Positions 1-64,000 of a stretch of DNA of 64,000 bases are shown one piece after another. The notes under the pieces are model-generated. The model had not been told where the DNA came from. It did no database searches and saw only the letters and a list, made by a program, of their open reading frames with translations. The position numbers and the translations under genes were made by a program. This DNA comes from Botryllus schlosseri (taxonomy: Eukaryota). Numbering within the stretch: position 1 is the first letter of the stretch; every line of letters begins with the position of its first letter. The stretch spans positions 20,214,001-20,278,000 of the forward strand of contig CM119371.1 of the NCBI GenBank assembly GCA_051294905.1, given 5' to 3'.

Positions 1-456
1 TTATCTGAACGTAAGAGTCAGCAATACATCATTCCATGCCACATTTACTGATTTCATGATTGCTAGGGTGATTATGTTCATATTTTGACTTCGGAATTTT
101 TGAGTCGTAGTTAAGTCGGAATAATTAGGTCCCAAGATATATCCGATCATCATTTCCGAGCCAAAACCTCCAGTCCACATAGGTCGTTCAGGCGTCTCTG
201 AAATGCTGAGATTCCTGGCAACATTTCTCCCGTATTTACCGCCGCATAGCGCCAGCTGGCGGAGTTCTTCTTCAAAATCCGTGGACTTTTCGAAAGTTAG
301 AAAAAGTGTATTAAAAAAAACAGTTTTGTACCGCAAGTGTGTCTGGACGGGCCGTATATAATTACAAATTTGGTAAGATAAGGATCTCATCATCCTAAAA
401 TAAAGCGAAGTGGATCGAGTCTCATGAATTCGTTTCGACACCTTCCTATCTTTCAT
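1..456 (-). CDS. Uncertain 151-aa ORF, possibly a TE-borne gene remnant
   Basis: Open for 151 codons in AT-rich DNA. It lies upstream of a hAT-type TIR end at 782-792. The segment DFEEELRQLALCGGKYGRNVARNL is only vaguely reminiscent of DUF4806-type proteins. Confidence 0.2.
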   Translation of the reverse strand: MKDRKVSKRIHETRSTSLYFRMMRSLSYQICNYIRPVQTHLRYKTVFFNTLFLTFEKSTDFEEELRQLALCGGKYGRNVARNLSISETPERPMWTGGFGSEMMIGYILGPNYSDLTTTQKFRSQNMNIITLAIMKSVNVAWNDVLLTLTFR

Positions 457-699
457 TGTATCGCAGTCGTGTGGTGTAGCCTATCGAAACGATGAAATTT
501 TTAGCAATAAATTAAATTGAAATTAAACTAGAGGCCTACTTAAAAATGTTTGTAACATCCGCCTACAGTGCCGTAATGCCCATGAGAAGGTTTGTCGGAG
601 AAGCGTCAATGCTGCATGTGTGAAATAAATATATTACCATACACATAAATAATAATTTTCAAATAGACCGTAAGAAGGGCTGGGCGGGGCCGTCCATAT

Positions 700-792
700 A
701 TGAAATCCATAACCAATTCGATTTCTACAAAGTTGAGCCGAATCCAATTATAATCCTATCAGAATCCGAGGGATTTTCATTGCTCATCACTG
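700..792. mobile_element. Right end of a hAT-type element with the same TIR as element 5217-7751
   Basis: GCTCATCACTG at 782-792 is identical to the TIR at 7741-7751 and is preceded by ATCCGA/AATCC-type subterminal motifs. The left end is not seen. Confidence 0.55.
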
Positions 793-1014
793 ATCTGGGT
801 GTCCCGATTCGATCGTGAGTTGGTCTGGGTGAAACTGCTAACCTTTTTTGTTGATCAGCTAAGTACATTTAGGGTGGAGATATTAAAGTTATATTAGCAT
901 TAAAAGTCGATTATCGCGTTCGTAAGGATTTGTCAGCCCAGGATTAACGAAACTGGTTGACCGCAGCGCATAAAGTTATAGTTTTAATCTCATGATTCAA
1001 CGAACCGGAACGAC

Positions 1015-1267
1015 CATTCATCCTGGTTCGTACCGGATTTGCACTGTTGCGACGAATAAATGATTGATTAGATGTTTATTTTATGTTGTAATTGTCAGGT
1101 TTCCATGAAGATGTAATTGAGATTGTAATTGAGCAAAATTTTGATCAAATTACAATTACCATTACAATTACACAAAATAGAAATGCTTCAATTACAATTA
1201 CAATTACATGAGAAAATGTGATTCATTACATTCAGCTCAATTACAAATTACAATTCATCCAACTCTG
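1015..1267. mobile_element. Right-end fragment of the (CAATTA)n hAT MITE family
   Basis: Matches 19990-20197 (…ccggatt…aaatgattgatt…caattacaattac…ccaactctg) and ends in CCAACTCTG. Confidence 0.75.
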
Positions 1268-1820
1268 GTGTGAACGTGAGGTTCACGTTCGCGGTCTGTC
1301 TGTGTGAACCTTAGAAATCTAGAGGTTCACGTTCACAAACGAAGCTTGGTATAGGTTCCGCACTGTTAACCTTTTTCGTATAGTACAATTTTCACTTCAT
1401 TATAGCAGCTTTGTGTGAAATGTATTGCATTTCTCTCTATGCATGGCAATGGCAGCATAAAAAAATCAACACCAAACGAGCATGCACCTTGATAATCTCA
1501 AAAATGTTACTTGCCTTGTTACAAAAGTTTGTTCAAAATATCCAGCTTTCCGTCTGTGAATATTTAGTGGCTCTCTGCTGTAAACATACCCGCAATCACA
1601 CAACATCGAGAGCGAAATACACTCTGCTCAATATCACCGTAGCAATACTCAAACCCCGAATACATAGTCCGGTCTGGCCTATACCGTTAAAGCGTAGCTT
1701 TTATTCCCTTGCAAGTCCTCGTCGAAATTTTTGGCAAAGCCACGGAGGATATTGCTTTTATGGGATTATTATTTGATTGCCCCAGTAGATACATTTGGCG
1801 ACGTGTAAAACGTCAATATG
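1268..1820. mobile_element. Diverged partial copy of the MITE at 2403-4812
   Basis: Colinear similarity with 2410-2770, 2978-3099 and 4549-4590. It lacks the LINE insertion and so shows the empty site (cccagtagatacatttggcgacg). Confidence 0.75.
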
Positions 1821-2395
1821 CAGTGTTGGGATCAAGTCACTATACCTTCGAGTCACGAGTCATTTCTAGTCATTGCACATTTTGACACGAGTCAAGTCAA
1901 GTCAATCGATTTTCGAAGGTGACTCGAGTCAAGTCGAGTCAAGTCAAGTCAAGTCAAGACAAGTCACGAGTCAAGTCACAATTCAAGTCAAGTTGCCTTT
2001 TGGAAGTATGAGGCATGGTTACGTGATTGCATATTGATAGGTGTCTGATATACAGAGTGAATGGTCATGTCATTGATTTTGAGCCGATGAACGAATGTAG
2101 AGTTACATATACGCGCAAGAAGGCGCTGTATCGCTCACATATACGTAGAATTGCTAACCTACGTGAGTAATTGCATAGCCTCAGTTTATAGTTACCAGCC
2201 AAAATAGAGAATAGAGAAACAAATTGATAAGATGCAATACATTATCCATTTACAAATTGATATGATACAATTCGAACCTGCGCCAATGTTTGAACTAATA
2301 ACTATATATTTGAATTCAATTTCAATAAAACAATAGGTTTGATTAAGGTAAGAACAGAGAACAGAAATATACATTTTGCTATTCAATTACTTTAC
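1821..2395. mobile_element. hAT-type MITE fragment with (AGTCA/GAGTC)n subterminal repeats
   Basis: Starts CAGTGTTGGGATCAAGTCACTA. Homologous to 21509-22040 and its mirror copy ending near 38603. Confidence 0.75.
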
Positions 2396-2402
2396 TATAC
2401 TA

Positions 2403-4812
2403 TAGGGATGGTGTGAACGTGATGTTAACGTTCGTGTTCTGTGTGTGAACCTCGGACAATTTGAGGTTCGCGTTCACAACAGAACCTTGGTAGGTTCTGC
2501 GCTGTGAACCTTTTTCATATATTGCAATTTTCACTTCATTATAACATCTTTGGTTCAAATTTATTGACTTTCAACTGCGGGCCACTCTATGCATGGGGCT
2601 TGCAGCATAAACATTCAACACTAAACGAGCATGCCCTTGACAATCTCAAAAATTTACTTGTATTGTTACAAAAGTTTGCTCGAAATATCCAGCCTTCCGT
2701 TTGTGCATATTTAGTGTCTCTGTGCTGTGAGCTTGACCCGCAATCACATGACATCAAGAGCGAAATACACTGTATTTTGTCAGCAAATGATCCTTATTCA
2801 ACCAATCAATGAGATTGATATCGTCTTTTGATGTTAAAATCTAGCAGGCGTACGGGGTCAATCTTGACTACATATATGTATACTGTATCATAAAAACCAA
2901 ATCCGTCCGACTGGGGTGTTGGCTATATACTGCTGTATAACTTGTTAATCGGTAGCGAGTATATAGAAACCCATTTTACACTCTGCTCAATATCCATGTG
3001 ACAATACTGAATACATTGTCCGATCAGGTCGAAATTGTTGACAAAGCGACGCAAGATACTGATTTTATAGGATTATTTTATCATTTGATTGCCCCAGTTA
3101 TTATTATTTTTATTATAAGTAAAAATCGTGATAGTGGCGCTTATCACGGCACAGGTTTTGTGCGCCACTTCTATACTTGATTTGACAATGAATTAGCATT
3201 ATCCAAATATATACAGCATCGTTCAGTTCTATGGGTATGCCAACATGCACATTCAATATAAGGAGCTAGCCGACAATATACAAACACTACATTTGGTTAT
3301 ACAAATAATGAATATACAACATGTATTAGCTATACTATATAAGTCGTCCGGAAGATATCACAAACTGTACAACATTATCCAATATCGTTGGATCTGTTAA
3401 AACGTCTTTCAACTCCCAATTTATTCGGCTCATTCGCGCAGCATGATGTAGTTGTCTCCTTTGATGTTGATATCTCACACAATGTAACAAAAAGTGCTCT
3501 ACAGATTCCTCTGCATTGCATTGCTGACATAGTGGAGTCTCAGAACAACGGATCTTATGCAGATGTTGATTCAGTCTGAAATGGCCGCTTCTTAATCTAA
3601 GTAGAATTACGTCTCTTCGCCGTGTTCCAATTTGAGCTATATCGTCGGTAATTGATGGTCGCAGATTCTTATACGCTCTTCCGGTCTCAGTGCTTTGGTA
3701 TATCTGATCCCATTCACATCTACAATAGTGTCTTAAGACGGACAGTGCATCACGCAGAGGTAATAAGTGATTGTTCCCTTCATCACTTCTTGACGCAGCG
3801 TCTTTGGCTAACTGATCGGCGATTTCGTTACCACGAATACCAGCATGCCCAGGTATCCAGATGAACGTGATTGATTTATTGTTATTTTGAAGTTCTGCAA
3901 TATATTCTTATATATCGTTCACAACGTAGTCATTGACCGATCCATGATTGGCGATAGCGGTTAGGGCACTCAAACTGTCACTTACTATAGCAATTTTACT
4001 CTGCGTTTTCCTTTCAACCCACGATAATGCATCTTTGATGGCATGCAACTCTACATAAAATATTGAAAAACATTTAGGAAGCGTCGCAGACAATCTTACA
4101 TTCAACCGAGGAATGTATACGGCATAACCACATCCTGACAATGTCTTTGAACCATCCGTATATACAAGTGTATGATCAATGTAGTTCGAGAAAATATGGT
4201 CCCGGAATACCACCTTAACAATTTCTGCAGGGGCATTTCTGCCAAATGATTTTGTCAATGATGAATCTACATCAGGTTCTTGAGCAATCCACGGAGGGTT
4301 TTTTAATACGACTTGCCCAGTTGCGTGCAAATCGCGAAGGTCAGCACCACTGGTTAAGGATCGAAAGGTTGAAAATCTCTCATTTATTAGGCTGTATATA
4401 TCTTCCCATGATTCTTCCAATATCGAACTAGTTGGGTGAGTTTGTTGGGTGCTGAGACAATATCTATAATTTAAACACAGATACAAGTGCCGTAGGGATA
4501 GAGGCATATCATTGCATTCAATTTCAATTACAGAAATTGGTGTACTGACCCAGTTGATGCATTTGGCGACGTTTCAAACTTCAATATGTACAATGTACAT
4601 AAGTACTGAGCTATTATGTGGCCCCGAGTCGTCGCTCGGTATCGTGTACAGTAGATTAATATAGGCAATCACCTAATTGAAATATGGGGTTTAAAATTAG
4701 CAATATGACGTCACGTGACGTCATGAGGTTCACGTTCGTGTTCACACAGAACCTTTCAAAAAGGTTCACGTTCACACGAACTTGAACCTTTCAGAGGTTC
4801 ACACCATCCCTA
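2403..4812. mobile_element. Non-autonomous TIR element (hAT-like) containing a LINE insertion
   Basis: 16-bp TIRs TAGGGATGGTGTGAAC (from 2403) and GTTCACACCATCCCTA (ends 4812), with GTTCAC subterminal motifs. No matching TSD in the flanks. Confidence 0.75.
3100..4548 (-). mobile_element. 5'-truncated non-LTR retrotransposon of the I group (ORF2 C-terminus: RNase H + CCHC), frameshifted
   Basis: ORF 3908-4507 contains VYTDGSKT, FSIFYVELHAI and IVSDSLSAL. After a frameshift near 3910 the frame reads ITFIWIPGHAGIRGNEIADQLAKDAA, and later CQQCNAEESVEHFLLHC. (TAA)n-like tail at ~3100-3116. CCCAGTT is duplicated at 3093-3099 and 4549-4555. Confidence 0.9.
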
Positions 4813-5216
4813 CTAGTTTGCAACCACGTAAGCTTCGATTATTGATCATTGAATTCAATAACAGGAAAAATTTCAAAGTTCCATGCTGCAAAATTTCGGC
4901 ATTTCGGAAATTTTTCAGCAATATTACTTGAGCCACACATTTACATTTTGTGTAAGGATAAATCCGTACACCGAATCAATTTTCGAGACAATAATTCAAA
5001 ATGGGAGAGAATGAAAGATATGATATCCGGACATGGGATATGGCCCCCCTCTGTTGCTTTGTTGGGGTCAATATTTGTTATTGGAGGTGGCATGTCTGGA
5101 TCGTCTGATATTGTTGATGGATTCAACCCGTCTTCAAACCGATGGTCTCAACTAAAGAGCAAATCCACAGCGGTTTCCGATCCGAGTCTCGTATCATTAA
5201 ATGGCTCAGTGTATTG

Positions 5217-7751
5217 CAGTGATGAGCATCGGACGGACTCGGATAGCATTCGGACCGGATATTAGGCGATTTTGCGGTAGTCGGATAGGACTCGGATATT
5301 ATCACAGATTTTTTTCCGGATATAGTCGGATAGTTGTAACTTTTGATAGGATATTTCCGGATAGTTGTACCCAGATGTGAGATTTGATTACAGGCCTATA
5401 GAAAGAATTCATCAATTCAATAACCAAATACAGACAGCTGACACCTTGCGATATGACTAGTAGCAGTCTAAAAATGTTTGTCAAGAGTCCAAGATAATCT
5501 AGATTAACTATCGCCAAGATCAGCCATGATATCAAATTTATTAGCTAAAACACATCAAGTATACCATACTTGCCAGTCTAACGATATATGAACTGATAAA
5601 AGATGGTATGATTGGACATGGGCTCGCCTGACATGGTTTTATCATCAGTACGGTATTCTCGCAGAACAGTGTCTGAAGTTCGCAAAATTGAAAGTATTGT
5701 TTCAACATCAGTCACAGGATTGCGTTTGCTTCCCGCCTTGACATGCAGTTTTTGAACCCATTGCTGCTGAATGTCACAATTGGGCATACAATTTCTAGAA
5801 TCCTCAACGTTGTTGTTGTGGCAGTCTTCTGTAGATTAATATACCGGTAAGTCAAATCCCTCTTTGCGTACTTGTAGCATGACTGACTTTCAGGCTGTCA
5901 CAGTAGTTGTATGATACCTTTTCGATCAGCACTATACAGCGGTGCTTGTGCTATGGCACAATCTTCAGCTACCATCAGCCTTCCAGCAGTTCATGAACGG
6001 AATATATCCTGATGACGTTCAACAATGTAATAATTCCATTCTGTGAGAAGGTATTCCCAGTGTGGACATGGACTTTGTGTCAGCTTGGCACGTTGAGTTA
6101 ACAGCTATTCACACACTTGCAGCCCGGCCAATCAAATAAGAATATGCATACAAACATGTACAAGTAACTTTCTGGAGTCAGATAATTATATAGAAAATTA
6201 TGTAAGAAGATATATACACAGATAAAATGTATGATACTTTAATATAATGATGCCTTGACCATGACCATACAGTAGCCTACCAGCCTCTTTGAAATCATTC
6301 AAGAGACATGCATATAATACTAAGGCAAACTAATAACATATAACAAGGCTATACAAATCCAGAATTCCTATATATACCGTTACAATGAAAGCAAACCTAT
6401 TCAACTCTCCTGATTACTCTTCCTTCCTTCAGCAGCTATATTTTCTCCAATATGATTGACGGAATCAATCATCCAGAACCATTGAGCCATACAAGAAAAA
6501 GCTGTTAGTTGTTTTTGTCAAGCATTGGTCTGCTCAAGTAAATTTGATTTCAGGTGAAGAATTGTGTAAAAAAGACTTTGGCGTGATTATGGTGCTTTTC
6601 CATATGATTTCAACGAGAGCCCATGTAAACAGTTTGAAAGTCAACGCCAATGAGTGTTGATCAGTGCGTTAGTGATGCGTCATGTCTCTTGAGTGGAGCT
6701 CCATCAACTAGTGTATTGTATTATTTGAAGAGTATGAAGACCTTGAATGTTGTCAAACTCCTTGTCTGAGTGTCGATTTGAGTGAGCTATGATTCCGTGC
6801 TGTCGTAGTTTCGTTTCTCCATGATAATGGATTGAAGAAAGTAGACGTTTTGAGAGATAGCACAGCAAGAGTGAAGTGTGGAGAGATTGCATCCGGATTT
6901 ATGGGACACTGGCTCTGCTGAATGCTCTAATTACTATGTTCAAGTGAAACACCCCAAGTTTTCAAGTGGTACAATGAACCTTACAAACCATATCCGAAAG
7001 GCCAAGGATAGAGCACAGTTGAAGATAAGTTTCTTCTCTTCCAATAAAGAAGTCGGCAAGACAACTACTGACCAACTACCTGAGAGGAAATTTGGACAGG
7101 TAGAGGGGCATTCAGGATGGTGCTATTATTGACATTTTGGGTGACTCGACTATAAGCGTCATGCTCGAAGCTTTGAACTGATTGACCAAAGGTATTATAA
7201 GCATCAGCAAGTTGCTATTAAACATGCCTTCACGCCTTCCAGCACTTGTGGGCAAAATGCGCATTATCTGCATATACTATTGACCATCTCCGGATTGTAA
7301 AATTCCATGGTTACAACTTGCTACTATTACTTCTTGATATATATTGGGTAATATGATTAAATGCCTGATTGTTATATATGGCCATGCCCTAATACTCTTT
7401 GTCATTTTTGATTTGCTTTTAATCCGAGATAGCACTTAAATTCGCACACTTACTTCAAATTAGTAGCGTTGTTTCATTGCGTTAACCTTCCTATAATTAA
7501 AATTCCAATTTTTGTTCATTCCATAGATACAATTCGTGATCTTCTAGTGCAGAACTGTAACTAAGCTCAGCTGTAAAATTGATATTATGCGATATCATTA
7601 TTCGATATGGATTTTCCGGATTCTTCTAAGAGATTTCCGGATATATTCGGATAGTTGGATGAGATTATCCGGAGTCGGACGGATAGTTCCGCAGACACCA
7701 AAACTGTCGGACGGATTCGGATTCTCAAAATTCAACATCCGCTCATCACTG
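5217..7751. mobile_element. Internally deleted/decayed hAT transposon (2535 bp)
   Basis: TIR CAGTGATGAGC / GCTCATCACTG. Perfect 8-bp TSD GTGTATTG at 5209-5216 and 7752-7759. CGGAT-rich subterminal repeats and a BED-finger relic inside. Confidence 0.93.
6864..7132 (+). pseudogene. Relic of hAT transposase N-terminus (BED zinc finger)
   Basis: SKSEVWR… (frameshift) …SAECSNYYVQVKHPKFSSGTMNLTNHIR resembles the BED finger pattern S.VW..F…A.C..C…SGT.NL..HL. Confidence 0.6.
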
Positions 7752-9406
7752 GTGTATTGTATCGGAGGTAAAGGACCAGATTGCGTCGCAACTTCCTCAT
7801 TCTGCAAATTTACTCCGTCCTCGTCAGAGTGGATTGACCTCAAGCCAATGAGATATCCGAAGTGGGGCAGTGGTGTTCTCGCGGTTGGTCTGAAGATATT
7901 CGCGATCGGTGGCTGCACATTGCGGAAGAAATTGATAAATGTAGAGTGTTATGATGTCACGTCATCTCAGTGGACTTCATTGTCGCATATGAATAATTGT
8001 CATGGTTGGAATACTGCCGTGCGCGTTGGCAGTTGGATATTTTCCGTACCAGTGTTTAAGTCTATGTCCTCCGATCCAATTGAGAAGTATGATTTTCTAA
8101 ACGACATATGGCAGAGAGAAGATTCACGTGTAGATCAATGTAGAGCTTACGCAGCTATGATCGTATCGCAGTAGACAATGAAGTTCCTTAATAACAATTC
8201 AACAAATCTCAATGACGCATTTTGATCCATTCTTTTGTCAACTTGAGTGGATAACAGTCTGTGATCATGATCTCTATACCCGTATACTAGTGCTTTCGTT
8301 ATAAGATATTGTGTCATGCCATTGTAATCTATGACATCTCAAGATATATACTTTTATCCCTACTATTACTGACTTTCAGTAAATCGTACCAGTATGTGTA
8401 TTCAATCATAGCCTCCGTAACTATTTTAAGGAAATTATGACTTTTTTATTATATGTATTATGCTATAACGTTGCGAGCATAATTTGTAATCGTAATCCTG
8501 CTATAGGCCTAATTGTTTTCCTGGTTGAATATACTACCACAGTGCTTTTCAACCTGTGTGACGGTTCGCACTTGTGCGAATGAAAAACATTGCAGTGCGA
8601 ACGACGAAGGTGGTGCGAATGGTGCGAATGAAAATCCGGATCAAGTGCGAATGAAAATCGTAATTAATTATTAATTTTTCTGACGTGGATTAATTCGAAT
8701 AAACCTAATAGAAAATTTAAGGTCCGTTTAACTTTTGTAGTTGCGACGTAATTGTAAAAACTTGTTTATCTTACGACGCACCACTAATCGTAGCTATCAC
8801 AAGCCGTATTGAATTAATATTCTCGCACTATAATTATTACGTGACCAAAAGCCTGGTTTGGAAGCTGGTGTAGTGGCAGACATACAGGATATCGGCCCGT
8901 CTGAGCCTGTGACAGGCTGGAAAAATGGCGTCAAATTGACTTTCTGCTTTCTTAACAAACTACTACAAGTCACCATAAACAACGATTGGCTGTCAAATAT
9001 ATTATAAACAGTAACATTTGAACAACTGGATACCATCAGCAGTCTGCTCACTGCTCAGCGCAGCGTGTTCTCCTACTCAAATACTCAATGTTTTCGAGCG
9101 GGAGAGAGAGAGGTAAAGAGAGAATTTACTAGTCAATCAGCAAGCAAATCAATGATTGTAGCATACCTATGATTACAGCACTACAGAGGAAGAAAATATT
9201 ATAACAAATATGGTAAAGAGCAGAGGTCTCAAACACGCAGCCCGCGACGGCATTTTGGAATTTGTAGTATTCTGCAATATGTTTCTGTGCCACATATCTT
9301 TTTTAGTTATAAGAATTTGAAGTTCAACCTAAAACTGCTATAAAAACACTGAAATCTCTACAAACTACACAATCACATCAATTTTAAAAGCTACCATGCG
9401 ATAGAA

Positions 9407-10046
9407 CAGTGGTTCTTATACTTTTTAGACCGCGACCCAAATCTGACTTTTAGTGGTATCTCGCGACCCAAGCAACACACACCAAAATGAATGCATTTGG
9501 GTGCCGACCAATTATATCAATAACGAAGGGTTTGGCCACCCAGCGACGGTCAATTATCGCCACCGAACTTTTTGGCACCGCACTTTGCCCAGCCGTATGT
9601 TGGCCCAACGTCATATATTCATGTGTCCAAGCGTGGACGGGTTTTGGCCTCATAAACCGGCAACCGCTCGTTGTACAACTCTACACTAAAGCGTCCCAGG
9701 TCTCCAACGGTCTTTTTCAGGGAAACCATTGTTGAAAAAAATCCTATCATGAATTCAAAGCAATTTGTTTAATACAAAGGTCGGCACATTTTCATGATCA
9801 AGTCATGTTGTGGTGGCGACTTCTCTACGTGTCTCGCTTATTGGCCGTGGTACCAAACTCAGTGACCTCCGATATGCTCAAACCAACTACAGTAAATCGC
9901 GCGAAAAGCGAAGATGTTTTTGTTGTTGCAATGACCTCAAATAATATTACATACATATTAAAGGACCATTCTGGTACCGTCGCGACCCAAAATTATACCC
10001 TTCGCGACCTATGTTTGGGTCGCGACCCATACTTTAAGAACCACTG
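9407..10046. mobile_element. hAT-type MITE
   Basis: TIR CAGTGGTTCTTA / TAAGAACCACTG. TSD CGATAGAA at 9399-9406 and 10047-10054. Confidence 0.9.
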
Positions 10047-10348
10047 CGATAGAAGATCAGCTATTACGTCACATTTCTAGTTCATGATGATAAAACATGA
10101 CCCGTTGATGATTCGTGACTGAAAATATTATGATTTGGTTTAATGCGATCTTTCGTTAAATACCCCGATTTCAGAGTGACTGGGTGATTAAATGAAAATG
10201 AATCGAGTTGAGTCGAGTCGAACGTTAAAATCGGAGAAGGACTTGCGACGCGGAACGGTCACTTGGCAATCCTACGGACGTAACAATCTATGAAACTGTC
10301 ATGGGGAATAGCAATACATCAAAAGGAGATAGCTTGCGTTGCGTAGGG

Positions 10349-11911
10349 CAGGGCTCTTCAACCTTTTTCGGCGTGATACACCCTTTTAACGTTTGCTCAA
10401 AACTCGTACACCCCTGTTCATTAGGGGTCTTCAAAAATGACTTTTTTCCTCAAATCGTACTGGCTACTTGATAAAATTGTTAGGTTACCGAACTTAAGCC
10501 TACACACCAAATTTGGTTCAATTCCAACCAGCAGCCGCATGGCTACGGAAGAAGAAAGTTTTCATTTATAATATAAAAATAAATAACGAAAAATGTGAAA
10601 TTTTTCTGTTCACCCCTTGAAAGTATTAGGCTGTCTATAAAAATGATGTTCTTCAAATTTGGTTCAATTCCAACCAGTAGAAGCGGAGTTATTGCCGTCA
10701 AAAAAATTGGATTTGAATAAAATAGTATTTTGTCACAGAGTCTATTTGCAGCCAGTTAGGCCGCCCGCCACGCAAATTGGAATTCATTTCGTGTCAGCCC
10801 CAAAACAGCATGACATTACGAACGATAATCAACCTAAACGTAACAGTATTGGGGAGAGTAGGTAAAGCTACTGCTGCAGAAGCGGTAATTTAGATCAGCG
10901 ATGATAGCAGGCGCACCAGCCTACTGCGTATCAGGCCTTCCCACACCACACACCGTCGATAGTAGCACAAGGGCTGAGATGTCAGTAACCTCAGATCGTA
11001 TGCCTCTCTGCACAGTCTATTGTCGCTAATTTGCATCACTAATAACAAAATACTAAATTGAAAATGTATGGCGAAATCTTGGACATAAAATCGGCATTTT
11101 AAAACAAAAGGGTTTCGATTTCAACATGGAAGCTGTTTCGATCCTGGCCGGCTTCGTCACTTCATTTATGTGCATTGCGGTATGTATTAACGTCGGGTAG
11201 GAAGTACTGATTCAAGAAGTCTGAGCTATCGCGTCGGTTTCCTCAAAAAATCACTAAAAGACAAATGACTAGCTGAACACATGTTTGTTAACTGCATATA
11301 CTTTCCAACACCAAACGGAACCATTGGTCTATTGCCGACGGCTAAATGAATAGGAGAAATATTTTCTTATGACATCAGAATCAACCGGTGTACAGTATTA
11401 CACTTGAGATAACATCGTACCATATTGCTCATTAACCTGTGCGTCAACCTGCACTGACCCATTAACCTGCTGTCTTTGTGATAGCTAGCCATCGGCTCAT
11501 TGTAATTCGGATCTGGTACACCCCTGTACACCTCATCCGAGTGGTACACCCTTCGCAAATTCTGGTAAACCCTAGGACAGTGGTTCCCAACGTGGGCGAT
11601 ATCGCCCCCCAGGGGGCGATTTGGCGATCTAGGGGGGCGAAAATGACGAAGGGGCGACAGGGGACAAGGCACCTTTTTTTAGTCGACCCACAGAAATTTA
11701 GTTACAAAAGTGTGTTAAATTAGATATCGAGCTGAAAATTTGACCTTTTTTTTAGTCAACCCGCCGGTGATTACAGTTTGCATGCCCAATTTTCGGTACA
11801 CAAAATTTTGGGGGCGATGATCGGTGTTGACCTTGAAAAGGGGGCGATGGGTCGAAAAAGGTTGGGAACCACTGCCCTAGGGTGTACGACAACCCCGGAT
11901 GAAGAGCACTG
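10349..11911. mobile_element. hAT-type MITE
   Basis: Ends CAGGGCTCTTCA / TGAAGAGCACTG. TSD GCGTAGGG at 10341-10348 and 11912-11919. Confidence 0.88.
11578..11874. mobile_element. Short hAT-type MITE with GGGGCGA repeats
   Basis: TIR CAGTGGTTCCCAAC / GTTGGGAACCACTG. TSD CCCTAGGA/CCCTAGGG. Second copy at 53439-53766. Confidence 0.9.
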
Positions 11912-12887
11912 GCGTAGGGTAGGCTATATATATAGCTATCTAATCAGGTCACTATGGCATCCATTGGTATTATGTGACCCCCGTGACGTCTAGTCGGTTA
12001 CATTCTAGGTGTTGTCTGATCTCTTTATCCATGCTATTATCGGTGTCGAGTAAGGTATAGTAGTACGCTCCACAGTCCACAGCTGTAACACCAATGAATT
12101 CATCGGCGATTGGACATTTCTATTCTTACCCAGGGTCCGTAGACCCCTTCGGGGTACGGAGCACCACATCACGGGTACGAGATGCGTTGTGGAATTAGGC
12201 CTATATGCTGGGGAATATTTATTGACCAATTTACTCTACTGGAAAATGGTCTTCGAGCTACGCGCGATTTTACGTGTAGTGGCTTTCTAACTTTAATACG
12301 TATACAGTCGGAAACTGTGTTGAAAATGGACAGGGGCTCCGAGATATCTTATTGCAAGCACGAGGGGTACGATCGCTAAGGTTAAGAAACAATGGTATTA
12401 CAATAGCTCAATAATGATTATATTCAAGTTTCTATTGATATGTTCCAATAATAATCGACGACAAAATCTGATGCTGATTTAATTGGACTTTGAATTTGGC
12501 AATGACATAGTAACCAGGGCATGGTATGGTATGGTATGGAACGAGAATTTTCCATACTCCATACTTGCCTTACTCTCTCCATACCATACTTGCAATTTTC
12601 CATACCATACCAACATTGTTCCATACCATACTTGATAAATATTCCATACTTTCAAATACTTCAATATCATAAGTATAGTACCTTTTATAGCACCTATAAT
12701 ATTGATATTTCGGATGTCATTATTGCTTAAACTGGCCATGGTGCGAATCTAATTCCTGGTAATAGTTTTACAGAGTCTGTTTTGGTGAGGCTTAGTTCAC
12801 GGTGGTGAGGTGCCGTGTACGTCTACTCTACAGCTTCCGCGAGCAAAATGAGATAGTGAGCAGATTTTTATCTAGGACTGTCCATAA

Positions 12888-14255
12888 AAGGGACTGGCAA
12901 CATACGGCCCGCAACAAGATTTTTTCCGGCCCGCGGACAGTTTCCCGCCTTACATAATAATGTGGCCCGCGGACCCAGTCTGCCAAGATTCCCCCCTACT
13001 TGCCTAAATGTCAAATTTTAGTGACTTTATGTTATTATATAGGTGTGCGCACTGTGCAGCGTGCGAGAGTGGAGCTTACGCGTAAGTTCGTCGAAGCGAG
13101 AAGACTTGCATTATCGGCATTTACGATGTGCTGAACCCTAATATATTGATTATTGGTAAATTTTGGGTACCGGGCTGATCAAACGCTTTGAAATCTTAAT
13201 TAAGGATTGCACCGTGAGTTATTTGATCAGAGAGAAGCAGACACGGTGGCGCCTGTATGATAATGCTATTCTCAAATCAACATTGTATAGCAGGGGCGGG
13301 CAACTTCTCCAGCCGACGGACCGGATATAGAAAAATTATGTACTTGACGGGTCGGGTTGCTGAATCGATGCATTATTCGCCCATTTATCCACATATACAA
13401 GGTGTAAATCGCATTTAATGAATGTATTTAGTGACAGCAATGTCACTTCAAATCCATTTCTCGCCGATAATGACGAAGACAATGTGAATTTGACAACAGC
13501 ATTGTCATACAGGCGCCGCCATGTCTGCTTCTCTTTGATCAATCAACACACGCAGCAATCACTAATTAAAATTTCAAGGCGTTCGATAAGCCCAGTACCC
13601 CAAATGTACCAAGATATCAATTCATTAGGGCTGAATAGGTGACGTGATAGCGTCGTTGTTCAACTGTGTGGCCTATTTTATGTCGATATTGAATTCATGC
13701 GGATCGCGGCTTAACTACGACATTTGAAAAGTGGCCCGAGACCCGGCTACGGAATCAAAAATAAGGAATATCGGCCTGGTGTAAATGACCATTGTAGTCG
13801 ACAAACACCATGAATACCACAAACGATATTAGGGTTGAGTACATCGTAAATGCCGATAATGCAACTCTTCCCGTTTCGACGAACTTACGCGTAAGCTCCA
13901 TTCTCGCACGCTGTGCAGTGCGCATACATGTATTGTATATAATAACATACAGTCACTAAAATTTGACGTAGTAAGCAAGTAGCGGGGAATCTCGGCAGAC
14001 TGTAGCCGCGGGTCGCATTATCATATAAGACGGAAAACTGTCCGCGGGCCGTATGTTGCCCGCCCCTGCTGTATAGTCATTATCGGCGAGAAATGGTTTT
14101 GAAGTGACATTGCTGTCGATAAAATACATTCATTGAATACGATTTATTCCTTCTATACATGGGCGAATAATTTATCCATTCAGCAATCCGGCCCATCAAG
14201 TACCTAATTTTCCTATTTCCGGCCCGCCGACTGCTGGAGAAGATGCCCGCCCCTG
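12888..14255. mobile_element. hAT-type MITE carrying an inverted copy of its own family
   Basis: Ends AAGGGACTGGCAAC / GATGCCCGCCCCTG. TSD GTCCATAA (12880-12887) / TTCCATAA (14256-14263). Confidence 0.8.
13291..14068. mobile_element. hAT-type MITE of the same family as 12888-14255, in the opposite orientation
   Basis: TIR CAGGGGCGGGCAAC / GTTGCCCGCCCCTG. TSD TTGTATAG (13283-13290) / CTGTATAG (14069-14076). Confidence 0.88.
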
Positions 14256-15046
14256 TTCCATAAGGATATCATCTCATTCCCGGTACATTGGCATGAGGCA
14301 CATGCAAGTTTGAAGTAAATACTCGCAAAATAATTTATAATATAGACGCACCCATAAAACATCCCAGCTGCAGGCGATCAATACTGCAGCGATCTGCGTG
14401 ATTATTAGTACAGTATTTGGTTGGGGTTAGCGTGGCGAGAATTCCAAACTATATCTATACCCCACTCCCTGATCTATAATCCTAATGCGAGATCGTTTGA
14501 AATATGACCAATAAGATATCTCGGTATGTAAATAGTATAGATGTGCGGACAATGTTTCGGAAGAAATGTAATTATCAATCACATTGAGCATTTAGTTCGT
14601 TGCATCATGATTGCTTGTAAGCTGTCGTCACTCAAGGAATGAGGTAGTTGGAGTAGCCTACATTACCAATTATTGCGTCACATGATAAACTATGCTCGGA
14701 GACGTCGTGTCTAGATTCGAAAGAATATCGGATCAACATTACTGTTGTCATTTTTACATCACAAAATCATGTCATTCCAAGTACTCATAAAACCGTTGCA
14801 CAAGCGTGTATTTGTTCCTACACAGCGTTCAATAGTTCACGTTCACACATAAGAAAAGCGATCGTATTCCGTGAACAACGAACAACGTACGCTTCATGAA
14901 GCTTGCACAGATCACGATAAAATGTATAAAACACCAAGTATGGAAGTATGGAAATGGCGTTCCATACCATAGATTAAAATCTTCCATTCCATACCATACT
15001 TGACTTGTTCCATATTCCATACCAAAATATCGATCCATACCATACC

Positions 15047-15560
15047 TAGGGCTGGGCAAAATCGAGTACCTGAGTGATTCGATTCTGAATCACGTATTAT
15101 GCTTCGAGTCGAGTCGAGTATTCGAGTATCACTCATTATGACGTCATAACAAAATGTAATATGTCAAAGTTCAAATATGTACCTTTTGTGTCACCACAAA
15201 GAATATAATGTCTGTTATCCATCACATTAAAGATACTTCAGTATTTCTTCGACCCTACCGACTTCATTGCACTTTGTGACAATTTTGTGGGAGGATCAAT
15301 ACTTCGGAAATGTTTTTCCAGTAACGGTCGTAGCTTTGTACTATATGTTTCGTATGCTGCGATACGGCCAATTAAGGTTTCAAGGTTTCCACAGTGAAAA
15401 AATACTATCGAAATCATAATTCTCGTTGACAAAACAACTTTCAGTAGCGAGGAGCGTATAATTTCAGTACTCGAAAATTCGTCTTTTGCTACTCGACTCG
15501 AATCATCAAAATAATTACTCGATTCAGATTCGAGTACTCGAATCATTGTGCCCAGCCCTA
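15047..15560. mobile_element. hAT-type MITE with CGAGT/GATTC repeats
   Basis: TIR TAGGGCTGGGCA / TGCCCAGCCCTA. Inserted in the CCATA array of element 12515-15602. Confidence 0.82.
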
Positions 15561-16643
15561 CATACCATACTTCCATACCATACCATACCATACCATGCCC
15601 TGATAGTAACTATAGCCTACTTATCACGACTATATCAAAACCCCGATTAGGCTACACCGCTCAAATGCTCTGATATCAGATCAATCTTAAGTAGATTTTA
15701 AAATATTATACATAAAATTGTGGCACGACAAAGGTTCACTAGCTGCAACATTATAACCCGACAGTTTGACGATGTCATGATCAATGATCCCTTTAATTTT
15801 TGACACATCTGCACAGACTTGCCAACTAACTGCGCAGAGCCTTGGACTACAGTGCGTAACGACTAAAATAAGAGGTCATCAGTTCGGATTTTTTGTGCGC
15901 AACTCAGATTTTCTGTACGCAGAGACCTTGTCAGCGATGCGCATTTGCCTTCGTGCGCAGCTTAGAGGGAGCATTGGTCATGATGCACCTCTCGAAAGAT
16001 GTCTATCACGCATTATTTGAACAAATATTGCCCGGCATAAAATCAATTTTATTCAAATATTTGAAAATGTGAAATCAAGCGTGAATAGTACATAGTAAAT
16101 TACATATTCACGATGTTTCTGGAATGGCTGTCATCAAGCTCCCGTCAAATAAGGCCTATATTGGAAATTCTGCGTTGAATATCCCTATTATTGGGGGTGC
16201 GGCCAGCGGCGTCATTAAAACTAAGAAATTGGCCCGCGAGCCCGTTTGAGTTTGAGACCTCTGGTAAAGAGGCTTAGCTGATACAGCAGTTAATAATAAC
16301 CGAGCTACCGAAGAGCAGAAATGGTCTCATTTCCGAATCCATCCGACTCCGGCTGGCCATTTGAAATTCGGTAACCGAAAATATATGGAAGAAGTGTTCG
16401 AAATTTAGAGTCCGGAAAAAAAGACAAACTAAATCATACTAATTGCTGATACTTCATTGCAGGGGCGGGAAACATACGGCCTGCGGGCCGGATCTGGCCC
16501 GCGACGGGATTTCGAGCGGCCCCCGGCCACAGTCTGCCGCAATTTCCCTTTACTTGCTTGCTACGTCAAATTAGAGTGACTCGTCTAGTTAATACTTTAG
16601 TTCTTTGTTTTATTGTTGTTCTTAGTTTTTTTGTTCTTGGATC

Positions 16644-16765
16644 TTAGTTGATGTCCTTGAACACATTGATGAATTGAACCATGAACACCAGATTTCAAGG
16701 GAAGAGTACTTTGCTCACGAAATCTTCTCAACAGTAAAGGCATTCAGGGCAAAGCTAAGACTGTC
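16644..16765 (+). pseudogene. Fragment of a Buster/GTF2IRD2-like hAT transposase
   Basis: LVDVLEHIDELN…FAHEIFSTVKAFRAKLRL resembles the conserved LVDI..HLNELN.KLQG…EM…VKAF..KL.LW segment. Lies downstream of a hAT left end at ~16459. Confidence 0.6.
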
Positions 16766-17339
16766 GGGTCTACATGCATATTCGAGCAAACATGAACATT
16801 ACCAATACAAAGCACTTGATGAGCGTAAAGTGGGGTTCGTGGGTCAGTGCCAGTTACAAATGAACAGGTATCGGGGTATATGTTTACTCAATATCAAAGC
16901 GATAAGGCATAATGAGACGTAATGAACATATTTGAGGATGCCGAATGACCAATTGCTGCTGCAGTTGCGGTCTCTTAAACGGGCGTCCACCTCGGAACAG
17001 TGTCCGATCTCGCAGTTCTTTCTTTGATTTTTGTCTCTTTCGCGAATCACTGTTTGTTGTTTCCATTCCTTGAAAGTGCACTCTTTCATCTGGGGTGCTT
17101 TTTGTTGCCGTAAGAACAGCGACATGGGAGAAGCGGAGCCTAGAATAGCCGCTGTTTGCTAATAAACCCAATTAGGAACCCGGACCGCCGGGTGGCAGAC
17201 GCTTATCGCCACCACTACGTAAAGGACAAACGTGCATGTCATTTAATTACCTTTGACTGAAAGATTTTGACTGACGCTCCTCAAAGTTAGCGCTTCATGA
17301 AAATCTGAAGCCGAGACATTACTTGATTCTTTAAATATT

Positions 17340-17500
17340 GTGTTAAAAACGCGAGACGTTCTGAAACTGCACAAATGACGACTCAAAGCATAGCCTACGG
17401 GACCTATCATCTGGAATGCATTACAACCACATATACGTGAATTGCCTACAGTACAGCTAAGAAACGGATAAAAGAATATTGATATCGAGCTGCAATGTAG
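17340..17500 (+). mobile_element. Decayed 3' fragment of a CR1/L2-type LINE ORF2
   Basis: With frameshifts it reads SIAY.GPIIWNALQPHIRELPTVQL.KRIKEY, a typical C-terminal G..IWN.LP motif. Confidence 0.5.
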
Positions 17501-18620
17501 GGGGGGGGGGGGTACAGAGCAGGGATATGGAGTTGGAGTCGGCGTCGGAGTTTGGCTAATTTTCGCCTGATGGAGTCGGAGTCGTGAAAACTGTAGTGGC
17601 AGGAGTCGGAGTCGGAGTCGTGGAAAAAATACTGACTGGAGTCGGAGTTTGTGAAAGTGACCCTGATTTCGACTCCGACTCCGACCCCAACTTCTTTATC
17701 ATGAAAACAATTGCTTTCAAAAGTATCTTTGAATTACTATAGTAATAACAACTGTAATAGGATTTTTATGTACCATCAATCACTGTCCGTCTGCAATTCT
17801 TGGTTTCCAGATCAGTACTACGAACCATCTACTTCTTTCTTTTCCACTCTCACCTGAGGTCGACTTCAGAATTCCGATACCTAAATGTTGAAGGTTTACC
17901 TAGGCTCCTCATGGCCATCTCATCCGCGTAAGCGGTGTCTAACAAAAAGCCTAGAGGTGGGCTGTCCTATAAGTTGGCAGTTACGTAAAATAATGAACAA
18001 TATCGGCCTGGTGTAAATGACCATAGTAGTCGACAAACACCATGAATACCACATCCAAACAAACTGTGCCGGTGCCGACCATTTTAACAACCGGACGTAT
18101 AAGTATCCAAGGTTTTACCAACCGGTGACGGTCATTTTGGCTTCATGTCCGCACATCTTCCTGACTCCGCATTTTGCTCAGTAATGTGATGGCCTAATTT
18201 TCATGTTTTCATGTGTTCCGGTGTGGAAAGGGTTGGCCTCAAAATACCTCTGTCATACAGTCCCGTACCCGATTGTTTCACACCTCTACATTGAAGCCTC
18301 CAAGCGATATCCTACAGTGTTTTACAGACAAACCAATGTCTGACAAATCTTATCTTGAATTCGAGCCGATCTGTGTAATACAAATGTCGATAAATTTTCA
18401 TGATATAGCCATATTGTAGTAACAAGATTTTTGCGTGTCTCGCTTACTGGATATAGTACCCGACACAGCGAACTCGGACGCAGACAAATCAACCACAGGT
18501 AATCGCGCGAAGAATTTTTTTATTGCACTAAATCTATTTGCCATATACATATTAAAAGATTGATCTGGTGCCGCCGCCACACAAAATTATACCCTTCGCG
18601 ACCCATGTTTTGGTCGCAAC

Positions 18621-20197
18621 CAGAGTTGGATCAATTACAATATTTCAGTTCAATTACAATTACAATTACAATTACTTCCTTGCATGTTTCAATTACATTA
18701 CAATTACAATTACTCAATGCTAAAAATATCAAATTACAATTAAAGTTACAATAATTACTGTTAAACATGTAATTGACTCGGTGGAGAGGTGTTCTTTGAC
18801 AATCGCAGCCACGTAATTAGCAACAATCTGAATCTATTCATGTTTCATTCATGATACGTAGAATATCCTTCAATTAAAAAAAAATCTCGAACGTGTTCGA
18901 ACTATTCCTAATCATGAGTACTGAAAACTACAAACACAGAAAAATGCTTCAAGTGACTGCTAACAACCAGAAGTTTGAGCGACTAACAGCGAATAGTCTA
19001 CAGGACAGTTAATGAAATGCAATCAAACGATTAGGCTACACAGAGCTGAGTGAGGATAATGAAATGTAATTGGTAAGCGATAAGGATGATACCGATAAGG
19101 TATGTAAAATTAAAATAAATGCAGCAGGAAAGAACCTTCTGATAACTACGAATTGCAACATTTAGGTTCGCATTGACATTTTCACTTGCTCGGAAACTGT
19201 TAGATTGCATTTGATGAACTTTAGAGTGCGAAAAGTTTCTGGCCCCAGTAAATTTGGCCGAGATTGGAAGTAAAATTGGGATAACATCTCTACAAATGCG
19301 TGATCAAGTTTGATAAAACCTTGATTGGAAACTTGAATTTCTTTTTGCAATTGTTGCAGCAAGCCTCGGTACTGGTCATAGATTTAAAAGAAAAACTCTG
19401 ACCGTGGCGTAGGAAATGGTTCAGCACAGGTTTCAGAAGAGTTTATTTGCTGTTCATCCATTTTTGAAATATTAAGATTTAGTTTAGCCCACTAGTTCTT
19501 CAACTTTTTTAGACACTCCCCTCTTTATGACAGTGAAATATTTCGTGCCCCCCTTATCGTCACAGCACACAATGAAACCAGAATGTTAGCAATCCTTACA
19601 GATAGTTTGATGGTATGGAAGGTTATGTCTGTTGATGAGATAATTCTCCAATAGGAAATGTGGACTATACACAGAGCAATAACTATGAAATGGAGGTGAA
19701 CCGCGCCAAGCGCGGAAAAAATTTCAGTTTAACGGAGCTTCGCGCCCCCCTTCAGATGCTTTCACGTCGCCCAAGGGGGAACGTCCCCCAGTTTGAGAAC
19801 CACTGGGCTAGCCTATAATAGTAATTCTCAAAGTTTTCTGTTGCTGCTGAAGTATGGGAAACAGTTTATCATGGCTGAATTATCTAGTTATAACACGGCA
19901 CGCATAGAACACTGATGTAAATAGGCTAACTATTACAGGTGGCGACTGTGTACCAAGGCCTTAAGGCCTTGCGGGTTGCGGCCCATCGTCCTCATCCTGG
20001 TCCGTACCGGATTTTCACTGGTGTGACGAATAAATGATTGATTGATTATTATTTTATGTTGTGATTGTCAGGTTTCCATAACAGTGTAATTGAAATTGTA
20101 TTTGAGCAAAATTTTTATCAAATTACAATTACAATTACATGGAATTGTGTATTAATTACATTCAGGTCAAGTACAAATTAGAATTGTTCCAACTCTG
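18621..20197. mobile_element. hAT-type MITE with (CAATTA)n subterminal repeats
   Basis: TIR CAGAGTTGGA / TCCAACTCTG. TSD GTCGCAAC at 18613-18620 and 20198-20205. Mirror copy at 40282-41833. Confidence 0.9.
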
Positions 20198-20303
20198 GTC
20201 GCAACCCATACTTTAAGAACCCCTGGTGTACGACAAGCTGATTGATACGGTATGTAAAAATCCTCCTACGTGTATAGCATTTTAAAAACATGGCATTACT
20301 CCC

Positions 20304-21260
20304 TTGGAATACCTCACTGAGGAACTGTGTTCTGATCGCTATAGGCTTACGAAAGCCGGTGTTAGTGGATTTATGGAGGTCCTACAGTGTGACCTTACCA
20401 ACCCATCCAACAAAGGTCTGCCCCTGCCCCTGTTGTTAAAGTTCCTTGTTGTTTTGCGCTCTTACGCCGCAGGAGAGAGAGATATGATTTTTTTTTCGCC
20501 TGTACCATCGAGATGCTTTGACGACGGAGTTGCGATACGGCCCTGAGGTCATCTAGTCTGCGTCCCCGTTTTTTTTTCCTCCTCCATGATATCCGTCATT
20601 GCTGAGCGCCTAGCAGGATAGCTGCGGATACCAATTTTCGAGTCTTTGGTGTGACCCGGCCGGGGATAGAACCCACGACCTACCTATCGAGAAGCCGGAC
20701 GCATAACCATTACAGTATCTCGCAGGAATCTTTCAAGTTGTTGCTAGGGAACTGGTACATGAACCTGGGCAGTATTGCCATAGCTCATAAAAGCTCAAAA
20801 TACATCAAATTCCCACAAGGTGAAGTCGCAGCCAATGGGGCCACACGATTTTACGACTAATAGCTGCTGAACGTCGATATAACAAGGTTCAAATATCCTC
20901 CAGAATACCTATAGAACGGGCTTTTTGGAGTGTGGAAGAGCGTGTTTCCCTGCTTATCAAGGGATCGTCTACGGATAAGTGTCGACACAGCAATGGCTGT
21001 GATTGTTGCAACAGCAGTGTTATACAACTATGCCAGAAAACACAGGTAATATATTTCTTGATTTTTTTTAATATCAAGCGCTTAACTCCCTTCAAATTTA
21101 GGTGGATTATCAACAATGAAACTGATGTCCCTGTCATCCCGCAAGAAGTTGTAGAGGCATCAAGAGATGTACGAGGATCCCTGAGAGGCCTACCTAGCTC
21201 GGAGACGCCGGATCGTAGAAACCCACTTTACGAATGCAATATAATTTGTTATCATAAATA
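20304..21260 (+). pseudogene. PIF/Harbinger (HARBI1-like) transposase pseudogene, left-arm copy
   Basis: Reads DRYRLTKAGV…LTNPSNKGLPLP…VVLRSYAAG|[SINE]|IFQ, then KYIKFP…FYD, YNKVQISSRIPIERAF and MAVIVATAVLYNYARKH. The DDE core is missing and the 5' part is deleted relative to the right-arm copy. Confidence 0.8.
20475..20720 (-). mobile_element. tRNA-derived SINE
   Basis: Minus strand has an A-box-like TGTAATGG and a B-box-like GGGTTCTATCCC, plus a (CT)n tail. TSD CGCAGGA at 20468-20474 and 20721-20727. Confidence 0.82.
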
Positions 21261-21508
21261 AAATAACTGCGGTGTAACTTGTATGGAAGAGCACAGAAAG
21301 AAATGAAGTGGAACAGTACCTATCAATAATGCACAGTTACATAGACATAGCGAAAAAAAACATTAATATCGCGGTGCGGTGTTGCAAGTCAAGGCTTATG
21401 CAGTTAAATGGGCACAGCAAAAGAAACGTATTTAGGTCTTGGTGCTGCAATTAGAGGCATAGTAACTATCAATAATGGGAATAGCACAAAAGAATATTTG
21501 CATCTCGG

Positions 21509-22355
21509 CAGTGTTGGGAGCAAGTCACTACTTTCGAGTCACGAGTCATTTCGAGTCATTGCACATTTTGACTCGAGTCAAGTCAAGTCCCTCGATTTTC
21601 GAAAGTGAATCGCGTCAAGTCAAGTCACTCGTTTTTTGGAGGTGACTCGAGTCAAGTCACAATTCAAGTCAGATTGAATTTTCGAAGCATGAGTGATGAT
21701 TCAAAGTCATTACAGGTTGCTAGATGGGTGAAAAACAGATGTATTGGTCATATATCTTGAATCAAATAACGAGTATAAAGTCAAATATACATGCAAAAAG
21801 GCGCTGTATCGCTCACGCAGACGCAGAGCATCTAATAAAATACGTGAGCCAAAATGGAGGATAGAATACGAAGCGTCGATAAGTTTAAACAAATTGATAT
21901 GGTACAATACACTACCCATCTACTCATCCGTGAGAATATAAACGCATAAACTATATTCGTTCGATTCAAATCATACAAGAGGTTTGGTTGTAAGCGCTGA
22001 GCCGTCTAAGAAACAGAGATCCGTTGCTGTTGGATCATTCTACTGCTAGACATAAACAGTAAGCTGTCATCATTTCGTTTTCGGTGAGTTTATTTGTGAT
22101 GTAACAAGGAGGGATCAGTGAAAGGTACAATCAGTAAATGACTGGTTGCTGACACAAGTGACACCGGTGTATCGTGAATATTCCGAACATGAACAAGATA
22201 CACCGTTTACTTGATGACTTGAAATTAACTTGTAAATTTTGCTCCCAGTCACGAGTCAATCCACATTTTTGAAGCGCCGAGTCAAGTCGAGTCAAGTCAT
22301 TTTTGCAAAGTGATTCGAGTCAAGTCAAGTTATACAAAAAAGTTGACTCGAGTCA
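21509..22355. mobile_element. hAT-type MITE with (AGTCA/GAGTC)n arrays, right end truncated
   Basis: Starts CAGTGTTGGGAGCAAGTCAC. Arrays at 21535-21670 and 22245-22355. Homologous to 1821-2395. Confidence 0.75.
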
Positions 22356-22736
22356 TTTCAAAGCCATTTCTCGCCGATAATGATGGAGACAATGTGAATT
22401 TAAGATTTATTTAAGATTTCAAGGCGTTCAATAAGCCCGGTATCCCAAATTTACGAAGATATCAATTCATTAGCGTTGAGTACATCGTAAATGCCGATAA
22501 TGCAAGTCTTCTCACTTCTACGAACTTACGCGTGAGCTCCACTCTCGCACGCATTCTCGGTAATGGTATAGATAGAACCCCCGCGGCCCTAGTCTGCCGA
22601 GATTCCCCACTACTTGCTTACTACGTCAAATTTTAGCGGCTGTATTTGCGTGTGTGCACAGCGTGCGTGAGAGGCGCTTACGCGTAAGTAAGTAGAAGCG
22701 AGAAGACTTGCATTGTCGGAATTTATGGTTCTATAC

Positions 22737-24198
22737 CAGTGGTCGGGAACCTATGGCTCGCGAGCCATATATGGCTCTTTTGGGCATAAAGTATGGCTCT
22801 TTGCGAAAATTCTAATTTTGTGCATAATTTATCAATATTGCAGCAACTTGTTAATAAATCTTCAGCACAACAAGCATAATTATTCTTGTGGCAGTATAAA
22901 CATGTCTTTGAGAGGTGTGGCGTATTCAGGGTTAGGGGCTCGGAACCGTTTCAAAATCCTCAAATCTAAGTTGCTGTCTCGCCTGCGCCACGAAATCTCG
23001 GATTGCACGATGCGGTAATTGCTCAATGAGAATAGCAGACAAGGCGACGCCTGTATGACAATGCAGTTTTCAAATACTCATTGTCTTCCTGATCTACGGC
23101 GAGAAATGAACTCCGTGGAAGTGACATTCACAATTACGAATTCAAATTACAAACAACGCCATAGTGATCCACGTTCTTGATTGACAACGTAGCTTTGTAG
23201 TTGCTGTTCCAATGTAGGCGTGTGGCACAACGTTGTGTTACCGCCGAATACTTTGAGAATTGAGAAATCGAATCGGAATCGGTGCAGCAATTACATTCAA
23301 TTATTACACAGGTCAACAGAACGAAAAAATAGGCAGAACATCTAAGAGCCGTTTCTGGGGTTTTCGAGGTTGCTGATTACGAATATCACATTAGTGATTA
23401 GAGATAGGCTCTTGTACCCCTAAAAAAGTCCAAAATTACTATATTTACCATTGAATATTTTATTTGGCAAGTATTTACCATCGAATATTTTACTTGGCAA
23501 GAAGAAAATCGTAGTTTTTTTTATAGGTTTATTTATACTGCCCTTCAATAGATAATAATCGACTATGAAGAACCCTCATGTCGTCCCCATCGGTTATCTC
23601 CAAAAAAAGAGCCGATTTGAAAAAACTAAGGTCATTTTCGGAATCAGCGCCCTTCAGAACCACCAAACCCACTCTTACTTTGTATGCCCAAAAATATGTG
23701 TTTACCAGTGTTATCAGTTATTATAAATTTTATGATGTTTACGATGAACTGCGCTATGCTAATCCCGGCCGTGCCTCACCTATGCCTTACCTCCCCTTTC
23801 ACGCTATATTTTCGAACAATAAATAGGCAAGTTGCGTGATTCTCGTAGTAAAAATGTTCAAAATCTAGTAGACAGGTAAGGCACTGCCTCACGTGCTTCC
23901 CCTGAAACCACGTCACTGACGAATCGCACATTACGGTGGGTATGCATGCTGCTGTGTAGTGACCATCATGTTTGGCTCCGCCTACTTATGCCCCCATGGG
24001 TCCTCGCATTTATGAATATCGTCAAGACGAACCTACGATCTCGTATAACTGACGAAAGTCGACGAATTTTCGCTACCATGACGTCACTATTTTTCAATTG
24101 TGACGTATTAGTTGATTAAAATGTATGGCTCTTTGGAAGTTAAGATGGAAACTAGGGGACAATATGGCTCTTCGGACAAGAAAGGTTCCCGACCACTG
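22737..24198. mobile_element. hAT-type MITE present only in the left arm
   Basis: TIR CAGTGGTCGGGAACC / GGTTCCCGACCACTG. TSD TTCTATAC at 22729-22736 and 24199-24206. Single-copy empty site at 37354-37361. Confidence 0.93.
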
Positions 24199-26065
24199 TT
24201 CTATACCAATACCGAGAAAACTATTACCGGGAATTGACATTACCGAGAACAACCAATGCCAAGAATCTAACTTACTGAGAAGGCGTTGTCGAGACATTTA
24301 TATCTGAGATAAGACACCGAATGTGACAAAGCCGTCATGCATATGCACACGGCCTGTAAATATGCATAACTTGCCTGCATTGCATACATTGCATACATTG
24401 CATTCTCGGTAATGTCCATTCTCGATAATGGTTTTCTCGGTATTGACTGAACACCGGCCGGCGGGCCCCATTATAAACCAAGACGGGAACTGTCAGCGGG
24501 CCGGATCCGGCCCGCGGGCTGTATGTTGCCCGCCCCTGATGTATCGTAACATTTCTGACAGTGATGTAGCCATTGAAAGGCGTGGTGACAACGATGCCCT
24601 ACTCAAGTGAAAGTCCTTATAGTTAGGGTTTATATCAGTGGTTCCCAACCTTTTTGACGTCGGGGCTGCATTTCAATCCACAGAGTACGATGGAGCCAAA
24701 GGGGACAAAATTATTTATACAACGCAGCTTACAGTTAAGTTTGCCGCATTCGTGACCACGTCACCTTTTCAGCGCAGAGCTCCTCGAAACATTTTTTTAT
24801 ATATAATGTACACTGTACAGTGATACAGGTATTGACGTTGCCCTCAAAAACAGACAATTTATATACAATTTTTAACGTAATTCTGTCCTTTGTTGCTCCA
24901 CCTACCGTTAAACAAAACTTTGGTAGTTTGGTCAAATATTTCAGGATCGGATCTGATAAATACTATCACTGCCTTTTATAGAACCTGATTAACATCAAAC
25001 GGCATGGAAGCATCTCTATGACCCCAAGACTTTTTTAAATTACAGTGCTAGCCTGGAGTGCAATTAATATCCCATCTCTTCTGCGATATGATTTATTTGA
25101 AATATTGAACGCTAGAAATCGATCGCAATTCCAAATACTTTATCGCTCCTTCCTGCTTCATATCTTCTTTCTACCGGCTTTAAAGAGAAAAATAGCCATG
25201 AAAGGCGTGGTGACAACAGTCCCCCACTCAAGCGAAAGTCATTATAGTTAGAGTTTATATCAGTGGTCCCCAACCTTTTTACCGTCGGGGCTGCATTTCA
25301 ATCCACAGAGTACGATGGAGCCACATCAAAATACTCAAGTACTTAAAATGATGCAATTTAAAGCATAGGCAATGCACATTGCGCATAGACTGCTTTGGAT
25401 ACCATATCGATTGGTTGAGCATTGAAATATACGCAGATTAGCGATTGCTATTCAACGACACAAGGAATGCATATCATTTCTACAACGGAATATATATGTC
25501 GTTATGTGATAGAGCTCGTTCCTTCATCAATATTATAACGCAGAGCTAATGTTTATGTGATGTTATTGATGTGTAATCTGACTCCAGAAGGTTGCGTTGC
25601 GTATCCGTTGCGTGTATCTGTTTCTGACGTACCTCACTATGACGTAACACGCGACATGGAACCAGCCCGATCGAAACGGCACCCTCATTAATGATTACTG
25701 AGCGTATTTTCACGAACACGCTTCACTTAATCCAAAATTTCCTGGGTTGTTCTGGTCGTAGACAATTACAACTATTACAGATGGATAGCCATTATCAATA
25801 CGCATACGTCGAGCCATAAATAACATCTTATACTATCGAATAGCCTGTTCAAAATGCAGATTGAATACATAAAAACGTTTTGCGCAAAATACAATTCGCC
25901 ACGACGTTCGCGTGAATGTGCGCGCCTGAGATAAACCAGCGCCCGTGACCTAAATCAGCGCATCTGCGAGACATCAAATTCATTTGCAGATCTTTTCTCC
26001 TAACATGTGTTGGTTATGCCCATTGTCCATCTATTGGAATACTTATAATCAAAAATTAGTCGCAC

Positions 26066-26140
26066 AGAGAGTAGCTCAGTTGGTTAGGCGGCTGTTTCAC
26101 GATTACAGCGATATATTGGGTGTCGGTTCAAGTCTCGTGG
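26066..26140 (+). other. tRNA-like / SINE-head sequence (probably a pseudogene)
   Basis: GTAGCTCAGTTGGTTAG (A box) … GGTTCAAGTC (B box). No convincing acceptor stem. Confidence 0.5.
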
Positions 26141-26780
26141 TTCGGATTTTATGAACATTTTTCTAAATGCATTGAAATTTGGACTCGAGGCCGGCCGTTC
26201 TGATAGAAAACGAATTTCTTAACACTCGCATATACACTCAATGCAATACGTGGCTATAACGGCGTGGCAGTTCTTATCAATATTTCTCGTGAGGCCGGAA
26301 GTCTTATCGGATGTTTCTTGGGAATTTGGTAATATCTTTAGCTAATGCGTTTACAATCCTTTCACTGGATTGTAATGAATATCTAACGTTATACTTATGA
26401 AAAAACTTATTATACGCGGAGTGAAATTGAACTCATTCTGAATCTGGCTTGGCTACAAGGCATCATATTGGTATTAGTAAAATCGTATGGGCTGGGCATG
26501 GGCAATTGGGCATGTTTTCGATCACCAGCAGAAAGCAAGACAGATTCCGGCCACCACGTCCATGCTTTTGACGCTGGTCTGCGTGAAGTCTTTCCCTGAT
26601 ATTCAGAAGTCACCTTAAACGGCTTAGAGTCGCCTGAAATGGATTTACGCTTCTCTTTATTGTGATTGATAAGACATCTGCCGTAGTCAATCACCAATCA
26701 CAAAACGAACGGTGCAATTTTGATTGACAAAGCTTAGCTAGATCCACCAACATGTTCACGTGTCTCATGTTGACATATCT

Positions 26781-27090
26781 TAGGCTTACCATATTTCGGA
26801 AATGAAAAAAGAGGACACTTTTTCAGAAATATCAGACAAGCAAAACTGGAGAAGAATTCTCAAAAACATGTAAATTTCACCCGCTTCATGATCGGTTGAC
26901 TAAAAAAAAAAAAAAAAAAAAAAGGTCATCACTTCCGCTCAGAGCTCAAAAACACGTTTTTCACTCCACATTGCTAGGTGGATGACTAAAAAAATAAATA
27001 AATATAAAAATAAAAAGGTCTTTTTTTCGCTCAGAGCTGAAATCACCACTTTTCCCAAATCCTCGTAAAAGAGGACGTATGGTAAGCCTA
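26781..27090. mobile_element. hAT-type MITE present only in the left arm
   Basis: TIR TAGGCTTACCATA / TATGGTAAGCCTA. TSD ACATATCT at 26773-26780 and 27091-27098. Empty site near 35124-35131. Confidence 0.92.
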
Positions 27091-28039
27091 ACATATCTCA
27101 ATCAACAAATTCAGGAATGTGGAATAAACATATACGCTTATACTCACTAAATGATGTAATAAACGCACTCTCCCCCTTTGCAAGAAGCCCAATTTCCGAT
27201 ACCGCCGCAATCAGCGGCAGTGGTGCATGGAGCTAAAATCAGCAATATATTTGGTTATCTGTAGCAATGTAGCATGATTTAAAAAAGATTTATGACTCAC
27301 TTGCACCTGTACCATCCACGAAAAATAGCAGCCCAGTGATTGTAGTTGCGAATGCGAGAAGTAGATTCACCATGTTTGTGCTCTTGAGTTCGAATGCAAC
27401 TAGATTGAAAAAGCGTCGCGTTTTATGCTGTCTCTGAAATTTCTGATGTCATTTATCAATTGTAAGAACGGTGATGAAATCGGATGTCGTGCCATCAGAT
27501 CTCTTCAACGACACCGGTGCGTATTTTATTTCGTCTTGCCTGTGCCTACTATCTTGTCTGTTACACGAAAGATCCGCGCATTTATGTGGTCTCACGTTTC
27601 AAGTTTTGACAGATGCCACGTACAATATCGTCGATTGTTATCATATTTTGGGTTTAATTTGAGCACGATGTTGTATTCAAATGAGTAACGTCAGCTAAAA
27701 TTGAGTCACCGAGCCTTCTAGCTGCGCTACTGAACAAATGCAGGTCACAAATATCGCAATGGAACAATCAAGTGCTAGGCGTGATTACGACCGATCTCGA
27801 TGCGTTAACACCACTCAATAACATATTTTATAGCTGCAGTTCCCATATGTCGATATCTGAGAAAAATCGCAGCCGCCATAAATGTTTTCACACCTTCACC
27901 TTTAATTTAATGTAAGGCTGCCAAATGTCAGGATTTTCCCGGGCATAATCTATTTCAAACTATCGTCAATACAACAAATACCAAATTGTCAGGTGTGTTT
28001 GTCAGATTTCAAAATGAAAATGGTTTTGTTACTCTAGGA

Positions 28040-28810
28040 CAGGGGTGGGCAATTATTTTCCTCCACGGGCCAAATGAGAAAAATAAATACGTTGGCGGGC
28101 CGGGTGAAAACATTTAGCTATATTCTCCAGCGTATTGTAATTTTGTTTCTAAATTACATTGTTAATAAAGGCTGCTCAGTGAATGAGTTGATATTAGGTT
28201 ATGAGAAAGTGACGGCTAATTAAAAATATCTATTTGCTGTCATGATTCGAAACAATGTTAAACATGATACATTTTAGCTCTCTTTAAACCCACGTTCTTC
28301 TATTAAGATTCTAAAACAGTGGTTCTCAAACTTTTTTAGGCACGCCTCTCTTTATGATAGCGAATAATTTCGCCCCCTCTTTCATGATATCACAAAATAA
28401 TAAAAAGTGCAACCTGAATGCTAGCAATCCCAACGGATAGTTTGATGGCATGGAAGATTATGGCTGTTGATCAGAGACAGCCAATGTGATAATGTCAACA
28501 AGGAAGGTTTGAACTAAACTATATGGAAAGAGTGATTTCTTGAGACTTCAATTGCTACACATACTTTGCCACATTGCCTTTATGTTGAATCTGGATTACG
28601 CAAGCCAGGTACGTAGGCAGCGTAATCGTGGCATAATAAAGTATACAGGCTTCGAGGTAAGCCAATTTCATGTTCATTTGATACAGCCTATGGTTTTAGT
28701 CATTCAAAAGGCAAGTTTTATAGTTTGAATTTCAGGAAACCTTTCGCGGGCCACACAGAATAGCTTTGCGGGCCGCATTTGGCCCGCGGGCCGCACTTTG
28801 CCCAGGTCTG
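28040..28810. mobile_element. hAT-type MITE
   Basis: Ends CAGGGGTGGGCAA / TTGCCCAGGTCTG. TSD CTCTAGGA at 28032-28039 and 28811-28818. Confidence 0.88.
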
Positions 28811-28824
28811 CTCTAGGAAAAGCT

Positions 28825-29195
28825 AGATGACCAAGAGAAAATGTATTGTTACACTGGGTAAACGTCAGATCTCCAAAGGAAAATGATATTTTTACTCAGG
28901 TAAACGACGGACCACCAAGTGAAAAAAGGTTTGTAACCCAGGAAAAATATATTTCCAAGCGAAAAAGGTTTGTTACCCGGGAAAAAATATATTTCCAAGT
29001 GAAAATTGTTTGTTGCTCAGGGAAAAAATATATTTCCAAGTGAAAAAGGTTTGTTACCCGGGGAAAAAATACATTTACAAGTGAAAATGGTTTCTTACTC
29101 TGGGTAAACGTCAGATCTCCAAAGGAAAATGATATGTTTAGTCAGGTAAACGATGGACTGCCAAGTGAAAGTGGTAATTTTACATACGTAAACGT
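28825..29195. repeat. ~40-bp tandem minisatellite (about 9 degenerate units)
   Basis: Recurring CCAAGTGAAAAAGGTTTGTTACCC(A/G)GGAAAAATATATTT and the variant …TTACTCTGGGTAAACGTCAGATCT. Confidence 0.85.
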
Positions 29196-29199
29196 CGTG

Positions 29200-30950
29200 G
29201 GCTCAGTGTCGTTGGTCTTGTTACACGTAGCTGTCGAGTTGTACAATATACTTGTCGTGAGTATACAATTACGAAGGGAGAGAATGAAATTGCTATTATG
29301 AGCGCCAGAAGGTTGTTCTATGTAGATTTGACAGTAACCCTATCATTCGCATATGACAAACACAATCACAGCCATTAACTAACTTGCTCGGTCTCGATCA
29401 ACGCTAAAGAGATGATTCGTTTTTGGAAACCGTAGCGAAGACCACATGTAAATCTATGCGATAGACTTCTATCTCCTCTCATTCAGTCGTGTCGTTTCCA
29501 TTTTAATACGGACCCCCATGTATGACATGCACACACTAACACCGTAAACAGAAGTCGATGATTTTGATTAATAAAAATATTTCTTGACTACATCGGAATG
29601 TCTATGTTGTAGAAAGTAAATACTATTATGGCGTTGTGTGTTTAATGAAAGCGATTGGTTAAAAGTATGTTTCGGGGAAATAAAATTTCTTTTTCTGAAT
29701 GTGGCAGTTTGTGAGGTAATGAAAATATATCCGTGGTTTCAATTGGATTGTGATTGCGCTGTTTTAATGTATGCTTCAACATGGAGACTTGACGCTGAAC
29801 AACAACTCGATACACTAAACAATTTGTCGCTGGTGTGCAAAGGGTTAGGAAAATTTTAATACAGCTCCATCTACCGGTTGTTTCGTTGTGAGGACAATCA
29901 TGTGATGACTCAGCACTTTTCGGTAGCAAAGTAGATCGATCTATGTGAAAGATGTAAAGACCGTGACTAGAAAACATATGTACTCTGTTGTTGGAGTACT
30001 GCTATGGCATTGGCATAACCCTCTGGGTGTGAGTATGCTTTTCTTTCACGAAAGTTTACGTGGCTCCGTTGTAATGAATTTGTGTTAACTACACTTGGAT
30101 GGATACCGCAATTGTGCTCGACTCACACATGGTATTCGCATACTGCACGCATACAAACAACTCTGATGTTTCTGTTCGTACTAGTTCTGTGTTGAACTAT
30201 TTGGTTATTAAGATACAGGAACAACCATTCAGACAATAAAGTTCTTGTGACTTCGAAACAGTTTGAAAGCGCCACCAATCATTGTACATGTTCGTAGCAT
30301 GAGCGAATATTTTCGTGTGTCATGAATATCTTTCTTATACACTTAGTATGAAATGAGATAATAATTAGTGTCCTACAAAAGTAAAACATGTTGTGTTTGA
30401 TTGCATACTTTTTATCGTTGTTCGTTGTGGTTCTGAAATATGGATGAGTGTACATTTAAATATAGTAAGCAGAACAACTCAAGTAATAAATTTTACTCGT
30501 TTGAAAATCGGTTCGTTTGAAAATACCGATCAATGGAGTAACAGTATCAATATGAGTGGTATATTATTTTTCGCGATATGCAACCAATCTTCTAAGCAGA
30601 ACTTGTCAATAGTTTATCATGTCATAGAAAAGCCGATTGTTATGAATTCAAAACAAATGTACTTCGCTTATCGCGATGATGGAAATTACGTTCAACGGAG
30701 TATTTCGAAGTGGTATGTTCAACAATCACTAAAGACTAAAATATCAAATGTGCATACAACTCGGTTAGGTAAACGATACAGTTACAAATCGGGTGTAAGC
30801 TAGATTTACAGATGACAGCCTGATGATGTAAAGCTCAACCACTCCAGTGTGTTTTTTGCAAAGTATTTGACACAAACAAAATATTGAATAAAGACCTACA
30901 CCACGTTTTCATTACCAAGCGAGTGGAAATTGTTTTCTATTGGCTGGATA
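29200..30950 (-). pseudogene. Relic of a Polinton-type protein-primed DNA polymerase B (N-terminal/exonuclease half)
   Basis: Across many stops and frameshifts, the following appear in the order recalled for this family: KC.RKIF…RTCT…GGAFKL; YEQKHQS…CS..IP; YANAIAVL…STY; LKPRIYFHYLTNCHIQKKKFYFPETYF; PFVIVYSR. Recognised by eye only. Confidence 0.5.
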
Positions 30951-32949
30951 TGATTTACATTTAGAAAAGCGATATAGACCGATTAAGCGACGCTGTTTCA
31001 TATCCGTCGAGTGAGTAAAGTTTCTTTGGAGTTCGGTTTAGTGAGTTAATTGCTAGGGGCTCAATCACATACAAGTAACGTCTTTTAGTGACAGAGTATT
31101 GTGATGACATTTACTTTAGCGAATGACAACGGAAAAAAATTCGATTGCATTGTCGGTGTATGTGTTACACAAATAATTCTAGTACACCTAACTATAGGGC
31201 ACATTCGCCAAACATCGTACAAATTGTTTGTTTGTTATGGTAACGACTTTCAGCGGCTTGGTTTCATGTCGGGAATTATTATTTGAGTGTTCAAAAACAA
31301 TTTCAATCAATACTACAAATGAACAACGATACAAAACACGTTTAGTGATAGCAAGTACTTCCTTGATATTACGATTGTTGTGCACTAGCCATTTCTAGCT
31401 GAATTGAATGCATCTAGCAAACATATTCCAATTTACTTTTGTAATGATCAAAGTCTTGCAACCTCGTGATATTTTTCATTTAGCACGTTCTATAGAAAGT
31501 GTGAACGGAGTTGACTATCAATCGTGTACTTGGGATAATGCTTTGATATCAAAGATATATTTTCACACTGTGTAATGTTTCGATTCTCTGTTGTGAATTC
31601 TGACAGTAACGACGTTGATGTTAAATCCTCACTCTTGGTCATTGTAAGCGAATCCTAAACATCGCAACAGTCGGTCTGGAAATCGAACGCATGCATACTT
31701 TTAGATAGGCGACACTAACAAGTTTATTACATCCGTGAAATACTCTGAAACGTCGATTCGTGATTGTGTTAGCTATATTCATCTTCCATATCTGTGCCGG
31801 ACGTAAAGATTTCTTAACTTTGGTTACAGCTCATTCGTAACTAATTGTTGCGTGCAATCTAATAAAGCGCAAGTCGAAGACGAATGATTTGATTTCAATG
31901 AACTTAAAAGTCCTTTTTTGGTGTTGGGTTTAATACAATTTGTATGACTATAACGATTTCGATTCCAAAAGTGTTATGTTACATTTAACAAAAAGTTTGA
32001 TGACTTGTATTCTGATATTGATAGATGTGAAAAGTAATATGACTAGTTTATAAAATCCCGATAATGTTCTTTGTCATGTCTGTGTTCAACAAATATGCAA
32101 TCAAGTCTTACCATTCGATATTAACGTTCACAGTCGGCGTAAGCGATAATTTGTTGAAGTAACAATATGGACGAGTTCAATAATATTCTCCATCGATGTA
32201 TTCGAATAATCTGTCAGCTACAAGTGGATTAAAAACTTGATGCCGTTTTGTGGTTAACTCAAGTCAGTGGCCGTGTTTGTGTAGATTTCAGGGATGATCA
32301 TGACATGTTGGCAGGGTAAATTAGTTTATGTGGTTGTAACTATGATCGTAAAGAGTTGCTGACATTCCAATATCTTTTACGCTGTAATATACGGATTCAG
32401 TTGTGATAAATTATTTATCAGTTATTGTTCAGACATTCAAATCTCATATACTCAAAATGTAATATGTTTATGTCAAGTCGTATATGTACCGATTAGTAAA
32501 TACTTTGTCTTACAGTGTAGTAACAGCCTTTACAGTTGAATAAAAATTATCGGTCATATGAATACAACCAGGATGAATTAATTCAAATTTGCGAGTTGTA
32601 GTGATATAATCAAGTAAGTCAAAACTATATTTTTAACACCGGTTAATGTTATGAATAATTCTTCTGAGTATGGTAAGATGTTAAAATGTATCTTTGACAA
32701 ACGGGAAGCTGGATCGTGAATAGAGTGGTAATGTTTCATTACTTGTTTCAAATCAATGTGCGTATAATATCGAAATGGTACTTGGAAAGATGGTAGTCAT
32801 GTTTGTCAATCCTATTTCAATTCACACTACGCCGGAGTCAAAATATTTCGTTTCGGATTATCTCAATTTACCTATAGAACATCTCGCGAATGGATTCCGA
32901 CGCTGTACTATAACTAGATCGCTATGTCTGATGCATTATCGTGTCAGCG

Positions 32950-33680
32950 ACGTAGGATTTTTACAATTATTTCACACCTTTTTTGAATAAGCGTCAACTT
33001 CACAGAGGATTAGGGTTGGATCAGAAATAAGTGAGAATTTGTCGGTATTCGAATCACCGTCTGCGACGGTTCTGTTATTCGTTACATATTTAATCTTACC
33101 AGAGAAATCCAGTTCTGCGACAAACCAATTACCAAAATAATACCTCGTGAGTGATCGGCATGCCTGTAACACCAAGTCGCGAGCGATGGTTATGTCTGCA
33201 GCGTTATCCTGTGAGCGTTCGTAGGATTTTCAAATTATTTCACACCTTTTTGAATAAGTGTCAACTTCGCGAAGGATTACGGTTAGAGTAGAAATAAGTG
33301 ACAATTTGTTGGTATTCTAGTCCCGCCGGTGGCGGTTCTGTTATTCGCCCCTTATTGTGCTTATCATGCAATTAGACTTAGAAAATAAAGCATCAAGTTG
33401 TTGTTTTCGAATCTTGATGTCGAGGTTATAAATTTACGCATCCAATTACAATTCAACTTCGATTATGTATTGAGCGATAGATCGATATGCCTGAAGCGGT
33501 ATCTTGTGAGTGATCGTAGGATTTGTAATCTATTTCACACCTATTTGAAGTGATAGTTTGCGAACGCGGTTATTGTTGGTATTGGAATCGCCGTCTACGT
33601 CGGCTCTCTGGTAAACTAATTAGCGAATATTACCTTGCTAGTGATTCCTAGATCCACCAAATTATTTCACACCTTTTGGC
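32950..33680. repeat. Degenerate tandem repeat of ~270-295-bp units
   Basis: GTAGGATTTT..AATTATTTCACACCTTTTTGAA recurs near 32952, 33221, 33517 and (partially) 33660. Confidence 0.75.
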
Positions 33681-33699
33681 TGAAAGTACGACATACCAA

Positions 33700-34200
33700 C
33701 AACGAAGCCGCGTGCGACCGATCCCTATGCTGAAAAGGGTTACCGTGCGACCACAAGCCACAATAGCCGCTTGTCACCCCCGCCATAAGACATAAGAGCC
33801 GCTTGCGACCCCCGCCATAAGAATAACGATATATCATCGTCGCACTCACCGTAAACGTTGGGATTACTTCAAATTGGTCATATATAATAATTTGTGATAC
33901 ACACAACAACTAAGAACCAATCACGTGACTATTTACTTGATACATATTCATCACCGTGCCGCCGCGCCTATACCAACAACGTTAGTCAAATAATGAACAG
34001 TCTATACCCGAAGGGTCACCGTGCCGCCGCAGCCTATACCCGAAAAGGTAACCATGCCACCCCCGCCGTAAGACACAATGGCACCGTGCCACCGCACCCA
34101 TAAGAGATAAGGGTCACCGTGCCACCACGAGTTTCTCGGCACCGTGCCGCCGCACCCATAAGAACCCCATAGCCGCGTGCGCCCGATCTATACTACTACT
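33700..34200. repeat. GC-rich subterminal repeats and AGT-repeat terminus (putative Polinton TIR)
   Basis: Repeated (A/G)CCGTGCC(G/A)CCGCACCCATAAGA / CCCCGCCATAAGA motifs ending in CTATACTACTACT. Confidence 0.7.
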
Positions 34201-37200
34201 TACATCAATCCTTCATAATTCCTGACATTTGGGCACATTTTAGAATTTCCTCACGGACGCATTTGAACGGGGAAATTCCGGACTTGCCCGGGAAAATCCT
34301 TACATTTGGCAGCCTTACATTAAATTAAAGGTGAAGGTGTGAAAACATTTATGGCGGCTGCGATTTTTCTCAGATATCGACATGTGGGAACTGCAGCTAT
34401 AAAATATGTTATTGAGTGGTGTTAACGCATCGAGATCGGTCGTAATCACGCCTAGCACCTGATTGTTCCATTGCGATATTTGTGACCTGCATTTGTTCAG
34501 TAGCGCAGCTAGAAGGTTCGGTGACTCAATTTTAGCTGACGTTACTCATCTGAATACGACATGGTGCTCAAATTAAACCCAAAATATGATAACAATCGAC
34601 GATACTGTACGTGGCATCTGTCAAAACTTGAAACGTGAGATCACATAAATGCGCGGATGTTTTGTGTAACAGACAAGATAGTAGGCACAGGCAAGACGAT
34701 ATAAAATACGCACCGGTGTCGTTGAAGAGATCTGATGGCACGACAACCGATTTCATCACCGTTCATACAATTGACAAATGACATCAGAAATTTCAGAGAC
34801 AGCATAAAACGCGACGCTTTTTTAATCTAGTTGCATTCGAACTCAAGAGCACAGACATGGTGAATCTACTTCTCGCATTCGCAACTACAATCACTGGGCT
34901 GCTATTTTTCGTGGATGGTACAGGTGCAAGTGAGTCATAAATCTTTTTTAAATCATGCTACAGATAACGAAATATATTGCTGATTATAGCTCCATGCACC
35001 ACTGCCGCTGATTGCGGCGGTATCGGAAATTGGGTTTCTTGCAAAGGGGGAGAGTGCGTTTATTACATCATTTAGTGAGTATAAGCGTATATGTTTATTC
35101 CACATTCCTGAATTTGTTGATTGAGATATGTTAACATGAGACACGTGAACATGTTGGTGGATCTAGCTAAGCTTTGTCAATCAAAAATGCACCGTTCGTT
35201 TTGTGATTGGTGATTGACTACGGCAGATGCTTTATCAACAAGACAACGCTGACATTTATGGGTAGTACACTTAACAAATACGATACGTCGTCATAATAAA
35301 GAGAAGCGTAAATCCATTCGAGGCGACTCTAAGCCGTTTAAGGTGACTTCTGAATATCAGGGAAAGACTTCACGCAGACTAGCGTCAAACGCATGGACGT
35401 AATGGCCGGAATCTGTCTTGCTTTCTGCTGGTGATCAAAAACATGCCCATGCCCAGCCCATACAATTTTACTAATACCAAAATAATGCCTTGTAGCCAAG
35501 CCAGATTCAGAATGAGTTCAATTTCACTCCGCGTATAATAAGTTTTTTCATAAGTATAACGTTAGATATTCATTACAATCCAGTGAAAGGATTGTAAATG
35601 CATTATCTAAAGATATTACCAAATTCCCAAGAAACATCCGATAAGACTTCCGGCCTCGCGAGAAATATTGATAAGAACTGCCACGCCGTCATAGTCACGT
35701 ATTGCATTGAGTGTATATGCGAGTGTTATGAAATTCGTTCATATAGGCTACAATTGAGGTACATTCAAAATTATATCTGGTTCCATGTCGCGTGTTACGT
35801 CATAGCCAGGTACGTCAGAAACAGATACACGCAACGGATACGCAACGCAACCTTCTGGAGTCAGATTACACATCAATAACATCACATAAACATTAGCTCT
35901 GCGTTATAATATTGATGAAGGAACGAGCTCTATCACATGACGACATATATCTTCCGTTGTAGAAATGATATGCATTCCTTGTGTCGTTGAATAGCAATCG
36001 CTAATCTGCGTATATATTAATGCTCAACCAATCGATATGGTATCCAAAGCAGTCTATGCGCAATGTGCATTGCCTATGCTTTAAAATGCATCATTTTAAG
36101 TACTTGAGTATTTTGATGTGGCTCCATCGTACTCTGTGGATTGAAATGCAGCCCCGACGTCAAGAAGGTTGGGGACCACTGATATAAACCCTAACTATAA
36201 GGACTTTCGCTTAAGTGGGGGACCGTTGTCACCACGCCTTTCAATGGCTACATCACTGTCAGAAATGTAACGTTACATGGACCTATGCCTTTGCCTTCAA
36301 TGGAATAAGTTAAGCCTACTATTCGATATCTGCATAAAGCAGGAAAGCTTTTATGTTGATATGTATTTTTCTCTTTAAAGCCGGTAGAAAGAAGATATGA
36401 AGCAGGAAGAAGCGATGAAGTATTTGGAATTACGATCGATTTCTAGCGTTCAATATTTCAAATAAATCATATCGCAGAAGAGATGGGATATTAATTGCAC
36501 TCCAGGCTAGCACTGTAATTTAAAAAAGTCTTGGGGTCATAGAGATGTTTCCATGCCGTTTGATGTTAATCAGGTTCTATAAAAGGCAGTGATGGTATTT
36601 ATCAGATCCGATCCTGAAATATTTGACCAAACTACCAAAGTTTTGTTTAACGGTAGGTGGAGCAACAAAGGACAGAATTACGTTAAAAATTGTATATAAA
36701 TTGTCTGTTTTTGAGGGCAACGTCAATACCAGTGTCACTGTACAGTGTACATTATATATAAAAAAAAATGTTCCGAGGAGCTCTGCGCTGAAAAGGTGAC
36801 GTGGTCACGAATGCGGCAAACTTAACTGTAAGCTGCGTTGTATAAATAATTTTGTACCCTTTGGCTCCAACGTACTCTGTGGATTGAAATGCAGCCCCGA
36901 CGTCAAAAAGGTTGGGGACCACTGATATAAACCCTAACTATAAGGAATTTCACTTGAGTGGGGCATCGTTGTCACCACGCCTTTCAATGGCTACATCACT
37001 GTCAGAAATGTTACGATACATCAGGGGCGGGCAACATACAGCCCACGGGCCGGATCCGGCCCGCTGACAGTTCCCGTCTTAGTTGATAATGGGGCCCGCC
37101 GGCCGGTGTTCAGTCAATACCGATAAAACCATTATCGAGAATGGACATTACCGAGAATGCAATGTATGCAATGTATTCAATGCAGGCAAGTTATGCATAT

Positions 37201-38859
37201 TTACAGGCCGTGTGCATATGCATGACGGCTTTGTCACATTCGGTGTCTTATCTCACATATAAATATCTCGACAACGCCTACTCAATAAGTTAGATTCTTG
37301 GTATTGGCTGTTCTCGGTAATGTCAATTCCCGGTAATAGTTTTCTCGGTATTGGTATAGAACCATAAATTCCGACAATGCAAGTCTTCTCGCTTCTACTT
37401 ACTTACGCGTAAGCTCCTCTCTCGCACGCTGTGCACACACGCAAATACAGCCGCTAAAATTTGACGTAGTAAGCAAGAAGTGGGGAATCTCGGCAGACTA
37501 GGGCCGCGGGGGTTCTATCTATACCATTACCGAGAATGTGTGCGGGAGTGGAGCTCACGCGTAAGTTCGTAGAAGTGAGAAGACTTGCATTATCGGCATT
37601 TACGATGTACTCAACCCTAATGAATTGATATCTTCGTAAATTTGGGATACCGGGCTTATTGAACGCCTTGAAATCTTAATTATATCTTAAATTCACATTG
37701 TCTCCATCATTATCGGCGAGAAATGGCTTTGAAATGACTCGAGTCAACTTTTTCGTATGACTTGACTTGACTCGAGTCACTTTGCAAAAATGATTTGACT
37801 TGACTTGACTCGGCGCTTCAAAAATGTGTATTGACTCGTGACTGCGAGCAAAATTTACGAGTCAATTTCAAGTCATCAAGTAAACGGTGTATCTTGTTCA
37901 TGTTCGGATTATTCACGATACACCGGTGTCACTTGTGTCAGCAACCAGTCATTCACTGATTGTACCTTTCACTGATCCCTCCTTGTTACATCACAAATAA
38001 ACTCACCGAAAACGAAATGATGACAGCTTACTGTTTATGTCTAGCAGTAGAATAATCTAACAGCAACGGATCTCTGTTTCTTAGACGGCTCAGCGCTTAC
38101 AACCAAACCTCTTGTATGATTTGAATCGAACGAATATAGTTTATGCGTTTATATTCTCACGGATGAGTAGATGGGTAGTGTATTGTACCATATCAATTTG
38201 TTTAAACTTATCGACGCTTCGTATTCTATCCTCCATTTTGGCTCACGTATTTTATTAGCTGCTCTGCGTCTGCGTGAGCGATACAACGCCTTTTTGCGTG
38301 TATATTTGACTATATAATCGGTATTTGATTAAAGATACATGACCAATACATCTGTTTTTCACCCATCTAGCAACATGTAATGACTTTGAATCATCACTCA
38401 TGCTTCGAAAATTCAATCTGACTTGAATTGTGACTTGATTCGAGACTTGACTTGACTTGACTCGAGTCACCTCCAAAAAACGAGTGACTTGACTTGACTC
38501 GATTCCCCTTCGAAAATCGAGTGACTTGACTTGACTCGAGTCAAAGTGTGCAATGACTCGAAATGACTCGTGACTCGAAAGTAGTGACTTGATCCCAACA
38601 CTGCCGTGATGTAAATACTCTTTTGTGCTATTCCCATTATTGATAGTTACTATGCCTCTAATTGCAGCACCAAGACCTAAATACGCTTCTTTTGCTATGT
38701 CCATTTAACTGCATAAGCCTTGAATTGCAACACCACACCGCGATATTAATGTTTTTTTTCGCTATGTCTATGTAACTGTGCATTATTGATAGGTACTGTT
38801 CCACTTCATTTCTTTCTGTGCTCTTCCATACAAGTTACACCGCAGTTACTTTATTCATG

Positions 38860-39977
38860 ATAACAAATTATACTGCATTCGTAAAGTGGGTTTCTACGAT
38901 CCGGCGTCACCGAGCTAGGTAGGCCTCTCAGGGATCCTCGTACATCTCTTGATGCCTCTACAACTTCTTGCGGGATGACAGGGACATCAGTTTCATTGTT
39001 GATAATCCACCTAAATTTGAAGGGAGTTGAGCGCTTGATATTAAAAAAAAATCAAGAAATATATTACCTGTGTTTTCTGGCATAGTTGTATAACACTGCT
39101 GTTGCAACAATCACAGCCATTGCTGTGTTGACACTTATCCGTAGACGACCCCGTGATAAGCAGGGAAACACGCTCTTCCACACTCCTAAAAGTCCGTTCT
39201 ATAGTTATTCTGGAGGATATTTGAACCTTGTTATATCGACGTTCAGCAGCTATTTGTCGTAAAATCGTGGGGCCCCATTGGCTGCGACTTCACCTTGTGG
39301 GAATTTGATGTATTTTGAGCTTTTATGAGCTATGGCAATACTGTCCAGGTTCATGTACCAGTTCCCTAGCAACAACTTGAAAGCTTCCTGCGAGATAGTG
39401 TAATGGTTATGCGTCCGGCTTCTCGATCGGTAGGTCGCGGGTTCTATCCCCGGCCGGGTCACACCAAAGATTCGAAAATTGGTATCCGCAGCTATCCTGC
39501 TAGGCGCTCAGCAATCACGGATAGCATGGAGGAGAAAAAAAACGGGGACGCAGACGAGATGACCTCAGGGCCGTATCGCAACTCCGTCGTCAAAGCATCT
39601 CGATGGTACAGGCGAAAAAAAATCATATCTCTCTCTCCTGCGGCGTAAGAGCGCAAAACAACACGGAACTTTAACAACGGGGGCAGGGGCAGACCTTTGT
39701 TGGATGGGTTGGTAAGGCCACACTGTAGGACCTCCATAAATCCACTAACACCGGCTTTCGTAAGCCTATAGCGATCAGAACACAGTTCCTCAGTGAGGTA
39801 TTCCAAGGGATTATCAGAATCTGTAAGGTACTTCTGTACTTGCTGCAGCTTGTTTCCATCCACTTGCATGTAATATTCTAACATATCTATGTCAATATCC
39901 ATTTTATCTGAAAGGAATGAAACACGTACTGTATACCTATCTGCCGATATATGGAATCGGTGCCTCGTGCACACCAA
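38860..39977 (-). pseudogene. PIF/Harbinger (HARBI1-like) transposase pseudogene, right-arm copy (retains 5' end)
   Basis: ORF 39492-39977 reads …YLTDSDNPLEYLTEELCSDRYRLTKAGV…RSYAAG. Removing the SINE gives YAAGSFQ, matching the HARBI1 Y/FATGSFQ motif. Confidence 0.82.
39393..39635 (+). mobile_element. tRNA-derived SINE (mirror of 20475-20720)
   Basis: AGATAGTGTAATGGTT…GGGTTCTATCCCCGG. TSD TCCTGCG at 39386-39392 and 39636-39642. Confidence 0.82.
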
Positions 39978-40281
39978 AGATTCTACTAACTGTACAGGTA
40001 CACACGGATTTAACAGTCAATCTGACCGACAACCAACCGTTTTATGTTATGAAGCGACAACAAATCTGCCGACCATCGAACCTCTCGACCGTGAATCACG
40101 TGTTGCCCATCTATCCGTGGGTTAGTTATCTATAGTATGATAGCAAAGCAGTTTATCGACACTTAAACTTTATTCAAGAGGGTAATGCCATGTTTTTGAA
40201 ATGCTACACGTAGGAGGATTTTTACGTAACGTGTCAATCAGCTTGTCGTACATCAGGGGTTCTTAAAGTATGGGTTGCGAC

Positions 40282-41833
40282 CAGAGTTGGATCAATTGTA
40301 ATTTGTACTTGACCTGAATGTAATTAATACATTTTTCCATGTAATTGTAATTGTAATTTGATAAAAATTTTGCTCAATTACAATTTCAATTACATTGTTA
40401 TGGAAACCTGGCAATCACAACATAAAATAATAATCAATCAATCATTTATTCGTCACACCAGTGAAAATCCGGTACGGACCAGGATGACGACGATGGGCCG
40501 CAACCCGCAAGGCCTTAAGGCCTTGGTACACAGTCGCCACCTGTAATAGTTAGCCTATTTACATCAGTGTTCTATGCGTGCCGTGTTAAAACTAGATAAT
40601 TCAGCCATGCTAAACTGTTTCCCATACTTCAGCAGCAACAGAAAACTTTGTGAATTACTATTATAGGCTAACCCAGTGGTTCTCAAACTGGGGGACGTTC
40701 CCCCTTGGGCGACGTGAAAGCATCTGAAGGGGGGCGCGAAGCTCCGGTAAACTGAAATTTTTTCCGCGCTTGGCGCGGTTCACCTCCATTTCATAGTTAT
40801 TGCTCTGTGTATAGTCCATATTTTCTATTGGAGAATTATCTCATCAACAGTCATAACCTTCCATACCATCAAACTATCTGTAAGGATTGCTAACATTCTG
40901 GTTTCCTTGTGTGCCGTGACGATAAGGGGGGCACGAAATATTTCACTGTCATAAAGAGGGGAGTGTCTAAAAAAGTTGAAGAACTAGTGGGCTAAACTAA
41001 ATCTTAATATTTCAAAAATGGATGAACAGCAAATAAACTCTTCTGAAACCTGTGCTGAACCATTTCCTACGCCACGGTCAGAGTTTTTCTTTTAAATCTC
41101 TGACCAGTACCGAGGCTTGCTGCAACAATTGCAAAAAGAAATTCAAGTTTCCAACCAAGGTTTTATCAAACTTGATCACGCATTTGTAGAGATGTTATCC
41201 CAATTTTACTTCCAATCTCGGCCAAATTTACTGGGGCCAGAAACTTTTCGCACTCCAAAGTTCATCAAATGCAATCTAACAGTTTCGGAGGAAGTGAAAA
41301 TGTAAATGCGAACCTGAATGTTGCAATTCGTAGTTATCGGAAGGTTCTTTCCTGTTGCATTTATTTTAATTTTATATGCCTTATCGCTTACCAATTACAT
41401 TTCATTATCCTCACTCAGCTCTGAGTAGCCTAATCGTTTGATTGCATTTCATTACCTGTCCTGTAGCCTATTCGCTGTTAGTCGCTCAAACTTATGGTTG
41501 TTAGCAGTCACTTGAAGCATTTTTCTGTGTTTGTAGTTTTCAGTACTCATGATTAGGAATAGTTCGAATACGTTCGAGTTTTTTTTTAATTAAAGGATAT
41601 TCTACGTATCATGAATGAAACATGAATAGATTCAGATTGTCGCTAATTACGTCACTGCGGTTGTCAAAGAACACCTCTCTACCGAGTCAATCACATGTTT
41701 AACAGTAATTGTAATTGTAATTTGATATTTTTAGCATTGAGTAATTGTAATTGTAATGTAATTGAAACATGCAAGGAAGTAATTCTAATTGTAATTGTAA
41801 TTGTTCTGAAATATTGAAATTGATCCATCTCTG
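40282..41833. mobile_element. hAT-type (CAATTA)n MITE, mirror of 18621-20197
   Basis: TSD GTTGCGAC at 40274-40281 and 41834-41841. Confidence 0.9.
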
Positions 41834-42297
41834 GTTGCGACCAAAACATGGGTCGCGAAGGGTATAATTTTGTGTGGCGGCGGCACCAGATCAATCTTTT
41901 AATATATATATGGCAAATAGATTAAGTGCAATAAAAAAATTCTTCGCGCGATTACCTGTGGTTGATTTGTCTGCGTCCGAGTTCACTGTGTCGGGTACTA
42001 TATCCAGTGAGCGAGACACGCAAAAATGTTGTTACTACAATATGGCTATATCATGAAAATTTATCGACATTTGTATTACACAGATCGGCTCGAATTCATG
42101 ATAAGATTTGTCAGATATTGGTTTGTCTGTAAAACACTGTAGGATATCGCTTGGAGGCTTCAATGTAGAGGTGTGAAACAATCGGGTACGGGACTGTATG
42201 GCAGAGGTATTTTGAGGCAAACCCTTTCCGCACCGGAACACATGAAAACATGAAGATTAGGCCATCACATTACTGAGCAAAATGCGGTGTCAGGAAG

Positions 42298-42600
42298 GGT
42301 CCGTGGACATATGAGCATGCGACATTACAGCATGCGAGACTTCGGCATGCGACAATTTGGCATGCGACAAATGAGCATGTGGGTTAAATTACGGGTCAGG
42401 GGTATGTTAGGGTTGGATTTATGGTTGGGTTAGGGTTAGGCTTTAGGTTAGGTTAGGCTAGGTTAGGTTAGGTTAGGCTATGTTTCGGGTTAGGGTAAGT
42501 TTTTGGGTTATACAGTCACATGCTGAAGTGACGCATGCTGATGTGTTCCATGCTGAACTGTCGTTTTCCATTGTGTCGCATGCTCATATGTCGGGCAACC
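42298..42600. mobile_element. Mutator-like MITE with internal (TTAGG/TTAGGG)-like repeats, right arm only
   Basis: Imperfect TIRs GG…GACATATGAGCATGCGACA / TGTCGCATGCTCATATGTC…CC. 9-bp TSD GTCAGGAAG at 42289-42297 and 42601-42609. Empty site CTTCCTGAC at 18157-18165. Confidence 0.88.
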
Positions 42601-43454
42601 GTCAGGAAGATGTGCGGACATGAAGCCAAAATGACCGTCACCGGTTGGTGAAACCTTGGATGCTGATACGTCCGGTTGTTAAAATGGTCGGCACCGGCAC
42701 AGTTTGTTTGTATGTGGTATTCATGGTGTTTGTCGACTTCTATGGTCATTTACACCAGGCCGATATTGTTCATTATTTTCCGTAACTGCCGACTTATAGA
42801 ACAGCCCACCTCTAGGCTTTTTGTAAGACACCGCTTACGCGGATGAGGTGGCCAGGAGGAGCCTAGGTAAACCTACAACATTTAGGTATCGGAATTCTGA
42901 AGTCGACCTCAGGTGAGAGTTGAAAAGAGAGAAGTAGATGGTTCGTAGTACTGATCTGGAAACCAAAGATTGCAGACGGACAGTGATTGATGGTACATAA
43001 AAATCCTATTACAGTTGTTATTACTATAGTAATTCAAAGATACCTTTGAAAGCAATTGTTTTCATGATAAAGAAGTTGGGGTCGGAGTCGGATTCGAAAT
43101 CAGGGTCATTTTCACAAACTCCGACTCCACCGACTCCGACTCCACATCCCTGCTCTGTACCCCCCATTGCAGCTCGATATCAATATTCTATAATCCGTTT
43201 CTTAGCTGTACCGTACTAATTGGACACGACTTTCATTTCGCGATGATGATAATTCTTCCTATTACAGTGGCAGTATCGTTATCAGCAGGCTGCCGTTTTA
43301 TTCAACAAATTGACAATTGACAGCCAATAACGTGTTTTCACATTAAGATGCAACAGATAACGCTATCATCCATATACATGGCTACACGGAGCATTATCTG
43401 GAACAGCTATATACAGCAATACACTGCTATAGTCAGATTACTTACGGTCTACGA

Positions 43455-44758
43455 CAGTGGTCGGGAACCTATGGCTCGCGAGCCAGATATGGCTCTTTTT
43501 GGCATAAGATATGGCTCTCTGCGAAATTTTTATTTTTGTGCCTAATGTTTCAATATTGCAGCAACTTGTTATTAAATCTTCAGCACGAGCAGTATAATTA
43601 TCCTTTTGGCAGTATAAGCATGTATTTGAGAGGTTAATACAGTGACGTATTGAAAGTTATGGGCTCGGACACCCTTTTCATAATGCTCAAATTTAAGTTG
43701 CTGTCGCGCCGGCGACCAAGATCACTCGCAAATTCGATGTAGCCGGTACGAAATCTAGAATTGCACGATGCATTCATTGATCAAAGAGACTATAGGAGAC
43801 ATGGCGGCGCCTGTATCACAATGCAGTTTTCAAATATATATTGTCTTTCTGATCTCCGGCGAGAAATATACTGCCGTGGAAGTGACATTCACAATTACAA
43901 ATTTAAATTACAAACAACGCCATAGCTAGTATCCATGTTATTGATTGATTGAACGTAGCTTTGTAGTCGCTGTTAAAATGCAGGCATGTTGCGCAAATGT
44001 TACCGCTGAATACTTTGAGAATGATATCACAATGCCTTAACGTCTGTTTTGAACTTTATTTTCTAACAATAAATAGGCAAGTTGCTTGATTTTGGTAGTA
44101 GAAATGTTCAAAATCTCGTAGACAGGTGAGACACTGCCTCACTTGCCTCCCCTGACCCCACGCCACCAACGCATCACAAATGGGTTTGGCTAAGTATACT
44201 AATGTATAACTAATAATTACCATGTTTGGCTCCACCTACGTATGCCATCATGGGTTCTCGCATTTAATAATGACATCAAGACGAACTTACGATCTCGTAT
44301 AACTGACGGAAGTCTCAAATTTTGTATGAGGTTTAACCCTAACAGTTATCAACCATACTAAAAAGCCATCAGGCATACCATGCACCACCAAAAGACGCAT
44401 TTACTGTAAAAGGCGTGTTAAAAGTAGATAGATACTTTTATTGTTGTCTACGTCTGTTGGAAATCAAAATGTTATTCGACTTGAGCTTCGAAAAATATCA
44501 TATGCCTCTCAGTGCAATATAATTAAAGATATATTACTTGCAAAATATCTATGTAGCTCAAGTTTTGCATACTCATTATTCAAATAAGGCAACCAGCACG
44601 ACGAATCCCATGTAGTGATGTCGAATTCGCACTACCATGACGTCACGATTTCCATTTGTGACGTAGTAATTGATTGTTATGTATGGCTCTTTAAGAGGTA
44701 AAATCAAAAATTAGCGGTCAATATGGCTCTTCGGGCGAAAAAGGTTCCCTTACCACTG
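43455..44758. mobile_element. hAT-type MITE of the same family as 22737-24198
   Basis: Starts CAGTGGTCGGGAACC and ends GGTTCCCTTACCACTG. TSD GTCTACGA at 43447-43454 and 44759-44766. Confidence 0.92.
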
Positions 44759-45371
44759 GTCTACGACAACGTAAGCGATATTAATCACTTCGTTTGCGAT
44801 CTATTTATTTGGGACATACTGTCGCAGGCTCAGTAAAATCAGGATGCACAATAGTTGAATGACTGATTGCTCACAATCAATCAATCAATCAACAGACAGA
44901 TTATATTTTTATCAGTCCAAGACACACACACAATGTACAATGTGATATACAAGACACACAATGCTTCACTCTTAGCGATTTATCTGCATTCTGTAATCCA
45001 TTGCGTCGCTGTACTATACCGTACTGATGCGATAGATAGCCTATCATCGCATGCACAACTTGATTAAAGCCCCGGGATTCTCATCGCGCGTAAGCTTATC
45101 AAACTTTATGCTTGTGGATTAGCAGCTTTTTGTCACACGATCAGCATTCTTCCGGATCAGCAAACTTTATTATCTCCGTCGAAAATGGGTCACGATTAGC
45201 GGTTTTTAATCACACGAATAGCATTCCACGGGATCAGCTAACTTTATCATCTCCGCCCTTAGAAATACTACGTTCCTTAACGCCTCTTGATGCAGTCGGT
45301 TAAATGTTGATCATTTTTGTTACCGTGCATCAAGAACAGAGAATTCTCTGTTCATTGTGCACGGTATGTAC

Positions 45372-45945
45372 CGGGGACAAAATTGAAATACAACGCAGCT
45401 TACAGTCAAGTTTACCGCATTCGAGACCACGTCACTTTTTCAGCGCAGTGCTCCTCGGAACATTTTCATATATAAATGTACAGTGACGCTGGTATTGACG
45501 TTACCCTCAAAATCAGACAATTTATAGACGATTTTTAACGTAATTCTGTCCTTTGTTGCTCCACCTACCGTTAAACAAAACTTTGGTAGTTTGGTCAAAT
45601 ATTTCAGGATCGGATCTGATAAATACTATCACTATCTTTTATAGAACCTGATTAACATCAAACGGCATAGAAGCATCTCTATGATCCCAAAAACTTTTTT
45701 AATTACAGTGCTAGCCTAGAGTGCAATTAATATCCCATCTCTTCTGCGATATGATTTATTTGAAATATTGAACATTACAAATCGATCGCGGCCCCGCGGC
45801 CCCAGTCTGCCGAGATTCCCCACTACTTGCTTACTACGTCAAATTTTAGTGGCTGTATTTGCGTGTGTGCGCAGCGTGCGAGAGAGGAGCTTACGCGTAA
45901 GTAAGTAGAAGCGAGAAGACTTGCATTGTCGGAACTGATGGTTCT
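45372..45945 (+). repeat. Third, rearranged partial copy of duplication-arm sequence
   Basis: 45372-45788 matches 24701-25126. 45793-45945 matches 22579-22732. Confidence 0.85.
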
Positions 45946-45946
45946 C

Positions 45947-46675
45947 CAGGGCTGACCAACCTTTTCAGCCAAAGGGCCACATTTGATTGACGAACTATTG
46001 CGCGGGCCACTGGCCGTGCCAGGCGCGAAAATTTTTCGAAGTTCATAGTTCAATATTATTGTCATTTGACTATATTGCAGGCCTGCTGTAGGCTATATCG
46101 CTGGGATCAGTTTGAAAGGAATGGGCTATTCGGCGCTCGGACATATCGATATCGAAAGCTTCGACCAAACATGCGTCAATTATTTTGTGCCTAGGTTTCA
46201 TAGTCGACGGTCTTTCTGCGAGCGCAAACGCAAGGTCGCATATGTTGAACGACACTTTGTCTCGTAATCGCGAATATAGTTAGACTCAATCTGATACATT
46301 AGGCGTTCTTTCATTTTCACAAAGGGGTAACAATTTAAAAGCAAGAAATCGAGTGATAACATGTTACGCGAAGCGTGTAGAAGTTTTTTACTTTCGATAA
46401 ATCTATCGCAAATTATTCTGCTATATTGTGGTCTACGAAGATCTACCAAAATGTGACTGGCTCAATGACCTGCCAATGCGTCGGAACTGATATTTTAGTC
46501 ATCACATCTCTAGTGTGGCGGCCAGACTAATCAAATTTTTGGTTGGCCTTGCAAGTTCACAATCTGTGCAATCCATTTTTGATAATATTACTAATTTCGG
46601 AAATTAGCTCGCGGGCCACTCAAAACCTTTTTGCGGGCCACATGTGGCCCGCGGGCCACGGGTTGGCCGGCGCTG
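45947..46675. mobile_element. hAT-type MITE (family shared with 58052-58771)
   Basis: Ends CAGGGCTGACCAACC / GGTTGGCCGGCGCTG. Colinear with 58052-58771. TSD not preserved. Confidence 0.8.
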
Positions 46676-47556
46676 GTTTAGTACATAAAAACACTTTTAT
46701 GATCAATTTTGGTCATCTTCATCGTGATCTTCTATCCCCGAAAACCCCCCAAAGATTCACGGGACAATTCTCCTTACTACTGGATATGTAATGTTGACCG
46801 CGTCATCGGTCTATAGCTTTTGTGACGTTATCAGTTGAAAACGACCGTGTAGAGATAATATATTGCAATAAAATAGCCATTTTTTCAAAATTGTACTTGA
46901 ATGCAGTCCTATAAAGGCCACACGCACATCGATTTTACTCTGCACAACCTGTCCATCATGCCCATGGGAATCATGTATTGGTTGCACTATAGAGTATGAC
47001 TGGAGTGACGACTCGATTGTTCTCCCATTGTTAGCCGGCAGAATGGTCACGGTCAGATGGATGCACCCAAAACAGGATAGCTCAGTGCTTGTTTCAATGG
47101 CGTTCAAGGCGATTCGTCGTGTATTTCTTGAAGTTGCGTCGGAATTAGTTAGACAGTTCAACATTTAGGTAGCGGTGGCGAGTCGTTATGACTGGTGAAT
47201 AATACTGTGTAGCCTATGATACATTTCTCACGAGATTGATGTGATATTGTGGCTTTGATCGTTTGCAGAGTTTGCTACGTATATGAATATAATGACAGAA
47301 GGTATGGGATATCTGGTTCGTGTGCATTGGCTATTGTGAGATGAATTCATGGAAAGAAAGACTGAAGAATACTACAAAGTGAACAAGTGGGAAGATCTTG
47401 AACTATACCGATATGCAATTCACAATATCGTTGATTGAAAATATGTCCTATATTAACTGCAGAAACTCGAGTATGAATATAACAAATAATATTGCAACTG
47501 TCTTGTAGTCTTATATAATGCCTGTCCGATAACCGCAGAAACTTGAGTATGAGTAG

Positions 47557-48847
47557 CAGGACCGTAACTGCCACACCTCAAACCCCCCAATTGGGGGGGG
47601 GACAGAGCTCGAAGAGGGCTCAAAATTATTTCGCGAATTAGCATAAATTATTGAGTATTTTTCAAAAATTTTTCGCTCTGCGTGCGATTTCGAGTTGCCC
47701 ACTTTCTTAGTTATTTGGTAGCCTACTCTTCCCCAAGACAAAATACTCAAGATCTATCGAAATGGACATATCGGCGAGACATTTAAAGTTTTAGAACATG
47801 TAACATGCGACTCCAAGAAGTGTGCCAGAACGATCAGCAGCGAGAAAACCTGGGCCAAAATGGACTGCCCGCTTACGCTGACCGAAAACTTCGTTATATA
47901 TGCAAAATGCATATAGGTTTAATTGTCCATAGGCGCCTAAATGACTGGCGCCGAATGTTCCTGTCTTGGCAATCTGAACCTCAGAAGACAAATACCATTC
48001 CGCAGGGTAAAATTGTATGCCCGTAAAGAAATACCAATTTGAAATCGTGTGCGTCGTTAATCTAGTACATTTGGGCGATTCTATATTTTTTGATATAACA
48101 GACAGGAGATCACAAAATGACATCATGAAACGAAGTCATACCAACGGGGCCGCCCGCCTGAATATCTTTAATTATTATTTACGGGCCCTACAGTTTCCAA
48201 GCCACCTCATTCAGCTCTACCGGTAAATCTGACAACGTGAACAGAGAGAACAAGAAATTGATAGTAATGTATATGCAATTCCCAATATTATTGACCGATT
48301 TTATCATGAATTATCGAATATTTTCGCGCCTCGCGCTGGCTCACTAAACTGTTGCCCTTATTTCGTGACAAAAGCGAACAACGTGATGGAGGGGGGCGGT
48401 TTATCACCCTATGGGAGCCCAAGACCCAAGTTTTATTGGGGGGCCTGGCCAAGTGCTGTTTCGTTCCTGCGAACGGGTATACGCCCGAAGATGTTCAATT
48501 ATTATTGAGGGGTCCTACCATTTCAAACACACCTCACTCAGGTCTACCATTAAATCTGATTACGTGGGCAGAGAGAGGATAAAAATTGATAACAATATAT
48601 ATCCAATTCCCGATCATATTGACCGATTAAATCATGAATTATGAAATTTTTCGCGCTTGCCGCGTGTGGACGACCAAATCTGCCCCACTAAACGGACGGT
48701 GAACTCAGATGATGAGTAGCGGTAAACATCGTATAGCCAATGAGGAGTCTGGGGGGCCAAGCCCCCCAGAACTTCGGTTTATCACCCTATTGGGGGCCCA
48801 TGACCAACGTTTTTTTGGCGGGCTGACGAAGTGCTGTTACGGCCCTG
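47557..48847. mobile_element. hAT-type MITE nested in element 46987-50454
   Basis: Ends CAGGACCGTAAC / GTTACGGCCCTG. TSD ATGAGTAG (47549-47556) / ATGACTAG (48848-48855). Confidence 0.85.
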
Positions 48848-49117
48848 ATGACTAGAACAAGAGCCTTGTGTAATGTTAATGTTCTGCTTGAGCTCGACTC
48901 ACAATAGCCAGAGCTTACTCCTTGAAAGTGTGCAAAATCGCACTTGAAGGGAACTCGTTGTCATTGCCAAGAACACAGGAAGACGTCTGCCGGTCGACAT
49001 TAGTAGTAAGCCAATGCACCACGTCAAGGTTTCGACCAACGCATTGGTTTCCTTTTTTAGGTAGGGAACCTCAATGTGGATAGGCAGCATTTGCCACAGA
49101 GAGAAAAAACTACCATA

Positions 49118-50166
49118 CTAAAAGAGCATATTGTTCATTTCTTTTTTCAAGCCATCTCGCAAACTTTTGGAAAATTTGGAGGACTTTCTTTGCTTCTCAT
49201 GCAATGCAAACTTTGCAAAATTGTGAGACAAGATGTTGTTTAAGTGTCTCATTGCCTTGTCCATGACATCCTCAACCTCATTTAGGTCTGAGCCAGATTG
49301 AAGTGACACAGTATGAATTAATTTGTTATAAAATGGATCACAGTGAATTGCGTCAAGTACCCTAAAAAAATTGATCTTTTTCAGGGGTTTTCCCATTTCT
49401 TTACTGTGGATAACATAAAAGCGGAGAACCATGCCATGAAACTGTTCAGACGGGCTCTTCAATCCACCGACTTTCTTCTGCATCACTTTAATGAGGTTTC
49501 CCGATGGCGCTGCAGATGTTAGGCATGTGGCAATTGCTTCGTTAGCTTGCTTAGAAATGGCTCCTAAAAGCACTCCACCAATATATTCAAGTATGTCTAA
49601 AAACATGTCAAAGTTTTTCCATGGAAAGGCAAAATATCAAAGGCTATTTACTTAACAGATTCCATGCTGTTGACTCCTCCAATCTCTGTGATTGGATCCT
49701 GTTCTTTACCGCGCACGAGAGAATCAAACATCTTCAAAAGTAATGCTGAAGCTGGCAATTGCGGCAAACCCAGCAACTTGTTAGCTTGGGGAAAGATATT
49801 TGAATAATGTTGATAAAATCCGTCAACACCAAGTTTGCAATATTCAGAATGGAGTTGTTTCACCAATGGAACAGCTTTGGTCACGTCTAGTTCCTCGAAT
49901 GATGGGGCGCATTCAAAGTATGTTTTGCTATTTACACAAGCCCTCTTCAAAACAGCAATTACAGCATCCTCAGATATATCCCAAGTACTGGTGGGAACTT
50001 TATGATTTTTGTAATGTTTTTTCAGAGCTTTCACAGTCGGAAAGGATGCTTCGCATTCCTCACAAGTCACACCTTTCCAGTTATCGAGTCCTTCAAAACA
50101 TTCTTCAATTTCCATTTCAGTTAGTCCCTCCCAGTCATCCCAAAGTGATGCAGCTGAATCAGTCAT
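49118..50166 (-). CDS. Transposon-borne two-exon gene: N-terminal C2H2 zinc finger + YIGG-motif domain (~329 aa if spliced); donor site looks mutated
   Basis: Exon 1 (50166-49656) has an acidic N-terminus and CEECEASFPTVKALKKHYKNH. Putative 59-nt intron 49655-49597 (TTAAGT…TTTTAG). Exon 2 (49596-49118) has DILEYIGGVLL…LIKVMQKKVGGLKSPS…KSLRDGLKK. 511+479=990 nt in frame. Confidence 0.72.
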
Positions 50167-52524
50167 GATACCGATTTCTATCCATGTCGAAATGTGATCT
50201 AAATCTGGCGAAAAACATAACAGAGGCTATACAAGGTATTATTCACTAGTCATAACGACTCGCCACCGCTGCCTAAATGTTGAACTGTCCAACTAATTCC
50301 GACGCAACTTCAAGAAATACACGAAGAATTGCCTTGAACGCCATTGAAACAAGCACTGAGCTATCCTGTTTTGGGTGCATCCATCTGACCGTGACCATTC
50401 TGCCGGCTAACAATGGGAGAACAATCGAGTCGTCACTCCAGTCATACTCTATAGTTGCACCATTGACATCGGCTTGATTTGGATCGTACATTGAAGAAGC
50501 GCCGCTGGGTTGCAATTCGTGAACAAATACTGATATTACCAGCTAGTTTTCAGCTATAAGGTATTATTCAAAGGTATGCAATGTCAGTAATACTTTTCTC
50601 AACTTCAATCATCTATAAAATACCGAGTTGTCTTATTTTATGGTAGACTGCAATTTAGTTGCAGAAGAATGTCTGAAACAAAGCGGATATGGGTTTTGCG
50701 GACCAACCATGGACAAGATTCAGGCCTGCGCACTATTTGGTCTGATATTGTGGTCACTATTCGGTCGGATATTTATCTGAGTGTATTAGTCACTCCAAGC
50801 TACGGACTCTAGATGCGGTTCTACTACATGCGGCATATCTGAAAGAAAATTGCCCCGAAACTACCACAACGCAGGACTATGTCCTAACTGTTAACGAGGC
50901 TGCCAACGTATGGAATATGACAAGAATATCTATATAGGGCAAGCGCTGAACATTTTCTTGATGCATTGTTTCAGGCATTCTTCTTCAACTAAATTGCAGT
51001 CTATCATAAAATAAGATAACTCGGTATTTTACAGATGATTTGAAGTTTAGAAAAGTATTTCTAACATTACATTCCTTTGAATAATACCTTATGGCTAAAA
51101 ACTAGCTGGGAATACCAGTATTTGGTCACGAATTGCAACCCAACGGCGCTTCTTCAATGTACGATCCGAAACAAAGCCGATGTCAATGGTACAACCAATA
51201 CATGATTCGCATCAGCATGACAGACGGGTTTTGCTGAGCAAAACGGAGATGTATGTGGCCTTTACAGGACTGCATTTCAATGAAATTTTAAAAACATATC
51301 TATTTTATTGCAATATCTCGTCTCTGCATGGCCGTTTACGAATGATAACGACACAAAAGCTATAAACCGGTGACCTGGTCAACACTACAGATCAAGCAGT
51401 AAGGAGAATTGCCCCGTGTATCTTTGGGGGCCTTTCGGGGATAGAAGATCACGAGGAAGATGACCAAAATTGCTCATAAAAGTGTTTTTTTGTACTAAAC
51501 CATCATTTGGGTCACAAGCATCGTAGTTTACTGACAATTTTCCAAATCTGAACAACCTCTAAGGCTCATATTTCACAGACCAGATACGTTTCGGTTACTC
51601 GACAGTATAGTGATACCACTATCGACGATTACGGATAACTTCCATTGTTCTTACGGGAAAATTTTTTATCACTGCCAATCTCTTTGCTGCTGCAAATTTC
51701 TGGATTGCAGGTATACCGAAAGGTTATAAGATTGTGGTATGTTCAGTGGCCAAATTTATGACCGGCGCCGAAATGCAAGTGTCTGAGAGCCCCGCACCAG
51801 CCTGACTAAATACTAAAGCACCCCTACGGCTTCAACGAATGATAGCGAAAAAGACTAGTGGGCTTTCTGTAACATATGTTGTATTTTTTATCATTATCCT
51901 GTTATCCTTCCGTCGGATGGGATGGTACCCAAATTGAGAGCAATGAACCCTTTCAAGTGAAATCACGCGAGGATGATTTCTGAACTGAAGAAACCTGGCC
52001 AATAATATTCTACTTTCTGTTGATTTGCAAAATAATTCTGCTGCATATAGGCTATAATTTTACACTACATCTCTTACGCCGTATTTTGGTAGGCCTACTT
52101 CGTATTTCTCAGGGTTCGATGAACCGCTGGTTAAAACCGCAGCGGAAATAGTTCCGTTCATTACCTGGGCGATTGATTTCTGTAGGCAGGGAATTGGTAG
52201 GTTACTGTACGTAATTCGCGCCACCCGTATTGATATGGTACGGCGAAAGTTGTACCATTATTTCGTACATTTCGTGAACATAAATTACCGAGAGATAGTT
52301 GCGTTCCTACAACAGTACGCCTAGTATATACTATCGACATACATTCGGTAAATATGATTACACCGATGGTATTCATTCAATATAGCACTGCCACAAAATG
52401 TTGTTGATCCATCGAATTAGGTTAGATACTTGCTTTATGCTGGATGCCAGGGATGAACTGTAGCTTATTTATCAGAATTGGGCAATGAGGGCCACTTATT
52501 CCAATATTCATTTCTATTATTTAC

Positions 52525-52800
52525 GGGGGAGGTAGCGTAGTGGCAACGATAATCGTCCACCAATCTGACGGATCCGGTTCGATTTCCGTCGGAGGTTTAT
52601 CTGGGTTCCTCTTTCCCCGCCGTTGCCGTTGTTACGGCGCGAAAAAGCCCAGAAAAAGACCCGACGAAAGAAAGCACTCACAAGCAATGGAAAGAACTAG
52701 TAGAAAGGGCCACGGCTTCAAAGAAGATCAACATCAAAAAGAACTGTGACATCGGGCACTCTATAGGCCGAGATTGATGTTAGAGTAAAGGATCGCTACT
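52525..52800 (+). mobile_element. tRNA-derived SINE-like sequence
   Basis: GGTAGCGTAGTGG (A box) and CCGGTTCGATTTCC (B box), followed by a non-tRNA body. The 3' boundary is approximate. Confidence 0.55.
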
Positions 52801-53438
52801 GATGGGTGTCGTTCGACATCGCATTGTGTCTAATCGCATTGTACATTGTGTGTGACTTGTTCGGATGAAAAATATAACCCAACGATATTATTATTATTAT
52901 TAAGTAGCATATCTGTATTTCGTAATCTTCTTCGTCGCTGTACGGTATTGCTTGTTGACAGCCTTCATTTCGGTAGCTTACATGGCCTATTGTTGATAAG
53001 CTGTTATTTTCGAACTGCATTGATAAGTCATTGTCGCAATGGAATGCCTAACCTAGCTTTCTCATCTTTAATATATTATCCCTGGCCGTAATAGCTTGGA
53101 TATTACCGTGTTATGTAGACCTATATACGAGCTGGCTTCTTCGGAAATTGGTTATAATTGATCAAACTCGCATTGCTAGACGTAGGCCTACTTATGATAT
53201 CAAATCTGTGTCACCGTGTGGCTCAATACAAAGTTTACCAATTAATGTTGCGCCCTCTAGTTCATTCACGATTCCACATCAACATACTAGTGACGACACA
53301 AATAACATATATAATATACAACTGATGGAGAACATATAAGCTACAATTTGAATTTCTAAACTTATAGATACCCGGATGACGCATTGCCAAAATAATTTTT
53401 TAATAATTTCATCATGTTAGGAGTACATTGCTTTAGTG

Positions 53439-53608
53439 CAGTGGTTCCCAACGTGGGCGATATCGCCCCCCAGGGGGCGATTTGGCGATCTAGGGGGGCG
53501 AAAATGACGAAGGGGGCGATAGGGGGGCGAAAATGGACAAAGGGGGCGACGGGGGGCGAAAATAGCGAAGGGGGCGATAGGGGGGCGATGACGCGTCAAA
53601 ACGGCTGA

Positions 53609-53646
<38 letters not shown>

Positions 53647-53766
53647 TCAACTCGCCGGTGATTACAGTCTGTATGCCCAATTATCGGTGCACAAAATTTT
53701 GGGGGGCGATGATTGGTGTTGACCTTGAAAAGGGGGCGATGGGTCGAAAAAGGTTGGGAACCACTG
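53439..53766. mobile_element. hAT-type MITE (family of 11578-11874) with an expanded GGGGCGA array and poly-T
   Basis: TIR CAGTGGTTCCCAAC / GTTGGGAACCACTG. Ends are near-identical to those of 11578-11874. Confidence 0.9.
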
Positions 53767-53895
53767 TTCTATAATCTGAACAAAGATTATGCAGTCATCA
53801 TCACAGTTAGAATTTGGAAACTGTGAGACGCTATAGTATGACATACTGCGACTTTCCATATTCTTGTCAATTTCTCGAATAATGATGGCCTAGGA

Positions 53896-54720
53896 TAGCG
53901 GTGTCGAACATCATAAGGCCCGCTGGCCGGCCTGCGAAGCAATTCTGAGTAGTTTGAAAAAACCCTGTATTACCCAGCACATTTTCTAACAAATGTTGAG
54001 ATATTATTGTAAGAAATACTTCCCGCACGGCCACAAATGTCAAGATCATAGGCCATAATATAATTATCCAACAGTGGTGTTATGGTTTTACTCTAGTCAT
54101 CATCAGGAACAAGTTGGTGATACTGAAATCCAATTCCCAAAACTCCCAAAAGTGCACACTGAGTTCATATTTTTATGAAAAAATGAGCCAAAAAGTAGTT
54201 ATTTGTGAAGTGAAAAAGAAACTGTTATACGCAGGTCGCACTGCTGTATCACATCTACTCAAAGGCCCAAACAGACAGAGAAACCCGAATGACGAATAAT
54301 AATGAGCCAAATTCTAACGTCTGCGTTTACAATTAAATCACTTGTGTTCCTCAAAGCGCATACGATGAGTTAACGGCAGATTACGAATAAAACAAAGGGA
54401 GCATACAAATATGTCAGCTTATTCCGTCGTTAGAGTCAGTGTTTTAGCGCTTGAATTCAAACGATCAATCTTTGAATTTTTGCCAAAATTCAGTTGTTTG
54501 CGAGTAAAGGTGCTGCTAGAATATATCCATATGATATGATGTTGAATGTTATGTAATATACCAAAATGTATACAGGATTGATAATAAACTATTCAAGCGA
54601 AAAGTAAGGGCGGGCGTTTTGATGTACCGTAACATTTTGAAATGATTTGACTGATCCGGCCTGCGAGCGGTTTGAAAGTTTGACTCCGGCCAGCGACGCA
54701 AGTTGACTTTGATACCCCTG
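53896..54720. mobile_element. hAT-type MITE
   Basis: Degenerate TIRs. TSD GCCTAGGA at 53888-53895 and 54721-54728. Related to 58882-59753. Confidence 0.82.
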
Positions 54721-55789
54721 GCCTAGGACTTCGTACCTGAATCATCTTTTCCAGCGTGATTGCTAACTTTTCTGGCAATATTCCTTTGCATCGCACGTCC
54801 AATGCATTTCGCACGGCACCGTGCTAGAAGCGAGAGGCGAAATGATCCCTTTCGATCACATAAGCATTCGACGTCATGACTCATGATTCATAATACCATA
54901 ACGCTTCCATTTTCGTTTAGTTCAATGTCAGAAAATGTAATACATTCTTATAAGCCATAGCTTCTGTTCACCATTAAACTGTAACAAAAATACACAGGTC
55001 TTCAGAAACAGCTCGGATACTGCTATAACTACAATATCTGCAATCAACAACTGCAATATTCTAAAGCTAAAGTTAAGCTGTGGCTTCGAAACCCTAAATA
55101 TCTTACAGCAACGCATCTTGTTATTATCCAATACGAAAACATCGCGTCGATGTAATATGTATCTCGGAACATTCAGCCGCGCGTGCTCAGGCTCAGTCGC
55201 TCAGATATGTCTGACGTCTGACGCCGCTATGTCTCGAATATGTATGACGTCACAAGGTACTGTTCGCTCGAGCAGCTACGAATTCATGATCAAACAATTC
55301 ATAAGGCCATTCGCAGGAAAAAGGTAAAGGGCGTTTACTACTCTCGTCGCAATGGCAAAGGAGCATGGCGACTATACAGTATACACCAGCTCCTGTGTTT
55401 CGAAATATAGTTTGCATCATACATGCCTCAAGGAGTCTACAATGGTGGCAGAACTGGTCCAACAGATAATTACACAAAAGATCATACCTGCAGCAAAACT
55501 ACATAACATACCAAATTCGCTTGGCATGCTACTATTGCTAGACCTTGATATCTCAAAGCATACTATTTATAAAGCGATATAAACGATGGTATCTGCAATG
55601 CCCAAATGTTCGGATACCATTCACCGATTAGCATTCAGCACGGCCATCGATGTCGTAATTTGCTTGATGATTTAAACTTGATGTAATGACGAAAATCACA
55701 TATATATGTCCATTGTCCAATTGTCCATAAGACCGTAAGCGCGTGTAAAATGATCGAATTGTAAGTGCAATAGCAATGTTGCAACTAAT

Positions 55790-56069
55790 GATTATACAGT
55801 AAATCGCTTTTACGAATGCAAAAGTAAATCCAGAATACTGATTATCCAGTAAATTGCTTTTACAAATCCAAAAGTAACTATGAAATACTGGTTATCCCGT
55901 AAATTGCTTCTACGAATTTAATCGGTAATTTTTTTACCCTCTGAAAACAAGTAAATTTACTTTCGGCGTGCCCGTATATTAATTTAACGGGCATTTACCG
56001 TTAATATAACTGACGGGACAAATTTACCGGTATAATTTGGGTAAATCTACGAATATTTCTAAGAGTGTA
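55790..56069. mobile_element. Right-end fragment of a MITE with GTAAAT/TTTAC repeats
   Basis: Three ~50-bp degenerate units, ending TTTCTAAGAGTGTA. Confidence 0.45.
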
Positions 56070-58051
56070 GTTATTTATATCACCTGATCTTGGAAAACGT
56101 TACCATCTAGGTGTCAAGCCGGAAATCCATATTCAGCGGCGTTGGTAAAACTGCCGACGATGTTACAGATGCACCGTTCGAAATGGCTTGGTGTATCGCG
56201 AAACCCAAGAAATATGCAAGAGAAGGGGTCATTTCAATGAAACTTGAACATGCTGTGCGACCATTCAGTATTTCCAAATATTAACAGCAAGGACTACATC
56301 ACCTGACAAATTACGAAGTCACGGTTATCTGATTCAACCGTGACCAGAAGAGTAACAGCAATGTCAGTCGCTCTTTTACCGCATGTTCTGAAATACTTTG
56401 CCGCGTATAGACTCACTTTAGCCACCTAGCATTGGACAAATCCACCGAATCCACAGACATTGCATACCTAATTATCTGGGTGCATTTTATCACAGTTGAT
56501 ATATTTGCAGAGGAAATATTCTCAGGGCAAACGTGGGGAGGGGACCAGCGTAAATCATCAATTTGGCCCAGCTGACTTCTGTAACTATAGGTGCACGGCT
56601 ACATCCAGGGAAGGAAAGGAGAAGAGTTGATTGGTTTGCTAAGAAATGACCCCTTCTCATACCAATGAGAGCTCAGAGTGATAATGGCATCTGTCACGAA
56701 AAAGTCACCGTAATTTTAAACTTTCTCGCTCACGCATTAAGACATAGAGTTAGGTTATATTGTGGACGGGTTAGTTTAAAGGTGCATATACCGAATTGGC
56801 AACGAATGCATTGCACGCTCCATTACGTGTGCCGCTGGGATAATTATATTTACCCCCGAAAAACAGCAGCCGCAAATATGCGAACACTGTCCATTATTGC
56901 CTTACAATGCATAACAATGTACTAAATGCCCGTATACGACTCATAAATAGGTGCAGTTGCCTAAATTTAATAATAGCCCACAAATACATGGTAATAATGT
57001 TCTGCGGCCCGCAGCGTTTTTTGCTGTTAAATGCGGCCCATTATACAAGGGAAGTTGAGAACCCCTGATCTACAGCTAAGTGTTACAACTGTTCAATCGA
57101 CGACGATTTCGACGGTTTCATTCATCGAATATCTGATACGACGACTTATCAGTTGCAAATCGTCCCTATATCCACACTAAAGGATTTTTAGAAAGTAAAT
57201 ACCCAATTATGGCATAATTATACAACTTTTGAAAAAAACTCTATTTTGGTATTTTATAAAATGGCATTTGTCCACGCCACTATATAAAACATATTTTAAA
57301 CAAAGTGTTTTAAAACCCTATTTGTTTTAATTGCAACCTTAGATGGGTGGTTGATTGAAAAACCATTCAAAGTCGTCTCGTCTCCTTTTTATACTACCAT
57401 TGTATTACAATCTGGTGGTGTTTTGAACTCTTGAAAATTGCAATAAATTATTATTATGATCGGGCTTAAATCTAACTCAACTCCATTAATCTAATTCCCG
57501 ACGCTTGGTATTGTTCACGAAATGTTTCGATAAAGATCACTGCTCTTTATCGTAATAAAAGCTCGAGCTCATATTATTTGATGGTGGCGATGTGCCCTCC
57601 TCCAAACAGATATTATAACGCTTGAACTTCCAACTTACCAGTCACCATATCTATCTCACAAAAACGGTATAATCGACCGACCGTTGGGCGTGCTAAGCTG
57701 ATATGTAGTGTGTAGGATGAAATATGACTAACTATATTATAAGTATCAAAGCGACCTTTCAAGATACAATAACAACATCAGAACTATATCCCGGAATAAT
57801 AGAAAAGAAAACCATGTACAGCACCAGGTCATGCACGCGCGAGTGACTGTGAATTGAACGGGCGTTCATCAATAGCATCAAGATAGCAATGCCCATCATC
57901 GACTTATTTCAGAGGTGTGGAACATTAGGCGTATACACAATAGACATACCCGGATCAGCGACGTCCACTTTGGGATGCAAAACGACTGATTACTTGGGAA
58001 CGTTGCAGAATGAAGAAGGGTGTTCGGACTCGATTACTACTCATGTTAAAC

Positions 58052-58771
58052 CAGAGGTGGCCAACCTTTCCGGCCAAAGGGCCACATGAAACTGACGAAC
58101 TACTGCGCGGGCCATTAGCCGCAAGAGACGCGAAAATTATCAAAATTTATAGATAAATAAACTTGTAACTTGAGTATATTGTTGGTCTGTTGCATATCGC
58201 TGGGCTCAGTTTGCAAGGACTATTCGGCGCCTGGACATATCGATATGGAAAGCTTCGGCCAACATGCGTCAATCATTTTGTGCTTAACTAGTTTCGTCGT
58301 CGACGGTCTTTTTGCAAACGCAAGGTCGCATGTTGGACGACACTTTCTCTTGTAATTGCGAATATGGTTAGACTGACTCAATCTGGTACATTAGGCGTTT
58401 TCTTCATTTTCGGGAGGGGGTATAGCAATATTAAAAGCAAGAAATTGAGTGAAAACATATTGCGCGAAGCGTGATGAAAATTTAGATGAATCTACCGCAA
58501 AATATTATACTTCATTGTACAAAGACCTACCTGAAATGTGACTGGCCCATGGATCTGCCAATGCGCCAGAACTGATATTTTAGTCATCAACATCCTAAGG
58601 GGTGCGGCCAGACTAATCATATTTTTGGTTGGCCCTGCAAGTTCACAATCTGGACAATATATATATAATAATACAATAATATATAATTAAATTCGGAAAT
58701 TACCTTATGGGCCACTCAAAACCTTCTCGCGGGCCAAATGCGGCCGGCGGGCCATGAGTCGGCCGCCCTTG
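58052..58771. mobile_element. hAT-type MITE
   Basis: Starts CAGAGGTGGCCAACC. TSD TGTTAAAC (58044-58051) / TGGTAAAC (58772-58779). Confidence 0.82.
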
Positions 58772-58881
58772 TGGTAAACCATTCAGTCGAAGTTAGCTAC
58801 ATAATAGTTAATTATGAAGTAGTAATTCGGTACCGCGATCGATAAATTTTAAGAAACATAAATATTTGGGATGGTGTGGAC

Positions 58882-59753
58882 CAGGGGTGACAAACATACG
58901 GCCCGTCAGACGGTTTTGTCCGACCACGACGCGATTTTGGAAAATGGCACATTTTCAGCACATTGCTATCAAATGTTGAGATTTGAGACTGTCAATAAAT
59001 AATCCCTCAAGACAGCAAATGTCGAGTATGCTCATAGGTCACATTATAATCATCCGACAGTGGCGATGTGGTTACACTGTCGTCACCATCAGCAATAAGT
59101 CGTTGCCATTGACACCCAATTCCGAGAAGGTAAAAAGCGTGTAGTAAGTTCACAGTTTGTGGAAAAATGGACCAATACATAGGTATTTGCCGAAGTGAAA
59201 ACGTCATTTAGAGACCGGTATATGCAGGTTGCATGAAGAATATAATTATAAAGCAAAACTATAATTTAAATATGCGTGGTCGCAATCCTGTTTCGCTTAT
59301 GACTCACCGGTTCTTCGGCCTCCAGAGGAACCCATATCGCGATATAATAATAATTTGTTTACGGTTAAATCATTTGTGATTCCTCACAATGCATATACAG
59401 GACCATATTGCCAGATCATGACTAAATCAATCAAAGATATTATAACAATATGCCAGAGTACATCGTCGTAACGCTGCTGTTTTAGAAGTTTAGATAGCTA
59501 TACAACAAGCCAATCATCGAAAATCTGGCAATTCAATTGTTAGCTCATAAAGGTGTTGATGGAATAGAACCATGTTGTTAGTGATATACCGTAATATATT
59601 TTTATGTACATAGGCTTGATAATTGAGTATTTACGTGAAATACAAGGGCATTGATTTTTGGGTAACATTTTGGAGCCATTTGACTGGTCCGGCCCGCGAG
59701 CGCTCTGAAGGTTTCAATCCGGCCCGCGACACAAGTTGGGTTTGACACCACTG
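58882..59753. mobile_element. hAT-type MITE
   Basis: Ends CAGGGGTGACAAAC / GTTTGACACCACTG. TSD GTGTGGAC at 58874-58881 and 59754-59761. Confidence 0.88.
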
Positions 59754-59899
59754 GTGTGGACATTTTGAAGTTCGCTTTCAGAATCAATCCTTAGTAGGTT
59801 TTACCTGGTGAAATAACGTTCAAACCATTCCTGCTAAGGTCGCCATTCTACACTCCTGATCCGTGATGATAATCTAAAGATAAATTAATTATATGCGCC

Positions 59900-60690
59900 T
59901 TGGCGCTAATAAAAATAATGTAGATGAAAAGTGGTCGAAAAGTTCATATTAAACTCCAACTGTTTCTTAGTCGTGGAAGGGTGTCGATGTTGACCTCTCT
60001 AGATTTGGTTTGGTCTTAGTGTCATGGTACAAAAGACTTCAGTTGCAACAAGAAACGCTACGTGACATTATTATCATATTCTTTATCAACAGTAAAATTG
60101 GTAAATGCAAACATTGTTTTTTCTATACAAAAATGAAAAGATCAGATTACAGAATTGCAGTAGATGAAGAATTGACTTGGTCGTTTTCTGTCACTGCTGC
60201 CGGAATGTCGCCGTACCAATTTTTAGTCGAAGTGTTGATGTTAATGTGTTTGCATAATTCAAGATGAATGAACTGATCTATCTTGTTGTAAATCCATGTG
60301 TATTCGTTAGCTGCAAGTGTGCCACATCACGACATGAGATGTGCTACAGTTTCATTTTAGTTGTGGCACATTCTGCATTTGCCATTGTGTTCTTCTTCAG
60401 AATTCGTTTGCGATAGTACTTTGTAGGAAGCGATTTGTCTGTGCTGCGACAATCAATCCTTCGCTTGTCGGTTTCAGGCCGCAGCTGGATAGCCACGTGC
60501 ACGAGAGCTCGTCTACATGGGGATGTGAACTTAACTTCTTGTGCAGTTGATGAAGAGGCATCGACTCCCATATCGCTTCTCTCATTTTGAGTGCAGCATT
60601 GTTGTATTGAACTCGTGCTGCTTTTGCTATTGCTTTGGGGTTGGCGATGGTCTTTTCTGCAGTGTGCAAGTTAGTTTCCATGTTGACGTC
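59900..60690 (-). mobile_element. Decayed 3' fragment of an RLE-type (R4/Dong/NeSL-like) non-LTR retrotransposon
   Basis: Reads WESMPLH…VDELSCTWLSSCGLKPTSEGLIVAAQ, DKSLPTKYYRKRILK, a degenerate CCHC region followed by CGTLAANEY…NKIDQFIH, and WYGDIPAAVTEND. Boundaries are approximate. Confidence 0.75.
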
Positions 60691-62716
60691 TCTCGCTCGG
60701 CGCCCAAAATACTGTTTTTCCGTCACTTCATCAGGTGGTTGACTAAAAAAAAGGTCTGTGCAAACTCACCAACTCACTGAGCGATCTCATGGACAAGAGT
60801 GTGTAACATAGCGTTACCACGGCTGGACTCCCGATTTACCCGCATTTTCTCGGTACTGTAGGTTGTTGACTGAAAAAAGGTATATCCACTTCGGCTCGAC
60901 ATACGAATTACTCACTTTTTATGATAAAATTTGGTGTTGACTAAAAAAACGTCATCACTTTGACTCGACTCTCGATTTACCAGCATTTTACGAAGCACTG
61001 ACTTGGATATTCATGATTGAGATTTAATATTCAGCGGAGGTAAGTTTTTTTACAAGTGAATAAAACACATAAAAATATTACACTGGCCAACACATTTTTT
61101 AGGCAGACAAAGTAAGAGTGGCTTTGAAATTTAAATTTTTCAAATTGGCTCTTGTGGAGATAACCCATGGTGCTATTATGACCAAAATCTTTCATTTTCG
61201 CGGTATTAACTCAGTCGTACTATGAAGCTTAGAAAATCAATCTACTTAATATTTTTACACACAAACGACTCTTTTAAATCAAAATAAAGCAACTTGACTA
61301 TGTTTAGGGGTAATAGATTTATCATAGTTACAGATATTCACGGATATCATGTACATAAATAAACTCCAGTAATGTACATTAGTATTTACCTCGATACTCA
61401 AATAACGGGGCAATAATTCTATCAGTTTTACGTCAACCAGTTATTGTAAAGTTGAAATAATCAATTGGAATATAATATTATCGATATATTTTAAATCACA
61501 ATTGTTTTTTTAAGATTCCCGCCTGTAAGTTATTTAGTGGAGTTTCTTAAAAGTTTCCGGCAATGGTCTGACATAATTTGTTCAATTGTTTATTGCATCT
61601 GCCATGATATCTTTCTTTTGTTGTTCGGATGTCTTGGTAGAACCTCTCCTCTTGCTAATCAACAAGATGACCAGGAAATATACCACGATTTCTTAACAGG
61701 AAGTGAACTTTTATGCTAATGTTTGTGCTCGAGTGTTCGATATGCAGATACGAATTTTCGGACCAACTGTTTGTGGTTAGGTGCTTTAAGATCATATAAA
61801 AAGTTTTATTTATTACATCTTAGGAGAAATTACATGCAATGAACTCCTTCCTAATGTGAAATTGGAATCTTTCATCGGTATTCGGATATACCAGATACCA
61901 GATGCTTCTCGTTTGATAGGGTTACTAGGTATACCCACTCTGTTGACTTAGCGAAAAAATATCCATTCATCAGTCAAAAGAACAAGATGAGCATGAGTGT
62001 TTCTAGTTAAGCATTTCAAGGAAAAATGTTATAGTCTTATACTCACCATTAATCTTGGTAGAATGACCAATTGATACAGGAGAATATGTATTTCCGTTGT
62101 GCAAAAGTACAATTTGTAGGCTTGAAAAACTTTTTTTGACAAACAAATATTTCGCATCATGTCATGTTAATATTGATAGTACGACTGAGAATGACATGAG
62201 GGTTCTTCATAGCCAATTAGTTATTTATGCGTGGTATAAAATTGGAAAAAACTACGATTTTCGTACTAACAAGTGAAATATTTAGGGGCAAATAGAGTAA
62301 TTTTAAGCTTTCTTAGGAGTATAAATATCTTCTGACAAAGAGTCAATCTGACAAAACTAATGTGATAAGCGACTCTCAGATGTTTTGCTTGAAAATTAAA
62401 TTTTCATTTTATTGACTAGTGTTGTCATAGGCCTAAATATTGCAGGAAAATGCCGAGTATTCTCGTAGTCTTATTGGTTTGAAAGCATTGGAACCACACG
62501 GTATAAATACTCCGTAGAAAGGCATCAATAAAGATTTCAAGGTTGGGCCATTATGAGGTTACGCTTGACTTTTTTCGTTTCTCCCGTTCGTATGTCTATA
62601 TTCGGAAATGTATGACGCAACACGACGTTAATCCGAACTTTTATTGACGAATGCTTCATGCAGTGACGCTATCTTCCGTGAAAATGTTTAGTAGCAGGAT
62701 GTTCCAGTCTGCTTCG

Positions 62717-63300
62717 CAGGGTTGTAACCAAGTCACAAGGCTCCGAGTCACAAGTCAATGTCACTTTTATAGTTTTGACTCGAGTCAAGTCGAGTCATTT
62801 CAATTCACCACCGAGTCAAGTCCGAGTTCAAGTCAGCGAGCAGAGGGTCGAATCCGAGTCATGGAATTATGACTCGAGTCCGAGTCCAAGTCATTGTGTT
62901 GACTGCTCAGTTTCCAGTTAAAGTCTTTTGAAACCTACTTTTATAACTCTGTTTGGTGATATCGAATGTTTCGCATTTATAATATACTAATTTTCCTCAC
63001 TTTTAGCAGTTTCTGGTCGCATTTTCAAGTACCAGTTCAAACAGACGAAATCTCAATAGTGTGTTGGCTTCGAAATTACAATGAAATGTCGGTCTTGGCC
63101 GTCTGAGTCTCGAGTCAATGACTTGGTTCGAGTCATGCGCAAAGACTCGAGTCCAAGTCGAGTCAATACACAGATTGACTCGAGTCGAGTCGAGTCATTT
63201 CCATATTTTGAAAAAATGACTCGAGTCAAGTCGAGTCATCAGAAAATCGTGACTCGAGTCGGACTCGAGTCGAGTCATGACTCGAGTCATTACAACCCTG
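62717..63300. mobile_element. hAT-type MITE with (GAGTC/GACTCGAGTC)n arrays
   Basis: TIR CAGGGTTGTAA / TTACAACCCTG. TSD CTGCTTCG at 62709-62716 and 63301-63308. Confidence 0.92.
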
Positions 63301-64000
63301 CTGCTTCGCGTCAAAACACATCCAGAAATCGACTCCGGACGCAAAACCGCCCATAGGAAAGACATCCAGCACCATAACAAAACATTCGACAACCCTATTG
63401 ATCGGAAATAATATCAACAATTCACTCGCTTTGTGCTCATATCGAACCATTACTCTCGCGTTTTGCTACAATAAATAGGCCGTCAAATGTTTCCGTCTGC
63501 GCGTCGCTATGCTAAAAAAGAACTGTTTTCCTCTTTCGTTATCCGCTGTCATAATTAATACCAAACATACACAGATGTGTCGATATTCACATGTGACGGA
63601 ATGGAAACATTCGTTTCAATCATTTTAAAGTGCCAGCTCATGATTGCTAAGTGGCGCTCGCATGAAAAAGGTGAAGAGCAAATGACCGATATTTTATCCT
63701 ACGATGATGATAAGACCAGATGTCAAAAGTAATACTATGGTGTCAGGCCAAACACAAATGTTCCTATGCACGGTTTTTGTCATAGATCCTTTAATACAGG
63801 GTATGGTATGGCAGGGAATGTGAAATTTCCGTACATATCAGCTTGAATCGATCCATGCTATACTAATCATTTCACATACCATATTTGATACTTTTTCTAT
63901 GCTTTCGCAGTTGCCAACCTCTCAGATGATTTTTTACTTTAGACGTTGTTGTAATAATTTGGATGGAATTATTCATTTAAACCAGGCGTGGCCAACCTTT

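Follow-up and report, generated by a model that had tools for sequence, protein, structure and literature searches.

In the 64-kb stretch of DNA that we analysed (the window), about 8 kb of host DNA rich in transposons has been duplicated in inverted orientation, and between the two arms lies the stump of a repeat that occurs in very high copy and has a Maverick-type end. The event belongs to a known class of rearrangement with a new kind of likely trigger. At roughly even chances, we propose that the duplication formed around the stump through a U-turn of replication or repair at that repeat, probably while the repeat was a giant palindrome. The principal features are as follows:

17447..27945, plus strand: left arm, 10,499 bp, a patchwork built from decayed transposons
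34285..43215, minus strand: right arm, 8,931 bp, in reverse-complement relation to the left arm and 3.0% diverged from it
27946..34200, minus strand: stump of the very high-copy repeat, broken at 27946; its surviving end, at 34200, is a Maverick-type (AGT)n end
34201..34317, minus strand: end of a presumably hAT-like element, 117 bp, the site where the Maverick-ended repeat inserted
27945..27946: inner junction, blunt and free of microhomology, on the outer side of the Maverick-type end's position by 84 bp
43215..43216: right outer edge, spanned by one contig of a different sample
17330..17496 (start approximate), plus strand: decayed LINE-like 3' coding end, crossing the left outer edge

Self-BLAST of the window and a global arm alignment recover both arms as reverse complements, 17447-27945 against 43215-34285, and the edges fall exactly where the initial annotation, which first described the duplication, had placed them. 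Match bit scores reach 4,019 (E=0), far above chance, and homology ends abruptly at outer and inner edges alike. The arms enclose a spacer of 6,339 bp in a structure of ~26 kb, and the window contains 0 N. The longest open reading frame in the arms is at most 174 aa and their content is decayed transposons; no gene is evidently hit, and the duplication looks like an ordinary, old rearrangement.

The arms differ at 255 of 8,055 aligned columns, or at 234 of 7,849 (2.98%) once the misaligned block 25660-26215 and all columns up to 6 away from a large indel are removed. These differences are Poisson-flat, with variance/mean ratios of 0.91, 0.99 and 0.85 at 100, 250 and 500 columns, and the longest identical run is 200 against 198 expected. 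At the arm ends, 5 of the first 100 columns and 2 of the last 100 differ, and the alignment gave no sign of arm-to-arm gene conversion. In simulations with a single copying time, 187 of 1,000 were as flat on all three scales, whereas two alleles at theta 0.03 gave 0 of 200 at each rho/theta of 0.1, 1 and 10, and 2 of 200 at the very high value of 30. The flatness measured against these two-allele simulations therefore points to a single copying time, although it also fits two alleles at very low recombination (33 of 200 at rho/theta 0.001 and 15 of 200 at 0.01). In a further simulation at theta 0.09 and rho/theta 1, 16 of 11,771 draws passed the 2.5-3.5% divergence filter.

Indels specific to one arm, and later than the duplication, occur in both arms, and the stump has received an insertion of its own:

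28040..28810: hAT-like MITE in the stump, 8-bp target duplication
22737..24198: hAT-like MITE in the left arm only, a relative of 43455-44758; it has terminal inverted repeats and a target duplication of 8 bp
26771..27088: MITE in the left arm only, with a target duplication
25666..26207: block in the left arm only (net length about 506 bp), whose head looks tRNA-like and of SINE type by eye
42298..42609: MITE in the right arm only, 9-bp target duplication
39811..40181, minus strand: segment in the right arm only, 371 bp

Target duplications were found by script at 3 of 9 indel sites and are visible at 2 more with adjusted coordinates; the remaining 4 sites look like deletions. Joints of the empty site of the stump MITE (28031 to 28811) occur in 3 of 4 runs, and ARAGORN found 0 tRNA genes in the left-arm-only block. 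Because a Harbinger-like reading frame (39492-40016) runs across the edge of the 371-bp segment, the left arm likely lost its counterpart by deletion. Among six short frames of the Harbinger-like part, Pfam places a DDE_Tnp_4 match at 39000-39300 (E=0.012), under the curated cut-off.

The stump, about 5.5 kb without its internal MITE, fills most of the spacer. At one of its ends (34192-34200; terminus ACTACTACT) we found the Maverick/Polinton end motif 5'-(AGT)2//(ACT)2-3', which places a Maverick-type end at 34200, where a putative Polinton terminus had been suggested; ends of the (AGT)n//(ACT)n type are a Maverick/Polinton feature (PMC8097293). The second end of the repeat is not in the window (1 exact motif match among 5 hits), and the spacer contains no long inverted repeat, the stump's second arm being absent. 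A Pfam search of 6 of 6 frames, with stops read as X, returned 0 families, Maverick core genes (pPolB, integrase, ATPase, protease, capsids) included, and with core genes undetected the stump is not classed as an autonomous Maverick. Summed contig depth over the stump is 6.8e4-3.0e5 in run X1, against about 10 for single contigs, and in 11 of 11 spacer bins of X1, X3 and X20 it is thousands-fold above that of single contigs, a ratio that is not a copy number. In our view the stump probably represents the greater part of one arm from a palindromic Maverick satellite. The Maverick-end pattern was also matched elsewhere (0 times in viral contigs and 5 times in metagenome contigs); 0 of these 5 align to the window beyond the pattern, so they were dismissed as chance.

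The inner junction lies within the element end that we take to be hAT-like. The left arm retains 33 bp of it (27913-27945), and the right arm continues for 84 more bases, up to the terminus at 34200. In sample S1, two contigs start aligning precisely at 34201, carry other sequence beyond it, and thus represent the empty site of the Maverick-ended repeat. On the stump side, family contigs stop aligning exactly at 27946, with loose ends there in 3 of 4 runs, and other copies of the repeat continue past this position with letters that differ both from the left arm and from the flank at 43216. Because these copies run on with different letters, 27945/27946 is a new junction at which sequence was lost, a loss to which the repeat's missing second end also points; its novelty, already claimed from a first reading, is borne out. 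No contig among those listed (32 of 270,155 pieces and 15 of 1,704 joints) bridges it. One break lies 84 bp from the Maverick-type end, which is 0.9% of arm length (a post-hoc figure), and the other 5.5 kb into the stump repeat. Neither microhomology nor repeat homology is present at the spacer edge, assuming that this copy resembled its family there.

At the left outer edge, the last ~50 bp of the LINE-like end are the first 50 bp of both arms, and two apparent frameshifts within them are common to both. The initial annotation had a LINE crossing this edge; in translation, a C-terminal peptide does span 17446/17447 in two frames, and its LINE-like identity we presume from its motif, Pfam having given no match to a LINE domain in 3 frames. 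A tblastx search found no second LINE-like copy outside the right arm in the window. The contig that bridges the right outer edge covers 60 + 101 letters with 15 differences in 161 (9.3%), threefold what separates the arms (P about 1e-4 for a rate of 3.0%). CpG decay as a cause of this excess was rejected, as the 161 bases hold 8 CpG, about the arm average. Because the contig is so diverged, 43215/43216 may predate the duplication, and of the two junctions proposed as novel this one has become uncertain. If the right outer join is old, the left arm would be the new copy, a polarity that we slightly favour over the opposite one first suggested. The two outer edges are in conflict, with LINE-like continuity marking the left as native and one contig marking the right as old. 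The flanks past both edges share 13 scattered repeat matches that are not collinear.

Since 3 of 18 checked contigs match the right arm with 0 differences over 2, 4 and 5 left/right-diagnostic sites, right-arm-specific sequence is present in the reads. The depth of these contigs is about that of other single contigs, a unit that could be haploid or diploid. Across all 3 samples, the low-copy arm parts of 7 chosen contigs differ from the right arm by 6.7-9.0%, the listed contigs being skewed to divergent ones that may be paralogs elsewhere; third arm versions are present in the same sample S1. The contig comparison set aside 15 runs (X5-X19) that come from other organisms or metagenomes and have small word shares. 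The depth profile of run X21 is uneven, and its near-zero cover over 35976-36559 was left out of account.

These observations bear unequally on the readings that compete with a turn-back at the repeat. The alternative of two haplotypes mis-joined head to head by the assembler could draw on the best run containing only 0.57 of sampled words, on the single-contig depth of right-arm-specific contigs and on an inner junction unbridged among the contigs listed. We regard it as very unlikely, given 0 N, a blunt inner join with no overlap that an assembler could use, flat divergence, non-collinear flanks, a right outer join present in another sample and third versions within S1. Highly heterozygous marine invertebrates have allelic differences of about 3% substitutions plus TE indels, and the arms resemble this pattern. 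A young inter-homolog template switch might therefore have joined two alleles in cis, with the 3% being allelic difference at birth; alleles should, however, be patchy at rho/theta 0.1-10, where no simulation was as flat, and we hold this to be quite improbable. The pair could instead be much older (9% or more), one arm having later been overwritten by a single long conversion or break-induced copy. The low-copy arm versions in all 3 samples and the right outer join seen at 9.3% agree with such an age, but the arm ends keep no patch of old divergence and the contigs are biased toward divergent, possibly paralogous ones, which leaves this reading improbable.

The model of the initial annotation, in which left flank, arm, hAT and Maverick end stood in ancestral order and two template switches or staggered breaks re-laid arm and spacer in reverse, is rather doubtful as a whole, while template switching as a class of mechanism is supported. 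It would make both 27945/27946 and 43215/43216 new and the palindromic shape of the repeat irrelevant. In its favour, the presumed LINE-like peptide crosses the left outer edge, with the same two apparent frameshifts in both arms, and the inner edge of the right arm is native. Since the flank at 43216 is not a continuation of the repeat family, a deletion would also be needed, and a contig bridges 43215/43216 at 15/161 differences, a count that older-allele recombination near the junction could inflate. A loss-free re-laying of arm plus spacer, and with it a staggered-break inversion, does not fit, as the sequence from 43216 on, once reverse-complemented, does not match what the family carries before 27946; staggered breaks rejoin without loss, and sequence was lost at 27946. 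Staggered-break duplications in Drosophila, moreover, reach at most about 1.9 kb (PMC1885836). Alternative transposition from a hAT or Maverick end, likewise raised at first reading, has TE ends near the inner junction to recommend it. The junction nonetheless lies within the repeat at 27946, 33 bp into the hAT-like end and 84 bp away from the Maverick-type end on its outer side, so that neither junction falls at a TE terminus; neither outer edge shows a terminus or target duplication, and we find this origin barely credible unless 43216 or 17446 hides an unrecognised terminus.

For the favoured turn-back at the repeat, we envisage the following course. A hAT-like element was present in the host DNA, and the Maverick-ended repeat inserted 117 bp inside it, an insertion visible at one end and in the empty-site contigs. 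If the repeat was palindromic, its arms would have supplied both a fork-stalling hairpin and perfect inverted homology for a U-turn, and synthesis could then have reversed its course, copying the hAT end and a further 8-9 kb of flank. A second switch at the outer edge, inside the LINE-like remnant, would have restored the direction; if the right join is old and the left arm new, synthesis might have re-entered there at a short older inverted LINE-like copy. One satellite arm, the loop and 84 bp of hAT end would have gone at the blunt junction, where the loss itself is seen, in the same event or later, and the leftover 6.3-kb spacer would stabilise the structure. The arms then diverged independently, as their alignment without signs of conversion and their private MITEs attest. 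The high copy number of the spacer, its ACTACTACT terminus and the continuation of its family past 27946 argue for this course, as do the flat divergence of the arms, the right-arm-specific sequence in the reads and the break only 84 bp from the element's end. Against it stand the palindromy of this copy, which is presumed while the second arm is absent, the inner junction without microhomology and unbridged among the contigs listed, the conflict between the two outer edges, and the repeat density of the region, in which a break within a common repeat could be chance.

Long palindromes drive fold-back duplications in yeast and human cells. We offer only tentatively, as a rather unlikely extension, that palindromic Maverick satellites are built-in U-turn sites that duplicate host flank in inverted orientation and are then trimmed to one arm, this locus being a fossil of the process. 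If so, these virus-derived elements would repeatedly generate segmental duplications in the host, and the satellites themselves could arise by the same fold-back chemistry. A single locus matters little; a mobile palindrome family acting recurrently would scatter fold-back triggers through an animal genome. A thin literature search, which is not proof of absence, found no report of non-autonomous Maverick/Polinton palindromes triggering rearrangements.

Several known systems share parts of this architecture. With Maverick/Polinton elements (PMC8097293), the stump has the (AGT)n end motif in common, whereas it keeps one end and no detectable core gene. Staggered-break inversions likewise leave inverted copies flanking a reversed segment, with duplications of 46 bp to about 1.9 kb (Ranz et al., PMC1885836; PMC7584159); those duplicates are short, whereas the duplicate at this locus exceeds its spacer in length and some sequence is missing. 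By analogy, an old staggered-break event could explain the short LINE-like piece common to both outer edges. Human fold-back inverted duplications also have a spacer of a few kb between their two inverted copies, single-copy and 766-70,466 bp long (median 3,428; Hermetz et al., PMC3907307), and the 6,339 bp found here lies within that range of about 0.8-70 kb. In that study they occur beside terminal deletions or translocations and involve far larger segments in the listed cases, and their junctions mostly show 2-8 bp of inverted microhomology (microhomology in 13 of 18 non-repeat junctions) or ~300-bp repeat homology, in contrast to the interstitial, old duplication of about 8 kb with a blunt inner junction described here. 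In fission yeast, restarted forks U-turn at inverted repeats (PMC4351560), and in budding yeast, repeat-mediated second steps follow fold-back (PMC10622511). As we propose for this locus, a pre-existing inverted repeat turns synthesis, and the duplication is terminated by a second switch that often relies on repeats; the yeast systems are induced, use short repeats and yield acentric or dicentric products, whereas here the trigger was likely a mobile palindrome and a small stable duplication resulted. ODIRA amplicons (PMC4689423) are triplications that lose one arm at palindromic junctions via short repeats, whereas this locus has two copies and a blunt join; in them, as in our model of the locus, the loss of one arm from a palindrome at the centre leaves a long spacer behind.

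The inverted duplication at 17447..43215 is old and probably real. Both self-BLAST and global alignment returned the same coordinates as the initial annotation, and the window contains no N bases.

17447-27945, left arm, 10,499 bp
27946-34284, spacer, 6,339 bp
43215-34285, right arm, 8,931 bp

Global alignment of the arms gave 255 differences in all 8,055 aligned columns; when columns close to large indels are left out together with a single misaligned block, 234 of 7,849 differ (2.98%, K2P 0.030). The arms differ in length because of blocks present in one arm only, measuring 94, 1,470, about 506 and 318 bp in the left arm and 312, 371, 116 and 52 bp in the right (global alignment). Target duplications identify three of them (two left, one right) as insertions, while the block of 371 bp was probably deleted from the left arm, since a Harbinger-like frame spans its edge. 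Neither arm holds an ORF longer than 174 aa, and the duplication is apparently functionless. The stretch 34318-34800, just outside an element end that we take to be hAT-like, is itself repeated at low copy number (each listed site has 4-11 contigs in sequencing runs X1 and X3), so this inner portion of the arm may represent an older element or a segmental duplicate.

It had been suggested that the arms might be divergent haplotypes mis-joined by the assembler. We consider this very improbable: the inner join is blunt, with no gap in it, and beyond the outer edges the two flanks share no more than 13 scattered repeat matches. Four public runs, representing three samples, provided contigs for alignment to 27800-45300 (X1 and X3 possibly being the assembled sample), the evidence coming from the rows listed: 32 of 270,155 pieces, 15 of 1,704 joints and 24 of 12,856 loose ends. 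Eighteen listed pieces were compared with both arms, and three of them, which come from sample S1, show no difference from the right arm over 2, 4 and 5 diagnostic sites. No piece among the 32 listed spans 27945/27946, and contig depth is compatible with a haploid as well as a diploid state. The distribution of arm differences is Poisson-even (variance/mean 0.91, 0.99 and 0.85 at 100, 250 and 500 columns) and therefore offers no indication of patchy gene conversion; identical columns run to at most 200, with 198 expected. In two-allele simulations (SMC', theta 0.03, constant population size assumed, draws kept at 2.5-3.5% divergence), 0 of 200 runs reached this flatness on the three scales together at each rho/theta of 0.1, 1 and 10, against 2/200 at 30, 15/200 at 0.01 and 33/200 at 0.001. 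A single divergence time yielded equal flatness in 187 of 1,000. Because such flatness is rare under two alleles compared with a single divergence time, the arms look like paralogs copied once, unless local recombination is very low.

Most of the spacer is the stump, 27946-34200, of a repeat of very high copy number (summed depth 6.8e4-3.0e5 in X1 versus about 8-11 per single contig). The putative Polinton terminus of the initial annotation proved to carry, at 34200, the Maverick end motif given in PMC8097293, ACTACTACT. Two S1 contigs begin their alignment exactly at 34201, with different sequence beyond; the repeat is therefore an insertion 117 bp inside the presumed hAT end. Its second end is absent from the window, and no Pfam family was found in its six frames. 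The stump, although Maverick-ended, was not assigned as an autonomous Maverick. Without 779 bp of a later MITE it measures about 5.5 kb. A 41-bp tandem array of about 8 copies (28816-29138) lies near its broken end and varies in copy number among other family members, and sub-terminal direct repeats (units of about 165 bp and 32-33 bp) occupy 32917-33666 and 33751-34126. Relative to X1, run X21 has low depth over the repeat body and high depth over some short repeats and the repeat end, a pattern that an RNA or open-chromatin library might yield.

In three of the four runs, contigs (33, 8 and 5 of them) carry on past 27946 in other letters, which match neither the left arm nor the right flank read in reverse. 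As the initial annotation held, 27945/27946 is thus a new junction; it lies within the repeat, has no microhomology, and the remainder of the repeat has been lost. Of the earlier options, the staggered-break inversion in its loss-free form, which the letters past 27946 contradict, and aberrant (alternative) transposition both failed their tests. A model built on the observed insertion site, blunt junction, loss and single age is a fold-back/U-turn with a palindromic parent, a second switch and loss of one arm; as a whole we give it an even chance. That the parent was palindromic, that a U-turn took place and in what order the losses came is inferred. The simplest intermediate would be flank-arm-hAT end-palindromic satellite-hAT end'-arm'-flank, with the direction restored by another switch, at the outer edge. 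The present spacer would then result once a satellite arm had been lost along with the loop and 84 bp of hAT end; alternatively, a single jump from near the satellite centre to the hairpin base would leave the same product. There are published precedents in U-turns made at inverted repeats (PMC4351560), in palindromic junctions that lose one of their arms (PMC4689423) and in second steps mediated by repeats (PMC10622511).

On which arm is new, the evidence points both ways. The initial annotation took the left outer edge as native and 43215/43216 as new. A C-terminus, presumably LINE-like although without a Pfam match, runs over 17446/17447, and both arms have in common two apparent frameshifts within its final 50 bp, which favours that polarity. 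Against it, a contig of sample S18 spans 43215/43216 (60 and 101 letters either side) with 15 of 161 letters different from the window; were the right junction no older than the arms, P for this would be about 1e-4. Recombination close to the junction might have raised this divergence. Versions diverged by 6.7-9.0% occur in all three samples (7 contigs picked from low-depth parts, from a listing that favours long, divergent contigs) and may be paralogs or deep alleles. On this one spanning contig, we lean slightly towards an old right join, and hence towards a right arm native at both ends and a new left arm. The left arm would then have re-entered at a short, older inverted copy of this LINE-like piece, of the sort that an old staggered-break inversion leaves behind (duplications of 46 bp to 1.9 kb in PMC1885836).

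The rest of the window holds further coding pieces and repeats.

3335-4573, minus strand, stop-split non-LTR retrotransposon remnant (RNase H and zf-RVT)
4846-5265, plus strand, kelch-repeat coding piece (Kelch_1, E=2e-6)
7548-8174, plus strand, kelch-repeat coding piece (Kelch_1, E=2e-14)

No further copy of the two kelch pieces was found in the window by tblastn. An element at 46674-51502 with long inverted ends (46674-47237 versus 50202-51502, 83-94%), one of them broken by an inverted-ended insertion at 50454-51195, holds two ORFs on the minus strand, one of 172 aa and one of 192 aa; the latter contains a C2H2 zinc finger (E=7e-5). The element is probably a DNA transposon remnant. Self-BLAST also gave dispersed direct repeats (45946-46669/58051-58765, 78%; 11578-11874/53439-53766, 95-98%), and at 63128-63285 a short MITE-like piece that is self-inverted.

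The rearrangement is of a known kind, an inverted duplication of fold-back/U-turn type; that palindromic Maverick-ended satellites seed host duplications repeatedly across the genome seems unlikely. Its mode of working is like that of other such duplications with a single-copy spacer, and its 6,339 bp fall within the 766-70,466 bp reported in PMC3907307 for the human fold-back class. Microhomology is a feature of that class, whereas the inner junction here has none, and the duplication is interstitial rather than terminal; for these two reasons we do not assign it to the human terminal type.

Follow-up and report, generated by a model that had tools for sequence, protein, structure and literature searches.

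The 64,000-nt stretch of Botryllus schlosseri DNA analysed here (contig CM119371.1, positions 20,214,001 to 20,278,000; referred to as the window) harbors a transposon of ~3.5 kb that is inserted within a fold-back host repeat (about 46674-51502) and carries one two-exon gene on its minus strand (Table 1). Its terminal inverted repeats (TIRs) align over 225 bp with 8 mismatches, which agrees with the near-perfect long TIRs recorded in an initial, sequence-only reading of this DNA. The empty site noted in the same reading was also recovered, once as the sequence GTTGTAC on the opposite arm of the host repeat and a second time in a contig from run X1, which connects position 46980 straight to position 50456. 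Moreover, a contig from run X7 places the TIR next to a different flank, in which the AC preceding TATAG still matches. The TIRs, the empty site and the second flank in another run show that the transposon insertion at this locus is real.

Table 1. Features of the element and its insertion site, with positions given relative to the start of the window.
Feature	Position	Strand	Remarks
Left TSD, preferred 7-bp register GTTGCAC	46981..46987	+	From empty-site comparison; 5-, 3- and 1-bp registers fit too
Left TIR, starts TATAGAG	46988..47212	+	~225 bp; 8 mismatches/225 nt relative to right TIR
Element-specific interior	47213..47556		Without long ORF, without transposase Pfam match
Nested high-copy element, CAGG...CCTG ends	47557..48847		1,291 bp; 8-bp duplication
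Interior behind the stop codon of the gene	48856..49117		Plus-strand frame, protein-looking, contains a stop
Exon 2: relative of P transposase's C-terminal domain (CTD), basic helix at end	49118..49596	-	
Intron, 59 nt	49597..49655	-	Canonical acceptor; donor TT here, GT in other copies
Exon 1: N-terminus acidic, single C2H2 finger, helical stretch	49656..50166	-	Finger at about 49999-50064
Right TIR	50229..50453	-	Paired with left TIR
Right TSD GTTGCAC	50454..50460	+	From empty-site comparison
Paralogous empty site GTTGTAC	51189..51195	-	Opposite arm of host fold-back repeat

The target site duplication (TSD) can be read in several ways. A 5-bp duplication (TTGCA) adjoining CTATAG ends, as proposed in the sequence-only reading, is not established, since registers of 7 bp (GTTGCAC, with TATAGAG ends), 3 bp and 1 bp rebuild the empty site equally well; a 2-bp TA duplication, which fails to do so, was rejected. 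The 7-bp register is the longest of those that fit. The coincidence that has to be assumed is ~0.07 for this register and ~0.004 for the 5-bp register, making the latter ~18-fold less likely in this single-locus reading. Importantly, a 7-bp TSD with GT..AC edges that lies beside TA..TA ends gives rise to the 5- and 3-bp readings automatically. The likeliest TSD, as read from one locus, is the 7-bp sequence GTTGCAC with TATAGAG ends, and the second flank in X7 is also compatible with a 3-bp register and ACTATAG ends. The misfit with the P superfamily that had been noted previously depended on the 5-bp TSD, one register of several, whereas a TSD of 7 bp fits this superfamily. Both Galileo and 1360 generate 7-bp TSDs, with a palindromic target consensus, GTANTAC, in the case of Galileo (PMC4168063, PMC3698922).

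The interior of the transposon is interrupted by a second element, which was overlooked in the sequence-only reading. It is flanked by an 8-bp duplication (ATGAGTAG at 47549-47556 and ATGACTAG at 48848-48855), and its 1,291 bp presumably represent a hAT-like element, a label that we base on the length of this duplication and on its ends. In run X1, a joint skips 1,299 bp at this place. Contigs from runs X7, X13 and X17 enter both of its junctions, so that the insertion belongs to the common form of the transposon family.

The two minus-strand reading frames of the transposon join through the intron at 49655-49597 into a protein of 329 aa, as anticipated, and this exon join ranks first among 66 in-frame joins when scored with the family profile described below. 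The protein contains the motifs EYIGGVLL…GGLKSPS…KSLRDGLKK exactly as quoted before, together with the single C2H2 finger, which Pfam detects as zf-C2H2_6 with an E-value of 7e-5 that falls short of the curated cut-off. To call the gene near-intact was an overstatement, however, because the splice donor at 49655 reads TT in the window copy instead of the expected GT. With its donor broken, the gene is predicted not to be expressed from the window copy. In contigs from all four of four runs, this position carries the base that restores the canonical GT, and the intron is a feature of the family. A contig from X17 passes through it, and the 15 joints listed for two putative RNA runs include no spliced one, which says nothing about splicing if these runs are DNA, as they may be. 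Six of the eight listed exon differences are synonymous, which hints weakly at continued selection on the gene.

The gene product falls into a protein family whose members stand alone and measure about 280-330 aa. A search with exon 2 that imposed no length limit returned 18 relatives, nine of them 277-331 aa in length and none longer, all being automatic gene calls in which upstream exons can be missed. An acidic start was present in each of the ten full-length relatives tested, and a basic tail in 19 of 19. When scored with a profile built from 15 relatives, excluding the row of the window, exon 2 reached an E-value of 2e-43, and the joined exons gained 25 bits over exon 2 alone in one collinear match. 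The helical stretch of exon 1 shows weak similarity to the N-terminal helical domain of the family, and exon 1 matches the family weakly, with a score of 5.0 bits that was reached by one of 500 shuffles. Its C2H2 motif was found in 0 of 60 proteins of the collected relatives, and a search with this exon yielded no relatives of greater length. A single-sequence model of exon 1 was unusable (pLDDT 47.6), and ESM Atlas matches for exon 1 and for relative P0011 stayed below the recognition level. Protein-based scans detected no related loci in viral contigs, metagenome contigs or prokaryote genomes, and exact TIR patterns were absent from the metagenome and prokaryote contigs searched.

A profile search and a structure prediction, as suggested in the sequence-only reading, were run on the family and on its member P0005, respectively, and both gave the CTD of the P transposase as the best match. 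The family profile retrieved the P transposase chain 6p5a_B as its top match in the PDB (E 0.001), and the Pfam family Tnp_P_element_C was matched by 7 of 16 aligned family members at E-values up to 1, the best being 1e-4. The model of P0005 (pLDDT 82.6) superimposes on 6p5a_B over 114 of 118 residues with an rmsd of 2.5 and a Z-score of 10.9, which is under the level that the structure-alignment tool calls safe for helical folds. Among 48,161 chains, 6p5a_B was the sole one with a Z-score of at least 8 against this model, and Foldseek ranked it first as well (E 0.12). PF12596 was unmatched by the window's own exon 2, and 6p5a was missed by a profile of its nearest clade at E-values up to 10, so that the link to P is transitive and runs through the family. 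Thus, the family profile, Pfam and the predicted fold bear out the kinship that had been read from the YIGG…GGL..PS pattern, namely with P/THAP9 transposases in their C-terminal part, and they support the notion that the C-terminal half of the gene product is related to the CTD of the Drosophila P transposase.

The features of this protein family bear on two other conceivable origins of the gene. It could be the product of an internal deletion in a one-gene P transposase that fused the CTD exon to an unrelated zinc-finger exon, as the weak family match of exon 1 and the lack of its C2H2 finger in the relatives might suggest. We consider such a fusion very unlikely, because nine relatives that have diverged to 25-34% identity with exon 2 share the stand-alone size and the position of the domain, the splice restores collinearity and is the top of 66 joins, the three nearest motif-bearing relatives begin just ahead of the same junction, and an upstream THAP or RNase H match is absent. 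It appears highly improbable that a non-autonomous element captured a single-copy gene of the host, whether ordinary or domesticated. While the presence of an intron and a C2H2 finger would be in line with such a capture, the best match of the relatives is a transposase domain. In addition, there are many near-identical copies, with sets of 15, 11 and 10 relatives and one sequence present on 25 contigs, although these sets could also stem from several assemblies of one species.

The element carries no recognizable catalytic core. Its unique parts contain neither ORFs nor Pfam matches for THAP, RNase H (DDE) or GTP-binding domains, Pfam detected no transposase families in nine read-through plus-strand frames, and a search of ORFs and Pfam matches revealed no catalytic gene convergent with the CTD gene in the window element. 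The earlier statement that a DDE motif or recognizable transposase is lacking therefore holds for the frames of this element, as tested with Pfam. The plus-strand frame at 48852-49061, tried as a transposase remnant, showed no relative among longer proteins, a weak piece of evidence. Since no P-type transposase is encoded, we do not assign the element to P, Galileo or 1360, but we infer that it behaves as non-autonomous P-type elements do.

Most P elements have ends that begin with 5'-CA, unlike the TATAGAG ends obtained in the 7-bp register. With ends that start with TA rather than CA, no transposase to classify it by, and 5- and 3-bp registers that rebuild the empty site exactly, the element might also belong to another or a new superfamily, in which the TSDs measure 5 bp (or 3 bp) and the ends read CTATAG (or ACTATAG), and merely chance to carry a P-CTD-like gene. 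This assignment is decidedly unlikely, given the P-related cargo gene and the coincidence of ~0.004 that a true 5-bp register would need. Moreover, Transib/RAGL elements require 5'-CAC ends and Kolobok elements TTAA, neither of which fits. Transib/ProtoRAG (RAGL) was rejected, as CAC is found at the left junction only, with AAC at the right end, and neither Pfam nor PDB profiles detected a RAG1-like/Transib transposase or a RAG2-like gene. Kolobok was likewise rejected, as the element shows neither a TTAA TSD nor 5'-RR ends.

Collectively, we regard the locus as probably representing a core-less TIR transposon whose one gene encodes a stand-alone relative of the P CTD, likely left after an internal deletion in a two-gene parent of the P type, with a likely 7-bp TSD, a core provided in trans and a window copy predicted to be silent. 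The previous idea of a deletion derivative of a two-gene convergent element is thus kept as an inferred origin, while the poorly described lineage invoked at the time is replaced by a P-type one. In this lineage, the CTD would constitute a separate subunit, which may dock on the core through the acidic N-terminus and the additional helical domain, replacing the covalent linker. Its basic last helix could grip the target DNA, and the C2H2 finger may contribute DNA or protein contacts. Loss of the core gene by the parent would have been followed by the 1.3-kb nested insertion and then by spread as a helper-dependent family, with the splice donor of the window copy possibly lost after this spread.

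Instead of a required subunit, the protein may be a regulator or targeting factor that acts beside a self-sufficient transposase, for instance as a dominant-negative CTD decoy. When a lone domain binds to the core or to DNA, its effect could be inhibitory just as well as helpful, and a family spreading with this gene alone fits such a role. P elements, which encode truncated repressors, including a 66-kDa form, provide a parallel. This 66-kDa form is mentioned in a P-element report (PMC7776569). However, all 20 tails tested retain the basic helix that contacts the target, and we judge a regulatory or targeting role of this kind to be unlikely. Returning to a subunit that cooperates with a core, it is tempting to speculate, albeit with considerable doubt, that the element is part of a bipartite transposon, in which different mobile elements each encode a part of the P transposase and the CTD-only family represents a working half. 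Its gene would then be kept under selection even though the catalytic gene is gone, supplying a target-DNA-gripping subunit with a zinc finger in trans, and the family would be moved by core-encoding partners.

In the solved P transpososome, the CTD lies within one polypeptide, bridges two subunits and contacts both transposon and target DNA. A natural family with the CTD as a separate protein would make the role of this domain directly testable. If our interpretation is correct, division into subunits is possible for a cut-and-paste transposase, in parallel to RAG1/RAG2. An element that retains only the CTD gene probes whether a subunit of this sort can persist and be provided in trans, although the window copy, being defective, adds less to this question.

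Several known systems share individual traits with this element. RAGL/ProtoRAG, characterized by 5'-CAC ends, a 5-bp TSD and RAG1L/RAG2L proteins, sets a precedent for a convergent two-gene transposase and for incomplete single-gene elements (PMC7204232), whereas its ends and proteins are without a match in the window element. Kolobok Kol0 is similar in that this DDE transposon has a second protein of small size, KolX, but it differs in its TTAA TSD, its RR ends and the fold of KolX, described as a cysteine-rich cytoplasmic-ballast fold (PMC9587614). Galileo has long TIRs and, compared by description, a similar target (GTANTAC versus GTTGCAC here and GTTGTAC at the paralogous site), and it shares with 1360 a TSD of 7 bp as well as many deleted copies with nested elements. 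Both, however, possess a single intronless transposase gene, with no separate CTD gene described in the accessible parts of these reports (PMC4168063, PMC3698922). The P element resembles the window element in its TIRs and in the fold and motifs of the CTD, including the basic last helix. In the 87-kDa transposase of Drosophila melanogaster, six domains make up one protein with the CTD at its end, and the P element has TIRs of 31 bp, as opposed to 225 bp here, and a TSD of 8 bp rather than probably 7 bp (PMC7776569; PDB 6P5A/6PE2). In the window, by contrast, the CTD makes up the C-terminal half of a 329-aa protein that is encoded separately, begins with an acidic stretch and has a C2H2 finger as well as a helical domain of its own, and the THAP, RNase H and GTP-binding domains are not encoded by the element. 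The unclassified new system envisaged in the sequence-only reading thus gives way to a P-type element, and what is new is a variant within this group rather than a new superfamily.

The element is probably a defective copy of a non-autonomous, P-type family that encodes only the C-terminal domain (CTD) of a P-element transposase. The sequence-only reading, which had described an unclassified DNA transposon, recognized a real element but partly misread its nature. Joining the two exons of its gene (see table) reproduces the previously proposed fusion of two open reading frames into a protein of 329 aa, with no internal stop. When all 66 in-frame donor/acceptor pairs are scored against the family profile, this join comes out best (159.8 bits vs 144.1 for the runner-up). 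The intron donor of the window copy reads TT, whereas contigs from all four sequencing runs compared (X1, X7, X13 and X17) carry the letter that yields a canonical GT donor (in X1 by 8,898 of 8,972 depth units, in the other three without exception). The predicted intron is thus shared across the family, and the window copy is predicted to be unable to splice at this site. If left unspliced, it would encode a product of 172 aa without the CTD; weaker cryptic donors are present in the gene.

Coordinates of the element, its candidate target-site duplications (TSDs) and other features of the window
Feature	Position	Strand	Detail
Element	about 46988-50453		
Terminal inverted repeat (TIR) arms	46988-47212 and 50229-50453		mismatches at 8/225 positions
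Exon 1	50166-49656	minus	
Exon 2	49596-49118	minus	
7-bp register			TSD GTTGCAC; element ends TATAGAG
5-bp register			TSD TTGCA; element ends CTATAG
3-bp register			TSD TGC; element ends ACTATAG
Nested element	47557-48847		1,291 bp
Internal repeats of nested element	48155-48329 and 48482-48656		80% alike
Direct repeat	47454-47479 and 47530-47555		26 bp, 88%
Fold-back host repeat	about 46674-51502		arms about 450 bp, 83-90% alike; spacer 431 bp
Inverted duplication	17637-27945 and 34285-43129		inner arms about 6.3 kb apart
Tandem array	28816-29170		units about 41 bp
Open frame	3338-4573	minus	
Open frame	7548-8171	plus	

A search with exon 2 among 1.84 billion representatives, without a length limit, retrieved 18 relatives, nine of which are 277-331 aa long, the others being shorter and none longer. 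In the full-length relatives, 151-161 residues separate the YxGG motif from the C-terminus; an acidic start, as in exon 1, is found in all ten tested, and a basic tail in 20 of 20 tails. A profile built from 15 relatives, with the window row left out, gives E 2e-43 for exon 2, and on the spliced sequence its match reaches into exon 1; taken by itself, exon 1 obtains 5.0 bits against the family profile, a value equalled by one of 500 shuffles (pairwise profile E 0.004). In a tree including 20 stored proteins, exon 2 clusters with P0002, P0004 and P0006 (support 97/90), whose called frames begin just before the same exon junction. None of the 60 stored proteins contains a C2H2 motif, but in these gene calls the nearest clade lacks the first exon. 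Near-identical relatives form sets of 15, 11 and 10, one sequence occurs on 25 contigs, and 13 of 20 proteins looked up are singletons. The multi-copy sets are compatible with transposon genes, although several assemblies of one species could be another source.

The likeness of the motif region to the C-terminal part of P transposases, suggested earlier from the sequence, is supported by the family profile and the predicted fold. Within the PDB, the profile finds its best match in the Drosophila P strand-transfer complex, chain B (E 0.001). With E values of up to 1 admitted, seven of 16 aligned members match the Pfam family Tnp_P_element_C; the best value is 1e-4, and the first member falls below the curated cut-off. 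The predicted structure of the relative P0005 (pLDDT 82.6) aligns with the Drosophila P transposase chain 6p5a_B at Z 10.9 and rmsd 2.5, with 114 of 118 residues covered, and no other chain among 48,161 reaches Z 8; Foldseek likewise ranks 6p5a_B first, with a probability of 0.97 but an E of 0.12. Neither exon 2 of the window nor the profile of its nearest clade matches P directly, so that the link passes through the family (profile-profile 99.9%). For the N-terminal helical domain (P0005 residues about 37-120), the whole-model search gave no clear structural match.

The inverted repeat is real, as previously claimed. The element sits within the left arm of a gene-less fold-back repeat, whose opposite arm represents the empty site, with a single GTTGTAC. 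A contig of run X1 carries an empty form in which a single letter separates 46980 from 50456, so that it lacks one base of the predicted empty site. Moreover, a 909-nt X7 contig matches the TIR from 47205 outward to 46986 and continues with 689 letters that do not align here, indicating a second insertion site. Four TSD registers (7, 5, 3 and 1 bp) rebuild the same empty site, among them the TTGCA duplication proposed earlier. We prefer 7 bp, judged from the sequence of one locus: a 7-bp site with GT..AC edges beside TA..TA ends yields the shorter readings automatically, and the coincidence needed is about 0.07, vs about 0.004 for 5 bp (window base composition, no target preference assumed). 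In the X7 contig, the AC before TATAG still matches the window, compatible with the 7-bp and 3-bp readings. TSDs of 7 bp are described for Galileo, with the consensus GTANTAC (available text of PMC4168063), and for 1360 (available text of PMC3698922), so that, under the preferred 7-bp reading, the supposed misfit with the P superfamily would disappear.

The interior carries a nested high-copy element, flanked by an 8-bp duplication (7/8 identical), without which the host element measures 2,167 bp. Run X1 has a form lacking 1,299 bp at this site, while contigs of X7, X13 and X17 span both junctions, indicating that the family's common form includes the insertion. The nested element contains internal repeats, and its depth is far above that of its host in all four runs. 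A direct repeat just before it belongs to the host element's own sequence. The remaining plus-strand stretches contain no long open reading frame and, in nine read-through frames, no transposase Pfam match; a search with one protein-looking plus-strand frame gave no relative. Among 40 listed differences that set the window copy apart from the majority form (389 further ones lie outside this list), eight fall in exons, and six of these eight are synonymous vs 21-27% expected (P 0.002-0.007), in a small sample of rows chosen by the tool. Since both forms share the nested insertion and lack the core gene, selection may have continued to act on the CTD gene once the core had been lost. The synonymous excess could instead reflect copying out of autonomous elements during gap repair. 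The hint of selection is the basis for considering a P transposase divided between separate mobile elements, with the CTD-only family as a working half, a reading we regard as unlikely.

Elsewhere in the window, a large inverted duplication comprises several blocks, mostly of 95-97% identity and one of 87%, with no clean TSD at its outer ends. A short tandem array was also seen, and the longest other open frames encode 190-221 aa.

The analysis establishes a stand-alone protein family and its fold. A loosely tethered CTD could exist as a separate protein. The family protein is probably such a CTD subunit, which would dock via the acidic start together with the helical domain, and the element probably derives from a two-gene parent and depends on a helper. 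Both the convergent layout of this parent and the physical interaction are putative, as is the function. Protein and TIR scans of metagenome, viral and prokaryote contigs found no locus related to the element.

Among known systems, an assignment to Transib/RAGL was rejected on their requirement for 5'-CAC ends (available text of PMC7204232), and one to Kolobok on its TTAA requirement and the unrelated fold of KolX (available text of PMC9587614). The literature searches listed no paper on P elements whose CTD is encoded by a gene of its own; an entry in Repbase Reports or a subscription journal, both outside their scope, may already describe the second open reading frame. In the accessible part of PMC5751038, Tnp_P_element_C appears in a table only. 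Because it encodes no catalytic transposase, we do not place the element in P, Galileo or 1360; it is set apart from their members and probably acts like a non-autonomous P-type element.
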